Source of the DNA: Gemmatimonadota bacterium | GTDB lineage: Bacteria; Gemmatimonadota; Gemmatimonadetes; Gemmatimonadales; GWC2-71-9 | Assembly (NCBI GenBank): GCA_031382385.1 | Contig: JANMYS010000037.1 | Coordinates: 20,567-84,566, forward strand | Length of the DNA: 64,000 bases | Direction: 5' to 3' | Shown: piece by piece, positions 1 to 64,000 of the stretch | How positions within the stretch are numbered: the first letter of the stretch is position 1 | How the letters are laid out: the number at the start of each line of letters is the position of its first letter | Made by a program: the position numbers and the translations under genes | The notes under the pieces: generated by a model | Told to the model about the DNA's origin: nothing | Database searches by the model: none | Seen by the model: the letters and a program-made list of their open reading frames with translations, nothing else

Positions 1-24
1 GACCGCGCGGCGCGGCGTCCCCGC

Positions 25-1014
25 ATGAAAGGGCCTCTCCCGGTCGGGGTGATCGGCGTCGGTGTGCTCGGCTGGCATCACGCCCGCCACCTCGCCGCCA
101 TGCCGAACGTCGAACTGGTCGGGGTCTACGACATCCGCCCGGAGCGGACCGGGCACGTCGCGTCGATGCTCGGCACCCGCGCCTGCCGCTCGCGGGAGGA
201 ATTGCTGACCCTGGCCCGGGCGGTCACCGTCGCGGTGCCCACCGCAGACCATGGTGAGGTAGGGCTGGCGGTGCTCCAGGCGGGCCGCCCACTGCTCATG
301 GAGAAGCCACTGGCGGCTACGGTGGCCGAGGCCGACGCGCTGATCGTGGCGGCGGAGCGGGCGGGGGTCATCCTGCATGTTGGCCACATCGAGCGATTCA
401 ATCGAGCACTACGCGGGGCCCAGCCGTTTCTCGATCGGCCACTGTTCATCGAATGCGAGCGCCTGGCGCCGTTCCAGCCGCGCGGGACCGATGTCCCGGT
501 CGTTCTCGATCTGATGATCCACGATCTCGATCTCATTCTGCACCTGGCCGGCGGAGCGCTGCTGGAAGCGGTCGATGTGCGCGCCAACGGGGCGGCCGTC
601 CTCTCGGCGCACCTCGATGTGGCGCATGCGCATGTCGAATTCAACACCGGCCTCGTCGCGAGTGTGACGGCCTCGCGCATCGCGGAGGCGCAGGTACGGC
701 GACTCCGCATCTACCAGGAGGAGGGGTATCTCTCCCTGGATCTGGCGCAGGGCCGGGGCGAATTTCTCCGATTGCGCAATCGCTGGACCCGTGGGGATGA
801 CGCGCGGCTGGAAGAGGTGACCGAGCGGATTCCGCTCCAGGCCCCGCTGGCCGATGCGCTGCGTCTCGAGCTGGAGAGTTTCGTTGAGGCGGTGCGCGGG
901 GGCGATGGCGAGGCCTTTGTCTCCGGGGCGGAGGGGCGTGCGGCCCTCGCTCTCGCGCTGCGCGTCACCGAAGCGGTGCACCTCGCCACGCCAGCACCGC
1001 ACCTGGAGCCGTGA
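25..1014 (+). CDS. Gfo/Idh/MocA oxidoreductase, GnnA-like (UDP-GlcNAc 3-dehydrogenase)
   Basis: GVIGVGVLG Rossmann motif, EKP and DLMIHDLD motifs; overlaps the lpxB start. Confidence 0.8.
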   Translation: MKGPLPVGVIGVGVLGWHHARHLAAMPNVELVGVYDIRPERTGHVASMLGTRACRSREELLTLARAVTVAVPTADHGEVGLAVLQAGRPLLMEKPLAATVAEADALIVAAERAGVILHVGHIERFNRALRGAQPFLDRPLFIECERLAPFQPRGTDVPVVLDLMIHDLDLILHLAGGALLEAVDVRANGAAVLSAHLDVAHAHVEFNTGLVASVTASRIAEAQVRRLRIYQEEGYLSLDLAQGRGEFLRLRNRWTRGDDARLEEVTERIPLQAPLADALRLELESFVEAVRGGDGEAFVSGAEGRAALALALRVTEAVHLATPAPHLEP

Positions 1015-2129
1015 GCGCGGCAGGCCGGCGCATTCTGGTCTCTGCTGGCGAGCCATCGGGCGACCAGCTCGGCGGAGCGCTGGTGCAGGAACTCCAGAGT
1101 CGAAGAGTGGGATTGCTGTTCGAAGGGCCCGGCGGGCCGGCGATGGCCGACGCCGGCGTCGCCCTGCGGTCCACGGTCGATCAGTTGAGCGCCATTGGTT
1201 TCCTCGAAGTGGCCGGAGCCATCCCACGCCACCTGCGCCTGATGCGTGGATTGGCGCGGGATGCGGTGGCGGGACGATTCGCGCTGGCGATCCTGATCGA
1301 CTATCCCGAGTTCCACCTGCGCCTCGGGGCCCGGCTCCGGCGGGCAGGTGTGCCGGTGCTGTGGTACGTTGCTCCGCAATTGTGGGCCTGGGCCCCAGGT
1401 CGAATTGCCCGCCTGCGTGCTGCGGCGGATCGGATTGCGGCCGTGCTCCCCTTCGAGGCGGCCTGGTTTGCGAGCCGGGGTGTCGCGGCCACCTTTGTCG
1501 GGCACCCGCTGGCGGAGCGGGTCTGGCCGAGCCGGCCCGCCGCCCGCCTTGCGATGCAGTTGCCGTCGGCGGGCCCGATCCTTGGTATCTTTCCCGGCAG
1601 TCGTGAAGGGGAGATCGCGCGGAACTGGCCGTTGTTTCGGGACGTGGCGAAACAGATGCTGGCGGTGGGTGCCTGCTCTCATGTCGTGACCGCGGCGACG
1701 TCCAGCGGCTACTACCCGGATGCCGGCCCGATTCTCCTGTTCCGGGAGGTTCCGGACCGGGTGCTGGCCGCCTCAACCGCCGTCCTGCTCAAGTCAGGAA
1801 CAACCACGCTCGAGGCTGCCTGCGCCGGCCGCCCGATGGTGGTGGCCTACCGGACGTCGTGGCTCACGCATCAGATCGCGGAGCGGGTGCTGACAGTCGA
1901 TCACATCGGGCTGGCGAATCTGGTCGCAGAAAAGCTGGTGGTGCCGGAGTTCTGGCACTGGCCTGTTCCAGCTGAGTCGGTGGCCGCCGCGCTGCGGCCC
2001 CTGCTGGATGACACCAGCAGCGCACATCGGGCACAGGTGGAGGCGCTGGCGGCGATCGTGCCCCGGCTCGGCGCGTCGGGAGCGAGCGGGCGGGTCGCGG
2101 AGCTGGCTCTCGACCTTGCCGGGCTGTGA
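1011..2129 (+). CDS. lpxB: Lipid-A-disaccharide synthase
   Basis: AGEPSGD, IDYPEF, YVAPQLWAW, FVGHPL, PGSR and SGTTTLE motifs. Confidence 0.95.
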   Translation: MSAAGRRILVSAGEPSGDQLGGALVQELQSRRVGLLFEGPGGPAMADAGVALRSTVDQLSAIGFLEVAGAIPRHLRLMRGLARDAVAGRFALAILIDYPEFHLRLGARLRRAGVPVLWYVAPQLWAWAPGRIARLRAAADRIAAVLPFEAAWFASRGVAATFVGHPLAERVWPSRPAARLAMQLPSAGPILGIFPGSREGEIARNWPLFRDVAKQMLAVGACSHVVTAATSSGYYPDAGPILLFREVPDRVLAASTAVLLKSGTTTLEAACAGRPMVVAYRTSWLTHQIAERVLTVDHIGLANLVAEKLVVPEFWHWPVPAESVAAALRPLLDDTSSAHRAQVEALAAIVPRLGASGASGRVAELALDLAGL

Positions 2130-2776
2130 GGGAACTGGGTCGTGCGCTCCTGCGTTGGGCTGGGCCACCGGTTGCCCGGTTGCTAGCCAGGTCGTGGCGG
2201 ATCGAGGTGGTTCGACCGGAACGGGGCGAGAGGGTCCTCGCATCAGGGCACGCGTACCTGCTGCTGACCTGGCACGAGGCCCTCCTGCCGGTCCTCTGGC
2301 ACCACCGGCATCGGGGCGTCGCCGCGCTGGTGAGCGAGGCCCATGACGGCGAGTATCTCGCCTCCCTTGCGGCTCCGCTGGGTTATCGCCTCATTCGCGG
2401 CTCGAGCAGCCGGGGCGGCAGTCGCGCCCTGCGGCAGGCCTTCCGCGCCCTGCGGGAGGGGGTGCCAGTCGGCGCGACACCGGACGGGCCGCGCGGTCCA
2501 AGGCGGGTGCTCAAACCCGCGCTGCTGCAGGCCGCTGCGCGCGCAGGGGTGAGTGTGCTGCCGGTATTCGCCGGTGCTCGGCGGGGATGGCGAGCGCGTT
2601 CCTGGGACCGGTTCCTCGTCCCCGCGCCGTTCACCACGGTTCGCATCGCCTATGGGGAGCCGGTCATGGTGCAGGGAATGTCACCGCAGGCCGCGGAGGA
2701 CGGGGTACTCGCCTCGCTCGAGGACGCTATCAGACTGGCAGCATGGCCGGACGCCGCGGCGACACTCACCGCCTGA
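2126..2776 (+). CDS. DUF374 lysophospholipid acyltransferase (LpxJ-like lipid A late acyltransferase)
   Basis: WH, SEAHDGE, RGSSSRGG, TPDGPRGP and SWDRFLVP motifs; lies between lpxB and lpxK. Confidence 0.8.
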   Translation: MRELGRALLRWAGPPVARLLARSWRIEVVRPERGERVLASGHAYLLLTWHEALLPVLWHHRHRGVAALVSEAHDGEYLASLAAPLGYRLIRGSSSRGGSRALRQAFRALREGVPVGATPDGPRGPRRVLKPALLQAAARAGVSVLPVFAGARRGWRARSWDRFLVPAPFTTVRIAYGEPVMVQGMSPQAAEDGVLASLEDAIRLAAWPDAAATLTA

Positions 2777-3789
2777 TCCGCTGGCTGTGGACCAGCCGGC
2801 GCCTCGACGCCCGCGTGGCTCGCACGGCGTTGCTGCCCGTGTCTCTGCTCTGGCGCAGCTGGATGCGGGCGCGCGCGACGGCGTATGCCCGCGGCTGGCT
2901 GCCGCTGCACGATCTCCCGCTACCGGCCGTGGCGGTGGGGAATCTCACCGTCGGCGGATCGGGCAAGACTCCGCTGGCCATCTGGATCGCGCGGCGGTAC
3001 GCGGCGCAAGGTATCGTGCCGGGGATCCTGCTTCGGCCGTATGGTGGGGGTGATGAAGCCGCGGTGCATGCGCACGCCGTCCCCGGTGCTCACGTCATTG
3101 CCGACGCCGATCGGGTGGCCGGCGCCGAGCGGGCCCTGGCACGGGGGGCGCAGGTACTGGTGCTGGATGACGCCTTTCAGCGGCTGGATGTCCGCCGGGA
3201 CCTGAACCTGCTGGTGATCAGTGCCGAGACGACGCAGGCGGTCCACTGGTCGCTGCCGGCGGGCCCGTGGCGCGAAGGGCTGGAGGCACTCGGGCGGGCT
3301 GATCTCGTGATCATCACCCGCAAGCGGGCCAGCCTCGATGTCGCCGAGGCGTTGCTGGAGGAAGTTCGTTCCCGGGTCACGGTGCCGGTCGCGATCGTGC
3401 ACCTGGGGCTGGTTCGGCTGGAGGGCCTGCTGAGCGCACAGCCGGTTCTCCCCGCATCGCTGGCAGGACGGCGAGTGGTGGCTGCCGCGGCGATCGGAGA
3501 TCCGGAAGCCTTCGTGACCCAGATGAAGGCCACTGGCGCTGCCGTGCAAGTCGCCACCTGGAAGAATCATCACGAGTACCGCCAGGAGGATATCGCCTGG
3601 CTGGCCCACGCGGCCCGGCGGGCCGACCATCTGGTCATCACGGAGAAGGATGCAGTGAAGCTCCGGGACCGCTGGCCGGCCGATGCACCGGAACCGCTGG
3701 TGGCCGTGCTGGATCTCACCTGGGAAGCAGCTGGCGACGCCGTCGCCCTGGCCCTCGATGCGGTCGTCACACCGCCCGAGCGGCTGTAA
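2743..3789 (+). CDS. lpxK: Tetraacyldisaccharide 4'-kinase
   Basis: [27 protein letters not shown] and TEKDAVK motifs; ATG 2743 chosen as start. Confidence 0.93.
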
Positions 3790-3805
3790 ACTCATTGGAG
3801 ATGCT

Positions 3806-5113
3806 ATGACCGCGATCAATCCGCGCCCGTCCCAGACCGTCATGAAGCCAGAGAAGGATCGTTTTCTCGCGGCCGAGAACCCATTCGAGGAGATGATGTC
3901 CCGGTTCGACGACGCCGCCAAGCGGCTCGGGCTCGAGCCTGGACTCTACAAGATCCTGCGGATGCCGGAGAAGCAGATCACGGTGGCGGTGCCGGTCCGG
4001 CTGGACAACGGAGATGTCGAGGTCTACACCGGGTATCGGGTCATCTACAACACGTCGCGCGGCCCGGCCAAGGGCGGCATCCGATTCGACCTGCAGGTCT
4101 CGCTGGACGAGGTCACCGCGCTCGCCGCGTGGATGACGTGGAAGTGCGCCGTGGTGAACCTGCCGTTCGGCGGGGCCAAGGGTGGGGTGATCTGCGACCC
4201 GACGACGATGTCCAACAGCGAGATCGAGCGGCTGACCCGCCGCTACACTACCGGCATCATCGAGACGCTCGGCCCCGACTCCGACATCCCCGCGCCGGAC
4301 GTGAATACCAATGAGCGGGTCATGGCGTGGGTGATGGATACCTACTCCATGCACAAGCGGCACACGGTGACCGCGGTCGTGACCGGCAAGCCGATCGAGA
4401 TGGGCGGTTCGCTCGGCCGGCGGGAGGCGACCGGCCGCGGGTGCATGCTGGTGACGCGTGAGGCGCTGAAGAAGCTGAACATCCCGCTCAAGGGCGCCCG
4501 GGTGGCGGTGCAGGGATTCGGCAACGTGGGATCGGTTACCGCCGATCTCATGGCCAAGGCGGGGATGACAATCGTGGCCGTCAGCGACAAGTCGGGCGGC
4601 ATCTACGATCCCAAGGGTCTCGACCTCGCCGACGTCTTCAAGCATGTGCAGGGCAAGCAACTCCTCAACACCTACGCCAAGGCCAGGCACATCAGCAACG
4701 AGGAGATCCTGCACCTCGACTGCGAGGTGCTGGTGCCCGCCGCGCTGGAAAACGTCATCACCCATGAAAACGCCGGTGGTATCAAGGCCCGGATCATCTG
4801 CGAAGGCGCCAACGGCCCGACCACCGCTGCCGCGGACGAGATTCTCAATGCCAAGGGCATCTTCGTCATCCCGGACATCCTCGCGAATGCCGGTGGCGTG
4901 ACCGTGAGCTACTTCGAATGGGTGCAGGATCGCGGCGGCTACTTCTGGGATGAGGAGACGGTGATCAGCCGGCTGGAGAAAATCATGGTGCACTCCTTCG
5001 ACGAAGTGACCACCATGGCCGAGAAGCACAAGGTGTCCAATCGCATCGGGGCATACATGCTGGCCATCGAGCGGGTGGCGGCGGTGCATCGGCTGCGAGG
5101 GATGTACGCGTAG
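3806..5113 (+). CDS. gdhA: Glu/Leu/Phe/Val dehydrogenase (glutamate dehydrogenase)
   Basis: KGGIRF, GGAKGG, PAPDVNT, GFGNVG, EGANGP and [12 protein letters not shown] motifs; GGAG before ATG 3806. Confidence 0.92.
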
Positions 5114-5129
5114 CACGGAACAGCTGACG

Positions 5130-5576
5130 GTGCTGGCAGTGGGGCGGCTGCGACCGATCTTTCGTGCTGCCGCGGATGAGTATCTCCGGCGCCTGGGGCG
5201 CTACCACAAGACCGCTGAAGTCGAGGTGCGGGAAGCCGGGAACGCCTCCAGCCCTGCCGCGGCCCTCAAACTGGAAGGGGAACGGCTGGGCGACCGGATC
5301 GCTCCTGGAACCCGGGTGGTGGCGCTGGACCGGAGCGCTCCGCCCTGGTCCAGCGAGCAGGTGGCCCGGCGCATCGAGCAGTGGCAGCTTAGTGCCCGGC
5401 CGGTGGTGGTAATCCTTGGGGGATCCCACGGCCTGGCGCCGACGCTCCTGGCGGACGCGGCGGAACGGTGGGGTCTTGGTCCGATGACGCTGCCGCACGA
5501 ACTGGCCCGCGTGGTGGTGCTGGAACAGCTCTATCGGGGGTGCACGATTCTCAGGGGGGAGCCGTATCACAAGTGA
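5130..5576 (+). CDS. rlmH: 23S rRNA pseudouridine-1915 N3-methyltransferase
   Basis: AVGRL N-terminus, GGSHGL, MTLPHELARVVVLEQLYR, C-terminal PYHK. Confidence 0.92.
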   Translation: MLAVGRLRPIFRAAADEYLRRLGRYHKTAEVEVREAGNASSPAAALKLEGERLGDRIAPGTRVVALDRSAPPWSSEQVARRIEQWQLSARPVVVILGGSHGLAPTLLADAAERWGLGPMTLPHELARVVVLEQLYRGCTILRGEPYHK

Positions 5577-5578
5577 CT

Positions 5579-5654
5579 GGCCGTCAGCCGTCAGCCGTCA
5601 GCGGAAGCATTCGGTGGCAATTGGCCGTTGTCTGATGGCTGAGGGCTGACGGCC
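5579..5654. repeat. Intergenic inverted array of heptamers: (GCCGTCA)x3 facing degenerate (TGACGGC)x3
   Basis: ggccgtcagccgtcagccgtcagc at 5579-5602 is near-complementary to ctgatggctgagggctgacggcc at 5632-5654. Confidence 0.8.
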
Positions 5655-5655
5655 G

Positions 5656-6372
5656 ATGGCTGAGTGGTTCGAAGACTGGTTCGGCACGGAGTACCTCGCT
5701 CTCTATCCGCACCGGGATGAGGAGGACGCCGGGCGCCTGATCCGCCTGCTCCGGCAGACCTTGCCCTGGCGGGAGGGGTGGCGCGTGCTGGATGTGGCCT
5801 GTGGGCCCGGTCGTCACATGGGCGCGCTCGAAGCGGCCGGGGCGCGAGTGTTCGGGTTCGATCTCTCGCGCGTGCTGCTGGACCGGGCCCGGACGGTGAC
5901 TTCGCGTCCGCTGGTCCGGGCCGACATGAGGTTCCTGCCCTTCCGGGCCCGCTCGATGGATCTCACCGTCAATCTCTTCACCAGCTTTGGTTACTTCGCG
6001 ACCGATGTCGAGCACGATGCAGCGATGGGCGAGATGCTCGGGACGGTGCGCGTCAGCGGGTGGTTCGTGCTGGACTTCCTCGATGCCGCGGCTGTACGTG
6101 CCGGGCTGGTGCCGCGCGAAGTGCAACAGCTCGGTGGCGCCTGCGTAGAGGTGCGGCGCGAGATCCTCGACGACGGCCGCGTCGTGCGCAAGACGCTGCT
6201 CCTGCCCGATGGACGGCAATTCGAGGAACGGGTTCGACTCTTCTCGTTTGGGGAGCTGCAGGCGATGATCGAGCACCACGGCGCCAGGGTCCTCGCCGGT
6301 TTTGGCGACTACGACGGCGCTCCTTCCGGCGCAGGGTCACGCGCAATTCTGCTGGCACAGGTGGCGCCGTGA
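5656..6372 (+). CDS. Class I SAM-dependent methyltransferase (candidate bacillithiol N-methyltransferase)
   Basis: VLDVACGPGRH SAM motif and NLFTSFGYF; stop overlaps the bshC start. Confidence 0.85.
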   Translation: MAEWFEDWFGTEYLALYPHRDEEDAGRLIRLLRQTLPWREGWRVLDVACGPGRHMGALEAAGARVFGFDLSRVLLDRARTVTSRPLVRADMRFLPFRARSMDLTVNLFTSFGYFATDVEHDAAMGEMLGTVRVSGWFVLDFLDAAAVRAGLVPREVQQLGGACVEVRREILDDGRVVRKTLLLPDGRQFEERVRLFSFGELQAMIEHHGARVLAGFGDYDGAPSGAGSRAILLAQVAP

Positions 6373-7892
6373 GTGTCCGAATCGTCCCCACGCCGCTCGC
6401 GGCCAGCGTCTCGTGGCCTGCCGAGCGGAGCAGTGGTATCCCCGAAGCGCTGCTCCCCGCGTTCCTGACGACGGATACCAATCAGCTCGCCAGGCTGCGG
6501 GACCCCCGCGTCCTGGTCGTCACAACCGGGCAGCAGCCGGGCCTGCTCGGCGGGCCGCTGTATACGATCCACAAGGCGCTGTCGGCTGTCGCGCTTGCCC
6601 GGGTGCTGGAGGAACGGTGGCGTCGGCCCGTGGTGCCGGTCTTCTGGGCGGCGGGCGACGACCACGATTTCGCCGAGGGGAATCACGCCACCTGGCTCGG
6701 CGGAGACGGGGCGCCGGTGACGACGACGCTGAGGGAGCGGGCGCCGGACGCTTCCCTCACGCCGCTGTACCGGGAATTGCTCGGCACCGAGATTGGTGCG
6801 GTACTGGAGCGACTTGCCGCCGATCTTCCGCCCTCCGAGTTTCGTGAGGCGACCCTCAGCCAGATCGGTCGGCACTACCAGCCGCAGGCGAGCCTCGCGG
6901 CGAGCTGCAGCGGGCTCCTCGCCGAATGGTTTGCTCCCTTCGGTGTGGTGCTGTTCGATCCGACCCACCCCGCTGCCAAACGCGCCCAGGCGCCAGCGAT
7001 TCTCGCGGCGCTCGACGGTGCCGGCAGGATCGGGGAGCGGCTCGTCGCGCGCCATGCCGAGCTCCTGGCCCACGGTCATGACGCGGGAATCGCGGTCGGG
7101 GAGGGTGCGACGCTGGTGATGCTGGAAGGGAAGGCGGGCCGCGACCGACTGGTGCAGGCCGGCGGGGAGTTCACCACTCGTCGCTCCGGCGAGCGATGTA
7201 CCCGCGAGGAGCTGCAGCGCATCGCAACCGAGACGCCCGAACGGCTCTCCGCCAATGTGCTGCTTCGGCCGGTTATCGAGAGCGCGCTGCTTCCCACCGT
7301 CGCCTATGTCGCCGGTCCGGGTGAGCTGCGCTATCTGTCGCTCGCAGAGGCGGTGTACCCGGTCCTCGACGTCCCCCGGCAACTGCCGGTGCCGCGCTGG
7401 TCGGGACTCCTGGTGGAGACCCGGGTGGACCGGGTACTGGAGAAGTTCAAGGCGACGCTGGAGGAACTGCTTGCCCCGGGGCAGCAGCTCGAGAGCAGGG
7501 TGGTTCGCTCCCAGCTGCCCCCCGAGGCCGGCGTCGCCCTCACCGCCCTGCGCCAGGCACTCACCGAGCACTACGCCGCGCTCGCCGCCGCTGCTGCCAC
7601 GATCGACCCCACCATCGAGAAACCGATCCAGAACCTCGGCCAGCAGGCCCTGAGTGGCACGCAGGACGCCGAGAAGCGGCTGGTGAATCACCTGAAGAAG
7701 CGCCAGGCGACCGAGACCCAGCAGATCGCCCGGGCCCGCGACGCTCTGCTCCCGCTGGGCAAGCCCCAGGAACGGGTGCTGACCGCGGCACCCGTACTCG
7801 CGCGCTACGGGCCGCCCCTCCTGTCCGAGCTGCTCACCTCCATCGGCGACTGGTACCGCGCGGCACTTGAAGCCGCCCCCGGTCCGGCGTAA
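6369..7892 (+). CDS. bshC: Bacillithiol biosynthesis cysteine-adding enzyme
   Basis: TGQQPGLLGGPLYTIHKA, VPVFWAAGDDHDF, SANVLLRP, YVAGPGELRY and PQER motifs; GTG 6369. Confidence 0.92.
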   Translation: MSVRIVPTPLAASVSWPAERSSGIPEALLPAFLTTDTNQLARLRDPRVLVVTTGQQPGLLGGPLYTIHKALSAVALARVLEERWRRPVVPVFWAAGDDHDFAEGNHATWLGGDGAPVTTTLRERAPDASLTPLYRELLGTEIGAVLERLAADLPPSEFREATLSQIGRHYQPQASLAASCSGLLAEWFAPFGVVLFDPTHPAAKRAQAPAILAALDGAGRIGERLVARHAELLAHGHDAGIAVGEGATLVMLEGKAGRDRLVQAGGEFTTRRSGERCTREELQRIATETPERLSANVLLRPVIESALLPTVAYVAGPGELRYLSLAEAVYPVLDVPRQLPVPRWSGLLVETRVDRVLEKFKATLEELLAPGQQLESRVVRSQLPPEAGVALTALRQALTEHYAALAAAAATIDPTIEKPIQNLGQQALSGTQDAEKRLVNHLKKRQATETQQIARARDALLPLGKPQERVLTAAPVLARYGPPLLSELLTSIGDWYRAALEAAPGPA

Positions 7893-7900
7893 ACTCGGCC

Positions 7901-8176
7901 ATGGCATTTCTCGGTCTGATCCTCCTCGTCGCCCTCATGATCCCGGTCCTGGGCATCATCATCGATTCCCCGATCGGGAAGGCGCTCGGTCGACGGCTGG
8001 AGGGGTCGGAGCAGGCTCCGACCAGTCTGGGCGATCTGGCGCGCAAGATGGAAACGCTGGAAGGCGAGGTCGAGGACCTGCAGCGTTCGGTCCAACTGCT
8101 GCAGGAGGAGAACCAGTTCCTCCAGCGCCTGCTCGAGGAGCACCCGGGACGCTCACTCCCGCCGCCCAAGCCGTAG
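7901..8176 (+). CDS. Small membrane protein with N-terminal TM helix and coiled coil
   Basis: Hydrophobic first 22 aa, heptad-rich C-terminus, typical codon usage, fills an operon gap. Confidence 0.75.
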   Translation: MAFLGLILLVALMIPVLGIIIDSPIGKALGRRLEGSEQAPTSLGDLARKMETLEGEVEDLQRSVQLLQEENQFLQRLLEEHPGRSLPPPKP

Positions 8177-8177
8177 G

Positions 8178-9767
8178 GTGCCTCCGACGCCTGCCGCGCC
8201 TTCCAGCAGTCGGCACGCAGTACTGGTGGCGGCCGGCATCTTCCTCAGCCGGATCTTCGGGCTCGTCCGCCAGCGCGTCCTGGCACACTTTCTCGGCCTC
8301 TCCGACGCCAACGACGCCTTCAACGCGGCGTTCCGGATTCCCAATCTGCTGCAGAATCTGCTGGGCGAAGGGGTGCTGTCGGCCTCCTTCATCCCGGTGT
8401 ATACCCGCCTGCGCGCCGAAGGGCGGGATGCGGAGGCGGAGGATGTCGCCAATACCGTCTTCGGATTGCTCGCGCTCGCAACGTCGGTCATCGTCCTACT
8501 GGGGATGCTGTTCGCCGGGCCGCTCACCGATGTCATCGCGATCGGATTTCCGCCCGCCAAGCGCGCGCTGACCGAACAGCTGGTCCGGCTGCTCTTTCCG
8601 GGCGCCGGATGCCTGGTGCTCTCGGCGTGGTGCCTGGGAGTCCTCAACAGTCACCGGCGGTTCCTGCTGTCGTATGCCGCACCGGTGATCTGGAATGTCG
8701 CGATCATCGTGACGGTGCTGCTCCGCGCCGGTCACACCGATCAGAACGGCCTGGCCGTGGCGGCCGCGCTCGGTTCCGTCATTGGGAGCGCGCTGCAGTT
8801 TCTGGTGCAGCTCCCGACGGTGCTGACGCTGCTGCGCCATCTGCGCCCGTCACTGCACGTGGCCTCGGCGCAGGTGCGGACCGTGCTGCGGAGTTTCGGC
8901 CCGGTGCTCGTCGGTCGCGGCGTCGTCCAGATCAGCGCCTTCGTCGACAGTATCCTCGCGAGCCTGCTCGGCACGGGCGCGGTTTCGGCCCTCGCCAACG
9001 CACAGGTGCTCTACACGCTGCCGGTGAGCCTCTTCGGGATGTCGATTTCGGCGGCCGAGCTGCCGGCGATGTCGAGTGCGACGGGGTCGGAAAGGGAGGT
9101 GGCCGAGGTGCTGCGGGCCCGGCTCAACGCGGCGCTTCGGCGCATCGCCTTTCTGGTGGTGCCCTCGGTCGTGGCCTTCCTGGGTTTTGGCGGCGTCATC
9201 GCGGCCGCGTTGTTCCAGACCGGGCGCTTTACCGCGGCGGACAGCCGCTATGTCTGGGCGATTCTCGCGGGCTCTGCGGTCGGTCTGCTCGCCGCGGCGA
9301 TGGGACGGCTCTACAGCTCCGGCTTCTACGCCTTGCGCGATACCCGCACACCGCTGCGCTTCGCCGTGATCCGGGTCATCCTGACGACCTTGCTCGGGTA
9401 TCTCGCCGCGGTGCCCCTTCCTCCGTTGCTGGGTCTCGACCCGAAGTGGGGGGCCGCGGGCCTCACCGCCACGGCCGGTCTCGCCGGCTGGCTCGAGTTC
9501 GCCCTGCTGCGTCGAGGACTCGCCCGGCGCATCGGTGAGACGGGCCTGCCGCTCCGCTTCCTCGCGACGCTCTGGGGCGCGGCCCTGCTGGGCGGAGTGG
9601 CCGGGTTTGGCGCCTCATGGCTGGGTCCGCTGCTGCCGCCAATTGCCGCCGCCCTGGTGGCGCTGTTGCCGTTCGCGGCGACCTATCTCCTCGTCACCAC
9701 CTTTGTCGGCGTGCCGGAAGCGCTCGCCCTCACCGGCCGACTGTTTCGCCGCCGTGGACCTGCCTGA
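8178..9767 (+). CDS. murJ: Lipid II flippase MurJ (MviN)
   Basis: SRIFGLVR, AFRIPNLLQNLLGEG and FYALRDTRTP motifs; many TM helices. Confidence 0.95.
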   Translation: MPPTPAAPSSSRHAVLVAAGIFLSRIFGLVRQRVLAHFLGLSDANDAFNAAFRIPNLLQNLLGEGVLSASFIPVYTRLRAEGRDAEAEDVANTVFGLLALATSVIVLLGMLFAGPLTDVIAIGFPPAKRALTEQLVRLLFPGAGCLVLSAWCLGVLNSHRRFLLSYAAPVIWNVAIIVTVLLRAGHTDQNGLAVAAALGSVIGSALQFLVQLPTVLTLLRHLRPSLHVASAQVRTVLRSFGPVLVGRGVVQISAFVDSILASLLGTGAVSALANAQVLYTLPVSLFGMSISAAELPAMSSATGSEREVAEVLRARLNAALRRIAFLVVPSVVAFLGFGGVIAAALFQTGRFTAADSRYVWAILAGSAVGLLAAAMGRLYSSGFYALRDTRTPLRFAVIRVILTTLLGYLAAVPLPPLLGLDPKWGAAGLTATAGLAGWLEFALLRRGLARRIGETGLPLRFLATLWGAALLGGVAGFGASWLGPLLPPIAAALVALLPFAATYLLVTTFVGVPEALALTGRLFRRRGPA

Positions 9768-11565
9768 GTCGCTCCAGCGGAAGCTGGATACCCTGACGGA
9801 CCAGCCCGGCGTCTACCTGTGGAAGGACGCCGACGGCAACGTGCTGTATGTCGGGAAGGCGAAGCGGCTGCGGAGCCGGGTGCGGAGTTACTTCGCGGCC
9901 GATGCGGGCAGCAGTCCCAAGCAGGCCTACCTCGTGCGGCAGATCGCCGATGTCGAGACCATCGTCGTGCCGAACGAAGTGCAGTCGCTGCTGCTCGAGA
10001 ACAACCTGATCAAGGAATACCTCCCGAAGTTCAATGTCCGGCTCAAGGACGACAAGAGCTATCCATCGATTGCGGTGACCCTCGCCGACCCCTTCCCCCG
10101 GGTCCTGGTGACCCGGAGGCGCGACATCGCGGGCGCGCGCTACTTCGGGCCGTACACGGACGTGGCGCTGCTACGGAGGACGCTGGCGGTCGTCCGCCGG
10201 CTCTACACGGTGCGGAGCTGCGCCGATGATCTCCCTTCCGAGCGACGCGAGCGGCCCTGCCTGGACTATCACATCGGACGCTGTCTCGCTCCCTGCGTCG
10301 GATGGCAGAGCGAAACCGACTATCGGGCGATGATCTCCGATGTCGTCGATTTCCTTGAGGGGCGCACCGTGGACGTCCGCGCCAAGGTTCGCGAGGCGAT
10401 GCTCGTCGCCAGTCAGCGACAGGACTACGAGCGTGCCGGCCAGTTCCGCGACCAGCTCAAGTGGCTCGAGCAGGTTGAGTCGCCTTCCGGCGTGGAGGCG
10501 CTGGGCACCGGAGATGCGGACATCGTGGGGTACGCGAGGGATGGCGATGATGCCGTGGGGGTGTTTCTGCGGGTGCGGGAGGGCAGGGTCGTGTTGCGCG
10601 AGCAGGCGTTCCTGGAGAATCTGGGCGACGAAACCGATGAGCAGATCCTGAGCTTCCTCCTGGTCCGTTCCTATGTGCCATTGGAGGGTCGGGTCCGCCG
10701 GCTCGTGCTGCCGTTTCCGCCGGCTGACATCGACCTCCTGCAGGAGCTGCTGCCGGAAACGGAATGGAACGTCCCGCAGCGCGGCACCGCCCGGCGCTGG
10801 CTTGATCTTGCCGACCAGAATGCGCGCCACCTGATGGAGAGTCTGCGGATCGAATCGTTCGAGACCGACGAACGCTCCGGCGATCCGGTCTATGCGCTGG
10901 GCCGTGATCTTGGGCTGAACACCGTGCCCCGCAGCATGATCTGCGTCGACATCTCCACCAATCAGGGGCGCGACACCGTCGGCTCCCTGGTCTGGTTCGA
11001 GGCCGGCCGACCGCGCAAGAGTGACTATCGCAAGTTCAAGATCAAGGGTGCTGGGCAGCAGGACGATTTTGCCGCGATTCATGAGGTCCTCACCCGCTAT
11101 CTGACCCGGCGCCGGGAGGAGGCGAAGCCGCTGCCGGACCTGATCGTCATTGATGGCGGGAAAGGCCAGCTCTCCGCTGCCGTCGAGGCGGCGACTGCGC
11201 TGGGGTGCGGCGACATCCCGATCGTCAGCCTCGCCAAGAAGGAGGAAGAGATCTTCTTTCCCGGCCGATCAGAGAGTCTCCGGTTGCCCCGTCGCAGTCC
11301 CTCGCTCCGCCTGCTGCGGCGACTGCGCGACGAGACCCACCGATTCGGCGTGACCTACAACCGGCAGCGCCGTACCAAGCGGACGATCACTTCGGCACTC
11401 CTGGAGATTCCCGGTGTCGGCCCCAACCGACGGCGGCTCCTCCTGGAGAAATTCGGCAGCCTGGCCGGCGTGAAGTCGGCCTCGGTCGGGGAGATCGCGG
11501 CGTTGCCCGGTTTCTCCCAGCGACTGGCGGAACGGGTTCTGGCCGCCGTGACAAAGGGCGTCTGA
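9754..11565 (+). CDS. uvrC: Excinuclease ABC subunit C
   Basis: GIY-YIG PGVYLWKD...YVGKAK, DDKSYP, PDLIVIDGGKGQ, RDETHRF, C-terminal HhH; GTG 9754. Confidence 0.96.
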   Translation: MDLPESLQRKLDTLTDQPGVYLWKDADGNVLYVGKAKRLRSRVRSYFAADAGSSPKQAYLVRQIADVETIVVPNEVQSLLLENNLIKEYLPKFNVRLKDDKSYPSIAVTLADPFPRVLVTRRRDIAGARYFGPYTDVALLRRTLAVVRRLYTVRSCADDLPSERRERPCLDYHIGRCLAPCVGWQSETDYRAMISDVVDFLEGRTVDVRAKVREAMLVASQRQDYERAGQFRDQLKWLEQVESPSGVEALGTGDADIVGYARDGDDAVGVFLRVREGRVVLREQAFLENLGDETDEQILSFLLVRSYVPLEGRVRRLVLPFPPADIDLLQELLPETEWNVPQRGTARRWLDLADQNARHLMESLRIESFETDERSGDPVYALGRDLGLNTVPRSMICVDISTNQGRDTVGSLVWFEAGRPRKSDYRKFKIKGAGQQDDFAAIHEVLTRYLTRRREEAKPLPDLIVIDGGKGQLSAAVEAATALGCGDIPIVSLAKKEEEIFFPGRSESLRLPRRSPSLRLLRRLRDETHRFGVTYNRQRRTKRTITSALLEIPGVGPNRRRLLLEKFGSLAGVKSASVGEIAALPGFSQRLAERVLAAVTKGV

Positions 11566-11581
11566 CCCCAGCACCGCTGCA

Positions 11582-11609
11582 CTGCCACCTGCCACCTGCC
11601 ACCTGCCAC
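11582..11609. repeat. Tandem heptamer (CTGCCAC)x4
   Basis: Four perfect copies between uvrC and the next ORF. Confidence 0.9.
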
Positions 11610-11625
11610 CTGCTAACTTCCGCTC

Positions 11626-11895
11626 ATGTCACGCGCCTTCGTCAAGGAGGATCAGGACGATGTCCCGATCCGCTATGAGCTCCCGCCCCGCTCCGATCCG
11701 AGCTTCCCGCAGGCCGCCGCCTGGGTTCTGCTCGAGGCGGCGAACAAGGGTGACTCGCCCGGCGCGGAAGCGGCCACCGGCTACCGCTGGGGCGACCCGG
11801 CACTCCGCGCCGAGGTCGAGCAGATACTCGCCTATGCCCGTTCGCGGCACGATGATCGGCTGGAGCAGCTGGCCGAGCGCTTCCTCGGCGCCTGA
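11626..11895 (+). CDS. Hypothetical protein with MSRAFVKE N-terminus
   Basis: 89-aa ORF with normal codon bias filling an operon gap. Confidence 0.7.
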   Translation: MSRAFVKEDQDDVPIRYELPPRSDPSFPQAAAWVLLEAANKGDSPGAEAATGYRWGDPALRAEVEQILAYARSRHDDRLEQLAERFLGA

Positions 11896-11927
11896 CACAC
11901 CACCGGTTCACGGCGGATGATCTTTTG

Positions 11928-13097
11928 ATGGATTGGCAGCTCGAATGTTCCGCCTGTGACCACTGGCGCGGCCCCGAGGGTTTCGCATCGGTCTGCGACC
12001 GGTGTGGCCAGCCCTGGCTGGTACGTTATCCCGATCGTCCTCTTCCGGGCCTTATCGCGCGGGCCGAAGTGCGCCGCGGCCAGGGGATGTGGCGATTCCG
12101 GCCCTTTCTGCCGCTCCTTGCCACGGAACAGCCGGTGACTCTTGGAGAGGGAGACACGCCACTGCTCCCGTGCATGCGGGCGGGGTCGCGCGTCGGACTG
12201 CCCGATCTCTGGATCAAGGACGAGGGGGCCAATCCCACGGGATCCTTCAAGGCCCGGGGGCTGAGTGCGGCAGTCACGCGGGCCGTCGCGGCCGGAGCGA
12301 CACAGTTCGTGATTCCCACGGCCGGGAATGCGGGCGTTGCGGCGGCGGCATACGCCGCGCGGGCCGGCGTCACCGTTCGGGTCTACGCGCCCCGCACCAC
12401 TCCACGTCCGATTCTCGCCCAGATCCACATGTTCGGCGCAGACCTGCAGCTGCTGGACGGACACATCGGGGACTGCGGCAAGGCCGCGCGCGCGTGGGGC
12501 GCAGAGCATCAGGCGGTGGATCTCTCGACCCTCCGTGAACCGTATCGCATTGAGGGGAAGAAGACCCTCGGCCTCGAGCTGGCGATGCAGCTCAACTGGA
12601 CGCTGCCCCACGCCATCATCTATCCCACCGGCGGCGGAACCGGGCTGATCGGAATGTGGAAGGCGTTTCAGGAGCTGCGTGACGCCGGCTGGGTCACCGA
12701 TCCCGCCCCGCGGATGTACAGCGTCCAGTCGAGCGGGTGTGCCCCGATCGTCCGGGCGTTCGAGGCCGGGGAGGATCGCGCGGTTCCGTGGGATGCACCG
12801 TGGACTGTGGCGAGCGGATTGCGGGTGCCGGGCCCGTTGGGCGACCGCCTGATCCTCAGGGCGTTGCGCGAGAGTGGCGGGTCTGCCGTCGCCGTCACCG
12901 ATGACGAGTTGACGGAGGAAGCAGCCCGGGGATCGACCGACGAGGGCATCGATCTCTCCCCCGAGGGTGGTGCCGGACTCGCGGCTGTCCGCCAGCTGCT
13001 CGCGCGTGGTCAGCTCACCGCGGGTGAACGGGTGATCGTGTTCAACACCGGGGCAGGGTGGCTGTACCGCGAGCCGACCGAACTCCCTGCGGCATGA
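11928..13097 (+). CDS. thrC: Threonine synthase (PLP-dependent, fold II)
   Basis: N-terminal CxxC...CxxC, LGEGDTPL, NPTGSFKARG, YRIEGKKT, PTGGGTG and FNTG motifs. Confidence 0.85.
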   Translation: MDWQLECSACDHWRGPEGFASVCDRCGQPWLVRYPDRPLPGLIARAEVRRGQGMWRFRPFLPLLATEQPVTLGEGDTPLLPCMRAGSRVGLPDLWIKDEGANPTGSFKARGLSAAVTRAVAAGATQFVIPTAGNAGVAAAAYAARAGVTVRVYAPRTTPRPILAQIHMFGADLQLLDGHIGDCGKAARAWGAEHQAVDLSTLREPYRIEGKKTLGLELAMQLNWTLPHAIIYPTGGGTGLIGMWKAFQELRDAGWVTDPAPRMYSVQSSGCAPIVRAFEAGEDRAVPWDAPWTVASGLRVPGPLGDRLILRALRESGGSAVAVTDDELTEEAARGSTDEGIDLSPEGGAGLAAVRQLLARGQLTAGERVIVFNTGAGWLYREPTELPAA

Positions 13098-13181
13098 CTC
13101 GAGGTGGGGGCGACCGCCGGGCGTCTCAAGCCCCCGGGGGTCTGCCGATATCGCGCACGGTCGGCCATATTCCTCCCCCTC

Positions 13182-14525
13182 ATGAGCCCGGCCCCTTTCG
13201 CCATCCTCGATCCTGCCGCAGGTATCAGCGGTGACATGTTGCTTGGCGCGTTTGCCGATCTCGGAGTGCCGGCGGCCTGGCTTGGCCAGCTGCCCGCGCG
13301 CCTGGGATTCCCGGATGTCCGGGTAGAGGTTACCCGAGTCCTTCGCTGCGGAATCTCCTGCAGCAAGGTGTCGGTGACACTGCCGGGCGGCGCCACGGAG
13401 GCACCCAGCCCCGACTTCGTCGCGCCGCACCAGCCTGGGCACGTTCACCATCATCACGACCACTCACACCAGATCCACCACGGTGGGGCTTCCGGTGCTC
13501 ACGCCCACCACGGCGACGGTGCGCACCGGCATCTGGCCGATCTCCTGGCCATCGTTGAGCGCGCCCCCGTCAGCGGCTGGGTCCGGGAACGGGCGGTGCG
13601 CGCCTTCCAGCTGCTCTGTGAACAGGAGGGGCGTATTCACGGGCTGCCCACCGAGTCTGTCGCCCTGCACGAAGTGGGTGCCGTGGACGCGATCATCGAC
13701 ATCATCGGAGCGATCGAGGCCTGTGAATACCTCGGCGTACGGCAGGTCTATGCCCGGCCAGTCTCGCTCGGCTCGGGATGGGTCCACGCCGCTCATGGCG
13801 TGATGTCCGTGCCTGCCCCGGTGACGACGCGCCTGTTGGAAGGGATCGAGATCGGTCCCAACGGCCCGGTCACCGGCGAGGCCACGACACCGACGGGGGC
13901 AGTGCTCCTGCGGGTACTGAGCGCTGGTTCACCACCGGCCCGGTGGCGCGCCGTGGCGACCGGCTGGGGGGCGGGTTCACGGGACCCAGTCGACTATCCC
14001 AACGCCCTCCGTATCATCCTGGCGGAGCCGGCGGTCGAGGCGACGTCCGTCGTGACGCTGTCCTCGGACGTTGACGATCTGAGCCCCGAATACATCGAGC
14101 CGTTGCGGGAGGCATTGGTCGCCGCGGGGGGGCTGGATGTGCAGGTCTGGACCACCCAGATGAAGAAGGGCCGTCCTGGTTTCCGGATCGAGGTGACCTG
14201 TGACACCGCAGTCGCCGACCGGGTCACCGAAGCATTCTTCCTGCACAGTACAACTGCCGGCGTGCGTCGAGTGACCGCCGAACGCGTCACCCTTGCACGT
14301 ACACAGCTGGAGGTGCCGACCTCCGACGGGCACTCGATCCGGGTAAAAGTGCTGGCGACACCCGCCGGACCTCGAGTCAAAGCAGAGTATGATGACATTC
14401 GCGCCGCGGCGACCCGCCAGGGTCGCCCGGCTCATGACGTGGCGCGGGAGATCGAAGCCGAAGCGCGCCAGCTGGTGGCCGGGATGGCCGCAGGCGTTTC
14501 ACACCCACTCAGGGAGCAGGGATGA
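13182..14525 (+). CDS. larC: Nickel-pincer cofactor biosynthesis protein LarC
   Basis: GISGDMLLGA, His-rich linker, HEVGAVDAIIDI, VPAP, TPTGA, MKKGRPG and EYDD motifs; one continuous ORF. Confidence 0.92.
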   Translation: MSPAPFAILDPAAGISGDMLLGAFADLGVPAAWLGQLPARLGFPDVRVEVTRVLRCGISCSKVSVTLPGGATEAPSPDFVAPHQPGHVHHHHDHSHQIHHGGASGAHAHHGDGAHRHLADLLAIVERAPVSGWVRERAVRAFQLLCEQEGRIHGLPTESVALHEVGAVDAIIDIIGAIEACEYLGVRQVYARPVSLGSGWVHAAHGVMSVPAPVTTRLLEGIEIGPNGPVTGEATTPTGAVLLRVLSAGSPPARWRAVATGWGAGSRDPVDYPNALRIILAEPAVEATSVVTLSSDVDDLSPEYIEPLREALVAAGGLDVQVWTTQMKKGRPGFRIEVTCDTAVADRVTEAFFLHSTTAGVRRVTAERVTLARTQLEVPTSDGHSIRVKVLATPAGPRVKAEYDDIRAAATRQGRPAHDVAREIEAEARQLVAGMAAGVSHPLREQG

Positions 14526-15952
14526 CCAAGGGACTTATCTGCGGGCTGGCGATGCTCTTGCTGGCCGCTCCGCTCACCGCCCAGACCGGCGTGCAATCTC
14601 GCGTGATCGGCGCACTCGACACCCGCCTGGTGCAGCCCGACTGCAAGCTCGATGGGGCGGGCGATTTTCGCATCGCCAGCGGGAAGACCTATCTCAAGAC
14701 CGGGATTGAAGGCAGCGGAGACCAATCCAATCGCACCAACGGATTGAAGAATGGCGTCCGCGTCATCACCGAGGCCATGTCCACCGCCGGACAGGGCAAG
14801 AACCCCGCGGCCTGGTATTACCTTGGCCGGATCTATCTGCAGCAGGGGGACCTCGTCGGCGCGGACTCCGCGTTCACCCGTGCGGAGGAGCTTGCCCCTG
14901 CGTGCAAGGCCGACATCGCCAAGTATCGCCATCGCGCCTGGGTGGCACTGGTGTCCGCCGCTGGCACCTTTCTTCAGGCCAAGCAGGATGATTCCGTCCT
15001 GACGCTGGCGCGGGCGGCGAATCAGATTGAACGGATCCAGCCCGTCGCCTTCTTCTACATGGGGGCCGTCTTCGACGGTCGCGGGCAGGCGGACAGCGCC
15101 CTGGTGTACTTCGGTCGGGCCGCCGCCACGCAACCCACCGAGCCGGCGATGGTCAAGCAGCGCGACAACTCGATCTACCGTCATGCCAAGGCGTTGCTGG
15201 ATGCCGGGCGCGCCGCTGAGGCTGCGGCGGCCTTTCGCCGCTACGTGGCGGCCAAGCCCGAGGATCTCGATGGCAAGAAGGGACTGCTTCTCGCGTTCCG
15301 GGCCGCTGGCATGCCGGACAGCGCGTCGATGATCGAGGCGCAGCTGGTCAGCGCCAGCTCGACCGGGCCGGAGGGCGGCAACCTCTCTGAGGGCGAGCTG
15401 TTTGACATCGGTGCCAAGCAATACAACGACAAGGAGTATGCGGCGGCGGCGGCCACCTTTGGGCGGATCATCAGCCTCAATCCGAACAACCACGACGCCG
15501 TGTCGGCGGCGGCGAATGCCTATCTCGCGCTCAACGACGGCCCGAAGCTCGCTATCACCGCCGAGCAGCTGATCGCGATCGAGCCGCTCTCATATTACGC
15601 CCACTCGTTGCGGGTTCAGGGCTACAAGCTTGCCGGCGACACGGACAAGCTGATCACGGCGGTTGTCGAGCGTGAGGCGCTGCAGGTGGATCTCGCGATC
15701 GACAACTTCCAGCGGGCCCCGGAGCGCGCGACTCTGACGGGCAAGGTGACTGGCCGTGAGCCTCGCGATGAGAACAACAAGCTGATCCCGGTCAAGGCCG
15801 TCACGATCCTCATCGAGTTCCTGGGCCAGGGTGGTACGGTCGTCACAACCGGGGAGGCCGAGCTTCCCGCGCTCAAGGTGGGGGAGACGCAGCCATTCTC
15901 CGTATCGGGCAAGGGCGCTGGGATCAAGTTCTGGCGCTATAGAGTGAAGTAG
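14522..15952 (+). CDS. Secreted TPR-repeat protein with C-terminal beta domain
   Basis: Sec signal ending PLTA-Q; TPR-like helices (AWYYLGRIY, AFFYMGAVF). Confidence 0.75.
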   Translation: MTKGLICGLAMLLLAAPLTAQTGVQSRVIGALDTRLVQPDCKLDGAGDFRIASGKTYLKTGIEGSGDQSNRTNGLKNGVRVITEAMSTAGQGKNPAAWYYLGRIYLQQGDLVGADSAFTRAEELAPACKADIAKYRHRAWVALVSAAGTFLQAKQDDSVLTLARAANQIERIQPVAFFYMGAVFDGRGQADSALVYFGRAAATQPTEPAMVKQRDNSIYRHAKALLDAGRAAEAAAAFRRYVAAKPEDLDGKKGLLLAFRAAGMPDSASMIEAQLVSASSTGPEGGNLSEGELFDIGAKQYNDKEYAAAAATFGRIISLNPNNHDAVSAAANAYLALNDGPKLAITAEQLIAIEPLSYYAHSLRVQGYKLAGDTDKLITAVVEREALQVDLAIDNFQRAPERATLTGKVTGREPRDENNKLIPVKAVTILIEFLGQGGTVVTTGEAELPALKVGETQPFSVSGKGAGIKFWRYRVK

Positions 15953-15978
15953 TCGCTGGTTGGCCAGCAGGCTCACCG

Positions 15979-16010
15979 AGCGCCCCGGCAGTGCTGCCGG
16001 GGCGCTTTGT
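15979..16010 (+). terminator. Intrinsic terminator-like hairpin
   Basis: 12-bp stem AGCGCCCCGGCA/TGCCGGGGCGCT followed by TTGT. Confidence 0.7.
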
Positions 16011-16016
16011 CTGTCC

Positions 16017-16043
16017 GGGAACCGGGGACAGGCTGCGGGCGTT
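16017..16043 (+). promoter_or_regulatory. ECF promoter P1
   Basis: GGGAACC-N16-CGTT, 40 nt upstream of small ORF 16084. Confidence 0.75.
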
Positions 16044-16083
16044 TCCTCCGCAGCCCCTGAGATTCTCGTGACCGGAGCCGACG

Positions 16084-16236
16084 ATGGTTCGCTCACCTTT
16101 CGCGCGCCGCCTGATTCGCACCGCGATCCCGCTGCGCTACAAGGTCCAGCGTGCCAGAGTCCTTGCGATCCTGGCGCGGTGGTCCAGCTCGGTGGACGGT
16201 GGCCTGCATACCGGCCCGGCCCCGCAGTTCCCATAG
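16084..16236 (+). CDS. Unannotated 50-aa basic small protein
   Basis: GGAG RBS, ATG 16084, MVRSPFARRLIRTAIPLRYKVQRARVLAILARWSSSVDGGLHTGPAPQFP; follows P1. Confidence 0.5.
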   Translation: MVRSPFARRLIRTAIPLRYKVQRARVLAILARWSSSVDGGLHTGPAPQFP

Positions 16237-16305
16237 CGCCCGAGCATCGGCGGGACCCCAGGGCTCGCAAGCACCTCGGGGAGGCGGCCCGAAGGCCAGC
16301 CAGGT

Positions 16306-16332
16306 GGGAACCTCGGCGGGGGCTCGGACGTT
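16306..16332 (+). promoter_or_regulatory. ECF promoter P2 (putative autoregulatory)
   Basis: GGGAACC-N16-CGTT upstream of the sigma gene. Confidence 0.78.
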
Positions 16333-16461
16333 GACAGTTCGAGGGCGTCGGCGCGCCCGGTAGGGATTGCCGAGTGCGGTCCTCCGGGTGCACCCTTCCG
16401 TGCAACGGCGCGACCGTCTCTTCCAGCACCCCCGAACCCGGACTGGTCCGATGGAGGATTC

Positions 16462-17160
16462 GTGATACTGCTGCATCTGGCCGGAACCCACATGGCGACG
16501 GCCTCAGGCCACCTCGGCATCTCTCTGGCCCTTGTGGCGGGAGTCGTCGGTACCCAGCCGGCCAAGTCTCGTTCGGACGCGGGAAGTTATGAGGCGCTGC
16601 TGGTGGCTCTGCTCGACAGCGCCTACAGGACGGCACTGCATCTCACCCGCAATGCAGCCGATGCCGAGGATCTGGTTCAGGATGCCGCGCTGCTGGCTTC
16701 GCGCGGCTTCGCATCATACGAGCAGGGCAGCAACTTCAAGGCGTGGTTCTTCCGGATTCTCACCAATGCGTTCTACAGCAAGTACCGGAAAAGGAAGCGG
16801 GAAGGAGTGCAGATGGAGCTGCAGGATACGCCCGAGCTCTACCTCTATTGCCAGACTGCGGCCGCGGGACTGCATGCGGAAAGCGAGAATCCCGCCGCGC
16901 TCGTCATGGACCAGCTGGACGGAGAGCTGATCGGGACGGCGATTGATGCCCTCCCGGACGACTACCGGGTGGTCGCAACGCTCTACTTCATTCAGGACTT
17001 CTCGTATCAGGAGATCGCCGAAGTACTCGAGATCCCGGTGGGGACGGTCCGGTCTCGGCTGCACCGGGGTCGACGGATACTGCAGCGGGCATTGTGGCAG
17101 CTGGCGCAGGATCGCGGCATTGTCGACGAACTCACGCAGGCCAGGGGAGGTGACGCATGA
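16462..17160 (+). CDS. ECF sigma-70 factor (SigR/SigH-like)
   Basis: DAEDLVQD, NFKAWFFRILTN, FSYQEIAEVLEIPVGTVRSRLHRGR; GGAGG RBS. Confidence 0.95.
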   Translation: MILLHLAGTHMATASGHLGISLALVAGVVGTQPAKSRSDAGSYEALLVALLDSAYRTALHLTRNAADAEDLVQDAALLASRGFASYEQGSNFKAWFFRILTNAFYSKYRKRKREGVQMELQDTPELYLYCQTAAAGLHAESENPAALVMDQLDGELIGTAIDALPDDYRVVATLYFIQDFSYQEIAEVLEIPVGTVRSRLHRGRRILQRALWQLAQDRGIVDELTQARGGDA

Positions 17161-17420
17161 GCGCCATGGGCCCGACGCGGCTGACCTGCGAGGAGGTGTT
17201 CGGACGGTTGGATGACTTTATTGACCACGAACTCACGGTGGAAGAGTTGCGGCTGGTCGAGGAACACCTGCGCACCTGTGCCGCCTGCGCCAGCGAGCAC
17301 CGGTTCGAGTCCCGGGTCATCTCGGACATTCGCTCGAAGCTCTCCCGCATCGCAGCGCCTCCCTCCCTGCGGGAGGATCTGCTGAAGCGACTGGCCGAGG
17401 AACGCGGAGGCCCGGGCTAG
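17157..17420 (+). CDS. Soluble zinc-binding anti-sigma factor (ZAS, RsrA/RshA-like)
   Basis: C...LDDFIDHEL...HLRTCAAC (HxxxCxxC); ATGA overlap with sigma; no TM helix. Confidence 0.92.
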   Translation: MSAMGPTRLTCEEVFGRLDDFIDHELTVEELRLVEEHLRTCAACASEHRFESRVISDIRSKLSRIAAPPSLREDLLKRLAEERGGPG

Positions 17421-18238
17421 GGCCGCGAGGGAACGGGAAGCGCCAGGCGGTCGATGAGCCCGGGGCTGACGCCGACCCCTTCCAGGAATTTCACCGGCAG
17501 CGCGGGAACGGCTGTCAGGGTCTCCATGTCGATGGCGGAACGGTCGGCGTGATTCACCTCCGTGAGGCCCCGAGCGGCGGCCAGTGTGGGACAGGCCGCG
17601 AAGACGGTCCGGCCAATGGTCGCATCCGTGAAATCGGCGCCGGAGAGTTGAGTGGCATGCAGCAGGCCCCAGGAAAGATCTGCATGCCGCAGCTTCGCCC
17701 CGGTCAGATCGGTGCCCGTGAGGCTGGCGTTGGCCAGCATGGCACCGGTGAAATCGGCGCCGGCCAGGGCGCTGTGGTTGAGCGTCGCCTCGGTGAGGTC
17801 GGTGCCGGTGAACCGGGCCAGGGGCAGGGAGGTGTGGGCCAGTGAGGCGCGTTCCATGGTCGCGCCGCTGAAGTCCGGTGCCCGGCCGAGCGAGTAGGCG
17901 AGCTTGGCGGTAATGCGGGTCAGGTCGGCGTCCCGCAGCCAGGTCCCGGTGAGATTGACGCCGAGCATGCGGGCGTCCGTCAGGTTGGCCCCGTCCAGCA
18001 CTGCGTCGGTCAGGTCCGCGCCACTCAGGTCCGCACCGTTCAGGTTCGCCCCCCGCAGGTTCGCGCCGCGCAGGTGTGTCGAGCAGAGATCGGCCCCTCG
18101 CAGATCGGCTCCGCTCAAGTCCATCCCCGCCAGATCGCCGTAGAGCAGCACGACTCCTGGGAGCACCGCACCGGCCAGGGAATTCCCCCCGGTCTCGAAC
18201 AGCACGTCACCCGTCTCACGATGCCGAATCTGTCCCAT
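17417..18238 (-). CDS. Pentapeptide-repeat protein
   Basis: Long run of A(D/N)Lxx repeats (ADLRG ADLCS, ANLRG ANLNG ADLSG). Confidence 0.92.
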   Translation of the reverse strand: MGQIRHRETGDVLFETGGNSLAGAVLPGVVLLYGDLAGMDLSGADLRGADLCSTHLRGANLRGANLNGADLSGADLTDAVLDGANLTDARMLGVNLTGTWLRDADLTRITAKLAYSLGRAPDFSGATMERASLAHTSLPLARFTGTDLTEATLNHSALAGADFTGAMLANASLTGTDLTGAKLRHADLSWGLLHATQLSGADFTDATIGRTVFAACPTLAAARGLTEVNHADRSAIDMETLTAVPALPVKFLEGVGVSPGLIDRLALPVPSRP

Positions 18239-18288
18239 GGTTCTCCCCGCCGGTTGTCGAAGTTTCTAACATATCCCGGAATTCACTG

Positions 18289-18315
18289 GGGAACCATCCC
18301 GCACGCCGGTGAGTT
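18289..18315 (+). promoter_or_regulatory. ECF promoter P3
   Basis: GGGAACC-N16-AGTT upstream of the ZAS-like ORF and glucosidase. Confidence 0.72.
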
Positions 18316-18415
18316 ATGGCGTGGAGGCCCGGGGGGCCTCAAGGCGGACCGCGCAGGTTCCCTGCGCCGGGGCGATCGAGTCCCGGCTGAATCACGACCG
18401 AGGCAGGGACAGCGA

Positions 18416-18697
18416 ATGGACCATGCAAGACCGAGCAAATGCACCGCAGGGCGTTGCGGCATGACAGGGCGGGACGATTCTGACACCAGCGGACGTCAGC
18501 AGTGGGACGCACAGAGGGAGCTCGACGACTGTGCGGCATGCGCTCGGGCAGCGCGCCTCGAGCAGACCCTCTGGCGGGTAGTGCGGGCGCGCATGCGCGA
18601 AGTGCGAACTCCCGAAGCGTTCGTCACTCGCCTCCGCCTCATGATCGCTGCCGAACAGGCCATCACACACGACTGGCTCGTGGGAGAGAACTCATGA
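18416..18697 (+). CDS. Degenerate anti-sigma (ZAS-like) paralog
   Basis: ELDDCAACARAARLE...RMREVRTPEAF aligns with HLRTCAACASEHRFE...KLSRIAAPPSL of 17157; ATGA overlap with the next gene; start may be 18461. Confidence 0.65.
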   Translation: MDHARPSKCTAGRCGMTGRDDSDTSGRQQWDAQRELDDCAACARAARLEQTLWRVVRARMREVRTPEAFVTRLRLMIAAEQAITHDWLVGENS

Positions 18698-21429
18698 AAC
18701 GAGATCATGCAGAAGCCGAGCGCCTCCGCGAAACGACGGCCGGCAGCGCAGCCTGGAAGCGGTGGGGGCCGTACCTCTCGGAACGGCAGTGGGGCACTGT
18801 CCGGGAGGACTACAGCGGCTCTGGCACGGCATGGGATTCATTTCCCCACGACCACGCGCGGAGTCGCGCCTACCGCTGGGGCGAGGATGGCCTCGCGGGC
18901 TTCTCGGATGCCGAGCAGCTGCTCTGCCTCGGTCTCGCCTTGTGGAATGGCCGGGATCCGATCCTCAAGGAGCGGCTCTTTGGCCTGACCAACAGCGAGG
19001 GGAACCACGGGGAGGACGTCAAGGAGCTGTACTACTTCCTCGACGCCACACCCACCCACAGCTACAACCGGATGCTCTACAAGTACCCGCAGGCGGCGTT
19101 CCCCTACGCCGATCTGCTGGAAGAGAACCGTCGCCGGGGCATTGCCGGGCTGGAGTACGAGCTGATTGACACGGGAGCTTTGGCGGAGAATCGCTACTTC
19201 GAAGTCGAGGTCGAGTACGCCAAGCGGTCGCCGGAGGCGCTCCACCTGACGCTGACCATCCACAACCGCGGACCGGCGGTGGCGACGCTGCATGTCCTGC
19301 CCCAGCTCTGGTTCCGCAACACCTGGTCGTGGACCCAAGGGGCCGTGCGTCCGATGCTCAGCCAGGGCGGGCCTGGAGTCGTTGTGGCCGAACATGAGCG
19401 GCTTGGCCGGCTGGCATGGACGGTCGAGGGCGCGGCGCCGCTGATGTTCACCGAGAATGAGACGAATGTTCGCCGACTTTACGGCGTGGACCGGCCCGGT
19501 TACTGCAAGGACGGCTTTCACGAGTTTGTCGTCGACGGCCGGACCGATGCGATCAACCCGGCGCACGTGGGCACCAAGGCCGCCGCGCACATCGTCCTTG
19601 AGATCCCGGCCGGATCGTCCCGTCAGGTGCGGGTGCAGCTCAGCCCCGAGGGTGACGCAACTACCTGGCCGGCGCATGACCAGGTGGTGGCATCCCGGCG
19701 CAAGGAGGCCGATGCCTTCTTCGCCGATCTGCAGGCGGATCTCGCCGACCCCGATGCGCGGATGGTCCAGCGTCAGGCCATCGCGGGCATGCTGTGGAGC
19801 AAGCAGTTCTTCCACTACGATCTCCCAAGCTGGCTCGACGGGGATCCCGCCCAGCCGGCACCACCGCCGGAGCGACGCCACGGCCGGAACAGCGAGTGGC
19901 GCCACCTGAACAACGCCGACATCATCTCGATGCCGGACACGTGGGAGTATCCCTGGTACGCGGCATGGGATCTCGCCTTCCACTGCATCCCGCTCGCCCT
20001 GGTCGACCCCGAGTTCGCCAAGGAGCAGCTGGTGCTGCTGACGCGCGAATGGTACATGCATCCCAACGGGCAGCTGCCGGCGTACGAATGGGCATTCGGC
20101 GACGTGAACCCGCCGGTGCATGCGTGGGCCACCTGGCGGGTCTACCAGATGGACCGCAATAGCCGGGGCGGGAAGGGCGATCTCGCCTTCCTGGAACGGG
20201 TCTTCCACAAGCTGATGCTGAACTTTACCTGGTGGGTAAACCGCAAGGATGCCCAGGGCCGGAATGTGTTCCAGGGCGGGTTTCTCGGCCTCGACAACAT
20301 CGGCGTGTTTGATCGCAGCGCTCCACTGCCGACCGGCGGTTACATCAATCAGGCGGATGGCACGGCCTGGATGGCGATGTACAGCCTCAATCTCATGCGG
20401 ATCGCGCTGGAGCTGGCCGAGCACAATCACGTCTATGAAGACATCGCCACCAAGTTCTTCGAGCACTTCCTGCATATCGCCGAGGCAATGACCAACATCG
20501 GCGACGAGGGTGTCGGGCTGTGGGACACGGAGGATGAGTTCTTCTATGATGTGCTCAACACCCCGGACAATCGGCTGATTCCGCTCCGGGTGCGGTCAAT
20601 GGTCGGACTGATCCCGCTCTTCGCCGTGGAGGTCATCGACCAGGAGCTGCTCGACAAGCTGCCCGGATTCGCCCGGCGATTGAAGTGGTTCCTGGACTAC
20701 CGTCCTGAACTGGCGGATCTCGTGTCCCGCTGGACCACGCCAGGCCAGGGAGAGCGGCGATTGCTCTCCCTGTTGCGGGGCCATCGGATGAAGCAGCTGC
20801 TGCGTCGGATGCTGGACGAAAGCGAGTTCCTGTCGGATTTCGGGATTCGCGCACTCTCCAAACACCATGAGCGCGAGCCCTACACCTTCGATGTCATGGG
20901 CTCGGAGCTCTCGGTGCGTTACCAGCCGGCGGAATCGGACTCCGGCCTGTTCGGCGGCAATTCCAACTGGCGCGGCCCGATCTGGTTCCCGGTTAACTAC
21001 CTGCTGATCGAATCGCTGCAGAAGTTCCACTACTACTACGGCGACAGCTTCCGGGTGGAATGCCCGGTCGGGTCGGGAACGATGCTGTCGCTCAGCGAGG
21101 TCGCCGACGAGCTGTCCCATCGCATGGCCCGCCTCTTTCTCCGGGGGGCTGACGGCCGACGGCCCGTGCTGGGCAATGACCCGCAGCTGCAGCAGGATCC
21201 GCACTTCCGGGATCTGGTCCTGTTCCACGAGTACTTCCACGGCGACACCGGCCGCGGGGTGGGCGCCTCGCACCAGACGGGATGGACCGGGCTGATCGCC
21301 AAGTTGCTGCAACCAAAGCGCTGCCCGATCACCGGCCACATGCTCGACCTCACCACCCGGATGCAGCAGCGTGGCGCGGTTGCGTCCGGGATACCAATCG
21401 CGGAGGGATTGGTCGTCGCGGGAACCTGA
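18694..21429 (+). CDS. MGH1-like (GH63-related) glucosidase
   Basis: [73 protein letters not shown]. Confidence 0.9.
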
Positions 21430-21446
21430 GAGGGACCCGATGCATT
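21420..21446 (+). promoter_or_regulatory. ECF promoter P4
   Basis: GGGAACC-N16-CATT spanning the glucosidase stop, upstream of the 44-aa ORF. Confidence 0.65.
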
Positions 21447-21489
21447 CTAGGCGCATGATGGATTGGCGATTCACCGGCCGGAGGGAATC

Positions 21490-21624
21490 ATGCGCGACAT
21501 CAAACCTGCTCTGGAATTCCTGTCCCTTGCGCTGGGCGATGAGGTCCCTCGCATCGCCCGGCGCGCCGCCCTCCTGACCGCGAGCCTGCTGGTCCTTGCC
21601 ACCATCGCCTGGATGGGATTGTGA
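21490..21624 (+). CDS. Unannotated 44-aa small membrane protein
   Basis: GGAGG RBS; MRDIKPALEFLSLALGDEVPRIARRAALLTASLLVLATIAWMGL; TGATG coupling to the next gene. Confidence 0.65.
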   Translation: MRDIKPALEFLSLALGDEVPRIARRAALLTASLLVLATIAWMGL

Positions 21625-23615
21625 TGCTCTCGGCCGCACCGCGGCTCGAGGCCGAGTGGCTCGAAGCGGATGGTCTCGGAGGATTTGCCTCCGGGACGGT
21701 AGGTGGCTGGCGGACCCGCCGATACCACGGCCTGCTCATTCCCGCCGTTTCGCCGCCGTCCGGGCGGGCGCTTCTCGTGGGCGGGCTCGAAGTGCATCTC
21801 GAGACACCGACGGAGCGGTTTCCGCTCAGTGCCCAGCGATTTTCGCCCGGCGTGACCGCCCCAGAGGGAACGACCTACCTCGCCTCGTTCGAGCACGAAC
21901 CGTGGCCCACCTGGATCTGGTCATTGCCGGGAGGCATCCGGGTTGCACACGAGTTGTTCCTGCCACATGGGATGCCGGCCACGGTGCTGCGCTGGCGGGT
22001 CAGCGGGGCGCCCAGGGGGACACGACTCAGCGTGCGCCCCTTCCTGGCTGGCCGCGACTCGCATGCCCTGCACTACGAGAATCCCGATTTCCGCTTCGAT
22101 GTGATCGGCGAAGGGGAGCGGCACGCCTGGCAGCCCTACGCGGCCCTCCCGGCCGTACACAGCCTGGCCAACGCCGGATATCACCACGAGCCGCACTGGT
22201 ATCGCCGCTTCCTGCTGGAAGAGGAGCGAGCCCGCGGGTTCGATCATCTCGAGGATCTCGGCACTCCCGGCGTGCTGGGTTGGGATGTCACATCGGAGGA
22301 TGCCGTCTGGGTGCTGAGCGCAGGCGGGCTGCCGGGCACGGAGGGACTCCAGGCCGGTAAGGCGCTGACGGTCGCGAACCGGCTGCGTGACCGGGAGTTG
22401 CGCCGGCGCAAGAGCTTCGCCTCGCCGCTTCACCGGGCGGCGGATGCCTACATCGTCGCGCGCGGGTCCGGCAAGACGATCATCGCCGGGTATCCCTGGT
22501 TCACCGATTGGGGGCGAGACACCTTCATCGCCCTCCGCGGTCTCTGCCTGGCGGGGGGCCGGCTCGATGACGCTCGGGACATCCTCGTCGAGTGGGCCGG
22601 CGCCGTGTCGGAAGGGATGCTGCCCAACCGTTTCGTGGAACAGGGAGACGCGCCAGAGTTCAACGCGGTCGATGCCTCCCTCTGGTATGTGATTGCCGTG
22701 CATGAGTTCCTGGAGGAGATGAAAGCCGCCAGCCGGCGCGTCGCCCCGGCGGACCGGGCGCGACTATCGGCTGCGGCGGACGCGATACTGGAGGGGTACG
22801 CCCGCGGCACCCGGTTCGGTATCCGGATGGATGATGACGGGTTGCTGAGTGCCGGCGTGGCCGGTGTGCAGCTGACCTGGATGGATGCCCGGATTGGCGA
22901 CTGGGTTGTCACACCGCGGATCGGCAAGCCGGTTGAAGTCCAGGCGCTCTGGCTGAATGCGTTGCGGATTGGCGCACAGCGCGACGACCGGTGGGCCCGC
23001 CTTCATGACCGCGCCCTCGCTTCGTTCCGCCAGCGCTTCTGGAACGAATCGGCCCGGTGCCTCCATGACGTGATCGACTGCGATCATGTCCCGGGGACAG
23101 TCGATGCTTCGATCCGGCCCAATCAGCTCTTCGCGGTCGGCGGACTCCCCTTCCCGCTGCTGGAGGGCGCACTCGCCCGGCAGATCGTGGACCGCGTCGA
23201 GGCCGACCTCTGGACGCCGCTCGGGCCCCGCAGCCTGGCGCCTGGCAGCGAGGGATATGCCCCGCATTACGTCGGGGGTCCGCGCGAGCGCGACGGTGCG
23301 TACCACCAGGGGACGGTCTGGCCGTGGGTGGCCGGGCCCTTCATCGAAGCTTGGATCCGGGTGCGTGGCGGTGGAGCCGACGCCGCCCGGGAGGCCGGAG
23401 CACGATTCTTCGCGCCGTTGCTGGAGCATCTGGAGCGAGCGGGGCTCGGGCATGTCTCCGAGATCGCCGATGCGGAGAAGCCCCACACCCCAGCCGGCTG
23501 TCCGTTCCAGGCCTGGTCGGTGGGCGAACTGCTCCGGATCGATCGCGTCCTGCGCGCCGCAGAATCCACCGACGCGCAGACCAGGCGGGCCGTCGCGGGC
23601 GGTACTACTGAATGA
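21621..23615 (+). CDS. Amylo-alpha-1,6-glucosidase (glycogen debranching, archaeal type)
   Basis: EWLEADGLGGFASGT, RTRRYHGLL, IAGYPWFTDWGRDTFI, LTWMDA, YHQGTVWPW, GCPFQAWSV; start GTG 21621 or ATG 21624. Confidence 0.92.
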   Translation: MMLSAAPRLEAEWLEADGLGGFASGTVGGWRTRRYHGLLIPAVSPPSGRALLVGGLEVHLETPTERFPLSAQRFSPGVTAPEGTTYLASFEHEPWPTWIWSLPGGIRVAHELFLPHGMPATVLRWRVSGAPRGTRLSVRPFLAGRDSHALHYENPDFRFDVIGEGERHAWQPYAALPAVHSLANAGYHHEPHWYRRFLLEEERARGFDHLEDLGTPGVLGWDVTSEDAVWVLSAGGLPGTEGLQAGKALTVANRLRDRELRRRKSFASPLHRAADAYIVARGSGKTIIAGYPWFTDWGRDTFIALRGLCLAGGRLDDARDILVEWAGAVSEGMLPNRFVEQGDAPEFNAVDASLWYVIAVHEFLEEMKAASRRVAPADRARLSAAADAILEGYARGTRFGIRMDDDGLLSAGVAGVQLTWMDARIGDWVVTPRIGKPVEVQALWLNALRIGAQRDDRWARLHDRALASFRQRFWNESARCLHDVIDCDHVPGTVDASIRPNQLFAVGGLPFPLLEGALARQIVDRVEADLWTPLGPRSLAPGSEGYAPHYVGGPRERDGAYHQGTVWPWVAGPFIEAWIRVRGGGADAAREAGARFFAPLLEHLERAGLGHVSEIADAEKPHTPAGCPFQAWSVGELLRIDRVLRAAESTDAQTRRAVAGGTTE

Positions 23616-24472
23616 CCGGTCGGTCTGTATTTGGAGAGCGCGAACTTCCCCGATGGATACAGCACCTGCCGGAGTACGCGGCGGAGGCCTTCGGTTTGGG
23701 CCTCTTCATGGTCTCGGCGTGTGGGTTCGCGTTGCTCTTCTTTCATCCGGCATCTCCGGCGCTTCAGTGGATACCGGGAGCGCTTGGCCGGAACCTGGCC
23801 ATGGGGGCGGCGATGGCAGTCACCCTGCTGGTGAATGTCTACGGCCCCTGGGGACAACGCTCCGGAGCGCATCTCAATCCCGCGGTGACGCTCACCTTCT
23901 ATCGGCTCGGCAAGGTGGCCGGTGGTGACCTCCCGGGCTATGTGGTGGCGCAGTTCCTCGGCGGCCTGGCGGGCACCGGGATCGCCGTACTCATCTTCGG
24001 GGACCTGCTGGCGGATCCTTCGGTGAACTACGTCGCGACGGTGCCGGGACCGGATGGTGTTGTGGTGGCCTTCCTCGCTGAACTGGCCATCACCTTCGTC
24101 CTGATGCTGGTCATCCTGCAGGTTGCTTCGACGGCAGCGCTTTCACGATACACCGGCGTCTTCGCCGCTGTCCTCGTGGGGCTGTACATCGCATTCGAGG
24201 CGCCCTACTCGGGCATGAGCATGAATCCCGCGCGTACGGTGGGCTCCGCCGTCTACGCCCATCTCTGGACCGGGCTCTGGCTGTATTTCGTTGCCCCGCC
24301 ACTCGGCATGCTCTCGGCGGCCGAAGTCTTCCTCCGCCTCCGCGGAACCGGGGCCAGACTCTGTGCCAAGCTGTATCACTCCAGTCGGGTGCGCTGCATT
24401 TTCTGCGGGCAGGAGCCGGAAGCGCAGCCGGCCTCCGTTCTCCGGGAACCACTACGCCACGTCAGGCATTAG
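23612..24472 (+). CDS. MIP/aquaporin family channel
   Basis: SGAHLNPAVT and MSMNPAR (two NPA motifs), six TM helices, Cys-rich tail. Confidence 0.93.
   Translation: MTGRSVFGERELPRWIQHLPEYAAEAFGLGLFMVSACGFALLFFHPASPALQWIPGALGRNLAMGAAMAVTLLVNVYGPWGQRSGAHLNPAVTLTFYRLGKVAGGDLPGYVVAQFLGGLAGTGIAVLIFGDLLADPSVNYVATVPGPDGVVVAFLAELAITFVLMLVILQVASTAALSRYTGVFAAVLVGLYIAFEAPYSGMSMNPARTVGSAVYAHLWTGLWLYFVAPPLGMLSAAEVFLRLRGTGARLCAKLYHSSRVRCIFCGQEPEAQPASVLREPLRHVRH
24444..24470 (+). promoter_or_regulatory. ECF promoter P5
   Basis: GGGAACC-N16-CATT at the aquaporin 3' end, upstream of the DM13 gene. Confidence 0.65.
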
Positions 24473-24532
24473 AGCCCCTGAGCGGGCCACACACGGTGGC
24501 CCGCAGGACGCACTGACTCGGGAGGCAGGACA

Positions 24533-24922
24533 ATGCGCGGAATGACGAAGGCTCTGACGATGCTGGTGGCGCTGGTCGCGGTGACCACGGCGGCGGCGGC
24601 GCCGGTGAAGACCTTCATCAGCAAGCCGTTTGCTGGTGTGAAGGCCAACACCGGCACGGTGACGGCGACGGTCGATGGTGGCAAGATCACCCTGAAGGTC
24701 TCGGATGACTTTGTCATCCCCGATACCCCGGCTCCCAGCTGGCAGATCGTGGACTCCAAGGGCAACACCTACCTGCTCAACCAGATGCGGATCAAAGGCG
24801 ACAAGACCAACCGCATGATCACCCTGCCGAGCTACATCAAGGACATCGCTAAGGTGCAGGTGTGGTGTTCGTTCGCCGAAGTGGTGCTGGGCGAGACCAG
24901 CTTCGATACCATCGTCAAGTAA
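24533..24922 (+). CDS. Secreted DM13-like protein
   Basis: Signal peptide; VQVWCSFAEVVLGETSF resembles the DM13 WC motif; strong codon bias. Confidence 0.7.
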   Translation: MRGMTKALTMLVALVAVTTAAAAPVKTFISKPFAGVKANTGTVTATVDGGKITLKVSDDFVIPDTPAPSWQIVDSKGNTYLLNQMRIKGDKTNRMITLPSYIKDIAKVQVWCSFAEVVLGETSFDTIVK

Positions 24923-24989
24923 CTGACGTCTACTGTACCGCCGGTCGGGCGTTCCCGGCCGGCGGTCGTGTTTCCGGGAGGGAACGACA

Positions 24990-25862
24990 ATGCGACAGTT
25001 CACACTGCTGGGCCTTGGCCTGGCGCTGGGCGGGATCGTCTCGCCAGCCTCCGCCCAGGTGGCGGAACACAAGAGTCTCACGATCGAGGGCGCCAGGAAC
25101 GTGATCGCGGCGGCCGTCACCTACGCGCGGACCAAGGCCGGAACCGGCGTGATCGCCGTCGTCGACGATGGCGGCAACCTGATGGCGCTCGAACGGCTCG
25201 ATGGCACCTTCGCCGCCGGGGCGAACATCTCGATCGGCAAGGCACGCACCGCCGCACTGTTCAAGAAGCCGACCCGGTTCTTCGAGGAGCTGATCAACAA
25301 GGGTCGGACCGCCATGACGGCGGTGAACGACTTCACCCCGCTGATCGGCGGCGTGCCGATCCTGGTCGACGGCCAGATCGTCGGGGCCATCGGCGTGAGT
25401 GGCGCGGCTTCGGCTGCTGAAGATGAGGAAGTGGCAATGGCCGGGGCGGCCGGGGTCGGAACCCAGGTCTCGATGGCCGGGCCGGTCCATACGATGAGCG
25501 TCAACTATTTCACGCGCGACCAGGTCAACGCCGCGTTCGCCAAGGGCAGCGTCCTGGTCGACGGGACCGGGCGCAACTACATGGTGCATGCCAGCCGTCG
25601 CGACAAGGCGGGCCAGGCCGAAGTGCATGTGCTCGACACCGACGTCATCTACGTGCAGGAGGGCGCCGCCACCTTCGTGACCGGCGGCATGGTCATGGGC
25701 GGGAAGACGATCGAGCCGAACGAAGTTCGCGGCGATTCTATCAGCGGCGGCGAGACCCGCCGGATTGTGAAGGGCGACGTCATCACCGTGCCGAACGGTA
25801 CACCACACTGGTTCCAGGACGTGAAGGGCACGCTGACGTACTACGTCGTCAAGGTCCGGTAG
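24990..25862 (+). CDS. Secreted GlcG/HbpS heme-binding domain fused to a cupin
   Basis: IAVVDDGGNL..LERLDG, KARTA, GGVPI..GAIGVSG; cupin EVH...D and VPNGTPHWF. Confidence 0.85.
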   Translation: MRQFTLLGLGLALGGIVSPASAQVAEHKSLTIEGARNVIAAAVTYARTKAGTGVIAVVDDGGNLMALERLDGTFAAGANISIGKARTAALFKKPTRFFEELINKGRTAMTAVNDFTPLIGGVPILVDGQIVGAIGVSGAASAAEDEEVAMAGAAGVGTQVSMAGPVHTMSVNYFTRDQVNAAFAKGSVLVDGTGRNYMVHASRRDKAGQAEVHVLDTDVIYVQEGAATFVTGGMVMGGKTIEPNEVRGDSISGGETRRIVKGDVITVPNGTPHWFQDVKGTLTYYVVKVR

Positions 25863-25868
25863 GGCACC

Positions 25869-27509
25869 ATGCGACGGGTACTCCTCACCCTCGCGGCCGT
25901 CACGGCGCTCGGCTCCTCCGGGATCCGGGCGCAGGTGACTGGTGACGCCCCATACGGCAAGCCGGCAGCAATCATCAACCTCGGTACCAGCAGCGGGGCA
26001 GGGCTGGTGCGGGGCCAGTGGCGTTACAGTGACGCGCAGTTCACCGAGGTCGAGCACCATGCTCCCGGCCGGGACCTGCGCCCCTCTGGCCCACCCAACC
26101 GGACCCACGACATCTCCCCCCATGCCGGCACAGCGGACTTCGATGATTCCGCCTGGAGCACCTTTCCGGCCGAATCGATCGAGGCACGTCGCGGCAACGG
26201 CAAGTTCAGCTTCAACTGGTACCGGATCAATCTCACGATTCCGGCCCGGGTGGGGAAGCACGATCCGACCGGCATGACCGTCGTCTTCGAGCTCGTCGTG
26301 GATGATTACGCCGAGGTCTGGGTCAACGGAAAGCTGCCAGTCACGCTCGGTCAGACCGGCGGGCAGTTGGTCAAGGGCTTCAACGCGCCGAATCGCGTGG
26401 TTCTCACCCGGGATGCGCGGCCGGGCCAGCAGTTCCAGCTGGCCATCTTCGGCATGAATGCCCCGGTCTCCAACCCGCCGGTGAATTTCATCTGGATCCG
26501 TTCCGCGACGCTGGATTTCTATACCGCGGCGCAGGCGCGGGTGGGGCATGACGTCGAGGTCAAGTTCACCCGGCACGACCCCGCATTCGACGCGCTTGTG
26601 TCACCCGGGGCCGGGGTCGAGAAACTGGCCGGCGGGTTCGAGTTCCTCGAGGGGCCGGTCTGGGTCCGCGAGGGTGGCTACTTGCTCTTCAGCGATCCGA
26701 ACACGAACACCATCTATCGCTGGTCGCCGGACGGTCAGGTGAGCGTCTATCGGACCAAGAGCGGCTACGCCGGGCTCGATATCGGCGACTACCATCAGCC
26801 AGGTTCGAATGGGCTGGCACTCGACTCCGCCGGTCGGGTGGTGATCGATCAGCACGGCAATCGTCGGGTCATCCGGGTCGAACGGACGGGCGCGGTGACG
26901 GTGCTCGCCGATCGCTACGAGGGCAAGCGCCTCAACAGCCCCAACGATCTGGTGTTCCGGTCCGATGGCAGCCTCTACGTCACCGATCCGCCCTTCGGAC
27001 TGCCCGGCGTCTTCGCAGACCCGGCGAAGGAAACGCCGTGGAGCGGCGTCTACCGGATTCACGACGGACAGGTGACCCTGCTGACGAAGGAACTCAGCGG
27101 CCCGAACGGGATCGCGTTCTCCCCCGATGAGAAGACGCTCTACGTCGATAACTGGGATCCGAAGCGCAAGGTGATCATGCGCTACGATGTGAACGCCGAC
27201 GGCACGATCGCCAACGGCCGGGTCTTCTTCGACATCACGCAGTCAGTCCCCGGGGATGATGCCTGGGACGGCATCAAGGTGGATCGTGACGGAAACGTCT
27301 ACGCCGCCGGGCCTGCGGGGATTTACGTCCTCTCGCCGGCCGGCAGACTGCTCGGCACGATCACGCTGCCGGAGCATGTGGCGAATTTTGCCTGGGGTGA
27401 TGGCGATCTGCAGACGCTCTACATCACCGCCTCCACCGGTCTGTACCGGCTGCGCATGAACCTCCCCGGCGCCGTGGCGTTCGGCTCGACCCAGGCGGCC
27501 ACCCGATGA
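25869..27509 (+). CDS. Secreted SMP-30/gluconolactonase with N-terminal sugar-binding-like domain
   Basis: Signal peptide; NWYR and VDDYAEVWVNG jelly-roll; EGPVW, GSNGL, NSPNDL and DGIKVD motifs. Confidence 0.88.
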   Translation: MRRVLLTLAAVTALGSSGIRAQVTGDAPYGKPAAIINLGTSSGAGLVRGQWRYSDAQFTEVEHHAPGRDLRPSGPPNRTHDISPHAGTADFDDSAWSTFPAESIEARRGNGKFSFNWYRINLTIPARVGKHDPTGMTVVFELVVDDYAEVWVNGKLPVTLGQTGGQLVKGFNAPNRVVLTRDARPGQQFQLAIFGMNAPVSNPPVNFIWIRSATLDFYTAAQARVGHDVEVKFTRHDPAFDALVSPGAGVEKLAGGFEFLEGPVWVREGGYLLFSDPNTNTIYRWSPDGQVSVYRTKSGYAGLDIGDYHQPGSNGLALDSAGRVVIDQHGNRRVIRVERTGAVTVLADRYEGKRLNSPNDLVFRSDGSLYVTDPPFGLPGVFADPAKETPWSGVYRIHDGQVTLLTKELSGPNGIAFSPDEKTLYVDNWDPKRKVIMRYDVNADGTIANGRVFFDITQSVPGDDAWDGIKVDRDGNVYAAGPAGIYVLSPAGRLLGTITLPEHVANFAWGDGDLQTLYITASTGLYRLRMNLPGAVAFGSTQAATR

Positions 27510-28210
27510 GCCCCCGCCACAGGAATGCGCTGCGGTGGGTGCTCCCCGGCGCGCTGGTCGTCCTCGGCGCGGCCCGTCCCGCCGGGGCGCAGGACCCGGT
27601 GCCGCTCTACCCCGGCAACTACAAGGTCATGATCGAGAATGATCGGGTCCGGGTCATGGACTTCCAGCTTCGGCGTGGCGCGCGCGAGGAGATGCACATG
27701 CATCCCGCTCATGTGCTCTACGTCCTGACCGGCTTCCGGATCCGCTTCACCTTTCCCGATGGCACCACGAAGATCCGGGAGACCATGGCGGGCGAGGTAC
27801 TGTACAGCGATGCCGTGATGCACTCGCCCGAGAATATCGGTGATACCGATGCCCACGGCATCCTGGTCGAGCTCAAGCCTCAGGTGACCGGCAGGGGTGC
27901 GGAGATCGACGCAGCCTCATCCCCGCTCACGGCGTTCACCTTCGTCCACGGACTGGCCGGCCAGGGCGACCCCCTGCAATTTCACCTGCTCTCCCTCACC
28001 GCCCCAACGCGCGCCGAGGACGGGGCAATCCGGTACGACCTCTACCGCTCCGTCGAGCGGCCCGACGACTTCCTCCGCCACGAGGTATGGCGCGACAGGG
28101 CGGCACTTGAGGCGCACAAGCAGACTCCTCCGCTTCGTGCCTCCTTTGCCCGGCGCCAGCGGGAGGGGTGGACCACGGCCATCACCCTGTGGCTCCCGGT
28201 GCAGCCATGA
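27506..28210 (+). CDS. Secreted cupin fused to an ABM (antibiotic biosynthesis monooxygenase) domain
   Basis: ENDRVRV, MHMHP, HSPENIG; TRAEDGAIRYDLYR...EVWRDRAALEAH. Confidence 0.8.
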   Translation: MSPRHRNALRWVLPGALVVLGAARPAGAQDPVPLYPGNYKVMIENDRVRVMDFQLRRGAREEMHMHPAHVLYVLTGFRIRFTFPDGTTKIRETMAGEVLYSDAVMHSPENIGDTDAHGILVELKPQVTGRGAEIDAASSPLTAFTFVHGLAGQGDPLQFHLLSLTAPTRAEDGAIRYDLYRSVERPDDFLRHEVWRDRAALEAHKQTPPLRASFARRQREGWTTAITLWLPVQP

Positions 28211-29229
28211 GCCCCGGCCGCCACTATCTGCGGGTTGCTGTGCTCCTGCTCGGGTGCATCACGCCAGCGACGGCTCAGGGCCCCGGTACCCCCTCTGTCG
28301 AGGGGAGGATCACCCGACTGGACCCCCGCTTCGACCGGCTGATCCCCGCCGGAGCCACGCTGGAACTGGTGGTCGATGGGCATGAGTGGGCCGAGGGCCC
28401 GCTGTGGGACCGGAAGGCGGGCTGCCTGCTCTTCTCCGACGTCATTCGCAATACCGCCTACCGGTGGTGTGAGGGCGCCGGAGAGAGCGTCCTGCTCGCC
28501 CACAGCGGCTACACCGGCAGGGAACCGTTCAAGGGCAGGGAACCTGGCTCCAACGGACTCGCCTTCGACCGCGATGGAAGCCTGCTCATGGCGGAACATG
28601 GCGATCGGAGGATCAGCCGACTGGGTGCGGATGGACGGAAGACCACGCTGGTCGACCGATTTGACGGGAAGCGCATCAACAGCCCCAATGACCTGATCGT
28701 GACAGCCGCCGGTGACCTGCTGTTCACCGATCCGCCCTGGGGCTTGCCGCAGTGGTGGGCTGATCCCGGGAAGGAGCTGCCGTTCAGTGGGGTCTATCGC
28801 CTGTCCGCGGCGGGCCGGCTGACCGTCCTCAGCCGTGATTTCCAGGCGCCGAACGGTATCGCCGTGTCGCCCGACGGCCGCACCCTGATCGTGAGCGAGT
28901 CAAAGCCGGAGATCGGCGCGTGGTACGCGTTCACCGTGAATGCCGACGGCTCCCTGACCGGCAAGCGCAGGCTGCTCGACGCGGTGCCCTGGTCCGTGGG
29001 ACGCATGGGGGTACCGGATGGGCTCAAGCTCGATCGGGAGAGTCACATCTTCGGCGGCGGGCCCGGTGGCGTCTATGTGATCGACCCCGACGGCACTCTG
29101 CTCGGTATCATCGAGACCGGGGGGCCGGCCTCCAACACAGTCTGGGGTGGGGACGGCTCGATGCTCTACATCACCTCCGGTGCCCGGATCTTCCGTTTGC
29201 AGACCACTACCCACGGGGCTGGTTGGTAG
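28207..29229 (+). CDS. Secreted SMP-30/gluconolactonase
   Basis: WAEGPLW, LFSD, GSNGL, NSPNDL, TDPPWG and PDGLKLD motifs. Confidence 0.9.
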   Translation: MSPGRHYLRVAVLLLGCITPATAQGPGTPSVEGRITRLDPRFDRLIPAGATLELVVDGHEWAEGPLWDRKAGCLLFSDVIRNTAYRWCEGAGESVLLAHSGYTGREPFKGREPGSNGLAFDRDGSLLMAEHGDRRISRLGADGRKTTLVDRFDGKRINSPNDLIVTAAGDLLFTDPPWGLPQWWADPGKELPFSGVYRLSAAGRLTVLSRDFQAPNGIAVSPDGRTLIVSESKPEIGAWYAFTVNADGSLTGKRRLLDAVPWSVGRMGVPDGLKLDRESHIFGGGPGGVYVIDPDGTLLGIIETGGPASNTVWGGDGSMLYITSGARIFRLQTTTHGAGW

Positions 29230-29236
29230 CTCCTCC

Positions 29237-29262
29237 GGGAACCTCTGCCGGTGCACGGCGTT
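29237..29262 (+). promoter_or_regulatory. ECF promoter P6
   Basis: GGGAACC-N15-CGTT in the gap before the 62-aa ORF and GMC gene. Confidence 0.7.
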
Positions 29263-29284
29263 GAGAGGGCAACAGGAGATACCC

Positions 29285-29473
29285 ATGTCAGCCTCGTTCA
29301 CGCAGCCCGACACACTGCTCGATCACCCCGCTCTTGCGGGCCATACCGTCTTCGTCCGGCGCGGCGGGGATTGGCAGCGCTTCGTCGTGCGCCAGGCCGG
29401 TGGCCTCGTGCCCGACCACTCCCACACCACGCGTTTCGCCAGCTTCGGCTGGCGCACGCCAGCCTGGAGCTGA
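29285..29473 (+). CDS. 62-aa small protein
   Basis: AGGAG RBS; MSASFTQPDTLLDHPALAGHTVFVRRGGDWQRF...WS; ends 2 nt before the GMC start. Confidence 0.6.
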   Translation: MSASFTQPDTLLDHPALAGHTVFVRRGGDWQRFVVRQAGGLVPDHSHTTRFASFGWRTPAWS

Positions 29474-29475
29474 CC

Positions 29476-31014
29476 GTGCCGCACTACGACGTCATCATCA
29501 TCGGTTCGGGCGCGGGCGGCGGTACCCTCGCCTGGAAGCTGGCAGCGAGCGGCAAGCGCATCCTCCTGCTCGAGCGTGGGGAATACGTCCCGCGCGAACC
29601 GCAGAACTGGAACACGCGCGCGGTCAACGTCGAGGGTCGCTACAACACCCGGGAATCCTGGCTCGACAAGGCCGGCAAGCCGCTGCACCCCCATACCAAC
29701 TACTGGGTGGGCGGCAACACCAAGTTCTATGGCGCCGCGCTCTTCCGCCTGCGGCGGGAGGATTTCGGCGAGCTGCGCCACCACGGCGGCATCTCTCCCG
29801 CCTGGCCGATCAGCTATGACCAACTCGAGCCCTACTACACTCAGGCCGAGCATCTCTATCAGGTGCATGGCGAGCGGGACGTGGATCCGACCGAGCCCTG
29901 GGCAAGCGCACCATACAAGTATCCCGCGGTCAGCCATGAGCCCCGCATCCAGCAGCTGAACGACGACCTCGTGGCCCGCGGGCACCGGCCCTTTCATACG
30001 CCGCTGGGTATCCAGCTCAACGAGGCCAACCGCCGGGCCAGCGCCTGCATCCGCTGCGCGACCTGCGACGGGCACCCCTGCCTGGTCAACGCGAAGTGCG
30101 ACGCGCAGACCATCTGCATCGACCCCGCGTTGGAGCAGTATCCCAACCTGGAGCTGATGACGGGAGCGTATGTCTCGCGGCTGGAGACCAGCAGTTCCGG
30201 CCGCGAAGTGGCTCGGGTGCACGTCGAACGGCACGGGACGACCGAGGTGTTCACTGCCGGCTTCGTCGTCGTGGCCGCCGGGGCGATCAACTCCGCGGCG
30301 CTGCTGTTGCGCTCCGCCAGCGACCGGCATCCCCGCGGTCTCGCGAACGGTTCGGATGTCGTCGGCCGCCACTACATGGGTCACATCAACGCCGTGCTCA
30401 TGGCCATTTCGACCACGCCGAACCCCACGGTCTTCCAGAAATCCCTCTCCCTGAACGATTTCTACTTCGGCACCAAGGACTGGGCCTTCCCGATGGGGCA
30501 TATCTCGTTTGTCGGGAAGCTGGATGCCGATACCCTGGCGGCTGGTGCGCCGCCGTTCGTTCCCGGCATGACCCTCGATGTCATGGCGAAGCATTCGCTG
30601 GACTTCTGGCTCACCTCCGAGGACCTTCCAGCGGCGGATAACCGGGTCACGCTCGACCGCGACGGCCGGATCGTGCTGAGCTATACCCCGAATAACCTCG
30701 AAGGTCATGTCCGGCTCACCGACCAGTTGCGCCGGATCATGCGCGACGTCGGCATGAGCCACGTCGTCCCGCGTCAGCTCTTCGTCGGGCAGCGGATCCC
30801 GTTGGCGGGTGTCGCCCACCAGAATGGCACCATCCGGTTCGGGACCGATCCCGCCACGTCCGCTCTCGATCCGAACTGCCGGGCCCATGAGGTCGACAAT
30901 CTCTACGTCGTCGATGGGAGCTTCTTTCCTTCCAGCGGCGCGGTCAATCCGGCCCTGACGATCATGGCCAATGCCCTTCGCGTGGGCGATCATCTGCTTG
31001 AGAGGCTGGCATGA
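29476..31014 (+). CDS. GMC family FAD oxidoreductase with Cys-rich motif
   Basis: YDVIIIGSGAGGG, LLLERG, CIRCATCDGHPC, AHQNGT, NLYVVDGSFFPS..VNPALT. Confidence 0.93.
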   Translation: MPHYDVIIIGSGAGGGTLAWKLAASGKRILLLERGEYVPREPQNWNTRAVNVEGRYNTRESWLDKAGKPLHPHTNYWVGGNTKFYGAALFRLRREDFGELRHHGGISPAWPISYDQLEPYYTQAEHLYQVHGERDVDPTEPWASAPYKYPAVSHEPRIQQLNDDLVARGHRPFHTPLGIQLNEANRRASACIRCATCDGHPCLVNAKCDAQTICIDPALEQYPNLELMTGAYVSRLETSSSGREVARVHVERHGTTEVFTAGFVVVAAGAINSAALLLRSASDRHPRGLANGSDVVGRHYMGHINAVLMAISTTPNPTVFQKSLSLNDFYFGTKDWAFPMGHISFVGKLDADTLAAGAPPFVPGMTLDVMAKHSLDFWLTSEDLPAADNRVTLDRDGRIVLSYTPNNLEGHVRLTDQLRRIMRDVGMSHVVPRQLFVGQRIPLAGVAHQNGTIRFGTDPATSALDPNCRAHEVDNLYVVDGSFFPSSGAVNPALTIMANALRVGDHLLERLA

Positions 31015-32135
31015 GGCGGCTCGCGGGTGCGGTGTGCCGGCTGCTGAACCTGGCGGTGCCGCTCAGCCACCTGCTGTACGGGGCGGTGGGGCTCGTCTTC
31101 CCTACCCCCCGGGACACCACCGCGCAGCAGTTCCCCTGTTGCGGCGGCGGCACCGCCAACGTCATCGCCGTGGTAGCCCCAGCGGAACGCATCCCGCGCT
31201 CGACACCCCATGCGCTCGCCGTCGCCCGCATCGGGCTCACGGTCAGCGACATGGAGCGCTCCCTTGCCTTCTACACCGGGACCCTGCAGTTCCGCGTGGT
31301 CGCGGATACCGAAGTCGCCGGCGCCTCGTGGGAAGTGGCGACCGGAGTCTTCGGTGTCCGGCTCCGCCGGGTCACCCTTGCACTGGGCCGGGAACGACTG
31401 GAGCTGACGGAATTCCTGGCCGCGTCACGTCCGGGCCTGGCCGCGCCGGTCGACAGCCGCAGCAACGACCGGTGGTTCCAGCATGTCGCCATCATCACCA
31501 GCGACATGGACAGTGCCTATCGGCTGCTCCGCGCCCACCGGGTCCGCTCCGCCTCGACATCACCACAGCTTCTCCCGGCATCGCTGCCCAACGCGGCGGG
31601 CATTCGCGCCTTCTACTTCCGGGACCCGGACGGTCATCCGCTCGAAGTGCTCCAGTTTCCTGCGGACAAGGGCGAGGAGCGATGGCAGGCGCGCGGCTCG
31701 CTCTTTCTGGGAATCGATCATACGGCGATTGTCGTGGCCAGCACCGAACGCAGCCTGGCGTTCTATCGTGATCAGCTTGGCATGCGGGTGGCGGGTGGCA
31801 GTGAGAACTTCGGCACGGAGCAGGAGCATCTCAACAACGTGGAAGGGGCCCACCTGCGCATCACGGCGCTGCGGGCGCCTGCGGGCCCGGGTGTGGAGTT
31901 GCTCGAATACCTGTTCCCCCGCGACGGGCGCCCCTATCCGGACACGGAACGGCCCAACGACCTGGTGCACTGGCAGACGGTCATTCGCGTCGAGGATCCG
32001 GCACGCGTGGCCGCACAGTTGGTGCGGGGCGGGGCGACGATGCTTTCGCGACTGCCGCCGGGGAACCGCCCGGTGCTCCCGGGCGTTCTGCTGCGAGACC
32101 CCGATGGGCATGTGATCGAGCTGGTGACTCCCTGA
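31011..32135 (+). CDS. Two-domain VOC/glyoxalase family protein
   Basis: VSDMERSLAFY, FQHVAI, YFRDPDGHPLE, IDHTAI, RDPDGHVIEL; start uncertain. Confidence 0.88.
   Translation: MRRLAGAVCRLLNLAVPLSHLLYGAVGLVFPTPRDTTAQQFPCCGGGTANVIAVVAPAERIPRSTPHALAVARIGLTVSDMERSLAFYTGTLQFRVVADTEVAGASWEVATGVFGVRLRRVTLALGRERLELTEFLAASRPGLAAPVDSRSNDRWFQHVAIITSDMDSAYRLLRAHRVRSASTSPQLLPASLPNAAGIRAFYFRDPDGHPLEVLQFPADKGEERWQARGSLFLGIDHTAIVVASTERSLAFYRDQLGMRVAGGSENFGTEQEHLNNVEGAHLRITALRAPAGPGVELLEYLFPRDGRPYPDTERPNDLVHWQTVIRVEDPARVAAQLVRGGATMLSRLPPGNRPVLPGVLLRDPDGHVIELVTP
32061..32087 (+). promoter_or_regulatory. ECF promoter P7
   Basis: GGGAACC-N16-CGTT within the VOC 3' end, 65 nt upstream of the GNAT gene. Confidence 0.7.
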
Positions 32136-32152
32136 ATTGCGCGGAGGTTCCG

Positions 32153-32605
32153 ATGGCCCTCTCATTCCGGCAGTGCACGATCGACGATGCGGACCAACTC
32201 GCGCTCCTGGTTGAAGCGTGGATCAGGGAAGAGCGACGGCCGGCAAGCCAGCCGATGATCCGCGCCGGCCTGGCCCGGTTTCTCGGCGACAACCATCATG
32301 GGCATGCCTGGATTATCGAGCAGCATGGCGTGCCGGTCGGATATGCCATGCTCGGGATCAGCGCACTGGACCACCATGGCGCACCGCGCGGCTACGTGAC
32401 CGCACTGTACGTCGAGCCGGCCCACCGCCGCCAGGGCATTGGCCCGCGTACCGAGCGGTTCCTGGCCGATGTGACGCGCTGGCTCCAGCTCCCACTCTAT
32501 CAGTTCGGGACCGGCGACGAAGGAAAGCACGCCTCGCTGCTTTTCCGTCCCTGTGGCTTCGGGACCACGCCGTTCACTTCTCTCAATGTACAGGCGGTCG
32601 CATGA
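32153..32605 (+). CDS. GNAT family acetyltransferase (possibly divergent C-terminus)
   Basis: [13 protein letters not shown] motif A; GGAGG RBS. Confidence 0.75.
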
Positions 32606-33768
32606 GCTCAACGTCGATGTCTCCCCGGTCAGTCGGCGCCAGAATGCCGGCCGGCACGGGCATGATGCAGGCCCTCGCCGTGCTGCCGGGCCAGCCTGGC
32701 TCGGCGCACCTGCGCCAGGTGCCACGACCGTCACTCGAGGAGATTCCGAACGGTCGCGGCGTACTCGTCAAAGTCCTGCGGGTGGGCGTCGATGGCACCG
32801 ACAAGGAGATCAATGCGGCGGAATACGGGCAGGCGCCCCCGGGCGATGACTACCTCATCATTGGCCACGAGGGGTTCGGCCGGGTCGAGGCGGTGGGACC
32901 GAAGGTGACCGAGCTGGCGGTCGGTGACTATGTCGTCGCCACGGTGCGCCGGCCCGGTACCAGCCTGTACGATCTGATCGGCACAAACGACATGACCACC
33001 GATGAGATCTACTTCGAGCGGGGCATCAACCTGCGGCACGGCTACCTCGCCGAATACTACGTCGACGATGCCGAGTTCATCGTGAAGATTCCGCAGGGGC
33101 TGAAGGAGATCGGCGTGCTCCTGGAACCGACCACGGTGGTGGAAAAGGGGATCGCCCAGGCCTACGAGATCCAGCGGCGGCTGCGGGTCTGGCATCCGCG
33201 CAAGGCCGCGGTCATGGGGGCGGGAACCATCGGCCTCCTTGCGGCGATGGCGCTGCGGCTCAGGGGACTGGACGTGACGGTGTTCGGGCTGCGGGAGAAG
33301 CCCTACCGCAACGCCGACCTGCTGGAAGCGATCGGGGCACGCTACATCCCGGCCAGGGTCCTTCCGATTCACGACGCAGCGAGGCAGTTCGGCCCATGGG
33401 ACATGATCTTCGAAGCGACCGGGCACTCCGGCGTGGTCTTTGACAGCATGCAGGTGCTGGGGAAGAATGGTGTGCTGGTGCTTTCGAGCGTGACGGGGGG
33501 AGACCGCAAGGTCGAGGTGCCGGCTGACCGGATCAACCTGGACTTCGTGCTCGGCAACAAGGTGATGGTGGGAACGGTGAACGCGAACCGGGAGTACTTC
33601 GAAGCCGGTGTCCGCGACCTGGCTCAGTGCTCGGCGCAGTTTCCCGGCTGGCTCGAGTCGTTGCTGACCCACCCGGTCCAGGGGTTGGAGAACTACGCCC
33701 GGATGTTCGAACTGCTCACGACGGGCCGGGACGCGATCAAGGTCTACTGCGAGGTCGCCCCGCTCTAG
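32602..33768 (+). CDS. Zn-dependent glucose 1-dehydrogenase (MDR family, archaeal type)
   Basis: [41 protein letters not shown]; start 32602 or 32662. Confidence 0.88.
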
Positions 33769-33819
33769 CACAATATTGACAGGGAGACGCGGGGCGGGCG
33801 ACATTACGCGGCACACACT

Positions 33820-33892
<73 letters not shown>

Positions 33893-34266
33893 CTTGATGC
33901 ATCGCCAGCGCCCGGAACCCGCCTCGCCGGATGCCGGGCAGTGTCATTGCCGGGCCGGTCCAGCCGGACGAGCGCGCCCCGCGCCTCTCCGGCTCTTGCC
34001 CACCGTAGCCATCCTGCTCATGATTGTGTCTCGACTCCGTCCCGTTTGAGACAGATGGCGTCTCATCCCGGAATCGGCTAGAATCGGGCACATCTTGCTA
34101 TTACGTTGTCAGGTATAGTGTTACACGCTGGCGCCCGAGCACTTTTCCTGCGGGTCTCTGGGGAATGACGGTGGTCCGGCAGTTGCTTCTCCCCCAGTGG
34201 TCGGCTGACCTCTAATCTTGTTTTGGAAACACACTCAGGTACTACCACGCAACCGGAGCAGATTCG

Positions 34267-34647
34267 ATGAAGAAGTTCACTCGTCTCGCGCTGGGCCTCG
34301 CCGTCTCCATCCTGGTTCAGGTCGGCACGGCACAGGCACAGGGCCTTCCAGCCGGGGTCACCCAGGCGATGGTCGACAAGGGCAACGAGGTCTTCCACAA
34401 GACAGGCCTCTGTTACGCCTGTCACGGTCAGGACGGCAAGGGCCTGGTGGGCCCCAACCTGACCGACGATGTCTGGCTGCACAGCAAGGGGAGTTTTGAG
34501 GAGCTCGTGGCGCAGGTGACGAAGGGTGTCACGAAGGAGGAGTCGAAGAGTGGTGTCCCCATGCCTGCAAAGGGCGGCTCGAGTATCTCCGAGGATGATG
34601 TGAAAGCCGTGGCCGCCTATGTGTATTCCTTGAGCCATGCCAAGTGA
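34267..34647 (+). CDS. Monoheme cytochrome c (class I)
   Basis: Signal peptide, CYACH, GPNLTD, distal MP. Confidence 0.92.
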   Translation: MKKFTRLALGLAVSILVQVGTAQAQGLPAGVTQAMVDKGNEVFHKTGLCYACHGQDGKGLVGPNLTDDVWLHSKGSFEELVAQVTKGVTKEESKSGVPMPAKGGSSISEDDVKAVAAYVYSLSHAK

Positions 34648-34684
34648 GCTGACCCAGCAGCGCCAGTTGTGAGGAAGGCCAGCG

Positions 34685-34714
34685 GAGCCGGCCCCTGAGG
34701 GGTCGGCTCTTTTT
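34685..34714 (+). terminator. Intrinsic terminator
   Basis: GAGCCGGCCCC/GGGGTCGGCTC stem followed by T5. Confidence 0.85.
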
Positions 34715-34817
34715 CCTCGCAAGACGCGGCCAAAACCTCCGAGGGTGTCCTGAGAACCGACCTGGTCTGGACAGCTAAGTGCCTTGCTAGATTGTAGTTG
34801 CATTAATCGCCGTGGGC

Positions 34818-34833
34818 TGGCACCCGTGTTGCA
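34818..34833 (+). promoter_or_regulatory. Sigma-54 -24/-12 promoter of the pilin
   Basis: TGGCAC-CCGTG-TTGCA with exact consensus spacing. Confidence 0.8.
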
Positions 34834-34893
34834 TTTGCGTGAGGTCATTGCGCATCGGGGCTCGTTCTGATGCAACCCGTGCAGGGAGGACCC

Positions 34894-35319
34894 GTGAATA
34901 CCAAGGGCTTCACACTGATCGAATTGCTGATCGTCGTAGTCATCATCGGAATCCTTGCCGCGATCGCCATTCCCAAGTTTGCCAACACCAAGGAGAAGGC
35001 GGTGCTGGCGTCGATGAAGTCAGATCTGCGGAACCTGGTGACGGCGCAGGAGGCCTTCTTCTTCGACAACACAGACTACGCCGGATCCGTGACCCCTGGT
35101 GCGCAGATCAACGGGACTGGAGGCGTCGGGTCGACCACCTTCGTGCCGTCCACGGGGAACGTCCTGACGATCACCTACATCTCTGCGACTGGCTACAACG
35201 CGACAATCACCAATCCGGTGCTGATCAGCGCCATCACCACCTGCGGCATGTTCGTTGGCCCGCCAGGAAACTCCCCGAATGCAGCGGTTCCCAACGAGAC
35301 TGTCGTGGGCTGCTGGTAA
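34894..35319 (+). CDS. Type IV pilin (PilA-like)
   Basis: KG|FTLIELLIVVVIIGILAAIAIP prepilin motif, C-terminal Cys pair; GGAGG RBS before GTG. Confidence 0.93.
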   Translation: MNTKGFTLIELLIVVVIIGILAAIAIPKFANTKEKAVLASMKSDLRNLVTAQEAFFFDNTDYAGSVTPGAQINGTGGVGSTTFVPSTGNVLTITYISATGYNATITNPVLISAITTCGMFVGPPGNSPNAAVPNETVVGCW

Positions 35320-35441
35320 GCAGCCGCCCTGGCAGGTCAGGGAACCCCCGCGGGCGGTGCCATCTGGCGCCGCCCGCGAGCCGTTCCGGGAAACTCGCTG
35401 CTTGAATCGCCCTCTGCAGCAGCCCATCTTTGTCCCCCGCC

Positions 35442-36719
35442 ATGATCAAGGTTACTGCCGTCTCGCCGGAGTCCCTTGGTTCGGAGCTGGGCCTCATGGC
35501 CGGCACCGAGCTGTTGAGCGTCAACGGTCGGCCGGTCGAGGACTTTCTGGATTGGGAGTTCCTCACGGCGGACGAGCAGTTTCTCCTTCATGTCCGGCAG
35601 CCTGGGGGAGAGGAAATCGAGTACGACATCGAGCGTCCGGAAGCGCTTCCCATGGGGGTCCTGGTCGAGCCGCCGCGCATCCGCCGGTGCGCCAACCGGT
35701 GCGATTTCTGCTTCGTCGACGGATTGCCTGAGGGCCTGCGGGAGGCACTCTACATCAGGGACGACGACTATCGGCTCTCCTTCAAGTACGGCAACTTCGC
35801 CACACTCACCAATCTGAAGCCATGGGATGTGGCGCGCATCATCGAGTACCGCCTCTCCCCGCTCTACGTCTCGGTGCACGCCACCGATCCTGCCATCCGC
35901 CGGTGGCTGCTGCGGAATCCGCTCGCGCCGGACATTCTCGAACAGCTGCGGCTCTTCGCCGGTCATGGCCTGCAGTTCCATACCCAGATCGTGATGTCGC
36001 CCGGTGTGAATGATGGAGCGGTCCTCGAGCAGACGCTCGCCGATCTCTACGCCTTCGGTCCTGCGGTGCTCAACGTCTCCGTCGTGCCGGTAGGGTTGAC
36101 AACATTCAGCAAGCATCATCTGGTGCGCGAACCTACCCGGGACGAATGTCGGGCCAGTCTGCGACAGATCGAGCAGTGGGCCGGGCAGGCCCGGGTAGAG
36201 CGGGGGAAGACCTGGGCCTTCGGCGCCGACGAGCTGTATCTGCGGGCGGATCTCGCCCTCCCTCCTGCGGCCGCCTACGACGGCTTTGAACAGGTGGAAA
36301 ACGGCATCGGGGCGGTGCGATACCTCCAGCAGCGGATCGCCGAGGACCGGGACTCGCTGGCGGACTGGCGTGGCCGCCGGCTCGGCGTCGCTACCGGATC
36401 GTCGATGGCTGCGTTGATGCCTCAGGTGCTGGCCCCGCTCGCGGAAGCCACCGGCGCCGTCTTCGAATTGCTCCCGCTCACCAATTCGCTGTTCGGCCCG
36501 ACGGTCACCTGCGCCGGTTTGCTGCCCGGCCGGGTGTTTCGCGACACGCTCGCGAGCCGCACCGACCTCGATCTCGTGCTGATTCCGGCCGAGTCTCTCA
36601 ACGACGATGGACTATTCATGGACGATATGACACTGCAAGACCTCCAGGGGAGTGTGCCCGTTCCGGTCCGCCCCTCCTACTGCTTCACCGACGCGCTCGA
36701 GACGCCTCTCCAGCCGTGA
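35442..36719 (+). CDS. PDZ / radical-SAM DUF512 protein
   Basis: CANRCDFC, RDDDYRLSF..GNF, PGVNDG, Q.ENGIG; usual neighbour of der. Confidence 0.88.
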   Translation: MIKVTAVSPESLGSELGLMAGTELLSVNGRPVEDFLDWEFLTADEQFLLHVRQPGGEEIEYDIERPEALPMGVLVEPPRIRRCANRCDFCFVDGLPEGLREALYIRDDDYRLSFKYGNFATLTNLKPWDVARIIEYRLSPLYVSVHATDPAIRRWLLRNPLAPDILEQLRLFAGHGLQFHTQIVMSPGVNDGAVLEQTLADLYAFGPAVLNVSVVPVGLTTFSKHHLVREPTRDECRASLRQIEQWAGQARVERGKTWAFGADELYLRADLALPPAAAYDGFEQVENGIGAVRYLQQRIAEDRDSLADWRGRRLGVATGSSMAALMPQVLAPLAEATGAVFELLPLTNSLFGPTVTCAGLLPGRVFRDTLASRTDLDLVLIPAESLNDDGLFMDDMTLQDLQGSVPVPVRPSYCFTDALETPLQP

Positions 36720-38107
36720 GTCAGCCCACTGTCGCGATCGTTGGGCGGCCCAACGTCGGCAAGTCCACCCTGTTCAACCGGCTTCTCGGTGGTCGCGATG
36801 CGATCGTCTCGGAGGAGGCGGGGACAACACGGGACCGTCACTTCGGCGAGGCCGAATGGGGCGGACGCCATTTCTGGCTGGTGGACACCGGAGGCCTGAT
36901 GCCCGGATCCACGAATTCCATGGACATCGCCGTCCGCGCCCAGGTCGAGCTGGCCGTGGAGCAGGCCGACCTGGTGATCTTCATGGTGGACGGGAAGGAG
37001 GGGCCGAACCCGGTCGACAAGGAGATCGCCTCCCAGCTGCGGAAGACGTCGCGGCCGGTCATTCTGGTGGTGAACAAGCTCGACGACCTGCCGCGCAGCT
37101 CGGCCCAGTACAGCTTCTACGACCTCGGCCTTGGTGAGCCGGTCCCGATGTCGGCCGCCATCGGCAAGGCGAGCGGCGACCTGCTGGACATTGTGATCGA
37201 ACGGCTTCCAGCGCGAACCGACGACGAGCACCCCGAGGCAGTACAGGTCGCCGTTGTTGGCAGGCCTAACGCGGGGAAGTCCTCGCTCATCAATTTCCTC
37301 CTGGGGGAAGAGCGGCTGGTGGTGTCGCCGGAGCCGGGGACAACCCGGGACGCAATCGACACCCCCTTGCGGTATCACGGAAAAACACTCAACTTCATAG
37401 ATACAGCGGGTTTACGCCGCAGAGCTAAAGTACAAGATGACATCGAGTTCTACTCGACTCTGAGGACCCACCGGGCGGTGGAGAAGGCCGATGTCTGTGT
37501 GCTGGTGGTGGATGCGAAGCTTGGCCTGCATACCCAGGACCTGCGCATCGCCACCGAGGCATGGGACCGTGGCGCGGGGCTGATCATCGCAGTCAACAAG
37601 TGGGACCTGATCCCGGAGAAGGACGCGAATACCGCCAAGCGGGGTCAGGACCTGCTGGCTGAAAAGGCCCCGTTCCTCCGGTACGTGCCGTTCCTCTATG
37701 TCTCTGCCACCCAGGGGCAGCGGGTCAGCCGGCTCCCGGAGCTGATTCTTGAGGTGGCCGCCGCCCGCGATCATCGGGTCCCGACGGCGGAGGTCAATCG
37801 GGTGCTGGAAGATCTGCTGGCGCGCAATGCACCACCCCAGCAGCAGGGCGATGCGGTGAAGCTGCTCTATGCCTCACAGATCGGCACCCGGCCGCCGACC
37901 ATCGCCATCGTGAGCAACCGGCCCGACGATGTACCGGAAGCGTACCAGCGGTACCTGCACCACGGCTTCCGGTCGGCGTGGGCATTCACCGGAGCACCGT
38001 TGCGGCTGCGGTTTACGGCGCGCGGGGCGCGGAAGCACAAGCGGCCTGACGACGGACGCCTGATCCGGGGGAGGGCGGCCGGCGAGGGAGAGCCAGAAGA
38101 GGAATGA
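36716..38107 (+). CDS. der: Ribosome biogenesis GTPase Der
   Basis: Two G domains (GRPNVGKS/DTGG/NKLD and GRPNAGKS/DTAG/NKWD). Confidence 0.97.
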   Translation: MSQPTVAIVGRPNVGKSTLFNRLLGGRDAIVSEEAGTTRDRHFGEAEWGGRHFWLVDTGGLMPGSTNSMDIAVRAQVELAVEQADLVIFMVDGKEGPNPVDKEIASQLRKTSRPVILVVNKLDDLPRSSAQYSFYDLGLGEPVPMSAAIGKASGDLLDIVIERLPARTDDEHPEAVQVAVVGRPNAGKSSLINFLLGEERLVVSPEPGTTRDAIDTPLRYHGKTLNFIDTAGLRRRAKVQDDIEFYSTLRTHRAVEKADVCVLVVDAKLGLHTQDLRIATEAWDRGAGLIIAVNKWDLIPEKDANTAKRGQDLLAEKAPFLRYVPFLYVSATQGQRVSRLPELILEVAAARDHRVPTAEVNRVLEDLLARNAPPQQQGDAVKLLYASQIGTRPPTIAIVSNRPDDVPEAYQRYLHHGFRSAWAFTGAPLRLRFTARGARKHKRPDDGRLIRGRAAGEGEPEEE

Positions 38108-38733
38108 TGAGCGTAGTCGCGTGGCTGCTGGCTTCCTATCTGCTCGGTGCCATCCCCACCAGTTATCTGGTTGGCAGGGCGTTCCGCAGTATCGATCTTC
38201 GGGAGCATGGCAGCAAGAACCTGGGGGCGACCAACCTGTACCGTGTGATGGGCTGGAAGTACGCCATCCCGGTGGGGCTTTTTGACCTGCTCAAGGGACT
38301 GATTCCCGTCCTGGTGTTCGGGCCGCGCGCGAGCGGGGTGCCGTACTTTCCGCTCTGGTGCGGGCTGGCGGCCGTCACCGGTCATGTCTTTTCGGTGTTC
38401 GTCGGCTTTCGTGGGGGCAAGGGCGTCGCCACTGCCGCCGGCATGGTGCTCGGACTCGCGCCGCTGGCGTTTCCGGTGGTCGTGGCCGCCTGGGCAATCG
38501 TCGTCTGGTTGACCGGTTACGTGTCGCTCGGCTCGATCGTGGCTGCCGCGCTTTTCCCCGCCGCGGACTGGATGCTCAATCCGGCGCGTCGGACCACCGT
38601 GACGCTGGTGTTCGACGTGTGCGTCGCAGGCTTCGTGATCTGGAAGCACCGTGCCAACATCGGGCGACTGCTGTCGGGGACGGAGAACCGGTTCGGTCGT
38701 CGCGGGCAGCCTCGTCCGGCGCCGCCGGCGTGA
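38104..38733 (+). CDS. plsY: Glycerol-3-phosphate acyltransferase
   Basis: YLLGAIP, GSKNLGATN, DLLKG, GHVF..F.GGKGVAT, HRANI.RL..GTE. Confidence 0.95.
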   Translation: MMSVVAWLLASYLLGAIPTSYLVGRAFRSIDLREHGSKNLGATNLYRVMGWKYAIPVGLFDLLKGLIPVLVFGPRASGVPYFPLWCGLAAVTGHVFSVFVGFRGGKGVATAAGMVLGLAPLAFPVVVAAWAIVVWLTGYVSLGSIVAAALFPAADWMLNPARRTTVTLVFDVCVAGFVIWKHRANIGRLLSGTENRFGRRGQPRPAPPA

Positions 38734-39728
38734 GTCGCATCGCGGTCCTCGGGGCCGGCAGCTGGGGGACGACGCTCGCGGATCTGCTCGCGCGGAAGGG
38801 CCACGAAGTCCGGATCTGGGCCCATGAAGCCGAGGTGGTCGAGTCGATCAACCTTGTGCATGAGAACACGGTCTTCCTGCCCGGCTGTCCATTGGCAGGT
38901 GACCTGCGTGCCATGAGTTCCGCCACCGAGGCCGTTTCCGGTGCCGCGGTGGTCCTGTCGGTGGCACCCAGCCATGTGTTCCGCCAGGTCGTGAGCCAGG
39001 CGCGTACCGGGATGGACCCCGCTGCTCTGGTGGTGAGCGCGACGAAGGGGATCGAGCCGGGCTCGCTCCTGCTGATGTCGCAGGTGTTGGCGGAGCTGCT
39101 CCCCGCGCATCCGATCGCGGCGCTTTCCGGGCCAAGCTTTGCTCTGGAGGTGTATCAGGGGCAGCCCACCGCCGTGGTGGCGGCGGCGGAGAACGCGGCG
39201 ATCGCCGCCGCGGTTCAGGAGGTGTTCGCGACACCCCGTTTCCGGGTGTATTCGAACAGCGATTCGATCGGCGTGGAGCTGGCCGGGGCAGTCAAGAATG
39301 TCATTGCCATCGCTGCGGGCATCCTCGAGGGTCTTGGATTGGGTAACAATCCCCGCGCCGCGCTCATCACGCGTGGGCTCGCTGAGATCACTCGGCTCGG
39401 AGTTGCCATGGGTGCGGATCCATTGACGTTCGCGGGGCTGGCCGGCATGGGCGACCTCATCCTGACGACAACCGGCGCGTTGAGCCGGAATCGGGCGCTC
39501 GGAGTCGCCCTCGCGGAGGGACACTCGCTGGCCGATCATCAGGCGACCCATCGCAGCGTGGCGGAAGGGGCCACTACGGCCCGGGCGGCGCTGGCGCTCG
39601 CGGCGCGTGCTGGTGTGGAGTTGCCGATCTGTGCCCAGGTGTCGGCTATCCTCTTCGACGGCAAGCCTGCGGGCCAGGCGGTGGCGGAGCTGATGGAACG
39701 GACCCTCAAAGCGGAGCAGTGGCGGTGA
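38730..39728 (+). CDS. gpsA: NAD(P)H-dependent glycerol-3-phosphate dehydrogenase
   Basis: GAGSWGT, TKGIE, SGPSFA, KNVIAIAAG, GLAGMGDL and SRN motifs. Confidence 0.95.
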   Translation: MSRIAVLGAGSWGTTLADLLARKGHEVRIWAHEAEVVESINLVHENTVFLPGCPLAGDLRAMSSATEAVSGAAVVLSVAPSHVFRQVVSQARTGMDPAALVVSATKGIEPGSLLLMSQVLAELLPAHPIAALSGPSFALEVYQGQPTAVVAAAENAAIAAAVQEVFATPRFRVYSNSDSIGVELAGAVKNVIAIAAGILEGLGLGNNPRAALITRGLAEITRLGVAMGADPLTFAGLAGMGDLILTTTGALSRNRALGVALAEGHSLADHQATHRSVAEGATTARAALALAARAGVELPICAQVSAILFDGKPAGQAVAELMERTLKAEQWR

Positions 39729-40111
39729 CCCTTGCGCGGCCGATGCAGGAGTTCTTCTCGATCGGGGAGGTGTGTGCCCTCACCGATCTGAAGCCGCATG
39801 TGCTGCGCTACTGGGAGAGCCAGTTCCGTTTCCTGAATCCCGCCAAGAACCGGTCGGGAAATCGGGTCTACAAGAGCCGGGAGGTCGAGCTGATCATGCT
39901 CGTCAAACACCTGCTCTATTCCGAGAAATACACGATTGAAGGGGCGCGCCAGCGTATCGAGCATTATCGCCGTACTGGCGAGCTCCGCGGTGCCGCCCGG
40001 ACGGCAACGGAACGGGAAACGCTGCGGGAGCTGCGCCAGTCGGTCGAGGAAATCGTGGATATTCTCGACGGGCGCATTCCCCCGCCTCGCCCCGAGCCGC
40101 CAGCCGAGTAA
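39719..40111 (+). CDS. MerR family transcriptional regulator
   Basis: FSIGEVC...HVLRYWESQF...P.K..SGNRVY...YTIEGA. Confidence 0.9.
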   Translation: MAVTLARPMQEFFSIGEVCALTDLKPHVLRYWESQFRFLNPAKNRSGNRVYKSREVELIMLVKHLLYSEKYTIEGARQRIEHYRRTGELRGAARTATERETLRELRQSVEEIVDILDGRIPPPRPEPPAE

Positions 40112-40195
40112 ACCCGTGCGGGGGAGCGCTCCTCCCCCACGCCCGCGATGGACCGGCCATTCACGCCTGCCTGCATTATCTTGTTCCCCTCACAT

Positions 40196-40951
40196 ATGAA
40201 AATCCTGGTTGCGAACGACGATGGGATCCTCGCCCCCGGCCTGGCCCTGCTGGCCGAGGTATGCCAGACCGTGGCACAGGTGACCGTCGTGGCACCCGAC
40301 CGGGAACAGAGCGGGACCTCGCACAGCCTCACGATGCACCGTCCGATCCGGCCGACCCGCCGACCCGACGGTTCATATCAGGTCGACGGCACTCCGACTG
40401 ACTGCGTCCTTCTGGCGCTCGGCGCCCTCATGCCAGAGCGACCGGACTTCGTCTTCTCCGGCATCAACCACGGCCCGAACATGGGCGAGGACGTGCTGTA
40501 TTCCGGCACCGTCGCTGCGGCCATGGAGGGTGTCGCCCTCGGGGTCCCGAGCATCGCGATCTCGTTTGCGGGTCCGGCAAGCGACCTGGAGACACTGGGG
40601 AGCTATCGGGATCTGCTGGCAGGGCTGGTCGGGCGCATCACGAGCACCGAGAACTTCCCGGCCGAGACGCTGCTCAACATCAACCTGCCAGCCTGCGGCG
40701 CTCCGGCGGTGCAGGGGACCCGGGTCACTTCGCTCGGCAGCCGGTACTTCAGCGAGTCGCTCTCCCGCATGAAGGACCCATGGGGCAGGGAGATGTTCTG
40801 GATCGGAGGCGGGTCGATGCACTGGACTGGTGGCGCGGAGACCGACCACCACGCGGTCGCCAACGGGTTCATCTCGATCACGCCGCTGCACATGGACCTG
40901 ACGAACTACGACCTGCTGGAAACGGTTCGGGGATGGTCGCTCGAGGGGTGA
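40196..40951 (+). CDS. surE: 5'/3'-nucleotidase SurE
   Basis: ILVANDDG, GTPTDCV, SGINHGPNMG, YSGTVAAAMEG. Confidence 0.95.
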   Translation: MKILVANDDGILAPGLALLAEVCQTVAQVTVVAPDREQSGTSHSLTMHRPIRPTRRPDGSYQVDGTPTDCVLLALGALMPERPDFVFSGINHGPNMGEDVLYSGTVAAAMEGVALGVPSIAISFAGPASDLETLGSYRDLLAGLVGRITSTENFPAETLLNINLPACGAPAVQGTRVTSLGSRYFSESLSRMKDPWGREMFWIGGGSMHWTGGAETDHHAVANGFISITPLHMDLTNYDLLETVRGWSLEG

Positions 40952-41616
40952 ACGCCGGGGACAGTTACGGTGGCTTCCGCAGCCAGCTGGTCGCCACCCT
41001 CCAGTCCAAGGGGATCCGCGATCTGGCCGTGCTGCGGGCGATCTCCCTGGTCCCCCGCCACCTGTTTGTGCCGGAGAGCCTGCGACATCGGGCCTACGAG
41101 GACTCGGCGCTCCCCATCGGGGGCGGACAGACGATTTCGCAACCGTGGGTGCAGGCCCGCTCGCTGGAACTGGCCGCGCTGACCGGGAAGGAACGGGTTC
41201 TCGAAATCGGTACCGGGTCGGGCTATCAGACGGCACTGCTGAGCCAGCTCGCGGCCCAGGTCTTCAGTGTCGAGCGACTCCCCGCACTTGCCCAGGGTGC
41301 CAGGCGCGCGGTCGACCTGGCCGGTGCGCGGAATGTCTCGATCATGATCGGAGACGGGACCCTCGGCTGGCGGCCCTACGCGCCCTACGACGCGATCATC
41401 GTGGCGGCCGCGTCGCCCGACGTCCCGGCTCCGCTGGGAGAGCAGCTGGCGGTCGGCGGACACCTCATCATCCCGCTGGGGGAGCGTGACCAGCAGGTTC
41501 TGACCATTTTCACCCGACCGGCCGACGGCGCGCCGCTCCAGCGCCAGAGTGTGACTGAGGTGCGATTCGTGCCGCTGCTGGGACAGTTTGGATTCACCAG
41601 CGACCCCGTCCCCTGA
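40948..41616 (+). CDS. pcm: Protein-L-isoaspartate O-methyltransferase
   Basis: VPRHLFV, LPIGGGQTISQP, LEIGTGSGYQ, APYDAIIV and FVPL motifs. Confidence 0.95.
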   Translation: MNAGDSYGGFRSQLVATLQSKGIRDLAVLRAISLVPRHLFVPESLRHRAYEDSALPIGGGQTISQPWVQARSLELAALTGKERVLEIGTGSGYQTALLSQLAAQVFSVERLPALAQGARRAVDLAGARNVSIMIGDGTLGWRPYAPYDAIIVAAASPDVPAPLGEQLAVGGHLIIPLGERDQQVLTIFTRPADGAPLQRQSVTEVRFVPLLGQFGFTSDPVP

Positions 41617-41628
41617 CCGGAGGATCAC

Positions 41629-42270
41629 TTGGAGCTGCTGAAGGACTTTATTGATCTGTTTCTCCATCTCGACCGTCACTTGAGCGATCTGATCGCCCAG
41701 TACGGCGCGTGGAGTTATGCCATCCTCTTTCTGATCGTGTTCTGCGAGACCGGCCTGGTGGTCACACCGTTTCTCCCCGGCGACTCGCTTCTCTTCGCGG
41801 CCGGCACTTTCGCGGGACTCGGTGCGCTCCGTCCGGTGCCGCTTTTCCTGCTCCTGACCTCCGCGGCGATCATCGGGGACTCCGTGAACTACTGGGTCGG
41901 CCGGTATGTCGGTCCGCGTGCCTTCAGCGGCTCGATCCGGTTTCTCAAGCGGGAATACCTCGACAAGACCCGTGCGTTCTATGACAGGCATGGCCGAAAA
42001 ACGGTCATTCTCGCCCGCTTCCTGCCGATCATCCGGACCTTCGCCCCCTTCGTCGCTGGGGTCGGGGAAATGCCGTATATCCGCTTCCTGGCCAACAGCG
42101 TCATCGGCAGCATCGTCTGGGTGGGGCTCTTCGTCGGCGCGGGCTACTTTTTCGGAAACCTGCCGATCGTCCGGGAGAATTTCACCGTTGTGGTCATGGG
42201 CATTATTGCCGTCTCCCTCCTCCCCATGGTGATCGAACTGACCAAGAACTGGTGGGGGCGCCGTACATGA
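41629..42270 (+). CDS. DedA family membrane protein
   Basis: ETGLVVTPFLPGDSLLF, ARFLPIIRTFAPFVAG. Confidence 0.93.
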   Translation: MELLKDFIDLFLHLDRHLSDLIAQYGAWSYAILFLIVFCETGLVVTPFLPGDSLLFAAGTFAGLGALRPVPLFLLLTSAAIIGDSVNYWVGRYVGPRAFSGSIRFLKREYLDKTRAFYDRHGRKTVILARFLPIIRTFAPFVAGVGEMPYIRFLANSVIGSIVWVGLFVGAGYFFGNLPIVRENFTVVVMGIIAVSLLPMVIELTKNWWGRRT

Positions 42271-42536
42271 TTCGGCAGTACCTGGTCGGCGGGAGAGTCC
42301 AGGGTGTCGGATTTCGGATGTTCGTGGCGCGCGAAACCTCCGCGCTTGGCCTAGCCGGATGGACCAGGAACCTGCCCGATGGGCGGGTCGAAGTCGTTGC
42401 CAGCGGAAGGGAAGACACCATCCTCCAGTTGGAAAAGGCATTGGCTCAGGGTCCGAGAATGGCAGTTGTAACCGGGCTGGATAAGAGCAATATTTCGGAT
42501 GATATTGAACTACCTAAGACATTCTTGGTCAAATAG
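42267..42536 (+). CDS. acyP: Acylphosphatase
   Basis: GRVQGVGFR and GWTRNLPDGRVE motifs. Confidence 0.92.
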   Translation: MIRQYLVGGRVQGVGFRMFVARETSALGLAGWTRNLPDGRVEVVASGREDTILQLEKALAQGPRMAVVTGLDKSNISDDIELPKTFLVK

Positions 42537-42573
42537 TTGCCGTGTTCAGATAAACCATAATCGAGACAGCGAA

Positions 42574-43104
42574 ATGCCCGCCAACATGGCCGACAACATC
42601 CGCCGCGCCCTGCGCGCGATCCCGGACTATCCCAAGCCAGGTATCATTTTTCAGGACATTACGCCGGTCCTGAACGATGGGGCGCTCTTCCGTCAGGTCC
42701 GGGAGACACTCGCCGAACCGTTTCGCAGGATGGGGATCACTCACGTCGTTGGAATTGAGGCGCGTGGGTTCATCCTGGCGGCACCAGTCGCGGTGACTCT
42801 GGGTGCCGGCTTCATCCCGCTCAGAAAGCCCGGGAAGCTCCCGTGGCGGACCTTTCGCCACGAATACCAGCTGGAATACGGGACCGATGCCTTGGAAGCC
42901 CACCAGGATGCCTGCCCCGCTGGCGCCCGGGTTCTGATCGTTGATGATGTGCTGGCCACGGGCGGGACCGCCGAGGCGGCCGGTGCGCTGGTGCGCCGCG
43001 CCGGCGGCGAGGTCGTCGGGTGGTCGTTCCTGCTGGCGATCAGCGGACTGAATGGGGCAGGGCGACTCGCCGGCGCGCCGAGCCATATCGTGATCAACCT
43101 CTGA
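42574..43104 (+). CDS. apt: Adenine phosphoribosyltransferase
   Basis: PDYPKPGIIFQDITP, EARGF, RKPGKLP, Y.LEYG, VDDVLATGGT. Confidence 0.95.
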   Translation: MPANMADNIRRALRAIPDYPKPGIIFQDITPVLNDGALFRQVRETLAEPFRRMGITHVVGIEARGFILAAPVAVTLGAGFIPLRKPGKLPWRTFRHEYQLEYGTDALEAHQDACPAGARVLIVDDVLATGGTAEAAGALVRRAGGEVVGWSFLLAISGLNGAGRLAGAPSHIVINL

Positions 43105-43149
43105 TCTGGTTGACTCGAACCGCAAGGGCTGGCTAGTTTTCCACGCTTG

Positions 43150-43223
43150 GCCCCCGTAGCTCAGCTGGATAGAGCAGCGGTTTCCTAAACCGTTGGCCGG
43201 ACGTTCGAATCGTCTCGGGGGCA
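43150..43223 (+). tRNA. tRNA-Arg(CCT)
   Basis: GCCCCCG/CGGGGGC acceptor, TAGCTCAGCTGGATAGAGC, GCGGT-TTCCTAA-ACCGT, GTTCGAATC. Confidence 0.95.
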
Positions 43224-43274
43224 CCTCCGCGGCACCCGTCAGACGGTCTGATCCCGAGGCGACACGAACAGACG

Positions 43275-43946
43275 ATGGCAACTACAGTGGAAGCTCCCCC
43301 GCGCACCGCACCGGCCCTCCCGGCGATCCCGTCAGCCTCGAGCTGGCTGGCGCAGCCGACGAATCGCTATCTCGCTCTCGGGGGCACCATACTCGCGGTG
43401 GCGCTGATAGCCAGTTTCGTAGTGCTGAGCGGTCAGCGGAAGGAGGCGTTTGCCAGCAGGGCGCTCGATCAGGCCAGAAACGCGGCGGAATCGGGCAACC
43501 TCGCGCTCGCGGCCAGCGAGCTGCAGAAGGTCAGTACCACGTACAGCGGCACCCGGGCGGCACAGGAGGCGGTGATCACGCTGAATCAGGTTCGGCTGGT
43601 CAATGGGCAGCATGAGCTGGCCGCGGTGGGGCTACAGGACTTCCTGAAGGGGAATCCTTCTCCCCAGTTCCGCGCGCCGGCCTACGGCCTCCTGGGTCGA
43701 GCTCTGGAGAACGCGAAACGGCCAGCAGAAGCCGCCGAGGCGTACGCCAAGGCCTCCGGGACCGCTGACGTCGACTACCTCCGGGCCGACTATCTGCTCG
43801 ACGCTGCTCGGGCGTGGATTGCCGCAGGGGAGCGGGACAAGGCGATCGCGAACTACCAGCGCGTCACCAAGGATTTCCCCAAGACGGCAGCCAACACCGA
43901 AGCCGAGATTCGTCTGGCCGAGCTGACGGCGTCCGCCGGCAACTGA
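43275..43946 (+). CDS. Membrane-anchored TPR protein (YfgM-like)
   Basis: Single N-terminal TM helix followed by TPR helices (YSGT.AA, DFPKTAA). Confidence 0.75.
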   Translation: MATTVEAPPRTAPALPAIPSASSWLAQPTNRYLALGGTILAVALIASFVVLSGQRKEAFASRALDQARNAAESGNLALAASELQKVSTTYSGTRAAQEAVITLNQVRLVNGQHELAAVGLQDFLKGNPSPQFRAPAYGLLGRALENAKRPAEAAEAYAKASGTADVDYLRADYLLDAARAWIAAGERDKAIANYQRVTKDFPKTAANTEAEIRLAELTASAGN

Positions 43947-43971
43947 TCGGAGTGGTGAACGGAGTGGAGTC

Positions 43972-44001
43972 TGGCCCGGCCTCGTGCCGGGCCATTTTCT
44001 T
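43972..44001 (+). terminator. Intrinsic terminator
   Basis: TGGCCCGGC/GCCGGGCCA stem followed by TTTTCTT. Confidence 0.8.
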
Positions 44002-44064
44002 TGCGGGTGGCCTTGGGGAAGCGTGGATCTGTCGCCTTGAACCTATTGTCCGGCGTGCTAATTA

Positions 44065-44092
44065 ACGTCGTATAAGATATATTATGTTAAGT
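44065..44092 (+). other. dif: dif site (XerC/XerD chromosome dimer resolution)
   Basis: ACGTCGTATAA-GATATA-TTATGTTAAGT versus E. coli GGTGCGCATAA-TGTATA-TTATGTTAAAT; gene strand flips here. Confidence 0.88.
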
Positions 44093-44186
44093 TCACTCGT
44101 GGATAACTAAGGATAACTCGCTGCCAGCTGGTCCAGCTTCATCTATCGTGTTATTTGGGAAGTACTTATGATACATGCGCGTGAAG

Positions 44187-45008
44187 TTACAGTAGGCCGG
44201 TAAAGACCAGCTTGCCCTCCCCGGCGAGGCGGACATCGGTCGCCTTCCCTCCTGACAGTGTCGCAGTGATGTGGAGAATCCGACCGCTGCGGCATGAGAG
44301 GCCCATGGGGAGGAAGCCCAGTCCCTGGTGCGCCAGAGAGATCGCCGCCGCCACTGCCCCTGTCCCGCAGGCGAGCGTTTCCCCTTCGACCCCACGCTCG
44401 TAGGTCCGAAGCCCCCAGCCCCCTCCCTTCGCCTCCGGAAGCCGCCCGATGAAGTTGGCGTTGGCTCTCTCCGGCCCGAGCGCGGGATCGAAGCGCAGTC
44501 GTCGGCCACGCTCCATGAGGTCGGAACGTTCCAGATCTTCGACCAGAACGACCAGATGGGGTACGCCGACGGTGCTCAGGAGGGCCCAGGCCTCGCCGGG
44601 CCCGGGGAGCACCCCTGCCGGTTGCGGCAGGAGGACGTCGGGGAGGCTGAGTTCGGCCAGGTCGGTGGTGCTGGGCAGGCACCGGCTGGGAAAGGTGCCG
44701 GCCCCGGTCACGAGGTGCATGCCCCGGGCGGGCGCCAGCTCCAGCCGGGCCGACAATCGAGTGCTGCACAAGGCCGCATTCCCGCACATGCTCGCTCTGG
44801 AGCCGTCGCAGTTCCAGAAGTCCATTCGGACCCGGTCCCCGGTCTCGGGGGTGAGGATGACGAGGCCGTCGGCACCGACCCCGAAGCGACGGTCGCAGAC
44901 GTCACGAATCCGCTGGGCCGGCCAGTCCTCCGGACGGGTGGTGCGCCCGTCGAGCATGACGAAGTCGTTGCCCGACCCGGTCATCTTGTAGAAGGATTGC
45001 TGGCTCAT
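44187..45008 (-). CDS. dapF: Diaminopimelate epimerase
   Basis: FYKMTGSGNDF, GVGADG, MCGNA, GVPH, YERGVEGETLACGTG. Confidence 0.93.
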   Translation of the reverse strand: MSQQSFYKMTGSGNDFVMLDGRTTRPEDWPAQRIRDVCDRRFGVGADGLVILTPETGDRVRMDFWNCDGSRASMCGNAALCSTRLSARLELAPARGMHLVTGAGTFPSRCLPSTTDLAELSLPDVLLPQPAGVLPGPGEAWALLSTVGVPHLVVLVEDLERSDLMERGRRLRFDPALGPERANANFIGRLPEAKGGGWGLRTYERGVEGETLACGTGAVAAAISLAHQGLGFLPMGLSCRSGRILHITATLSGGKATDVRLAGEGKLVFTGLL

Positions 45009-45013
45009 GGGGC

Positions 45014-45760
45014 TCAGATCCGGCGCAGGATGGACTGCAGCCGGAGCCACCAGACCATCCAGATGGCCTCCCGGACGATTCCCTTGTTCATCTTGCTCTG
45101 CCCTTCCACCCGGTCATGGAAGATGATCGGGATTTCCTTGAGCCTGAACCCCTTCCTCCACGCCCGGAAGCTCATCTCGATCTGGAAGGTGTAGCCGTTG
45201 GAGCGGACCTGATCGAGGTCAATGGCCTCCAGCACGCTGCGGCGGAAGCACTTGAATCCACCGGTCGAATCGGTCAGCGGCAGGCCGGTGATGACCCGGG
45301 CGTAGAAGTTCGCGCCGAGCGACAGGAGGAGGCGCGAGATGGGCCAGTTAATGACGTTCACACCTGTCGCGTACCGCGAACCCAGCACCAGGTCCGCGTC
45401 CTCGACGGCCCGGAGGAACGACGGCAGAAAGGTCGGGTCATGGGAGAAGTCGGCGTCCATCTCGAAGAGGACGTCGTAGTTCTGCTGCAGTCCCCAGCGG
45501 AATCCGGCCAGATAGGCTCGACCCAGCCCCTCCTTGGCCTGACGGTGGAGCACATGAACCCGGGATTTCGCCTGGGCCATCCGGTCGGCGATGTCGCCGG
45601 TACCATCGGGGGAATTGTCGTCCACGACCAGGATCTCGAGCCGGGGGTCCTGGCGGAGAATGGCGGGGACGATCTGAGCGAGGTTCTTTGCCTCGTTGTA
45701 CGTCGGTACGATGACGAGCGCACGTTCGATCAACGTTGCGCCCTCCGCTGGAGCCACCAC
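45014..45760 (-). CDS. Polyprenol-phosphate glycosyltransferase (GT2, Ppm1/DPM1-like)
   Basis: VPTYNE, VDDNSPDGT, GLGRAY, MDADFSH, D.TGGFK; start may be TTG 45733. Confidence 0.9.
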   Translation of the reverse strand: MVAPAEGATLIERALVIVPTYNEAKNLAQIVPAILRQDPRLEILVVDDNSPDGTGDIADRMAQAKSRVHVLHRQAKEGLGRAYLAGFRWGLQQNYDVLFEMDADFSHDPTFLPSFLRAVEDADLVLGSRYATGVNVINWPISRLLLSLGANFYARVITGLPLTDSTGGFKCFRRSVLEAIDLDQVRSNGYTFQIEMSFRAWRKGFRLKEIPIIFHDRVEGQSKMNKGIVREAIWMVWWLRLQSILRRI

Positions 45761-48063
45761 GGAATCGCGCCCAGGCCCAGTGCGAGGAGCAGCGAAATCA
45801 GGCTTACCCGCTTGCCGAGGTGATAGCCGGGCGATTCGAAGCTGAGCAGGACCTCGGAAGCTCCCGGCGGCAGCGGTACCCCGATGAGGCTCCCGTCAAC
45901 CTGGTAGAGCGCCACAGGTTTGCCGTCGACCGTGGCCCGCCAGTCCGGATACCAGTTCTCGGAGACCAGCAGATGGGTGATGGCGGAGTCCCGCCCGGCG
46001 ATCGCAATGCGCATCGCGCCTGGCGCCCACTGCTGCACCGTGGCGTGCAGCGTGGTGACCGGGAGCGGTGGTTTCAGCGCCGGCAGTTCCAAGCTCACGC
46101 TGTCCGGATACAACAGAACCTGGGCGTGGGGAAATCGGGGATCGAGCAGCGTCGGTACGATCTGATCGGCCGGGACCTTGGCCGCTGTCGCAAAGACACG
46201 AACGTAGGCCGGGGTGGAATCCTGTTCGTACAGGACGGCCGGGTTGCCGAAGGTATTCCGTTCAGTCGCGGCGATACGATGCCAGCCGGGAAGGGTGATG
46301 GTATCGGGCAGGATCAGGAACCGGAGGGCGAGAACGTCAAGGAGCGCTGGTGTCTGGAGATTCGCGTATCCCCGGTCCTTCCCTGCCAGCTGGTCGTACG
46401 CCTGCAGTTCGTTGCCATGGTAGCCGACAGCCACGGGAATGCGGTAGGCCATCAGGGTGGACGCCGGGTAGGAACCGCCGGCATCGAAGACACGGTACGG
46501 CGGAGTGACCTGCCGGAGCGCCGTGGTCACCGGATCATCCCGGAAGAGTTCCGCGGCGCGGGGCGAAAAGGTGTAGAACAGGCGGTCGATGCTCCACAGG
46601 TCGGCGGACATGACCGTCAGGAGGAGCGCCGCTGTCGTGGCCCCGCGGACCTTGCCCACACCGATGGCCCAGAAGGCACCACCCGCCAGTGCGACGAACA
46701 GCAGCAGCCGGACCGCGCCCGCGCGCAACGGTTCGGCGTTCAGGGCCGTCTGCTCCATTCGCTGCGGGATGACCAGCAGTTCGGCGACCGACTGCAGCAC
46801 ACCGGTGACCCCAAGCAGGGCAAAGACGGCCAGCCCTCCGGTGAGGAAGAGCAGCCGCCGCACGGTGATCTCCCCGTTGAGCAGGCGATCGAGCCCGAAG
46901 CCGGCCAGAATCGCCACCGGGAACGCTACCAGGAAGAAGACCATGCCCACGGCACGCATCTTCTTCATCATCGGCATGAACTCGAACCAGATCCGGTAGA
47001 ACGGAGTATGTCCCGCCGCGGCGAAGAGCAGGAAGACCACCGCGCCGGTGAGCAGCGCGAAGGTCAGGCGCCGCTGGCTGCGAGCCCCGACGCCACAGCA
47101 GGCCAGCACGAGGGGGATGACCCCGAGGTACTCGGTGTGGAACTTGATGGGATTGCGGCCCCAGTAGTGGTCGAGCACGCCATTGAACTGCGGCAGGAGC
47201 GTGGTGAAGATCTCCTCGGGTGGGAAGGCGTAGGCGTTCACCCACTCCCAGCCGGTGTTCGGCCCTCCTGTCGCGCGGGGCGAATAGGGGACGTACTGCA
47301 GAAATGGGAGGCCCTGCAATGCCGTAATCCCGACGCCGAGGGTGACGGCCACCGCGGCAAGGGCGAGTGTCACCCAGGGATTCTGTCCCCGGGGGCGCTC
47401 GGGGTCGGCAAAGGCGAGGTAAATGGCCCACATGCCAAGCGCGAGCAGCAGGAAGTAGCACATCTGGAAGTGTCCCAGGACCAGCAGCGCCACCACCAGA
47501 CTGAAGGCGCCGAACACCCATCGCTGGCCGCCGCGGATGGCCTTGAGGAGCAGCCAGAACGCGAGCGGAGTCAGGGCGGAGACGAAGAGCTTGCCGTCGT
47601 GCCCGGGACTCATCTGCGAGGCGACGATGCCGGTGAGTTCGTAGGCCACACCGGCGGTGATCGCCGCGGTCCAGCTGAGGCGCAGCGCGCGCGCAAAGCC
47701 GAACGTCAGCCAGCCGGCGAGCACGAAGTGCAGCGCCATGCCCCAGGTGATGGCCAGGTCGACCGGCATGATCCAGCGCAGCCACGCGGTGGGATAGAAG
47801 ATGTCGCCATGCATGGCGCCGATGAACGGCAGCCCACCGAACAGGTAGGGATTCCACTGGGGAATGGCCCCGGTCGCCCTGAACTCTTCCGCCCCGAACA
47901 GGCGGAAGGAGTAGCCGGCGATGAACATGTCCGAGCGCCCGCCGCCAAAGAGGATCTGTCCGGTAAGCAGGGGCCAGAGCAGCGTGAGGGCGGCGAGGAT
48001 GCAGATGCCGAGCGCGGCGATACGCGGCCAGCGCGGTTCCCAGGGCAGCGGTTCAGCCGGCAC
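45730..48063 (-). CDS. YfhO-family (GT-C-like) multipass membrane protein
   Basis: PQWNPYLFGGLPF, FYP, many TM helices, C-terminal SENWYPDWRATVDG. Confidence 0.82.
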   Translation of the reverse strand: MPAEPLPWEPRWPRIAALGICILAALTLLWPLLTGQILFGGGRSDMFIAGYSFRLFGAEEFRATGAIPQWNPYLFGGLPFIGAMHGDIFYPTAWLRWIMPVDLAITWGMALHFVLAGWLTFGFARALRLSWTAAITAGVAYELTGIVASQMSPGHDGKLFVSALTPLAFWLLLKAIRGGQRWVFGAFSLVVALLVLGHFQMCYFLLLALGMWAIYLAFADPERPRGQNPWVTLALAAVAVTLGVGITALQGLPFLQYVPYSPRATGGPNTGWEWVNAYAFPPEEIFTTLLPQFNGVLDHYWGRNPIKFHTEYLGVIPLVLACCGVGARSQRRLTFALLTGAVVFLLFAAAGHTPFYRIWFEFMPMMKKMRAVGMVFFLVAFPVAILAGFGLDRLLNGEITVRRLLFLTGGLAVFALLGVTGVLQSVAELLVIPQRMEQTALNAEPLRAGAVRLLLFVALAGGAFWAIGVGKVRGATTAALLLTVMSADLWSIDRLFYTFSPRAAELFRDDPVTTALRQVTPPYRVFDAGGSYPASTLMAYRIPVAVGYHGNELQAYDQLAGKDRGYANLQTPALLDVLALRFLILPDTITLPGWHRIAATERNTFGNPAVLYEQDSTPAYVRVFATAAKVPADQIVPTLLDPRFPHAQVLLYPDSVSLELPALKPPLPVTTLHATVQQWAPGAMRIAIAGRDSAITHLLVSENWYPDWRATVDGKPVALYQVDGSLIGVPLPPGASEVLLSFESPGYHLGKRVSLISLLLALGLGAIPWWLQRRAQR

Positions 48064-48973
48064 GGGCGGTCCCTCGGCGCACGAGGAGGAAGGGGACAGC
48101 CGCCCCCAGCTCCGTGATGGTGAGCAAAACGCGTGAGGCGATCGCGAGGGCGGTCGCGGCTCCGAGTCCAATGGAGTCCTGCAGCATGAGAACGAGCAAT
48201 CCTTCGCGAATGAGGAGCCCACCAGGGGCGAACAGCGCGAGCAATCCGGCCACATACGACGCGGCGAAACCAGCGATGGCCGCTCCCGGGGCCAACTGCG
48301 GATCGGGTAACACCGCCCGCGCGAGCAGCCAGAGGGCGGTGCCGTAGCCGAGCCAGGCGATCACGTTGGCCAGCACGCCGAGCAGCAGCGGGCCGGTGCG
48401 CGGGCTGGGAGTGTCGGCGCCCAGCCGGGCCAGCGCGAGCAGCCGCTTGGTGACGGGCGGGTACAGCAGCAGCCCGACACCGGCGACCGAGGCGATCCCA
48501 GCCAGCCAGAGGAGCGGCACGAGCGCCGGCGTCCGCACTCCCAGCACGCTCGCGCCGAACAGCGCTGCCACAGCCGCCCCGGTTCCGACGGCGAGTGCCT
48601 GCAGAATAATCGCGGAGGCGGTGGCGGCCCACGGGGCGATACCCGCGTCCCGCGCCATCAGCGCCATGCCAGCTACCGCCCAGACCTTCCCGGGGACGTA
48701 CTTGCCGAGGCTCGAGACGATCCAGATCCGGGCCGCCTGCATCGGCGGAAGGTGGCCCCCCCAGCCGGCAAGCATGCGGCGCCAGGCCTCGATGAGCATC
48801 GCATACATGAGCCAGACGACGACGATGCTGCCAATGGCGGGCAGGGGCCGGAAGGTCCAGGCGATCGGCTGGCTCTGGAGCTCCTGCCAGTTGCGGGAGA
48901 AGCTCCGGACGATGAACGCCAGGATCAGGAGGCCGAGCACCCACCGGCCCACGCGGATCAATCGCTCAGGCAC
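48053..48973 (-). CDS. Lysylphosphatidylglycerol synthase TM / flippase-like protein
   Basis: LGKYVPGKVW and PGGLLIREG motifs; multipass. Confidence 0.78.
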   Translation of the reverse strand: MPERLIRVGRWVLGLLILAFIVRSFSRNWQELQSQPIAWTFRPLPAIGSIVVVWLMYAMLIEAWRRMLAGWGGHLPPMQAARIWIVSSLGKYVPGKVWAVAGMALMARDAGIAPWAATASAIILQALAVGTGAAVAALFGASVLGVRTPALVPLLWLAGIASVAGVGLLLYPPVTKRLLALARLGADTPSPRTGPLLLGVLANVIAWLGYGTALWLLARAVLPDPQLAPGAAIAGFAASYVAGLLALFAPGGLLIREGLLVLMLQDSIGLGAATALAIASRVLLTITELGAAVPFLLVRRGTARAG

Positions 48974-50108
48974 CCAGCGCCTCGCGATACCACCGCTCGC
49001 AGGTCTCGGCGACAGCTGCGGGGCTCAGCAGCTCACGCCACCGCTGGCCCTCGAGAGTGGCCAGGGCTCGCGCACCGGCGAAGTGGAGCAGTTCGTTGGC
49101 AGCACGGGCGATGGCAGCGGGCACCGGCGCGGTCACCCGCCCTGCCCCGTCCCATGGTACGACTTCCAGCACTCCTCCCCCGTCCTCGCAGGCAACGACC
49201 GGAACACCGCACATCAGCGCTTCCGCGGCCGCGAGACCGAATCCCTCATGGTGGGCGGGAAACAGGGCCAGGTCCGCCCGCGCCAGCAGCTGCGCCACCG
49301 TGGCGGGAGGCAGGGCCCCACGAAAACTCACGGCCTCCGCGATGCCGAGGGTGCGGGCGAGCGCTTCGAGCGCAGGCCGTTCGGGGCCATCCCCGATGAT
49401 CGTGAGGATCCGTGGTGGCCCCATCCGGCGCAGTTCCGCCAGCGCTGCGATCGCGAGATCCACCCGCTTCTGGGCGGTCAGGCGGGCAACAACGATCAGC
49501 CCGTTCCCGCCCCGTCCGGCGACGAAGCGATCCGTCTGCACCGGCATCGGCTGCCGGTGGGCCGCATCCACGGCGCGACCCGTGGTTCGGGTGATGATCT
49601 CGCCGGCTCGCAAGGACACAGCGGTGACCACCCGGGCTCGGCGGAACAGCGGGCGCGCCAGCAGGCGGGCGATGGCCACCCGCTCGAGCAGCATTGCATC
49701 GGTGCCGTGGACCGTGATGACGAGCGGGGCTTTCGGCGGCGCGGCGAGCCCACCGGGAATCCACCAGTGGGCGTGAATCAGGTCCGCGCCGTCACGCAGC
49801 TCCTGCTGCGCGGCGGCGCGCATCGCGCGGCCCAGGGCGAAGGCGGTAATGGCCCCGGCCGGCGTCTTCGCCGCGTCGGCCATCGTGCCCCGATAGGCCA
49901 GTGTCTCCCGCTCGGCGGAGGCATACCGCACCCGCCGCACCGGGACGTCGTCGAGTTCCGACTCACCCACCATTCCCTGGTCGCTTGGCGCGATGACTCG
50001 CACGTCCGTCCCGCGCGCCCGCAGCGCGACGGCGAGCGTCGCGAGGAAGCTTCCCGATACGTCCCCGGCAAATCGGGGATAGTTATGGGTGAGAAAGACG
50101 ACCCGCAG
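48966..50108 (-). CDS. Glycosyltransferase family 4 (probable CTG start)
   Basis: LRVVFLTHNYPRF...G.F N-terminus, HAHWW, TVHGTD, EGFGLAAAEALMCG. Confidence 0.85.
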   Translation of the reverse strand: MRVVFLTHNYPRFAGDVSGSFLATLAVALRARGTDVRVIAPSDQGMVGESELDDVPVRRVRYASAERETLAYRGTMADAAKTPAGAITAFALGRAMRAAAQQELRDGADLIHAHWWIPGGLAAPPKAPLVITVHGTDAMLLERVAIARLLARPLFRRARVVTAVSLRAGEIITRTTGRAVDAAHRQPMPVQTDRFVAGRGGNGLIVVARLTAQKRVDLAIAALAELRRMGPPRILTIIGDGPERPALEALARTLGIAEAVSFRGALPPATVAQLLARADLALFPAHHEGFGLAAAEALMCGVPVVACEDGGGVLEVVPWDGAGRVTAPVPAAIARAANELLHFAGARALATLEGQRWRELLSPAAVAETCERWYREALGA

Positions 50109-50145
50109 AGTCGGAGCCTCGAGTACAAGGGTATGAAGAGCGACG

Positions 50146-51114
50146 CTACTGAACCACGGTCACGAAGCCGCCTTCGTTGGTGATCACCGCGGCTTGCCCG
50201 GTCCGATCGAAGGCCACATTGCGGGTCGTTCCGCCTACGGTCAGCACCGTGTCAACGCTGCGTCCGATCCGATCCACGATGGTAATCAGGCCCCCTGGGC
50301 CACTGGTGACGTACGCCTTCTGGCCGTCGGGGCTGAGTCCCAGACCGTAGGCGGTGGCCAGCAGGGTCGTATCGCGAAGTCCGGTGGCGAGCTTCCAGAT
50401 TTCCAGACCACTGTTTTCGTTGGCGACCAGGAGCTCGCTGCCATCGGGGGAAACTGCGAGGCGCTGTGGTGCACCGCCGGTGTTGAAGGTCCGCAGGACC
50501 GCGTGGCTGGGCACGTCCACCTCGGACACTGTGCCGCCATCCCGGGAGCTGATGTAGATCCGGTCCAGCTTGGGGTGCCGGGCGAAGCCGTTGACCGCGG
50601 GCCCCAATTGAACGGTGTCAGTGATCTGGTTGGTGCTGGCGGACACGGTGTAGACGAATCCCACGTCGGTTGAAACGAAAATCTGGGAGCCGTTGCGCGA
50701 GGTGATCAGGTTGAAGCCGTCGTGACCCAGCGGGACGGTCGTGATGACGGTGCGGGTGGCGACATCGATGACCGCCATCCCCTGACCGGACTGCTTGGTG
50801 ACGTACGCTCGAGTACCCGCCGGGTTGAATACGATGTGGGGCGCTTCCGTTCCCAGCACAATCGGATTTCCCACGGTGAAACTGTCGACCGGCAGCGCGT
50901 TGTCGATGACCACGGTCCCACCCAGGCCCGAGACCCAGGCCTCTCCCGCCTTGCTGACGGCGATTCCGTATGGTGCGGTGCCAGCCGGCACGCTGGTGAC
51001 CACCGCCACGGTGGGGTGGGTGTAGTTCGTCCCGGGGCCGCTGTTGCCATCGCAGGCGGTGGCCAGCGCCAGCGGCAGGAGGCAATAAACGAGGCGGGGA
51101 TGACGGCGCTGCAT
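50146..51114 (-). CDS. YncE/YVTN beta-propeller lipoprotein 2
   Basis: Lipobox LATA-C; repeats P.GIAV, AYVT, VAFD; the true start is the internal ATG of the 693-aa track ORF. Confidence 0.82.
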   Translation of the reverse strand: MQRRHPRLVYCLLPLALATACDGNSGPGTNYTHPTVAVVTSVPAGTAPYGIAVSKAGEAWVSGLGGTVVIDNALPVDSFTVGNPIVLGTEAPHIVFNPAGTRAYVTKQSGQGMAVIDVATRTVITTVPLGHDGFNLITSRNGSQIFVSTDVGFVYTVSASTNQITDTVQLGPAVNGFARHPKLDRIYISSRDGGTVSEVDVPSHAVLRTFNTGGAPQRLAVSPDGSELLVANENSGLEIWKLATGLRDTTLLATAYGLGLSPDGQKAYVTSGPGGLITIVDRIGRSVDTVLTVGGTTRNVAFDRTGQAAVITNEGGFVTVVQ

Positions 51115-51191
51115 GGCGGCTCCTTTACGAAAGGCAAAGCCGGACGCGCGGCATGAAGCCTCGGCCCAGCGGGATGTGAGGGGCTGCTGCA

Positions 51192-52196
51192 CTACCGGAT
51201 CCACGTCACGTAGCCCGACTGATTGCTGACCACCGCCCGCTTGCCGTTGGGCGTGAAGGCGATATTCCGCGGGATTCCCCCCACACTGAGTGTCGCATCG
51301 ATCATCCGGCTGGCGCGATCGACGATGGTCACCGTTCCGGTGAGCGCGCCACTCAGGTAGATCTTGTTGCCGTCCGGGCTCAGGCCGAGGCCGTAGGCGT
51401 CCATCGGAATCGTGGTGATCCGGCTCCGGGTGGAGAGGTTCCAGATGTCGAGACCGAACGATTCGTTGGCGATATACAGCTCGTTCACCGTCGTGTTGAT
51501 TGCCATGCGTTGCGGCACGCCGCCGGTATTCAGCACCCCGACTACCCTGCGCGTACCGGTGTTGTACAGCGTCACCGTCCCGCTCAGGAGCGAGCTGATA
51601 TAGAGGCTCTTGCCTCGACCAAAGGCCAGCCCGTTGTTCGCCGGATCGATGTCGAAGGAGTCGGCGAAAGCACCGGTCGGGATGTTGATCAGGTAAACGC
51701 GACCGATATTGGTGGTGATGTAGGCGACGGCATTGTCGGGCTGGACGGCAACGTTGTAACCCTCGCCCGCCAGCGGCAATTGGCTGATCTCGGTATTGGT
51801 GAGCAAGTTGACGATGCTGACCGAGTGGCCGCCCTGGTTGGGCACATAGGCGCGGGTCTCGGAGGTGTCGATTGCCACGTGGGGCGGAGCGAAGCCGACC
51901 GGAATGCTGGTCGTGAATGTCCGGTTGGGCAGATTGGCCCGGGGCACACTGCTGCCACCGATATCGGTGGTCAGCAGGATCTTGCCGCTCTTGGAGATGG
52001 CAACACCGTAGGGGACGCCACTCACCGGGATGATGGTGTCGATGATCCCGGCAGGATGTGACGGCACCACCACAGCCGACCGGTCGGTCCCGGGTGTCGG
52101 GGCGGTAGGCTGCGGTGCCGTGTCCGGACCGCATGCAGCAATCGCCAGCACCACGAGGGCGACTGAGGCGCGCAGGTGGATTCGGTTCCGGAGCAT
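51192..52196 (-). CDS. YncE/YVTN beta-propeller lipoprotein 1
   Basis: Lipobox IAA-C, Pro/Thr linker, PYGVAIS, AYVPN, PRNIAFTP; GGAGG RBS. Confidence 0.85.
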   Translation of the reverse strand: MLRNRIHLRASVALVVLAIAACGPDTAPQPTAPTPGTDRSAVVVPSHPAGIIDTIIPVSGVPYGVAISKSGKILLTTDIGGSSVPRANLPNRTFTTSIPVGFAPPHVAIDTSETRAYVPNQGGHSVSIVNLLTNTEISQLPLAGEGYNVAVQPDNAVAYITTNIGRVYLINIPTGAFADSFDIDPANNGLAFGRGKSLYISSLLSGTVTLYNTGTRRVVGVLNTGGVPQRMAINTTVNELYIANESFGLDIWNLSTRSRITTIPMDAYGLGLSPDGNKIYLSGALTGTVTIVDRASRMIDATLSVGGIPRNIAFTPNGKRAVVSNQSGYVTWIR

Positions 52197-52244
52197 GTGA
52201 TCCTCCATGTGTGTGGAACACCAACACCGCTGGGACACCTCCAA

Positions 52245-53210
52245 CTACTCTTCTCCTCCATGCTCCTGGCGCTGGAGCAACCGGTGCACCTCACGCTGTT
52301 CCTCCCGGAGTCCCGCGATGATCTCGCCGAGGAAGCCGAAGCCGAACAGCACGATGCCGGAGATGACCATCGTCTCGACCAGATTGAGCAGCGGCCGGAA
52401 GCCGGTCGAGAACCCCTCGAGTCCGATCAGATAGCCGAAGCGCAGGATCAGCCCCGCGACTCCCGCCAGAAAGCCGACCACGAACAGCACTGCACCGGCG
52501 ACACCGAAGAAGAGCATCGGTTTGCGGCCAAAGCGCAGCTGGAACCAGACCGAAAGCAGATCGAGGACGCCGACCGGGATGCGGGTCCAGGTGAACTTCG
52601 AGGTCCCCGCCTGCCGGGGATAAAGTGGCACGGGCCGCGAGGTGACCCGGAAGCCATCGACCGCGGCCACGACGACGAAGAACCGGTGCCAGTCGGGCCG
52701 GAGCGGCTGGCCGATCATCACTTCTCGACGATAGGCCTTCACCGAGTTGAGATCGGTGACGGTGACGCCAAACAGCCAGCGGCAGAGGGTGTTATAGACG
52801 GTGGAGACGAAGGCCTTCTCGTACCTGCCCTGCTTGGTGCCGGTGACGATATCGGCTTCGTTGGCGAGGATCGGCGCGACCAGCGCGGGGATATCCTCGG
52901 GGCGATACTGCAGGTCGGCGGGATAGAAGACGAAGATGTCGCCGCGGGCGACGTCGCCGGCGGAGCGGAGCGCATCGGCGATACCGCGCTGGCGCCGGTG
53001 GGTGACGACGCGGAGGAACGAGTGGGTGGCGGCGAGGCTGGCGAGCACCGCACCGGTATCGTCCCTGGAGCCGTCGTTGACGATCACGACCTCGAAACTG
53101 AACGGCGCCGCGCCGAGCGCGACGGCGCACTGGCGGACGAACTCGGCGAGATTGAGCGCCTCGTCCTTGGCCGGAACCAGGACGCTCACCTGGACCGGAG
53201 ACGGCGTCAT
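52245..53210 (-). CDS. Glycosyltransferase family 2 (ArnC/GtrB-like, two C-terminal TM helices)
   Basis: VPAKDE, VNDGSRD, ADLQY.PEDIP, R.AG.SKF. Confidence 0.88.
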   Translation of the reverse strand: MTPSPVQVSVLVPAKDEALNLAEFVRQCAVALGAAPFSFEVVIVNDGSRDDTGAVLASLAATHSFLRVVTHRRQRGIADALRSAGDVARGDIFVFYPADLQYRPEDIPALVAPILANEADIVTGTKQGRYEKAFVSTVYNTLCRWLFGVTVTDLNSVKAYRREVMIGQPLRPDWHRFFVVVAAVDGFRVTSRPVPLYPRQAGTSKFTWTRIPVGVLDLLSVWFQLRFGRKPMLFFGVAGAVLFVVGFLAGVAGLILRFGYLIGLEGFSTGFRPLLNLVETMVISGIVLFGFGFLGEIIAGLREEQREVHRLLQRQEHGGEE

Positions 53211-54865
53211 ACCCGCTTGCGCATGCGGGCCGGCAGGATGCCGAGCTGGTCGCGATACTTGGCCACGGTGCGCCGGGCGATCTTGATGCCCTGCTCCTGA
53301 AAGAGATGCACGATCTGCTGGTCGGTGAGCGGATCGCCGGTGTCTTCCTCCCCGACCATCTTCTGCAGCTTGGCCCGGATCGACCGGGCACTGGCATCCT
53401 CGCCGGACGAGGTGGAGAGTGCGCTGGAGAAGAAGAACTTGAGGGGCAGCACCCCGCGCGGGGTCTGGACGAACTTCTCGTTGGTGACCCGGCTGACGGT
53501 TGATTCGTGCATGCTGATCACCTCGGCGACTTCCCGCAGCGTCAGCGGCTTGAGGTACTCGATGCCCTTCTCGAAGTACTCCCGCTGCCGGTCCACGATG
53601 AAGTTCATGACCTTGAGCATCGTCTGGCGGCGCTGCTCGATCGCCTGGATGAGCCAGTTGGCGCTGTTCATCCGCGAGGCGATGAACTCGCGATGCTCGG
53701 TGGTGAACTTCTTCTTGTCGCGCGCGATCGACTGATAGGTGCGGCTCAGGCGGAGCCGGGGCACGCCGGTATCATTGAGGAAGACGCGATAGGCCCCGTC
53801 GATCTTGTCGACGATGAGGTCCGGGATCACGTAGCCCTCGCCTCCGGCCGAATGCTTGAGGCCCGGCTTGGGATCGAGGCGGGACAGCAGATCTGCCGCC
53901 GCCTGCACCGCCGCCGGTTCCACACCGAAGCGACGGCCGAGGTCGTTCCAGCGGTGGGCGATCAGGTCGGGGAAGGCATCCCGGACCAGCCGGCAGGTGA
54001 GCGATTCCGTGTCCTTGCCGGCCGCCAGCTGGATGAGGAGACATTCCCGCAGGTCGCGCGCGGCGACACCGGGGGGATCGAGTCGCTGCAGGATCTGCAG
54101 CATCTCCTCGGCTTCCTTGAGCGTGAAGTACGGCACATCCGCCCGTCCGCCGACCGGCGCGGGCAGGGCGAGCGTCTGCGGCACCGGTTCCGCCGCAGGT
54201 TCGACGAAGACACTTCCCGCCACGCTCTCCGCATCGGTGAGGAACCCGGTCACGACCGGAGCGACCATCAGGTCATCCGGCGGCGTCAGGCCCTCGGCTG
54301 CGAGACCGAGCTCATCCTCCTCTTCCTCCCGCCGCAGGTCGGATTCGCGCCGGATCGCGTGACCCTCGAGCATGCGATTGACCTGGTCCACGACCTCCTG
54401 GAGGGTGGAGGCGAGGTAGCCGTCCTCCTTCAGATTGCCGAGGAACTCCTCCGACAGCAGCTTTTGGCGGGGGGTGAGGTCGAGCAGCATCAGCTGCTCA
54501 CGCAGGTAGTCGATCAGATTCGGGGTTTCGACCGTGACCGGCTCGATGTACTCCTTTTCCTCGAACTCCTCGCGCGCCCCGCCCGGGACGTCGAAGCCGT
54601 TCAGCAGGATCTCTTCCCAGTCGGTCTCGTTCTCCTCCTTGACCTTCTCCTTCTCCTCTTCCTTGGTCGGCGTCGCGTCGCCGGCGGTGACGTCTTCCTC
54701 CTCGGGATCGATCAGGTCGAGGAAGGGATTGGTGAGGAGTTCCTGCTTGAGGTGCTGCTGCAGGTCCATCATGGGCATGTACAGCATGTCCATGGCCTGG
54801 TACAGCCGCGGATTGATCCGCAGGTCCTGCCGCAAGGACTGGTGCTGCGAGAGTCCGGTTTTCAT
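53207..54865 (-). CDS. rpoN: RNA polymerase sigma-54 factor
   Basis: [26 protein letters not shown]...[16 protein letters not shown] RpoN box. Confidence 0.97.
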
Positions 54866-56028
54866 GCGACGCGGTCCAGGCGGGCCCGCAGGCGGGCAGT
54901 CAGCGTGGGCCCGAGGTACATCTGGGCGACGCGGTCATCATACACGAGATCACGGACCGGGCCGGCCACCTGCACCTTGCCCTCGAACATGATGTAGGCG
55001 CGATCGACGATATCGAGCGTCTGCTCGACGTTGTGGTCGGTGATCAGGACGCCGATCCCCCGGTGACGCAGACCCGCCACGATCGTCTGGATGTCGTTGA
55101 CCGCGATGGGGTCGACCCCGGCGAAGGGCTCGTCCAGCAGCATGAACTTGGGATTGGTCACCAGGGCACGGGTGATCTCCAGGCGGCGGCGCTCACCGCC
55201 GGAGAGGGAATAGGCCTTGTTCTTCCGCAGGTGCTTGATCGACAGTTCGTCCAGCAGGACCTCCAGCCGGGAGCGGCGTTCGTCGCGCGACAGTTTCATG
55301 GTCTCGAGGATGGCCATGATATTCTCCTCGACCGTCATCTTGCGAAAGACGCTTGGCTCCTGCGCCAGGTAGCCGATACCGGCCCGCGCACGACGGTACA
55401 TCGGCGCCTTGGTGAGATCTCTCCCGTCCAGCGTCACCTGACCCGCATCGGGCCGGATCAGGCCAGTGATCAGGTAGAAGGTGGTCGTCTTGCCGGCGCC
55501 GTTGGGGCCGAGCAGGCCGACGATCTCCCCCTGCTCCACCTTCACACTGACGTCGTCGACCACCCGCCGGCGCTTGAAGCTCTTGCTGAGGCCATGCCCC
55601 TCCAGCACGCTGCCGCCGGCAATCGGCCCGGCGCGGAGCTGCCCGGCGCTGGCCCGTCGCTGCAGCCCGCGTTCGGCGGCAGCGAGGAGATGCGCCCGGG
55701 CCGTCACCCGGTCGGAACGGACCTGTTCCCACCACGGTCCGACCGCCTGGATCCGATGCCACTCGTCGCCCGACGCCGGCGCAATCCACCCCTCATCCGC
55801 GAGGCGAGGGAGAACCGAGCGGGTCAGGTTTTCATGCACCTCATCGCTGGACAGCTCCACGGCATCCGGTTCGTGTGCACCACGGGCGGCGACGACCGTC
55901 TCGCGGTATGAGGCGCCTAACGTCGGCAGATCGAGCCCGCCATCATCGGCCGCGTCCCGCACCATCGCGGCGAGCGCCAGCGGCACGGAGGGGTCCCGAT
56001 CGGCGAGACGGCTGATGAAATCGTTCAC
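54862..56028 (-). CDS. lptB: LPS export ATPase LptB with ~140-aa N-terminal extension
   Basis: [47 protein letters not shown]. Confidence 0.92.
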
Positions 56029-57386
56029 CGCGCCGCCTGCTTCGGGGGGGAGGCGGTGATCGTCGAATCGGGGGCGACAACCGGGGTCGGTTCGAGGTGC
56101 ACGCCATCCACGTTGCCGCGGATATCCACCTGGTCCACCCCGCGCCGGCCACCCGGCTTCATCGCGATCCTGATGCGGTCCCCCCGCGAATAGTTGATGG
56201 ACGGCAACGCATCCGTGCGCCGGTCGCTCACCCGGTACCAGGAGTGCGCGCTCCCGGTCGCGGTGAGGTCGGCGAGTGTGGTGCGGGCGATACCGGCCGA
56301 ATCGGTGGTGGCGAAACGGGCCACGACGGTGTCGCCCTTCATCCAGTCGCGGTCGCCGTTCGCGCTGTCCACCACTCCGCCGACCCAGGCATGCGCGAAC
56401 GACCGCACCTCACGCAGTCGGCGGGCCGGGGTATCGAAGGCCAGCGAGTCTCCCCGAATCTCGTATTCGGCGGTCAGCGCCCTTGGAAGAGTGCTGTCGC
56501 CCCACGCCAGCGTCTGGATGAGTTGGTTCTGCTCCAGGTCCAGGCCGATCGTGTCCGCAACCAGATCGACATCGGCGGTCACCGCATGGCCGTCCTGCAG
56601 CGCCTTCACGTAGGTCAGGACGTTTCGCTCGAGGGTGAGGTCAATGCGCCGGCCCTTGAGGGAGAACGAGTCCCGGCCCAAGCCGCGCATCTCCGGATGG
56701 CCGATCAGGCTGCCGCTGCCAGTGGCGCCGGTGTTGAGCACCAAAGAGTCGCCACGCGCGGCGAAGTCGCTCCGATCCACCGTGGTGTTGCCGCCGGCCC
56801 AGACCCGGTCATTGCCCTTCATCCGCACCCGGTCCGCGACGATGATGTACGGCTCGCCGCGTCCCCCGGCGGAATCTTCCGTGGCGTACCGAATGGTCGG
56901 GCGATTGACCGCATAGAGCTCGAGGGTATCCCGTACCCCGGGCAGCAGCCGGAAATAGTCCAGCGACGGGCCGATGATCGTCGAACCGTTATGCAGATTC
57001 TCGGTGTTGACGTTGCCGCGCGCTTCCCAGCGTTCGCCGGCGCGGAAGTAGGTACCGAGGTTCGAGGTCTGGATCGTGAGCGAGTCCTCGTACTTCACGT
57101 GCCCGATGAACTGGGTGAGGGTATTCGGTCCGCGGGCGAAACTCGCGATGCTGTCGCTGGCGATGCGGGCGCTGCCGTCGGCGCAAGCCAGCCGGACACC
57201 GCCACCGGCGTAGTAGGCGGTGTCGACTCCAAGGATGACCTGCCGGCCTTCGCGACCAACGAACTCGAGCCGGAACCTGCACTGACTGCCTGCACGCCCG
57301 GGCGCAGCGGGACGCTGCTGGGACTCGGCAGGGGCCATTCCCAGCGCGGCGAGGGCAAGCAGCAGCACTCCGGCTCGCACAATCAT
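56025..57386 (-). CDS. OstA/LptA-like beta-jellyroll periplasmic protein
   Basis: Signal peptide; repeated A.GNV, ADTI and GDSL strands; lies between lptC and lptB. Confidence 0.75.
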
Positions 57387-58039
57387 TGGCCCGGCAGCAG
57401 TCCGCCGACGCCGCCCCCTCCCTGCTGGCCTCCGCGCGGCTGCCGGGTGACGACGTTGCGGAAGTCCGGGTCGCTGGTGAAGCCGTTCCCTTCCAGGTGC
57501 TGATCGGCCTTGTCGTAGATGAACGGCTTGTCGGACGAGATCTGCTGGGTCCGGGCGTCGTAGCGCAGCTCGGCACTGCGCAGTTTCCGGCCATCGGGCG
57601 TCACCGCGACGACGTGGCCCCACGCGCTCATCGAGCCGTCGCGCATCTGGTAGGTGCCGGAATCGGCGGTGATCGTGGACGTTTCGATGCCGCTGGTGTT
57701 GAAGAAGGTGCTCTTGACCACCTTCAGCCGGGCCAGCTGCGTCGCCTCATAGAGGTAGGCGGTGTCGGCGACCACCTTGGTGCGGCGCACCCCGTCGTTG
57801 GTAATGAGATGCTCCATCCCCTCGAGCACCTGATCGGCGGAGTCGGCGGCGGTGACGGTCATGGTGGGGCGGACCGCCTCGTCCTTGCAGGCCGGGAGGG
57901 TGCTCAGGCAGAAGCTCAGAAGACAGCAGGCGGTTAGGCGAGTAGGCGGTTGGCGGCGCGGGGCAGCCATACAGGATGCGCTGCGCACCCTAGGCAGAAC
58001 CGCCCAACCGCCCAACCGCCTTTCCGCCTTACCGTCCAT
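57383..58039 (-). CDS. lptC: LPS export protein LptC
   Basis: ITADSG.Y, G.V......G.KL.S.EL.YD, I.SDK..G.GF.SD; start uncertain. Confidence 0.8.
   Translation of the reverse strand: MDGKAERRLGGWAVLPRVRSASCMAAPRRQPPTRLTACCLLSFCLSTLPACKDEAVRPTMTVTAADSADQVLEGMEHLITNDGVRRTKVVADTAYLYEATQLARLKVVKSTFFNTSGIETSTITADSGTYQMRDGSMSAWGHVVAVTPDGRKLRSAELRYDARTQQISSDKPFIYDKADQHLEGNGFTSDPDFRNVVTRQPRGGQQGGGGVGGLLPGQ
57928..58037. repeat. Inverted array of 8-mers: (AGGCGGTT)x3 facing (AACCGCCY)x3-5
   Basis: aggcggtt aggcgagt aggcggtt at 57928-57951; aaccgccc aaccgccc aaccgcct ttccgcct taccgtcc at 57998-58037. Confidence 0.8.
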
Positions 58040-58585
58040 CGATCGTTTCTCCCCGGTCTGCGAGATACACCCGCACCGCCTCGTCCCACCGTCCCTGTGC
58101 CCGCAGCAGCGCCTCGATCGTCTCACGCACCGCACCGCTGCCGCCCGGCGCCGAGGAAACCCACGCGGCTGCGGCCTTCACTTCCGGCACCGCATTCGCC
58201 ACCGCGAGCGGCAGCCCGACGCGGCGGAGCACCGGCAGGTCGGCGAGATCATCGCCGAGAAAGGCGACCTCCTCCCAGCCGATCCCGCGCCGCAGCAGCA
58301 TCTCGGTCATCGCCGGCACCTTCCGCGCACCGGGGTCCTGGATCATCTCGTCGATGCGCAGCTCGACGCCGCGCAGCGTGGTCGCATCCGAGTATCGGCC
58401 GCTCACCCAGGCGAGGATCAGCCCCATCCGCCGCGCCAGCCCCATGCCGAGGCCATCCTGGATGTCGAACTGCTTGAACTCCACCCGCTGGTCATTCACC
58501 AGGCCCAGGTAGACCGAGTTGTTGGTCAGGACACCATCGACGTCCAGGCCCAGCAGCTTGATGCGACTGGCGACGGCGGGGTCGA

Positions 58586-58589
<4 letters not shown>
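58029..58589 (-). CDS. kdsC: KDO 8-phosphate phosphatase (HAD)
   Basis: LDVDGVLT, F...DG.G, GDDLADL, GGSGAVRE. Confidence 0.93.
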
Positions 58590-61095
<2,506 letters not shown>

Positions 61096-61839
61096 TCAAC
61101 TCTCCTGTCTGAACCAGTGCGCCTCAGCCCGACGCAGGTCGTCCGGGGTATCGACACCAGGTTGTGCGGGCGCATCGAGGCGCGCCACGCCGATCGTCAT
61201 GCCATGGTGCAGCGCCCGGAGCTGTTCCAGCCGCTCCGCCGCTTCGGCGGGAGCGGCGGTCAGTCCGCCCCAGCGCTCCAGTGCTGCTCGGCAGAAGGCG
61301 TAGACGCCGAGGTGCTGCCAGTAGAGTGCCGCGATTACCGGCGAGCTCTCGCGACGGAACGGGATGGGGGCGCGGCTGAAATACAGTGCCCGGCCCCGCT
61401 CATCCGTCACCACCTTGACCCTCGACGGATCGTGCACGTCGGCGGCATCGAGCGGTGCCGCGGCCGTACCGATGTCTTCACCCGACCGCACCCGTTCGAT
61501 CGCGCCGGCCAGCGCGGCCCGCGGGAGGAACGGTTCGTCACTCTGGATGTTCACGATCAGATCGTGGTTGCCGAATTCCTCGAGCCGTCCCACTTCCGCT
61601 ACCCGGTCGGTGCCGCTCTCGTGCGCTTCACTGGTCAGCACCGCCCGCACACCGGAGAGCTCCGCGATTCGGGCGATCATGGTCGAGTCCGTGGCCACGA
61701 TGAGCGTATCCACCAAACCGAAGGCACGTACCCGCTGAATCACGCGGGTCACCAGTGGTTCGCCAGCCAGGAGCTGCAGCGGTTTGTTGAGCAGGCGGGT
61801 TGAGCCGAGTCGGGCCGGAATGACTCCGAGGACAGGCAT
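61096..61839 (-). CDS. kdsB: CMP-KDO synthetase
   Basis: IPARLGSTRL..KPL, SGTDR, NIQSDEP, YFSRAPIP, H.GVY, LEQLRAL, VDT..D. Confidence 0.95.
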   Translation of the reverse strand: MPVLGVIPARLGSTRLLNKPLQLLAGEPLVTRVIQRVRAFGLVDTLIVATDSTMIARIAELSGVRAVLTSEAHESGTDRVAEVGRLEEFGNHDLIVNIQSDEPFLPRAALAGAIERVRSGEDIGTAAAPLDAADVHDPSRVKVVTDERGRALYFSRAPIPFRRESSPVIAALYWQHLGVYAFCRAALERWGGLTAAPAEAAERLEQLRALHHGMTIGVARLDAPAQPGVDTPDDLRRAEAHWFRQES

Positions 61840-61935
61840 TTCTGAACGTAATAACGGCGGGGGGTCCTGTCAAAAGTCGTGCCGGGAGGAATTGCGGGTT
61901 ACGCGGTAGGGGCTATCGGAATGATCGTCAAGGGG

Positions 61936-62550
61936 TTAGGCCACTGCCGCCGATCCCTGGACAGAGGCGGCAGCCGCCAGCCGGAGGAAGTTGCCGATCA
62001 GCTGCTTTCCGGCCGCGGTCGCGACCGACTCGGGGTGAAACTGGACCCCGAAGATGGGGTGTCTCCGGTGCCGGAGGGCCATGATCTCCTGACCACGGGG
62101 GCGGTCGATCGACCAGCCGGTCAGTTCGAGTTCCGCAGGAAAATCCTCGGGGGCAATAACGAGAGAGTGGTAGCGCATGACGGTGAGGGGATTGGGCAGC
62201 CCCTCGAACAGCTCCACCCCGTGGTGACTGACCTCGGTGGTCTTGCCGTGCATCAGGCGGCTGGCGCGCACGACCCGTCCGCCGAACGCCTCGCCGATGG
62301 CCTGATGACCGAGGCAGACTCCCAGGAGCGGAATGCGCCCGGCAGCCGCGCGGATGAGGGAGATGGAGATGCCGGCATCGCGCGGCTCGCCCGGTCCGGG
62401 TGAGATGATGATGGCCTGCGGCGCGAGGGCGAGCACCGCTTCGACCGTCAGGGCATCGTTGCGGTGGACGACGGGATCGGCCCCGAGCTCGCCAGCGAAC
62501 TGGACCAGGTTGTAGGTGAAGCTGTCGTAATTGTCGAGGACGAGGAGCAT
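61936..62550 (-). CDS. Anthranilate/aminodeoxychorismate synthase component II (TrpG/PabA)
   Basis: DNYDSFTYNL, SPGPG, GVCLGHQ, MHGK, RYHSL, QFHPES. Confidence 0.95.
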   Translation of the reverse strand: MLLVLDNYDSFTYNLVQFAGELGADPVVHRNDALTVEAVLALAPQAIIISPGPGEPRDAGISISLIRAAAGRIPLLGVCLGHQAIGEAFGGRVVRASRLMHGKTTEVSHHGVELFEGLPNPLTVMRYHSLVIAPEDFPAELELTGWSIDRPRGQEIMALRHRRHPIFGVQFHPESVATAAGKQLIGNFLRLAAAASVQGSAAVA

Positions 62551-62596
62551 GAGCGGCAAGGTATCCGTGGCCGGATACCGTCGCCAGCCCGCCGCG

Positions 62597-63538
62597 TCAG
62601 GGTGAGGCCGGAGCGGGTGGTTGCGGCGGGGCGACCCGGGTCGAAGTATTCGACGACCGTTCGAGTTCGACCTGAACCCGTTGCAGCTCCTTCGCCACGG
62701 CCCGGCGGATCGAGTCGCCCAGCTGGACGCCGGCCCGGGCGATCGAGTCGACATTGGCGGGGGAGAGTCCGCGCATCGTGCCCAGGGCATCGCGCCGGGC
62801 CTCATCGCGCTTCATGCGGTCGGTCATCGCCCGCATGACGCTGCGCACCGAGTCCGCCCGGTGTTCGAGGGTGCGGCGCGCCATTGCGCCGGCATCGGTG
62901 GAGGAATCGTCGAGGGTGGCGGCGAGGTCCTTGAGCTCGCCAATGGAATCAGACTGCGCCTCGATGCGGTCATTCAGCGCCTGGACCAGGGAATCGGTGC
63001 GCGCGACGAGCGCTTCCTGCAGGGTATCGCGCGGGCCTTCGATGTGGAATCCGTCGTGGTTCAGCCGGAAGGTGGTCTGCCGCAGCTTGTCCGCTGACCG
63101 GGAAGGCAGCAACAGCTGAAAGGTGTCGGGGTAGTTCTCCAGCGCCACCACCCCAAAGGCGCTCAATCCCTCCGGCACCGCACCGGGGGCCTGGCATCGA
63201 AAGGTCGTCCGGTCGTTGAGGTTGTCGAGGTCGTCGATGGCGAGCTGGCAGTTCCTCATCCGGTCAGGACCGACGGAATCGGCGAGCTTGATCAGGACCC
63301 GGACCCCGGAGATGTGCTGTGGATCGGAGCGAAGAAACTGCACCTCGCGGAGGCTGCCGAGCCGGCTGCTGTCCAGTCGGAAGGGGATCAGGCCGATGAG
63401 AGGGAGAGGGATCGGGTCGGAGCTGTTGATGGTATGGGTTACCTTGGTGCGGACGGTTCGAATCCCGGTGACAATCAGCATGCCCACGGCAAAGATGCCG
63501 AGAGCCTTGAAGGCAATCTTGAGCCAGTATCCGCGCAT
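62597..63538 (-). CDS. Membrane-anchored hypothetical protein with beta domain and coiled-coil tail
   Basis: N-terminal TM helix (IAFKALGIFAVGMLIV), helical C-terminal half; GGAG upstream. Confidence 0.7.
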   Translation of the reverse strand: MRGYWLKIAFKALGIFAVGMLIVTGIRTVRTKVTHTINSSDPIPLPLIGLIPFRLDSSRLGSLREVQFLRSDPQHISGVRVLIKLADSVGPDRMRNCQLAIDDLDNLNDRTTFRCQAPGAVPEGLSAFGVVALENYPDTFQLLLPSRSADKLRQTTFRLNHDGFHIEGPRDTLQEALVARTDSLVQALNDRIEAQSDSIGELKDLAATLDDSSTDAGAMARRTLEHRADSVRSVMRAMTDRMKRDEARRDALGTMRGLSPANVDSIARAGVQLGDSIRRAVAKELQRVQVELERSSNTSTRVAPPQPPAPASP

Positions 63539-63651
63539 ATGACGTACTCCGGGACCACGTTGCATTCTCCCGCCGGCCGGCGAGAGCGTTCCACTGAGAG
63601 ACGTGCGACACCCGGTGCAGGTTTCAGCGGGTTCTTTCGCCAGGAGCACCG

Positions 63652-64000
63652 ATGATCGAGGTCGAAGGCCTGAGCAAGGTGTACGGGACGCTGACCGCGG
63701 TGCAAGACCTCTCGTTCGGCGTCGCGCCGGGAGAGATCCTCGGGCTGGTCGGCCCCAATGGCGCCGGGAAGACTACCACGCTGCGGAGCCTGGCGGGGAT
63801 CATCCGGCCGACGAGCGGGACCATTCGCATCGGCGGGCATCGGCTGGATCAGGACCCGATCGCGGCAAAAGCGATGCTGGCTTTTGTCCCGGACGAGCCG
63901 CAACTGTTCGACTACCTCACCGTCACGGAGCATCTCGCGTTTACGCTGCGGCTCTACCGTCGGCCGGATGCGCTGCCGCGGGTCGCCGCGCTGCTGGAGG
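63652..64000 (+). CDS. ABC transporter ATP-binding protein (partial, runs off the window)
   Basis: MIEVEGLSKVYG..AV.DLSF...[16 protein letters not shown]. Confidence 0.9.
   Translation, partial: MIEVEGLSKVYGTLTAVQDLSFGVAPGEILGLVGPNGAGKTTTLRSLAGIIRPTSGTIRIGGHRLDQDPIAAKAMLAFVPDEPQLFDYLTVTEHLAFTLRLYRRPDALPRVAALLE

Follow-up and report, generated by a model that had tools for sequence, protein, structure and literature searches.

Among described ECF sigma factors, the closest counterparts of the system considered here are SigH-RshA of Mycobacterium and Corynebacterium and SigR-RsrA of Streptomyces, in which an ECF12 sigma factor is paired with a soluble, redox-sensing anti-sigma factor of the ZAS type and whose regulon includes the thioredoxin system (trxB, trxA/C). 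A ZAS motif alone is no proof of redox sensing, as RsiW and ChrR, which also belong to the ZAS proteins, respond to other triggers. The hrp boxes of HrpL read GGAACC-N15/16-CCACNNA, and the EcfG promoter of Alphaproteobacteria (GGAAC-N16/17-CGTT) looks similar on paper. To our knowledge, HrpL is not autoregulated, has no ZAS partner and differs in its -10 element from the sites described below, and CseE, the partner of SigE, is not a ZAS protein. SigH has been described as reading GGAAYA-N17-GTT and as losing activity when G-11 is changed (PMC6411747). In C. glutamicum, an Arg at the position of SigH M181 is reported to accompany GGAAC/cGTT promoters, GGAACC-N16-CGTT and AGTT variants among them, and the SigH and SigE regulons to overlap on GGAAC/cGTT promoters (PMC10012870). 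Other accounts have ECF12s1 members using alternative promoters (PMC7826278) and AS12 anti-sigmas reported only from Actinobacteria (PMC7406223).

The window analysed here, 64,000 nucleotides of contig JANMYS010000037.1 from a Gemmatimonadota bacterium, contains a 17-kb block with an ECF sigma gene at its head and seven co-oriented promoter-like sites (P1 to P7, see the table). We consider it likely, at a probability of about three in four, that these sites are SigH/SigE-class promoters (GGAAC-N17/18-cGTT) read by the sigma factor encoded at 16462-17160, which the adjacent anti-sigma factor would hold inactive. The original prediction of an autoregulated ECF sigma factor with a ZAS partner, driving the block through repeated internal promoters, receives strong support from comparative genomics. 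Motif, positions, conservation and protein families are direct observations; the identity of the sigma factor that reads the sites, the transcription starts, the signal and the physiology are inferences.

Features of the block and its edges (positions in the window; PWM, score of the position weight matrix)
Feature	Position	Strand	Remarks
Terminator-like hairpin after TPR gene	15990..16006	+	left edge of block
P1, distal promoter-like site GGGAACC-N16-CGTT	16017..16043	+	PWM 21.7
small50, 50-aa ORF	16084..16236	+	conserved motif TAIP.RY..QR.RVL.IL.RW; no Pfam family
P2, autoregulatory promoter-like site, CGTT, before sigma gene	16306..16332	+	pattern match
ECF sigma factor, SigH-like	16462..17160	+	start GTG 16462 or ATG 16492
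Anti-sigma, 87 aa, ZAS type, RsrA-like	17157..17420	+	zf-HC2
Pentapeptide-repeat protein	17417..18238	-	synteny kept; without own site
P3, promoter-like site, AGTT -10	18289..18315	+	PWM 19.7
s93, 93-aa degenerate anti-sigma paralog	18416..18697	+	BLASTP
GH63 / MGH1-like glycoside hydrolase	18694..21429	+	true start ATG 18694, overlaps s93 stop
Antisense pattern match inside GH63	20965..20990	-	pattern match
P4, promoter-like site, CATT, overlaps GH63 stop	21420..21446	+	PWM 19.4
Glycogen-debranching-type enzyme (GDE), GDE_N + GDE_C	21621..23615	+	domain match
MIP-family channel, aquaporin or glycerol facilitator	23612..24472	+	domain match
P5, promoter-like site, GCATT -10, inside MIP gene end	24444..24470	+	pattern match
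small129	24533..24922	+	no Pfam family
HbpS/GlcG-like domain + cupin domain	24990..25862	+	domain match
SGL (gluconolactonase-like) beta-propeller	25869..27509	+	N-terminal part matches no known family
ABM monooxygenase-domain protein	27506..28210	+	domain match
Second SGL-family protein	28207..29229	+	likely start ATG 28207
P6, promoter-like site, N15 spacer, CGTT	29237..29262	+	pattern match
small62, 58-65-aa ORF directly behind P6	29285..29473	+	no Pfam family
GMC-family FAD oxidoreductase	29476..31014	+	start GTG 29476
Tandem glyoxalase/VOC-domain protein	31011..32135	+	domain match
P7, promoter-like site, CGTT, inside VOC gene end	32061..32087	+	PWM 25.6, genome's best
GNAT acetyltransferase	32153..32605	+	domain match
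Zn-dependent glucose-dehydrogenase-like ADH	32662..33768	+	start near 32602-32665
tRNA-Gly(ccc)	33820..33893	+	right edge of block

The sigma factor and its ZAS partner

As had been predicted, the sigma factor is of the ECF type (group 4; TIGR02937 sigma70-ECF, 97.5 bits against a cut-off of 42.9), with matches to Sigma70_r2 (residues 50-113) and Sigma70_r4_2 (156-205), none to r3, and a conserved core that begins near residue 40. A zf-HC2 gene overlaps its stop codon, and the promoter of the sigma gene itself carries the motif. SigH_actino (TIGR02947) is its best-scoring family although the 145.8 bits lie below the cut-off of 251.55, and its closest solved relative is M. tuberculosis SigH (E 3.6e-38, 134.8 bits), ahead of SigW (2.7e-23) and of the solved SigE chains at 78 bits. 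The protein retains the SigH DNA-contact residues S182, R183, H185, R186, R188, R84 and I85, and all 21 sigma rows aligned have the helix GT(V/I)RSR(L/I)HRGR. It departs from SigH in having Arg for M181 and Y/S for I91/N92, and in tolerating CATT as a -10 element. The Arg, which stands at the position reading -31/-30, and the promoter form GGAAC-N17/18-cGTT (with GGAACC-N16-CGTT and AGTT variants) are shared with C. glutamicum SigE as reported (PMC10012870), from which the system differs in its much lower similarity to the solved chains and in its RsrA-like partner.

Counted as in PMC6411747, the sites read GGAACC-N16/17-GTT, with ATT for GTT in two of the seven; their register is that of SigH/SigE (GGAAC-N18-GTT), the same as the GGAAC/T-N17/18-GTT of SigH/SigR. 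That two -10 elements here are CATT speaks against a SigH-like reading, given the loss of SigH activity on a change of G-11; however, this sigma factor has the Y and S noted above in place of I91 and N92, and CATT is also the form kept before small129 and in rearranged relatives. As in SigH/SigR, the sigma factor appears to control its own gene, and the two promoters before that gene recall ECF12s1.

The anti-sigma factor is, like its SigH/SigR counterparts, short. It aligns end to end with RsrA (5frf) and scores 45.9 bits against the RsrA family TIGR03988 (cut-off 62.5); in contrast to SigH/SigR, both proteins here thus fall under the NCBIfam cut-offs. Its C11, H37, C41 and C44 are identical in the window and in 19/19 full-length ortholog rows, giving the HxxxCxxC motif plus N-terminal Cys of the RsrA type, and C11, H37 and C44 lie opposite C, H and C of chain 5frf, residues that we take to be the RsrA zinc ligands. 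No hydrophobic segment was seen on inspection of its sequence. If RsrA is a guide, the probable trigger is oxidation of thiols in the anti-sigma factor. The host phylum, Gemmatimonadota, lies outside the reported range of AS12, and the targets, unlike those of SigH/SigR, form a cluster of sugar and oxidoreductase genes. One trxB and two thioredoxin genes score above cut-offs in the genome, and no site scoring >12 was found within 400 nt of any of them, the nearest (16.4) standing before an SDR gene ~1 kb upstream of one thioredoxin gene; the thiol-stress reading therefore lacks its usual hallmark.

A single ECF sigma factor serving many co-oriented promoters in its own gene cluster would be reminiscent of HrpL, and the set of targets, like that of EcfG-NepR-PhyR, has something of a "general stress" response about it. 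The EcfG system was nevertheless rejected: the closest relatives of the sigma factor are SigH, SigW and SigE, no NepR or PhyR gene is found among its annotated neighbours (TPR, small50, anti-sigma, pentapeptide protein), and a zf-HC2/RsrA-like ZAS protein as partner makes the comparison with EcfG proposed originally inapplicable.

Occurrence and conservation of the promoter-like sites

The window contains eight matches to GGGAACC-N15/16-[CA][GA]TT, where 100 dinucleotide shuffles gave 0.18 on average (maximum 2; none reached 8). Seven are the + strand sites of the original prediction, whose coordinates and -10 tetramers were all correct; the eighth, on the - strand (20965-20990), had gone unlisted and is probably not a promoter, as relatives keep the whole 26-mer including its spacer, as expected for coding constraint. 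GGGAACC by itself is not enriched (16 against 11.6 expected; 15/100 shuffles reach 16), and its copies at 19000, 28520, 28538, 33222 and 35340 are indeed present without a match to the -10 part. Sigma-70-type promoters in the block are not above chance (2 versus 1.8 expected).

Genome-wide, the strict pattern has 18 matches, eight of them within the block, and the 10 outside are close to the ~12 expected when the shuffle mean of the window is scaled to genome size. With a PWM built solely from 53 sites of relatives, all seven sites rank within the top 13 of the 4.37-Mb genome; 15 genome sites score >=19 (mean 3.4, maximum 6 in eight third-order Markov genomes) and nine score >=21 (1.0 in Markov genomes). 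A high-scoring site before an 844-aa gene (contig C139) is kept in only 1/25 homolog loci. Both PWM and search pattern derive from the motif as first proposed, which makes the scores in relatives partly circular, and the independent part of the conservation evidence is the junction controls below.

The motif has a fixed 15/16-nt spacing and one orientation relative to the gene downstream, and the spacers vary from site to site, so the sites are not a repeat. Between the end of the -10 element and the first following start codon that has a ribosome-binding site, the distances for P1 to P7 are 40, 129, 100, 43 or 174, 62, 22 and 65 nt, close to the ~20-130 nt originally given. Transcription starts are predicted ~7-10 nt past the -10 elements, near 16052, 16341, 18324, 21455, 24479, 29271 and 32096.

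We surveyed the corresponding junctions in 20 relative loci from same-genus genomes. Sites occur before the sigma gene in 15/20 loci (within 400 nt of the sigma core), which agrees with the prediction that one site precedes the sigma gene itself, and upstream of GH63 in 13/13, before small129 in 9/10 (all CATT), before GMC in 8/8 (all N15) and before GNAT in 5/6. The distal site lies directly upstream of small50 in all five loci that have this ORF (L032, L033, L034, L037, L039). Control junctions before the anti-sigma, MIP, HbpS, SGL1, ABM, SGL2, VOC and ADH genes had sites in 0/69 cases. P4, which had been counted among the regulon promoters, is kept before GDE in only 2/12 relatives and is by this comparison the least supported of the seven. 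In the footprints before small129 (setting aside the end of the preceding MIP gene) and before GMC, conservation is confined to the -35 and -10 elements, the ribosome-binding site and the ATG, and the spacers vary. Even in rearranged Gemmatimonadales records, in which the sigma factor is 54-56% identical and GH63 faces away from it, the sites before GH63 are kept.

A sigma ortholog of >=62% identity was not found in 6/24 same-genus genomes, and four same-genus genomes without the sigma gene (73-93% complete) also lack small129; among relatives, block and sites come and go with the block sigma. This distribution suits the description of the block as accessory; its base composition does not, as it is not deviant (GC 0.64-0.68 against 0.676 for the genome).

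Transcription units, small proteins and unlinked genes

The 87-aa zinc-finger protein would keep the adjacent sigma factor inactive; once released, the sigma factor would transcribe its own operon from P1 and P2, a positive feedback, together with four or five further units. These would be s93-GH63-GDE-MIP, small129-HbpS-SGL-ABM-SGL, small62-GMC-VOC and GNAT-ADH, with a possible separate start before GDE, where P4 is followed by an unconserved 44-aa ORF (ATG 21490). The regulon had been thought self-contained, which does not hold, as an S8 peptidase with a glycogen-binding module, encoded elsewhere in the genome, has the motif in 6/6 orthologs, and an SDR gene, part of the block in at least 7/11 relatives, here stands apart from it and has a site of its own; these few unlinked genes would belong too.

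Conserved small ORFs stand behind four promoters. Several of the first genes behind the sites are small ORFs that had been overlooked. small62 is conserved in the window and eight relatives, and small129, at 71-90% identity, is better conserved than any other protein of the block; on sequence inspection, its N-terminal hydrophobic stretch resembles a signal peptide, as does the hydrophobic N-terminus of the second SGL protein after ATG 28207. small129 is possibly DM13-like (Atlas score 0.91 at rank 23).

s93 is related to the anti-sigma factor (BLASTP E 9e-5) and belongs to no Pfam family. It keeps the CxxC and the C-terminal helices and lacks the His of HxxxCxxC. Ten relatives have an ORF at this position. 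The L034 copy carries the complete ZAS motif; most species of the genus retain the last helices only, with no cysteines. Binding of s93 to the sigma factor was predicted with a score of 0.70 (best control 0.01), and the model places it between sigma-2 and sigma-4, like a class I anti-sigma factor. We tentatively suggest that the sigma factor drives built-in modulators of its own switch, with s93 behind P3 and the 50-aa protein behind P1 forming a feedback layer, though we hold this to be rather doubtful.

Which factor reads the sites and what they may govern

The best-surviving alternative, which we still find unlikely, is that these are real ECF promoters read mainly or also by another sigma factor, such as a 50%-identical paralog (G000 contig C84), the adjacent sigma factor being one input. 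This paralog has the same -35 recognition helix (GTVRSRLHRGR), and overlap of this kind is reported for SigH and SigE on GGAAC/cGTT promoters (PMC10012870). In 20/25 loci a Mo-oxidoreductase gene has a similar motif in front of it, for the most part with CGTA as its -10; these loci include those of G011 and G020, two genomes in which no block sigma was found, so another sigma factor can probably read related sites. However, the sigma-2 -10 loop of the paralog differs (CLSDYR versus FYSKYR), and upstream of its gene there is a sigma-54-type TGGCAC-N5-CTGCTT, with no GGGAAC..CGTT motif in most of 14 aligned loci, whereas the gene of the block sigma is itself preceded by the motif and shares its presence and absence with block and sites.

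That the bipartite motif is a transcription-factor binding site or another DNA element is very improbable: its fixed spacing and single orientation 22-129 nt before start codons, its exact fit to the SigH/SigE -35/-10 register, its position before the sigma gene and the chance-level number of sigma-70-type promoters in the block all speak against this. Chance, a by-product of G+C-rich coding sequence or a dispersed repeat is scarcely credible, for while the unenriched GGGAACC, the coding-constrained antisense match, the near-background strict count outside the block and the poorly kept C139 site would suit it, it is contradicted by the shuffles, the Markov null and the junction controls, and the spacers differ.

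Reading by the block sigma thus remains our preferred explanation. The regulon had been put forward as possibly undescribed; it appears to be a real, conserved ECF regulon. Its promoter class is already well described. Its output resembles mobilisation of glucan or compatible-solute reserves combined with sugar and carbonyl oxidoreduction. Should s93 be expressed only when the sigma factor is active, it could either reset the response, as a "mini anti-sigma" that is inducible but blind to the signal, or tune it as a decoy; if this is true, s93 and small50 would add a new layer of feedback to a SigH-like switch. Gemmatimonadota are known for life in dry soils. The switch would be of a familiar kind, here in a little-studied phylum, and if the proposed reading is true, it would govern, in Gemmatimonadales, a lineage-specific programme that mobilises glycogen or solutes and oxidises sugars.

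Motif enrichment and anatomy of the block

A pattern search of the 64-kb window returned eight matches to the composite motif GGGAACC-N15/16-[CA][GA]TT, one on the minus strand (20965–20990) and seven on the plus strand (P1 to P7), the latter at exactly the positions of the original prediction, which had read them as promoters of a self-contained regulon under an ECF sigma factor encoded among them. The enrichment that such a regulon entails was recovered, with eight matches against a mean of 0.18 in shuffled sequence and none of 100 dinucleotide shuffles reaching eight; the GGGAACC heptamer alone was not enriched in the window (16 vs 11.6 expected). The minus-strand match lies inside the GH63 gene and was rejected as a promoter, its spacer also being kept in relatives, like coding sequence.

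The whole assembly (4.37 Mb, 175 contigs, 67.6% G+C) contains 18 matches to the strict pattern, eight of them within the 16-kb stretch of the block. A position weight matrix (PWM) trained on 53 sites, all from relatives and none from the window, and descended from the originally proposed pattern itself, scored all seven plus-strand sites at 19.4 or more, placing them within the genome's 13 best matches. Genome-wide, 15 PWM matches scored at least 19, nine at least 21 and five at least 23, compared with means of 3.4, 1.0 and 0.5 in eight third-order Markov genomes. Roughly four more real sites would thus be expected outside the block.

Gene calls were made with a simple GC3-based script. Genes to the left of the block (11925–15952) encode a PALP enzyme, a LarC-like nickel-insertion protein and a TPR protein; the last of these is the left neighbour in several relatives too. 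To the right (34267–35319) come genes for a cytochrome c and for a protein with an N-methylation motif like that of type IV pilins.

Promoter-like sites and genes of the block (window positions; gap, distance from the -10 element to the first start codon)
Feature	Position	Remarks
P1	16017	gap 40 nt
P2	16306	gap 129 nt
P3	18289	gap 100 nt
P4	21420	gap 43 nt
P5	24444	gap 62 nt
P6	29237	gap 22 nt
P7	32061	gap 65 nt
Terminator-like hairpin	15990–16006	left edge of block
small50 (small ORF)	16084–16236	behind P1
ECF sigma gene	16462–17160	
zf-HC2 anti-sigma	17157–17420	87 aa
Pentapeptide-repeat gene		strand opposite to sigma gene
s93 (small ORF)	18416–18697	behind P3; stop overlaps real GH63 start
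GH63/MGH1-like hydrolase	start 18694	
44-aa ORF, unconserved	21490–21624	behind P4; overlaps GDE start
GDE-type debranching enzyme; MIP channel		downstream of GH63
small129 (129 aa)		behind P5; signal-peptide-like N-terminus (our own reading)
HbpS-like + cupin protein; two SGL lactonase-like proteins; ABM protein		
small62 (small ORF)	29285–29473	behind P6; immediately 5' of GMC start
GMC flavoprotein	start GTG 29476	
Tandem VOC/glyoxalase; GNAT; glucose-dehydrogenase-like Zn-ADH		
tRNA-Gly(ccc)	33820–33893	right edge of block

Conservation of the sites and the small ORFs behind them

Orthologs of the sigma factor were identified in 18 of 24 genomes of the same genus (62–75% identity) and in two genomes of another family (54–55%). 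In the 20 loci fetched around them, gene order is conserved with proteins merely 33–90% identical. Scoring a junction as positive when a PWM site of at least 15 lay within 400 nt upstream of the gene, sites preceded the sigma gene in 15/20 loci, GH63 in 13/13, small129 in 9/10, GMC in 8/8 and GNAT in 5/6, counts that overstate independence, the relatives being kin; many of their assemblies are fragmented and incomplete. The GDE junction carried a site in just 2 of 12 relatives, and the remaining junctions had none (0/69 in total: anti-sigma 0/19, MIP 0/10, HbpS 0/9, SGL1 0/9, ABM 0/4, SGL2 0/4, VOC 0/6 and ADH 0/8). In alignments 5' of small129 and GMC, conservation is limited to the 3' end of the gene before, the -35 sequence GGGAAC(C), the -10 sequence (GCATT or GCGTT), the ribosome-binding site and the start ATG, with spacers varying freely; among the relatives CATT is invariant at the small129 site, as is the 15-nt spacer at the GMC site. 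Separately, the 5' leader of small129 (24471–24532, aligned with nine relatives) contains a short hairpin in which five of six predicted pairs show two-sided, pair-preserving changes.

Rearrangements are also informative. Three named Gemmatimonadales records (sigma 54–56% identical) have GH63-GDE-MIP on the other side, facing away, with the site still upstream of GH63, a site 5' of the sigma gene in two of the three, and CATT as the predominant -10. Four same-genus genomes without the sigma gene (73–93% complete) also lack small129, and in a fifth genome the contig with the block breaks off inside GH63. One genome (G006, locus L044 on contig C6) has two copies of the module; in the L044 copy, ~4 kb and a paralogous sigma gene (44% identical) are inserted between the anti-sigma and pentapeptide genes.

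Re-reading of the starts placed small ORFs as the first genes behind several promoters. The small50 frame is kept in five relative loci, every time directly behind the distal site, and small62 in all eight relatives having the GMC gene. Two other ORFs behind P1 (16151–16363, 70 aa; 16068–16334, 88 aa) are Arg-/Pro-rich and in the wrong frame, relatives keeping the 50-aa frame. Starts further upstream for GH63 (18502) and GMC (29251), which would give long N-terminal extensions, were likewise discarded, as homology begins later and a conserved small ORF fills each stretch. The 44-aa ORF behind P4, which combines a strong ribosome-binding site with a hydrophobic C-terminus, is missing from the four closest relatives, whose GH63 and GDE genes lie almost end to end. 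A Pfam search assigned no family to small50, s93, small62, small129 or the N-terminal part of SGL1; an Atlas likeness of small129 to DM13 may serve as a lead. Between small50 and the sigma gene, three relative loci (L032, L033 and L037) contain short ORFs with the sequence MR(I/V)L... GGL..., which we liken to the N-terminal part of a glycosyltransferase of the glycogen-synthase type; they appear to be what is left of a gene that the window has lost at that spot.

The small ORF s93 is weakly similar to the anti-sigma factor (E 9e-5). An ORF is present at its position in 10 relatives, as a full ZAS protein in one of them (L034) and in the others reduced to the C-terminal stretch ..R.RL..V.AP..LR.RI..(M/L)LA.E; in several it has its own upstream site, GH63 then having a second one. 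Complex prediction with sigma residues 40–232 (20-row alignment) and s93 (11-row alignment) scored 0.70 against 0.01 for the best control; of 80 solved complexes 58 attain that mark, as do 2 of 110 mismatched pairs. Runs agreed in at least 74% of contacts with partner pLDDT of at least 60, and residues 41–84 of s93 are predicted to contact both sigma-2 and sigma-4. Given that ECF/anti-sigma complexes have already been solved, this model shows likeness, not binding.

The sigma factor and its promoter class

The nearest named records of the sigma factor are Gemmatimonadales/Gemmatimonadaceae metagenome bins (50–60% identity); records from Myxococcota, Balneolaceae, Kribbella and other taxa come next, none above 49%. 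The best NCBIfam models, SigH_actino for the sigma (145.8 bits, cut-off 251.55) and RsrA for the anti-sigma (45.9 bits, cut-off 62.5), both score below their cut-offs, so that these thresholds do not support assigning the pair to ECF12/AS12. AS12-type anti-sigmas have been reported from Actinobacteria only (PMC7406223). Among solved structures the sigma is closest to Mycobacterium tuberculosis SigH (E 3.6e-38), ahead of SigW (2.7e-23) and SigE (~7e-21). The anti-sigma aligns to RsrA over its full length, and its C11, H37, C41 and C44 are identical in all 19 full-length ortholog rows.

SigH reads GGAAYA (-34 to -29) together with G-11, T-10 and T-9, with an optimum spacer of 17 bp (PMC6411747); counted likewise, the sites of the block are GGAACC-N17-GTT, with N16 at P6. 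When the two proteins are aligned (chain numbering equal to that of the paper +2), the block sigma retains the contacts S182, R183, H185, R186, R188, R84 and I85, but M181, which gives specificity at -31/-30, is replaced by Arg, and I91 and N92, the readers of -11, by Tyr and Ser; the residues compared are constant among the orthologs. In Corynebacterium glutamicum, Met at the place of M181 goes with GGAAT and Arg (SigE) with GGAAC plus cGTT, and promoters there include GGAACC-N16-CGTT and -AGTT (PMC10012870). The motif, sharing this consensus, therefore belongs to a well-described promoter class, and the changed -11 readers may explain the tolerance of CATT.

An alternative is that the sites are cross-read by another ECF, in the first place a paralog encoded on contig C84 (50% identical), which has the same -35 helix as the block sigma. 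We regard this as unlikely, since the -10 loop of the paralog differs and, in place of the motif, its gene has upstream a sigma-54-type element plus several copies of a TCCCAA/TTGGGA box. That the motif is instead a transcription-factor site fits poorly and is much less probable again, and chance, beside the counts in shuffled and Markov sequence, is the least credible reading. Recognition by the block sigma itself remains the preferred one.

The C84 paralog (86600–87599, L136) has its own distinctive setting. In most of the 14 loci aligned (with L211–L223) the element TGGCAC-N5-CTGCTT is accompanied, ~100–200 nt further upstream, by the TCCCAA/TTGGGA boxes, and a Ser/Thr kinase gene with beta-propeller repeats adjoins the paralog, facing it. 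This setting suggests an ECF sigma whose own gene is under sigma-54/enhancer control.

Sites outside the block and probable output of the regulon

Four additional candidate loci were tested across 26 genomes of the genus. The regulon did not prove self-contained: an S8 peptidase and an SDR encoded elsewhere in the genome also carry the motif, so that membership extends beyond the block on which the regulon is centred. The S8 peptidase, which has an AMPK1_CBM glycogen-binding module, has the site in 6/6 loci. The SDR gene on contig C34 has its own site in this genome; in at least 7 of 11 relatives its ortholog (63–70% identical) is a gene of the block, flanked by GH63 and GDE and without a site of its own, so that a gene that left the block seems to carry a promoter along. 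A Mo-oxidoreductase gene (Oxidored_molyb, MsrP/YedY-like; C7:36241, L187–L209) is preceded by GGGAACC-N16-CGTA/CGTT in 20 of 25 loci, including two genomes where the block sigma was not found; the -10 is mostly CGTA (about 12 of the 20), and a different ECF that recognises the same -35 may control these genes. A high-scoring site 5' of an 844-aa gene (C139) recurs in 1/25 homolog loci and is probably due to chance or species-specific. Further sites with downstream ORFs were seen at C61:33173 and C23:7886. A weaker site (score 16.4, GGGAACT-N16-GGTT) lies 5' of a second SDR gene (C84:149383–150751), and a thioredoxin gene begins ~190 nt after that SDR gene.

The predicted targets comprise glucan-/solute-hydrolysing enzymes, a water/glycerol channel, lactonases, a GMC flavoprotein, glucose-dehydrogenase-like and SDR enzymes, glyoxalase-fold proteins and the protease with the glycogen-binding module. 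These families, together with the glycogen-synthase-like remnants next to small50 in some relatives, suggest an output in which stress makes the cell draw on carbohydrate reserves or compatible solutes, combined with sugar/carbonyl oxidoreduction. As for the trigger, the RsrA-like character of the anti-sigma points tentatively to thiol oxidation, which we consider possible rather than probable; trxB and the thioredoxin genes of this genome have no site nearby.

There are precedents for this type of sigma and class of promoter, for autoregulation and for target clustering, and the promoter class and general logic are textbook matter. Novelty lies in the lineage, in the conservation of a five-unit layout and in the small, putatively sigma-dependent ORFs, and it is these ORFs, above all the truncated anti-sigma paralog, that a specialist might find new. 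No account of an ECF regulon in Gemmatimonadota turned up in a full-text literature search. These bacteria are abundant in soils and barely studied genetically, and here sequence alone yields one sigma, its anti-sigma, their promoter code and most of the targets. The block offers a ready-made orthogonal sigma/promoter set, and connects, in a way that can be tested, a redox-type switch with genes for glucan/solute breakdown, an aquaporin-type channel and sugar/carbonyl oxidoreductases.

Follow-up and report, generated by a model that had tools for sequence, protein, structure and literature searches.

About fifteen co-inherited genes, apparently under the control of a stress-sensing sigma factor, seem to release stored glucose and to oxidize it directly. 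They were identified in a window, the whole stretch of DNA analyzed, of 64,000 nt from Gemmatimonadota bacterium GCA_031382385.1 (contig JANMYS010000037.1, positions 20,567 to 84,566). The reading we favor, with a probability of about 0.5, is an accessory stress regulon in which an internal alpha-glucan or glucoside is hydrolyzed to glucose and the glucose oxidized without phosphorylation, under a SigH/SigR-like ECF sigma factor and an RsrA-like anti-sigma factor. Literature searches returned no published description or study of this gene set. The run of genes from the first glucosidase to the zinc glucose dehydrogenase, proposed in the initial annotation, was recovered from open reading frames and Pfam matches, with all of its genes on the plus strand. 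The features of the locus are as follows.

16018..16043, plus strand, distal ECF-type promoter-like motif GGAACC-N-GCGTT, upstream of the sigma gene
16307..16332, plus strand, proximal ECF-type promoter-like motif upstream of the sigma gene, with 7 matches upstream of sigma in related loci
16462..17160, plus strand, ECF sigma factor (regions 2 and 4), best family match SigH_actino, below cut-off
17157..17420, plus strand, small soluble zinc anti-sigma factor (zf-HC2, RsrA-like) with Cys11, His37, Cys41 and Cys44
17417..18238, minus strand, pentapeptide-repeat protein, conserved beside the sigma/anti-sigma pair in Gemmatimonadota relatives
18290..18315, plus strand, promoter-like variant GGAACC-N-GAGTT, upstream of the second anti-sigma-like ORF and GH63
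18416..18697, plus strand, second, degenerate anti-sigma-like ORF, its stop overlapping the GH63 start
18694..21429, plus strand, GH63-like alpha-glucosidase (MGH1-like, 911 aa, cytoplasmic), N-terminal beta-sandwich and (alpha/alpha)6 barrel
21621..23615, plus strand, archaeal-type glycogen-debranching-like amylo-alpha-1,6-glucosidase (GDE; GDE_N and GDE_C)
23612..24472, plus strand, MIP channel closest to NIP/AqpM-type solute channels, Cys/His-rich C-terminal tail
24533..24922, plus strand, predicted exported 129-aa protein of a remote DM13-like family
24990..25862, plus strand, predicted exported protein with an HbpS/GlcG-like domain and a weak cupin
25869..27509, plus strand, SGL lactonase 1, predicted exported SMP-30/gluconolactonase-like beta-propeller, its N-terminal domain of ~250 aa without an assigned family
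27506..28210, plus strand, predicted exported ABM protein, ABM domain C-terminal
28207..29229, plus strand, SGL lactonase 2, SMP-30/gluconolactonase-like, its signal peptide containing LLGC, which by eye resembles a lipobox
29238..29262, plus strand, ECF-type promoter-like motif before the small ORF and GMC
29285..29473, plus strand, conserved ORF (62 aa) that has a Shine-Dalgarno-like sequence and ends 2 nt ahead of the GMC start
29476..31014, plus strand, GMC flavoprotein dehydrogenase with a conserved CxxCxxCxxxxC block, lacking a signal peptide
31011..32135, plus strand, predicted exported two-domain (tandem) VOC metalloprotein, its start overlapping the GMC stop
32062..32087, plus strand, ECF-type promoter-like motif within the 3' end of VOC, 65 nt before GNAT
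32153..32605, plus strand, GNAT acetyltransferase (Pfam)
32662..33768, plus strand, Zn-dependent MDR glucose 1-dehydrogenase, archaeal type (Glu_dehyd_C)

Gaps along the run are -4, 191, -4, 60, 67, 6, -4, -4, 246, -4, 17 and 56 nt, the first being the overlap of the second anti-sigma-like ORF with GH63; the 62-aa ORF sits in the 246-nt gap. The 4-nt overlaps of GDE-MIP, SGL1-ABM-SGL2 and GMC-VOC represent tight translational coupling. Family labels given initially stand with two exceptions. The 129-aa protein has no Pfam match to DM13 even at E 0.01, although profile-to-profile comparison (hhalign) with true DM13 neighbors gives a probability of 69% and E 4.5e-5, and the protein called cupin-ABM retains its ABM domain while its N-terminal half has no cupin match. 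Rather than five signal-peptide proteins, six are predicted to be exported, as VOC also has a signal-peptide-like N-terminus.

The arrangement is far beyond chance, because it recurs across phyla. Whether the search is seeded with GH63, GMC or lactonase, the same set of partners comes back; the loci belong to Gemmatimonadota, Acidobacteriota, Rokubacteria, Planctomycetota, Verrucomicrobiota, Bacteroidota, Nitrospirota, Cyanobacteria, and Proteobacteria. Among the 37 of 80 GMC-seeded loci with at least 8 kb on both sides, we detected GH63 in 29, GDE in 24, MIP in 29, VOC in 32, the Zn glucose dehydrogenase in 23 and an SGL in 19. Lactonase-seeded loci again contain GMC, VOC, and a short-chain dehydrogenase (SDR), in Bacteroidota, Cyanobacteria, Nitrospirales, and Myxococcales. 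Across 201 genomes of the phylum, 19 encode a GMC ortholog, 30 encode GH63 and 18 encode both, against ~2.8 expected under independence, which related genomes do not satisfy; in 13 of these 18 the two genes are on one contig, about 4-10 kb apart. Both the seeded loci and the phylum genomes thus bear out the proposal that the genes are a co-inherited unit. Bacteria with the gene set come from soil and sediment and belong to many phyla.

The suggestion that an ECF sigma factor and a zinc anti-sigma factor control the genes is also supported at the level of sequence. The pair lies upstream, and a shared motif, GGAAC-N17/18-GTT, stands before four transcription units (sigma, GH63, GMC, and GNAT-glucose dehydrogenase) as well as before an unlinked Bacillus-type glucose 1-dehydrogenase gene. 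The sigma factor, whose true start may be a few codons downstream, has SigH_actino as its top match (1.2e-42), under the NCBIfam cut-off. The start of the canonical anti-sigma gene overlaps the sigma stop codon; its 87-aa product matches zf-HC2 (4.4e-9) and has RsrA as top match (45.9 bits, under the NCBIfam cut-off). In the degenerate second copy, the His of HxxxCxxC is replaced by Glu and no zf-HC2 match was found.

The pattern GGAACC-N14-17-SGTT occurs four times in the 64-kb window, always on the plus strand within the locus, where 0.75 are expected and none of 100 shuffles reaches four; this statistic is post hoc because the pattern was chosen after the first matches had been seen. Genome-wide, the GGAACC form has 19 matches, four of them in the 17-kb locus. 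A fifth precedes the unlinked SDR glucose dehydrogenase ortholog (69% identity), ~35 nt from its start, and was listed before that gene was known to be there. A looser pattern is not enriched genome-wide (22 matches, 9-20 expected). In related Gemmatimonadota loci, the motif was matched upstream of GH63 (18), the anti-sigma gene (13), GMC (12), GNAT (9), and sigma (7), counts that include duplicate contigs. Its place is conserved: at GMC, 11 of the 12 matches lie 199-215 nt ahead of the gene, at GNAT the 9 matches lie 60-66 nt ahead, and the equivalent of the motif at 18290 precedes GH63 or the anti-sigma gene by 22-69 nt. The motif at 16307..16332 is likely an autoregulated promoter. The SigR hallmark targets are not clearly under the motif, as trxB has none and only one of two full thioredoxin genes has a relaxed match. 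An MsrP-like molybdoenzyme gene elsewhere in the genome carries it.

The predicted GH63 model (pLDDT 71.5, pTM 0.79) best matches the GH63 processing alpha-glucosidase I structures (8e3j, E 5.2e-17; 4j5t; 5mhf), then E. coli YgjK. A phmmer search of the PDB gave no match, and a profile search retrieved only glucosidase I (4.2e-6). The protein is 56-76% identical across phyla and therefore constitutes a distinct, very conserved subfamily. Since it is very far from any characterized enzyme, we infer glucose as its product from the family and the neighbors.

The coupling of glucosidase to glucose dehydrogenase was upheld, with a Zn or SDR glucose dehydrogenase in 31 of the 37 GMC-seeded loci. The Zn enzyme is closest to the Haloferax glucose dehydrogenase (2b5v, 3.1e-60) and also to that of Sulfolobus (2cd9). 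Loci without it usually have the Bacillus-type SDR beside GH63; an SDR gene adjoins GH63, mostly directly downstream, in 29 of 80 GH63-seeded loci. The Bacillus-type SDR scores 247.6 bits against the NCBIfam glucose 1-dehydrogenase model NF005559, above its cut-off of 215. The closest solved relatives of GMC are membrane-bound FAD sugar dehydrogenases (6a2u_B, 1.5e-31; 7w2j, 3.8e-29). Its Cys-rich block aligns to their Fe-S region and is conserved in 91 of 100 GMC matches. The enzyme is probably cytoplasmic, given that it lacks a signal peptide and that the signal of the following VOC is Sec-like, with RR in only 24 of 98 homologs.

We infer as follows what the enzymes act on, which way the flow runs, which stress induces the genes, and what the reducing power is for. 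The anti-sigma factor would free the sigma factor, and four promoters would fire; by analogy with RsrA, the trigger may be thiol oxidation or electrophiles. RNA runs containing the sequence were looked for, and none came up. The two cytoplasmic inverting glucosidases (GH63-like and GDE-like) would release, from an internal store of alpha-glucan or alpha-glucoside, beta-D-glucose, which the NAD(P)+-dependent glucose 1-dehydrogenases (Zn-MDR and the unlinked Bacillus-type SDR) would oxidize without ATP, yielding NAD(P)H and gluconolactone. The cytoplasmic FAD/Fe-S GMC dehydrogenase is probably a second route, not nicotinamide-linked. In the least certain step, the NIP-like channel and the six exported proteins may handle, at the outer face of the membrane, small neutral or reactive products, for which lactones, dicarbonyls, and quinones are candidates. 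The lactonases are exported and the glucose dehydrogenases cytoplasmic, so the line from glucose through lactone to gluconate crosses the membrane without a shown carrier. Gluconokinase, 6-phosphogluconate dehydrogenase, Edd, and Eda had no match above cut-offs in the genome, leaving gluconate without an evident fate there. A role of the module as substitute for a missing oxidative pentose-phosphate pathway fits the source genome and fails across the phylum, where carriers are not depleted in G6PD (10 of 19, compared with 96 of 201 genomes overall).

The same genes could form a stress island that shares its regulation but no pathway. One sigma factor would then keep together enzymes that turn over storage glucan, a channel for water or solutes, detoxification enzymes of the envelope, and an oxidoreductase, each acting alone. 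We consider this unlikely. In its favor, gene order and content vary by phylum, the exported set is on the opposite strand or absent in many loci, GH63 and GDE occur by themselves in many Proteobacteria, and the cytoplasmic and exported proteins are placed in different compartments. Against it, the three independent seeds recover the same partners in phyla with other regulators, including sigma-54 activators, and therefore shared ECF-sigma control cannot be what binds the genes together; the tight translational couplings also speak against it.

It seems improbable that the genes serve to dispose of a compatible solute when cells are rehydrated or undergo an osmotic down-shift. GH63 would cleave a glucosyl solute such as glucosylglycerate, glucosylglycerol, or a glucoside of the kojibiose or trehalose type, MIP would vent the small neutral aglycone or water, and the glucose would be burned. 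This is consistent with the GH63 Pfam match, a mannosylglycerate-hydrolase-like GH domain, with a MIP nearest to solute-conducting NIP/AqpM channels and not to AqpZ, and with the mycobacterial GH63 enzyme GgH, described as clearing glucosylglycerate on recovery from nitrogen starvation (PMC6608630, PMC5381378). However, GpgS/GpgP, GgpS, and OtsA were not found among the recurrent neighbors, and GDE, together with a GT4/5 synthase and GH57 in relatives, points to a polymeric alpha-glucan. GH63 is also double GgH in size, and the PDB search gave no sequence match between the two; Slr1670, a cyanobacterial glucosylglycerol hydrolase of similar length, is reported to belong to another family, GHL5 (PMC5002435). 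Very doubtful, in our judgment, is a glucose-fueled envelope defense against electrophiles or quinones, in which glucose oxidation would supply reductant and quinones, lactones, or dicarbonyls would be degraded or neutralized outside the cytoplasm. The exported proteins taking part would be the hydroquinone-dioxygenase-like VOC, the quinol-monooxygenase-like ABM protein, the cupin, the lactonases, and the DM13 protein. RsrA-type anti-sigma factors sense thiol-reactive compounds, as the one here would, the MsrP-like gene shares the motif, and 98 of 104 VOC homologs are predicted to be exported (signal-peptide heuristic). The VOC model (pLDDT 91) matches the PcpA 2,6-dichlorohydroquinone dioxygenase (4huz, TM 0.66), B. 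subtilis 3oaj, and maize glyoxalase I (TM 0.65) to much the same degree, but its invariant His/Glu/His/Glu agrees more with a metal site of the glyoxalase I type than with the 2-His-1-carboxylate of dioxygenases, and quinone reductase genes were not seen in the cluster.

Among known systems, the proposed glucose regulon resembles actinobacterial SigR-RsrA and SigH-RshA (ECF12) in the top matches of the sigma factor and its overlapping zinc anti-sigma factor, and in the promoter architecture, apparently autoregulated. We take GGAAC-N17/18-GTT to be the actinobacterial consensus and the Cys/His residues of the anti-sigma factor to be the RsrA zinc ligands. Unlike those systems, the locus is in a different phylum, both proteins fall below curated cut-offs, the degenerate anti-sigma copy precedes GH63, and the regulon covers glucose mobilization and oxidation instead of thioredoxin and mycothiol genes.

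The B. subtilis SigB regulon lists ycdF, a glucose 1-dehydrogenase homolog, and ycdG, an alpha-glucosidase homolog (PMC7824861). YcdF and YxnA are reportedly required when ethanol stress is severe, and the glucose dehydrogenase of B. megaterium is described as specific for beta-D-glucose with NAD+ or NADP+ (PMC3882111). As proposed here, a stress sigma factor governs a glucosidase and an SDR glucose 1-dehydrogenase, and the SDR enzymes are closely related. The Bacillus glucosidase (ycdG) is from another family, the sigma factor is of another type, and GDE, MIP, the Fe-S GMC, and the exported set are absent from Bacillus.

Archaeal non-phosphorylative sugar oxidation shares the Glu_dehyd_C Zn dehydrogenase and the SMP-30-type lactonases, whereas the lactonases here are predicted to be exported and the cluster appears to be stress-controlled, not catabolic; gluconate dehydratase, KDG aldolase, and Eda were not found with the models tried on the genome. 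The Burkholderia FAD-GDH alpha-gamma-beta complex and Gluconobacter fructose dehydrogenase are the nearest solved relatives of GMC and share the Cys-rich block at the Fe-S region. In contrast to them, the cluster lacks both a small Tat-signal subunit and a cytochrome c subunit, GMC itself is without a signal peptide, the next exported protein, VOC, has a Sec-like signal, and the Cys spacing is CxxCxxCxxxxC. Finally, GH63 shares its fold and Pfam MGH1-like domain with GgH, E. coli YgjK, and Thermus MGH, but it is about twice the length of GgH, has an N-terminal beta-sandwich as in eukaryotic glucosidase I, and has no phmmer match to any solved GH63. A parallel to the proposed function is GgH, a cytoplasmic hydrolase described as mobilizing a stored glucoside at a stress transition (PMC6608630, PMC5381378).

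The G+C content of the window is 64-72%, and its nearest public relatives are metagenome-assembled Gemmatimonadota genomes. The gene run that the initial annotation read from the sequence is borne out by the ORF listing and by Pfam and NCBIfam scans, which give a same-strand series at 18694-33768. Its first half comprises a 911-aa GH63/MGH1-like hydrolase (GH63), an amylo-alpha-1,6-glucosidase with GDE_N and GDE_C domains (GDE), a MIP channel, a 129-aa exported protein, and a HbpS/GlcG-like protein with a weak cupin match. Its second half comprises an SGL lactonase with an extra N-terminal domain (SGL1), an ABM protein, a second SGL lactonase (SGL2), a GMC oxidoreductase, a tandem VOC protein, a GNAT protein, and a Zn-dependent MDR dehydrogenase with a Glu_dehyd_C domain. 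Five junctions of the cluster have 4-nt overlaps. Larger gaps precede GDE (191 nt) and GMC (246 nt) only, and the one in front of GMC contains a 62-aa ORF. The cluster and its surroundings include the following features:

13104-15952, + strand, LarC-like nickel insertion protein and TPR protein, 5' of the sigma gene
16462-17160, ECF sigma factor
17157-17420, + strand, zinc anti-sigma of 87 aa (zf-HC2, 4.4e-9), overlapping the sigma stop
17417-18238, - strand, pentapeptide-repeat gene, between the sigma/anti-sigma pair and GH63
18416-18697, + strand, second anti-sigma-like ORF, overlapping the GH63 start, with Glu in place of the zinc-binding His
29285-29473, + strand, 62-aa ORF between a promoter motif and GMC, with a Shine-Dalgarno-like sequence and its stop 2 nt before the GMC start
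33820-33893, + strand, tRNA-Gly(CCC), directly 3' of the last cluster gene and also the sole Rfam match (at 33820-33892)

Beyond the tRNA lie housekeeping genes and those for a DUF512 radical-SAM protein and EngA, and the 3' border first proposed therefore stands. The tRNA-Gly(CCC) might mark the insertion border of a mobile accessory unit. The pentapeptide-repeat gene stays near the sigma gene in many Gemmatimonadota relatives. The MIP protein weakly matches the lactic-acid channel LarD (9e-7), and this match and the LarC-like neighbor are probably a coincidence.

The sigma factor has only the Sigma70_r2 and r4_2 domains, and its best family model is that of actinobacterial SigH (TIGR02947, 145.8 bits, under the cut-off of 251.55). 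The 87-aa anti-sigma has Cys11, His37, Cys41, and Cys44, an HxxxCxxC motif with an N-terminal Cys, and its top match is the RsrA model (45.9 bits, under the cut-off of 62.5). As both proteins fall under the curated cut-offs, they are named SigH/RsrA-like rather than assigned to these families. The second anti-sigma-like ORF has a divergent N-terminal half, is not matched by zf-HC2, and scores 24 bits with the RsrA model; it may have arisen by duplication and decayed, or it may be a regulator that does not bind zinc.

SigR-type promoters follow the consensus GGAA(T/C)-N17-18-GTT, including one before the sigma gene itself. The motif found here, GGAACC-N-(G/A)CGTT, i.e., GGAAC-N17/18-GTT, agrees with this architecture. 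Two sites precede the sigma gene, one precedes the small ORF and GMC, and one lies 65 nt before the GNAT and MDR dehydrogenase genes; a variant precedes the second anti-sigma and GH63. The motif occurs four times in the whole window, at the four sites other than the variant, against 0.75 expected, and none of 100 shuffles reaches four, a post hoc statistic given that the pattern was picked after the hits were seen. Two independent checks support the motif as a predicted promoter. It recurs at homologous places in related Gemmatimonadota: of 175 hits in 160 loci (duplicate contigs still included), 18 precede GH63, 13 the anti-sigma, 12 GMC, 9 GNAT, and 7 the sigma gene. In the window's own genome, one of 15 GGAACC-type hits outside the locus falls ~35 nt before the start of an unlinked SDR glucose dehydrogenase gene, a hit that was listed before the position of the gene was found.

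A genome-wide regulon predicted from the motif alone was dropped as too noisy (22-33 hits, 9-20 expected), and the only hits outside the locus that looked meaningful were those at the SDR glucose dehydrogenase and at an MsrP-like gene. The latter encodes a molybdopterin oxidoreductase on another contig of the same genome (C7:35942-38067, locus L161) and has the GGAACC-type motif 52 nt upstream; it might also belong to the regulon and serve in envelope repair. The motif was not found upstream of the trxB gene of this genome, and one of two full thioredoxin genes has a relaxed motif ~90 nt upstream, a match with a chance of ~0.03 per gene. Both results may count against a classical SigR regulon, which would include thioredoxin and thioredoxin reductase. 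In other phyla, different ECF sigmas or sigma-54 activators adjoin the cluster.

The initial annotation proposed a check of whether the genes co-occur in other genomes, and neighborhood searches from three independent seeds, GH63, GMC, and the lactonase, recover the same partners. With GH63 as the seed (80 loci, tblastn map and clustering), the full gene order recurs in Gemmatimonadota, and MIP-GMC-VOC adjoins GH63 in Acidobacteriota (L012, L068, and L070), Opitutaceae (L066), and Phycisphaerales (L038, which also has the exported set). Two gammaproteobacterial loci (L002 and L051) carry the exported set, GDE, GH63, MIP, and VOC, and their GMC paralogue is distant. In a Methylobacterium locus (L015), the set is GDE-GH63-GMC-SGL-VOC. 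The GMC seed gave 80 loci, 37 of which extend at least 8 kb on both sides; these long loci contain GH63 (29), GDE (24), MIP (29), VOC (32), the Zn dehydrogenase (23), and SGL (19). Carriers found with this seed include Pyrinomonadaceae, Bryobacteraceae, Thermoanaerobaculia, Rokubacteria, Tepidisphaerales, and Rhodothermaceae. The lactonase seed (56 loci) finds GMC, VOC, and dehydrogenase in Chitinophagales, Saprospiraceae, a cyanobacterium (L211), Nitrospirales (L212 and L218), and Myxococcales (L217).

In a sample of 201 genomes of the phylum (searches taken as one sample, their genome handles being identical), 19 genomes carry the GMC ortholog and 30 carry GH63, a count in which G157, a genome flagged as unpublished, is included. 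Both occur together in 18 of the 19 GMC carriers, and 13 of these 18 have them on one contig, 4-10 kb apart. The module is patchy, GMC being found in 6 of 98 genera, and the GH63 and GMC proteins share 70-76% identity between phyla. This distribution and level of identity suggest an accessory, horizontally spread unit.

GH63 matches the MGH1-like_GH domain at 85.9 bits (cut-off 27) and Glyco_hydro_63 at 28.3 bits (cut-off 22.4). Its predicted structure (pLDDT 71.5, medium confidence) resembles full-length GH63 glucosidase I and then YgjK; the top Foldseek matches are all of this family (glucosidase I and YgjK, TM 0.5-0.6), and the model has the family's N-terminal beta-sandwich plus (alpha/alpha)6 fold. 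Many acidic residues are invariant. A phmmer search of GH63 against the PDB gave no match, and with a 14-sequence profile that combines the window's protein with those of 13 of the 80 loci, yeast glucosidase I (4.2e-6) is the sole hit. At the sequence level, this protein is very far from characterized enzymes. Homology to the cyanobacterial glucosylglycerol hydrolase Slr1670 (885 aa) was considered and rejected, as the relevant passage of PMC5002435 places Slr1670 in GHL5.

GDE is matched over both domains (GDE_N 184.3 bits, GDE_C 340.3 bits) and scores 349.1 bits with the archaeal-type model TIGR01561, slightly under its cut-off of 364.15. GH63 enzymes are anomer-inverting and release beta-glucose, and the glucosidase domain of GDE probably does likewise. 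In Gemmatimonadota relatives (L005:5012-6283 and L006:6790-8031 among them), genes for a GT4/5 glycogen-synthase-like protein and a GH57 protein lie just 5' of the sigma gene, and in two loci (L029 and L043) the same promoter motif precedes the GT gene. A tblastn search of the window's own genome gave no GH57 match, and its GT matches were two weak ones of 23-27% identity.

The cluster closes with the MDR enzyme, which has an ADH_N domain as well as Glu_dehyd_C (175.2 bits, cut-off 34.9) and is closest among solved structures to the glucose dehydrogenases of Haloferax (2b5v, 3.1e-60) and Sulfolobus (2cd9, 8.4e-36). In relatives, the commonest extra neighbor of GH63 is instead an SDR gene, usually directly downstream (29 of the 80 GH63-seeded loci), which passes the NCBIfam glucose 1-dehydrogenase model. 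The nearest solved relative of one such copy is Bacillus megaterium glucose 1-dehydrogenase (1rwb, 1.1e-77), a match that beats FabG by twenty orders of magnitude. The window lacks an SDR gene beside GH63; the ortholog in its own genome, at 69% identity, is on another contig (C34) and scores 232.8 bits with NF005559 (cut-off 215). Of the 37 long GMC-seeded loci, 31 have a dehydrogenase of one type or the other, MDR or SDR. The specificity of the Bacillus SDR enzyme is given as beta-D-glucose in the passage concerned (PMC3882111), so its pairing with glucosidases that give beta-glucose makes chemical sense.

The closest relatives of GMC are the catalytic subunits of Burkholderia FAD-glucose dehydrogenase (FAD-GDH) and Gluconobacter fructose dehydrogenase (FDH). 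Both GMC domains, N and C, are present, and a CxxCxxCxxxxC block aligns with the Cys-rich Fe-S region of FAD-GDH/FDH with differing Cys spacing. We take this region of FAD-GDH alpha to hold the ligands of its 3Fe-4S cluster. The block is found in 91 of 100 GMC hits and is absent only from paralogues of at most 57% identity. Among the cluster proteins there is neither a small Tat-signal subunit nor a cytochrome c subunit. GMC might be exported as a hitch-hiker on VOC, after the pattern of FAD-GDH alpha/gamma. However, GMC has no signal peptide, its homologues begin at the FAD motif and lack a leader, and the VOC leaders are Sec-like, not Tat-like; co-export was therefore rejected and GMC is placed in the cytoplasm.

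An Rfam scan of the leader before GMC detected no riboswitch or known RNA, and the small ORF is found there instead. Among 124 GMC loci, ~18 of 24 distinct small-ORF candidates, all from Gemmatimonadota, share the block L-x-HPALAG-x-T...VR...W...WR, and the other six look unrelated. The 62-aa protein has no family assignment, and GMC may have it as a small partner. Near the cluster, a fusion of a ferric-reductase-type membrane domain with a Rieske domain recurs, accompanied by an unassigned 250-aa protein, (L038:4416-5480 and L038:3658-4419) in Planctomycetota, Acidobacteriota, Verrucomicrobiota, Bacteroidota, and some Gemmatimonadota. In the window's own genome, it is on another contig (C61:39674-41427). 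The fusion protein is a possible membrane electron partner.

The initial annotation listed five exported proteins and fell short by one, as VOC is also predicted to be exported. A Sec-like leader occurs in 98 of 104 VOC homologues (calls from our own leader heuristic, not SignalP), and 24 of these 98 have RR, a share resembling that of other exported proteins such as SGL1 (15 of 66). The VOC model (pLDDT 91) is about equally like single-chain glyoxalase I and hydroquinone dioxygenases, and a His/Glu/His/Glu set is invariant in 18 sequences. The VOC fold is present, with a score of 37.3 bits against the glyoxalase I model TIGR00068 (cut-off 120, not reached); a PDB sequence search was uninformative.

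The SGL domains of the two putative lactonases score 155.2 and 120.9 bits (cut-off 26.3). The first ~250 residues of SGL1 (25869-26650, + strand) have no Pfam match and are conserved with the propeller across phyla; by eye, this domain resembles a sugar-binding beta-sandwich. In the protein called cupin-ABM, the ABM domain holds and the cupin half has no match. The DM13 label of the 129-aa protein stands only as a remote resemblance, there being no PF10517 match at E 0.01. Aligned with hhalign as 17 family members against 14 true DM13 neighbors (PF10517 2.3e-26 in L105), it gives a probability of 69% (E 4.5e-5, 98 columns) and a shared WC motif. Directly 5' of GMC, many loci encode a membrane-anchored protein of ~400 aa that contains a true DM13 domain, and the 129-aa protein would, by this profile-level match, be a remote relative of that domain.

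The MIP channel matches PF00230 at 100.4 bits, and both NPA boxes are visible in the translation. It scores 69.6 bits with the AqpZ equivalog NF003838, whose cut-off of 256 is not reached, and its closest solved relatives are NIP2-1 (8.3e-21) and AqpM, with AqpZ at just ~1e-10. Its C-terminal tail (24370-24472) carries a conserved Cys/His block, C-A-K-L-H-H ... R-C-I-F-C or ...C-I-F-R-C. The strict pattern is found in 45 of 91 distinct MIP tails, and by eye most of the others are a C-x3-C variant; the block is missing from homologues of the Bacteroidota type (38-41% identity). The tail could be a zinc- or redox-sensitive gate.

The window's own genome (95% complete) has no match over the cut-offs for either gluconokinase type, 6PGD, Edd, Eda, or G6PD: Edd and FGGY gluconokinase have sub-threshold matches only, and G6PD_C, 6PGD, and Eda none. 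Gluconate is thus without an evident fate there, these models find neither the oxidative pentose-phosphate route nor the Entner-Doudoroff route, and the search likewise did not find the usual source of NADPH. The idea that the module stands in for a missing oxidative pentose-phosphate pathway fits this genome and is not supported phylum-wide, where G6PD is present in 10 of 19 GMC carriers and in 96 of 201 genomes overall (a tally that includes the unpublished G157 and G057).

The initial annotation proposed a glucose-release and glucose-oxidation stress module under a Zn/redox-sensing anti-sigma. This interpretation is partly supported. Comparative evidence backs the unit itself, the ECF/anti-sigma control, and the glucose-release and oxidation core; the substrate, the periplasmic arm, and the stress that induces the set are inferred. 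A bolder reading is a widespread, horizontally shared module that would supply reductant in an emergency, and with all steps taken together we consider it unlikely, at a probability of roughly 15%. Under thiol or oxidative stress, stored glucan would be hydrolyzed and the glucose oxidized without ATP cost. A neutral lactone or reactive product would exit via the dedicated NIP-like channel, whose conserved Cys/His tail could give redox or zinc gating, and the exported lactonases would trap the product outside, so that the step yielding NAD(P)H could not be reversed. Sugar electrons would cross the membrane by way of the Fe-S GMC and DM13-type proteins for envelope repair or detoxification, and in other genomes the ferric-reductase/Rieske membrane proteins would join this electron route.

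If the proposed stress module of glucose release and oxidation holds, many soil and sediment bacteria share a dedicated route from a carbohydrate store to reducing power under stress, one that needs neither hexokinase nor the pentose-phosphate pathway. Three very conserved, unstudied families would thereby gain a physiological role, namely the 911-aa bacterial GH63 subfamily, the Fe-S GMC without cytochrome partners, and the NIP-like channel, whose tail carries the Cys/His block. The range of the SigR/RsrA-type redox switch would also come to include Gemmatimonadota, where the regulon would consist of sugar-oxidation genes. Four predicted promoters, at 16307, 18290, 29238, and 32062, and a small soluble anti-sigma make the system directly testable.

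We found no published description of this gene combination in literature searched mostly at the level of listings, abstracts, and passages. Work on EcfG in Sphingomonas was rejected as a precedent, as it concerns GlgX of a trehalose cluster, a different family. Taken one by one, the parts come closest to the archaeal glucose dehydrogenases, the bacterial GH63 enzymes, and, for GMC, the FAD-GDH/FDH complexes, which unlike the cluster have a Tat small subunit and cytochrome c. By regulatory logic, the SigR/RsrA switch is among the nearest known systems. The sigma-B-dependent ycdF/ycdG of B. subtilis, as described in the passages concerned (PMC7824861, PMC3882111), is likewise among the nearest, as it too places a glucosidase and a glucose dehydrogenase under a stress sigma.

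What the first reader, a model, noticed from the sequence alone, without database searches (positions are those of the whole stretch)
18416..18697. Second, degenerate anti-sigma copy heads the main operon (possible decoy or feedback brake)
Seen: QRELDDCAACARAARLEQTLWRVVRARMREVRTPEAFVTRLRLMIAAE aligns with the cognate anti-sigma EEHLRTCAACASEHRFESRVISDIRSKLSRIAAPPSLREDLLKRLAEE. The ZAS His is replaced by Glu, and the N-terminal C..LDDFID.EL helix is replaced by a CTAGRC segment. It follows promoter P3 and is coupled by ATGA to the glucosidase. The ORF track hides it at the end of a 207-aa ORF. Inference: a sigma-induced paralog with altered Zn/redox sensing that could shut off or tune the response.
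Basis: partly seen in the sequence, partly recalled or inferred. Interest (0 to 1): 0.72.

Follow-up and report, generated by a model that had tools for sequence, protein, structure and literature searches.

The report
Sensor-less half anti-sigma, likely feedback brake
A soil/sediment-type bacterium keeps a second copy of a stress-switch inhibitor gene that has lost its zinc sensor but kept the two helices predicted to grip the stress sigma factor, so it likely acts as a built-in brake on the stress response; in many relatives it has shrunk to an unannotated protein of about 50 residues.

Summary
The ORF is real: 93 codons, an RsrA-type anti-sigma paralog (TIGR03988 E 3e-5), behind a predicted sigma promoter and overlapping the GH63 start by ATGA. 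His-to-Glu is not conserved (E in 2 of 7 close clusters, otherwise Q or R), and the zinc-binding half evolves near-neutrally (dN/dS 0.78).

What is conserved is the C-terminal helix III-IV pair (pooled dN/dS 0.37, P 1e-7). In the same slot of 21 genus genomes (Gemmatimonadales), 15 carry an open copy: 1 keeps all zinc ligands, 3 are long but degenerate, and 11 are 50-61-residue helix-only proteins. 1 is disrupted and 5 (one clade) have none. A further 48 unannotated mini-proteins exist in metagenomes.

A complex model docks residues 37-85 on the adjacent ECF sigma (score 0.65, best control 0.00), with helix IV on the region-2.2 motif. The pass may come from likeness to solved complexes.

Best reading (0.55): a sigma-induced, redox-blind feedback anti-sigma, working like NepR2 but derived from a ZAS protein. 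Main rival: relaxed decay, since selection on this genome's own copy is weak. Expression and binding are untested.

The parts
18416..18697 (+). Second anti-sigma copy, 93 aa from Met1 (78 aa if started at Met16, position 18461)
   Evidence: orthologs in the same slot; database calls start at Met16
18416..18529 (+). Codons 1-38: eroded remains of ZAS helices I-II; Cys9 at the first-ligand position, Glu35 (18518-18520) at the His position
   Evidence: Colinear with the intact G015 copy; 3 of 22 columns (17-38) invariant in 7 close clusters; no helix before residue 27 and pLDDT about 57 in the model
18530..18541 (+). CxxC (C39-C42), remnant of HxxxCxxC
   Evidence: Kept in 7 of 7 close clusters; absent from all 11 genus mini forms and all 48 metagenome minis
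18569..18655 (+). Codons 52-80: conserved helix III(C)-Pro-helix IV core, the predicted sigma-binding part
   Evidence: Pooled dN/dS 0.37, 8 columns hydrophobic in 15 of 15 genus copies, R57/P66/R72/A78 invariant; interface in the complex model
18290..18315 (+). Predicted promoter GGAAC-N18-GTT for the local ECF sigma
   Evidence: a GGAAC-led site lies ahead of the copy in all 15 genus loci listed; activity untested
18319..18422 (+). Leader identical over 104 nt between G000 and G032; predicted to pair the Met1 ribosome-binding site
   Evidence: Longest identical run in 3044 aligned nt with 271 mismatches, expected count about 0.017; fold z -2.1; not seen in other loci
18694..21429 (+). GH63/MGH1-like glycoside hydrolase, next gene of the operon, start overlaps the copy's stop (ATGA)
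16492..17160 (+). ECF sigma factor, SigH/SigR-like (ORF extends to GTG 16462); predicted target
   Evidence: Pfam sigma r2/r4; best NCBIfam TIGR02947 E 1e-42, below its cut-off
17157..17420 (+). Cognate CHCC zinc anti-sigma (C11, H37, C41, C44)
   Evidence: zf-HC2 E 4e-9; its alignment hits RsrA 5FRF and RsiW 5WUQ; dN/dS 0.04-0.16
17417..18238 (-). Pentapeptide-repeat gene separating the two anti-sigma copies
   Evidence: same position in most genus loci
16307..16332 (+). Predicted autoregulatory promoter of the sigma gene (a second site at 16018-16043)
   Evidence: a GGAAC-N18-GTT site lies ahead of the sigma in most genus loci

Best explanation
This is an old duplicate of the neighbouring zinc anti-sigma that has lost its zinc/redox sensor and likely works as a sigma-induced, redox-blind brake, by way of two conserved helices predicted to bind the ECF sigma.

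Steps:
1. (Shown) It is a paralog, first gene behind a GGAAC-N18-GTT site and coupled to GH63.
2. (Shown) The sensor half drifts or is deleted, while codons 52-80 are under purifying selection across the genus.
3. (Inferred from RsrA) Stress releases the sigma from the cognate CHCC anti-sigma.
4. (Predicted) The sigma transcribes the operon, so the copy is made only after induction.
5. (Predicted) Helix IV covers the region-2.2 surface that binds core RNA polymerase, and helix III contacts sigma4.
6. (Inferred) With no complete zinc site and no helices I-II to rebury these residues, the copy would stay active while the cognate anti-sigma is oxidised, capping or ending the response. Binding would be weaker than the cognate's because the helix-I contact is gone.
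For: Synteny: 15 of 21 genus slots hold an open copy.

Repeated sensor loss: on the locus tree, helix-only or zinc-dead forms occur in four separate places, with the single intact copy nested among them. The 5 copy-less loci form one clade at support 100.

Selection: core dN/dS 0.37 over 7 pairs that share no sequence (P 1e-7) and 0.45 over the 4 closest pairs (P 0.01), against 0.78 for codons 1-51. In 7 close clusters 18 of 29 core columns are invariant against 3 of 22 N-terminal ones (P 6e-4). In a neutral simulation the full core pattern survived in 0.06% of runs at 0.4 substitutions per site (the pattern was defined from these data).

Contact residues: positions equal to RsrA V54, V75 and L79 are hydrophobic in 15 of 15 copies. 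In RsrA, the V54A/L57A and V75A/L79A mutants each weaken sigma binding more than 100-fold (PMC4960319, section 9). Helix 4 carries 12 of the top 14 coevolving contacts, to sigma2 (PMC7406223, passages).

Complex model: score 0.65, best of 3 controls 0.00; the mark was reached by 116 of 157 solved complexes and 2 of 215 mismatched pairs; runs agree in at least 84% of contacts; partner pLDDT at least 77. F69, L73, M76 and I77 touch sigma E59, V62, Q63 and A66.

Precedent for the logic: NepR2 of Sphingopyxis (PMC9303464).
Against: - For this genome's own copy, selection is weak: G000 against G032 gives core dN/dS 0.42 (P 0.2) and whole-ORF 0.69, while the cognate gives 0.06. One other close pair gave 0.68 for the core.
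- One close cluster has P66S.
- The copy departs from the mini consensus PESLRARI (it reads PEAFVTRL).
- The RsrA L57-equivalent is a large hydrophobic residue in only 7 of 15 copies.
- 5 of 21 loci lack the copy and 1 is disrupted, so it is dispensable.
- The complex pass may come from likeness to solved ECF/anti-sigma complexes such as SigW-RsiW; the tool notes that close cousins of true partners pass as well.
- The promoter -10 in this clade (GAGTT, GACTT, CCCTT) departs from the usual GCGTT.
- The sign of the effect (brake or decoy) is not tested.
Confidence: 0.55

Rival explanations
1. Slowly decaying remnant: in this lineage the copy no longer regulates anything. The frame stays open mainly because it feeds ribosomes to GH63 through the ATGA overlap and holds the GH63 ribosome-binding site.
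For: Whole-ORF dN/dS is 0.60-0.77 in the four close pairs, and the G000/G032 core is not significantly below 1 (P 0.2). The tail (codons 81 onward) has 0 synonymous changes at about 24 sites against 9 non-synonymous in three coupled pairs, which points to a nucleotide-level constraint. The copy is lost in one clade and disrupted in G021.
Against: Coupling does not need conserved amino acids. The 8 mini forms that are not coupled to GH63 (7 of them followed by a second promoter-like site) still keep the core, at dN/dS 0.07-0.33 in the four such pairs tested. The core is gap-free with 4 invariant residues over deep branches.
Confidence: 0.22
2. Decoy or antagonist with a positive effect: the helix pair binds the sigma weakly, or binds helices I-II of the cognate anti-sigma, and so hinders re-inhibition and prolongs the response.
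For: In free RsrA, helices III-IV pack on helices I-II (PMC4960319). The copies carry a family-specific change at position 76: hydrophobic in 15 of 15 copies against Arg in 26 of 30 cognates. That could mark a changed partner.
Against: The model places residue 76 and helix IV on the region-2.2 motif of the sigma. Occupying that surface should block polymerase binding (PMC7406223). Binding to the cognate anti-sigma was not modelled.
Confidence: 0.09
3. Dedicated inhibitor of a different sigma: the target is the close paralogous sigma elsewhere in the genome (G000:C84:86973-87599), which has no anti-sigma beside it.
For: The paralog is 49% identical to the local sigma. No anti-sigma profile hit was found in 14 of 14 loci around it and its orthologs.
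Against: There is no co-occurrence. The paralog is present in 4 of the 5 genomes whose slot lacks the copy (G013, G031, G005, G027; G006 unclear). It was not found with this query in G001, G018 and G002, which have the mini form (97, 91 and 74% complete).
Confidence: 0.08
4. One reading: a retuned sensor in which Glu replaces His and the extra cysteines give a different zinc or redox threshold.
For: CxxC is kept in 7 of 7 close clusters, and 5 of 7 have a His two residues before the first Cys. C9 and C14 are shared by G000 and G032.
Against: Glu is present in only 2 of 7, and this copy has Asp, not His, at position 37. The N-terminal half is near-neutral. No helix I in the model. 11 of 15 genus copies have no motif. 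Database calls start at Met16, past C9 and C14.
Confidence: 0.06

Closest known systems
RsrA / RshA zinc anti-sigma (ZAS, CHCC type; class I anti-sigma domain; TIGR03988, PDB 5FRF)
   Same: Common descent and the same register (offset 2). Hydrophobic residues are kept at the RsrA sigma-contact positions 54, 75 and 79. The partner is a SigH/SigR-like sigma.
   Different: No His ligand, helix I gone, below the family cut-off (24.1 against 62.5 bits), no zf-HC2 hit. It is not the gene coupled to the sigma but the first gene of the predicted target operon. Most orthologs are only helices III-IV.
NepR2 of Sphingopyxis granuli, and the NepR paralogs of Methylobacterium and Sinorhizobium (alphaproteobacterial general stress response)
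   Same: A small two-helix second anti-sigma, first gene behind a promoter of its own sigma, giving negative feedback (PMC9303464 abstract and passages; PMC4814048 passages).
   Different: No NepR Pfam hit in 15 of 15 members. It derives from a zinc anti-sigma. A PhyR partner was not looked for. Function here is untested.
RsiW-SigW and other solved class I anti-sigma/ECF complexes (5WUQ)
   Same: Predicted docking mode: helix IV on sigma2, helix III toward sigma4 (PMC7406223).
   Different: The helix-1/sigma4 half of the dual interface is missing.

Membership tests
ZAS zinc anti-sigma (RsrA type) | HxxxCxxC motif | tested here: not met
   ExxxCxxC here; E, Q or R in 7 close clusters; complete in 1 of 15 genus copies
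ZAS zinc anti-sigma (RsrA type) | N-terminal fourth ligand (Cys11 in RsrA) | tested here: inconclusive
   Cys9 has the right spacing if Met1 is used; absent if Met16 is the start, as in 7 of 7 database calls
ZAS zinc anti-sigma (RsrA type) | Profile score above the curated cut-off (zf-HC2, TIGR03988) | tested here: not met
   No Pfam hit; TIGR03988 24.1 bits against cut-off 62.5, E 2.9e-5
Class I anti-sigma domain | Helices I-III bundle plus helix IV | tested here: not met
   The model has helices 27-36, 40-62 and 67-90, none before residue 27, and no bundle support (pTM 0.42); no Foldseek match in PDB
Class I anti-sigma domain | Hydrophobic sigma-contact residues on helices III-IV | tested here: met
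   L52, V55, L73, I77 here; three of the four positions are hydrophobic in 15 of 15 copies, the fourth in 7 of 15
Class I anti-sigma domain | Binds and inhibits its ECF sigma | tested here: inconclusive
   Model passes, 0.65 against 0.00, possibly from likeness to solved complexes; no measurement
ZAS zinc anti-sigma (RsrA type) | Zinc binding and redox-triggered release | not testable with these tools
   Needs biochemistry
NepR | NepR sequence profile | tested here: not met
   No such Pfam hit for any of 15 members at E<=1
NepR | PhyR partner switch | not tested
   No search for PhyR was run
Feedback anti-sigma (NepR2-like logic) | First gene behind a promoter of its own sigma | tested here: inconclusive
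   Motif present and conserved in position; transcription not shown

The most novel reading that the evidence does not exclude
Gemmatimonadales have turned a duplicated zinc anti-sigma into a new family of about 50-residue, sensor-less microprotein anti-sigmas (core motif R..L..V.APESLRARI.AML..E). The sensor half was lost repeatedly and independently, and all intermediates are still visible in genomes, this 93-aa copy being one. That would be a NepR-like two-helix feedback inhibitor arising from a class I anti-sigma domain, and would show that helices III-IV alone suffice to inhibit an ECF sigma.
Probability: 0.45. Interest if true: 0.68.

Novelty: new variant of a known kind. Interest (0 to 1): 0.5.

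Why it matters
Redox-sensing ECF systems of the SigR/RsrA kind are thought to shut off mainly by re-reducing the anti-sigma (PMC4598750, passages). A sigma-induced copy that cannot be switched off by oxidation would be a different shut-off route. The natural series (intact, degenerate, helix-only, absent) gives ready-made constructs to ask which half of the dual anti-sigma interface is enough for inhibition. The 48 mini-proteins have no Pfam family on record, so annotation misses them. Minimal ECF inhibitors would also be useful parts for synthetic circuits. If the rival holds, it is only a well-documented case of modular gene decay.

Tried and rejected
- His-to-Glu as a conserved feature: rejected.
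- The 207-aa ORF as the gene: rejected. Its upstream part overlaps the pentapeptide gene on the other strand, and only the 3' part has homologs.
- Pfam, PDB sequence and Foldseek searches of the copy gave nothing useful. The wider VIA fold search and the protein Atlas look-up gave no result.
- The metagenome-contig scan with P0001 returned 3 loci; all were short chance matches without sigma or GH63 context.
- The genome-contig scan returned 7 loci: 6 were loci already held and 1 was a weak 20-residue match that was not examined.
- Order-wide search with the core profile: 41 of 401 genomes matched. Of 18 further loci inspected (17 outside the genus), most were ordinary anti-sigmas and two looked like noise.
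- Orphan-sigma co-occurrence: no correlation.
- Rfam over 15900-18800: 3 matches, all far below gathering score. Leader folding was unremarkable in the 12 other leaders folded (z -0.4 to 1.0).
- Expression: no RNA holder listed. The one small-share run, laid as contigs, held only distant relatives and did not cover the copy. This is no evidence either way.
- The tree of the 34-column core separates most copies from cognates at only 60-67 support, so a single origin is not established.
- Earlier scan findings: none found.
- Literature searches found no description of a truncated ZAS paralog of this kind. The library lacks most subscription papers, and no supplements were read.

Full report
OBSERVATION. 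18416-18697 (+) translates to 93 residues without a stop. It is the 3' end of a 207-codon GTG ORF, and its stop overlaps the GH63 start as ATGA. The neighbourhood is: ECF sigma (16492-17160), CHCC anti-sigma (17157-17420, zf-HC2), pentapeptide gene on the minus strand, the copy, then GH63, a debranching enzyme, an aquaporin and further genes. GGAAC-N17-19-GTT occurs 16 times in the window against 5.2 by chance (0 of 100 shuffles), including 16018, 16307 and 18290. That this matches the SigR/SigH promoter type is recalled, not tested. Homology to the cognate is supported three ways: BLASTP E 9e-5, TIGR03988 E 2.9e-5 over residues 21-82, and HHalign 97.4%. In the gap-free register Glu35 is at the His position and Cys9 at the first-ligand position. 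The N-terminus is eroded rather than replaced: it is colinear with an intact ortholog. Record titles of kin place the lineage in Gemmatimonadales.

THE SLOT ACROSS THE GENUS. A search of 39 genus genomes gave 30 close matches to the cognate anti-sigma. From loci, the stretch between the pentapeptide gene and GH63 could be read in 21 genomes. The other cognate loci end at a contig edge or are arranged differently and were left out. Of the 21: 2 have the long His-less form (G000, and G032 at 80% identity); 1 has all four ligands (G015); 1 is long with three ligands lost (G034, read from two contigs that differ slightly); 11 have a 50-61-residue protein of only the C-terminal helices; 1 is disrupted (G021); and 5 have none. 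On a tree of cognate plus pentapeptide proteins, the 5 copy-less loci are one clade (100). Sensor loss appears in four separate places, and the intact copy is nested among them (midpoint root, no formal test of ancestral states). Outside the genus, 76 GH63 loci were inspected, taken from the 100 places listed. Four had an eroded copy directly ahead of GH63 (two only at E about 1e-3), and 5 had an intact anti-sigma there with no sigma in the fetched stretch.

WHAT IS CONSERVED. In 7 clusters close to P0001 (itself included), the His position is E, Q, Q, R, E, Q, Q. CxxC is kept 7 of 7. Invariant columns are 3 of 22 for residues 17-38 and 18 of 29 for residues 52-80 (P 6e-4). All 7 are called from Met16. 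Nei-Gojobori counts give pooled dN/dS 0.37 for codons 52-80 over 7 pairs sharing no sequence (P 1e-7), 0.45 for the 4 closest pairs (P 0.01), and 0.78 for codons 1-51 (P 0.39). Cognate anti-sigmas run at 0.04-0.16, so constraint on the copy is real but much weaker. For G000 against G032 alone it is not significant (0.42, P 0.2). Among the 15 position-defined copies the core has no gaps, 8 columns are hydrophobic in all, and R57, P66, R72 and A78 are invariant. Position 76 is hydrophobic in all 15, where 26 of 30 cognates have Arg. A profile of six mini forms retrieved 56 proteins: 48 of 36-71 residues with no Pfam on record and no CxxC, and 8 ordinary zf-HC2 proteins. Their near-invariant APESLRARI motif is inflated by the word-based search, and their genomic context could not be checked.

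MECHANISM. [quoted passage not shown] Across class I anti-sigmas, helix 4 binds sigma regions 2.1-2.2 and helix 1 binds sigma4 (PMC7406223: passages). The copy keeps the first set (L52, V55, L73, I77) and has lost helix I (AlphaFold model). A complex prediction of sigma 26-216 with residues 37-85 scored 0.65 against a best control of 0.00. The mark was reached by 116 of 157 solved and 2 of 215 mismatched pairs, counts that hold only roughly with my own alignments; runs agree in at least 84% of contacts and partner pLDDT is at least 77. Helix IV lies on E59, V62, Q63 and A66, and helix III touches F166 and L197. Like complexes are solved (RsiW, 5WUQ), so this shows likeness and not binding. The inferred model is a sigma-induced inhibitor that oxidation cannot switch off, limiting the response (0.55). 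Rivals: decaying, coupling-maintained remnant (0.22); decoy with positive effect (0.09); inhibitor of the orphan paralogous sigma on C84 (0.08, no co-occurrence); retuned sensor (0.06).

COMPARISON. By descent it is a ZAS/RsrA paralog, but it fails membership (motif, score, bundle). In logic it resembles NepR2 of Sphingopyxis, a stress-induced second anti-sigma shown to give negative feedback (PMC9303464: abstract and passages), and the NepR paralogs discussed in PMC4814048 (passages). It has no NepR profile match. PMC4598750 (passages) was used for general background. Searches found no report of a helix-only ZAS paralog; the library is incomplete and supplements were not read.

VERDICT. A real feature and a new variant of a known kind. 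The interesting object is the family of sensor-less half anti-sigmas, of which this ORF is a long intermediate. The His-to-Glu change itself is incidental. Expression and function are untested. Interest 0.5.

Noticed in passing
window 18319-18422: Leader identical over 104 nt between G000 and G032, the longest identical run in 3 kb at 9% divergence. The GTTCCCTGC segment is predicted to pair with the Met1 ribosome-binding site, and by eye could alternatively close a GCGCAGG/CCTGCGC hairpin. Possibly a translational switch; not conserved in other loci, no Rfam match.
   Followed up: partly
window 18423-18464: Out-of-frame 13-codon ORF whose stop overlaps the Met16 ATG as ATGA; also open in G032 with a GTG start. 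May be chance.
   Followed up: no
window 18656-18697 and the matching tails of L002, L004, L007, L018, L020: No synonymous change at about 24 sites against 9 non-synonymous in the tail of copies coupled to GH63, suggesting nucleotide-level constraint around the GH63 start.
   Followed up: partly
G000:C84:86973-87599 (L162, L166): Orphan paralog of the local sigma (49% identical) with no anti-sigma nearby; orthologs in about 13 other genus genomes, also without one.
   Followed up: partly
L016 (G029:C167): A close relative (cognate anti-sigma 95% identical) has the anti-sigma followed directly by a frameshifted GNAT-like gene and the dehydrogenase gene, so the block from the pentapeptide gene to the glyoxalase gene is missing at this locus.
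   Followed up: no
window 18694-33900: The predicted regulon (GH63, debranching enzyme, aquaporin, HbpS/cupin, gluconolactonase-like, GMC oxidoreductase, glyoxalase, then a GNAT-like and a dehydrogenase-like gene named by eye) has further promoter-like sites at 29238 and 32062 and ends at a tRNA-like sequence. It looks more like a general or osmotic stress set than a thiol-redox set.
   Followed up: no
L105, L107, L112, L115, L121, L126, L130: Seven loci outside the genus have the order anti-sigma, sigma, GH63, the reverse of the usual sigma then anti-sigma.
   Followed up: no
L066, L125, L134, L136, L138, L144: Intact CHCC anti-sigma genes directly ahead of GH63 with no sigma in the fetched stretch; possibly independent second copies or the starting state of the erosion series.
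   Followed up: partly
L035 (G014) and L029, L032: Apparent frameshifts: the cognate anti-sigma in G014 goes out of frame after the zinc motif, and GH63 is split in L029 and L032; may be assembly errors.
   Followed up: no
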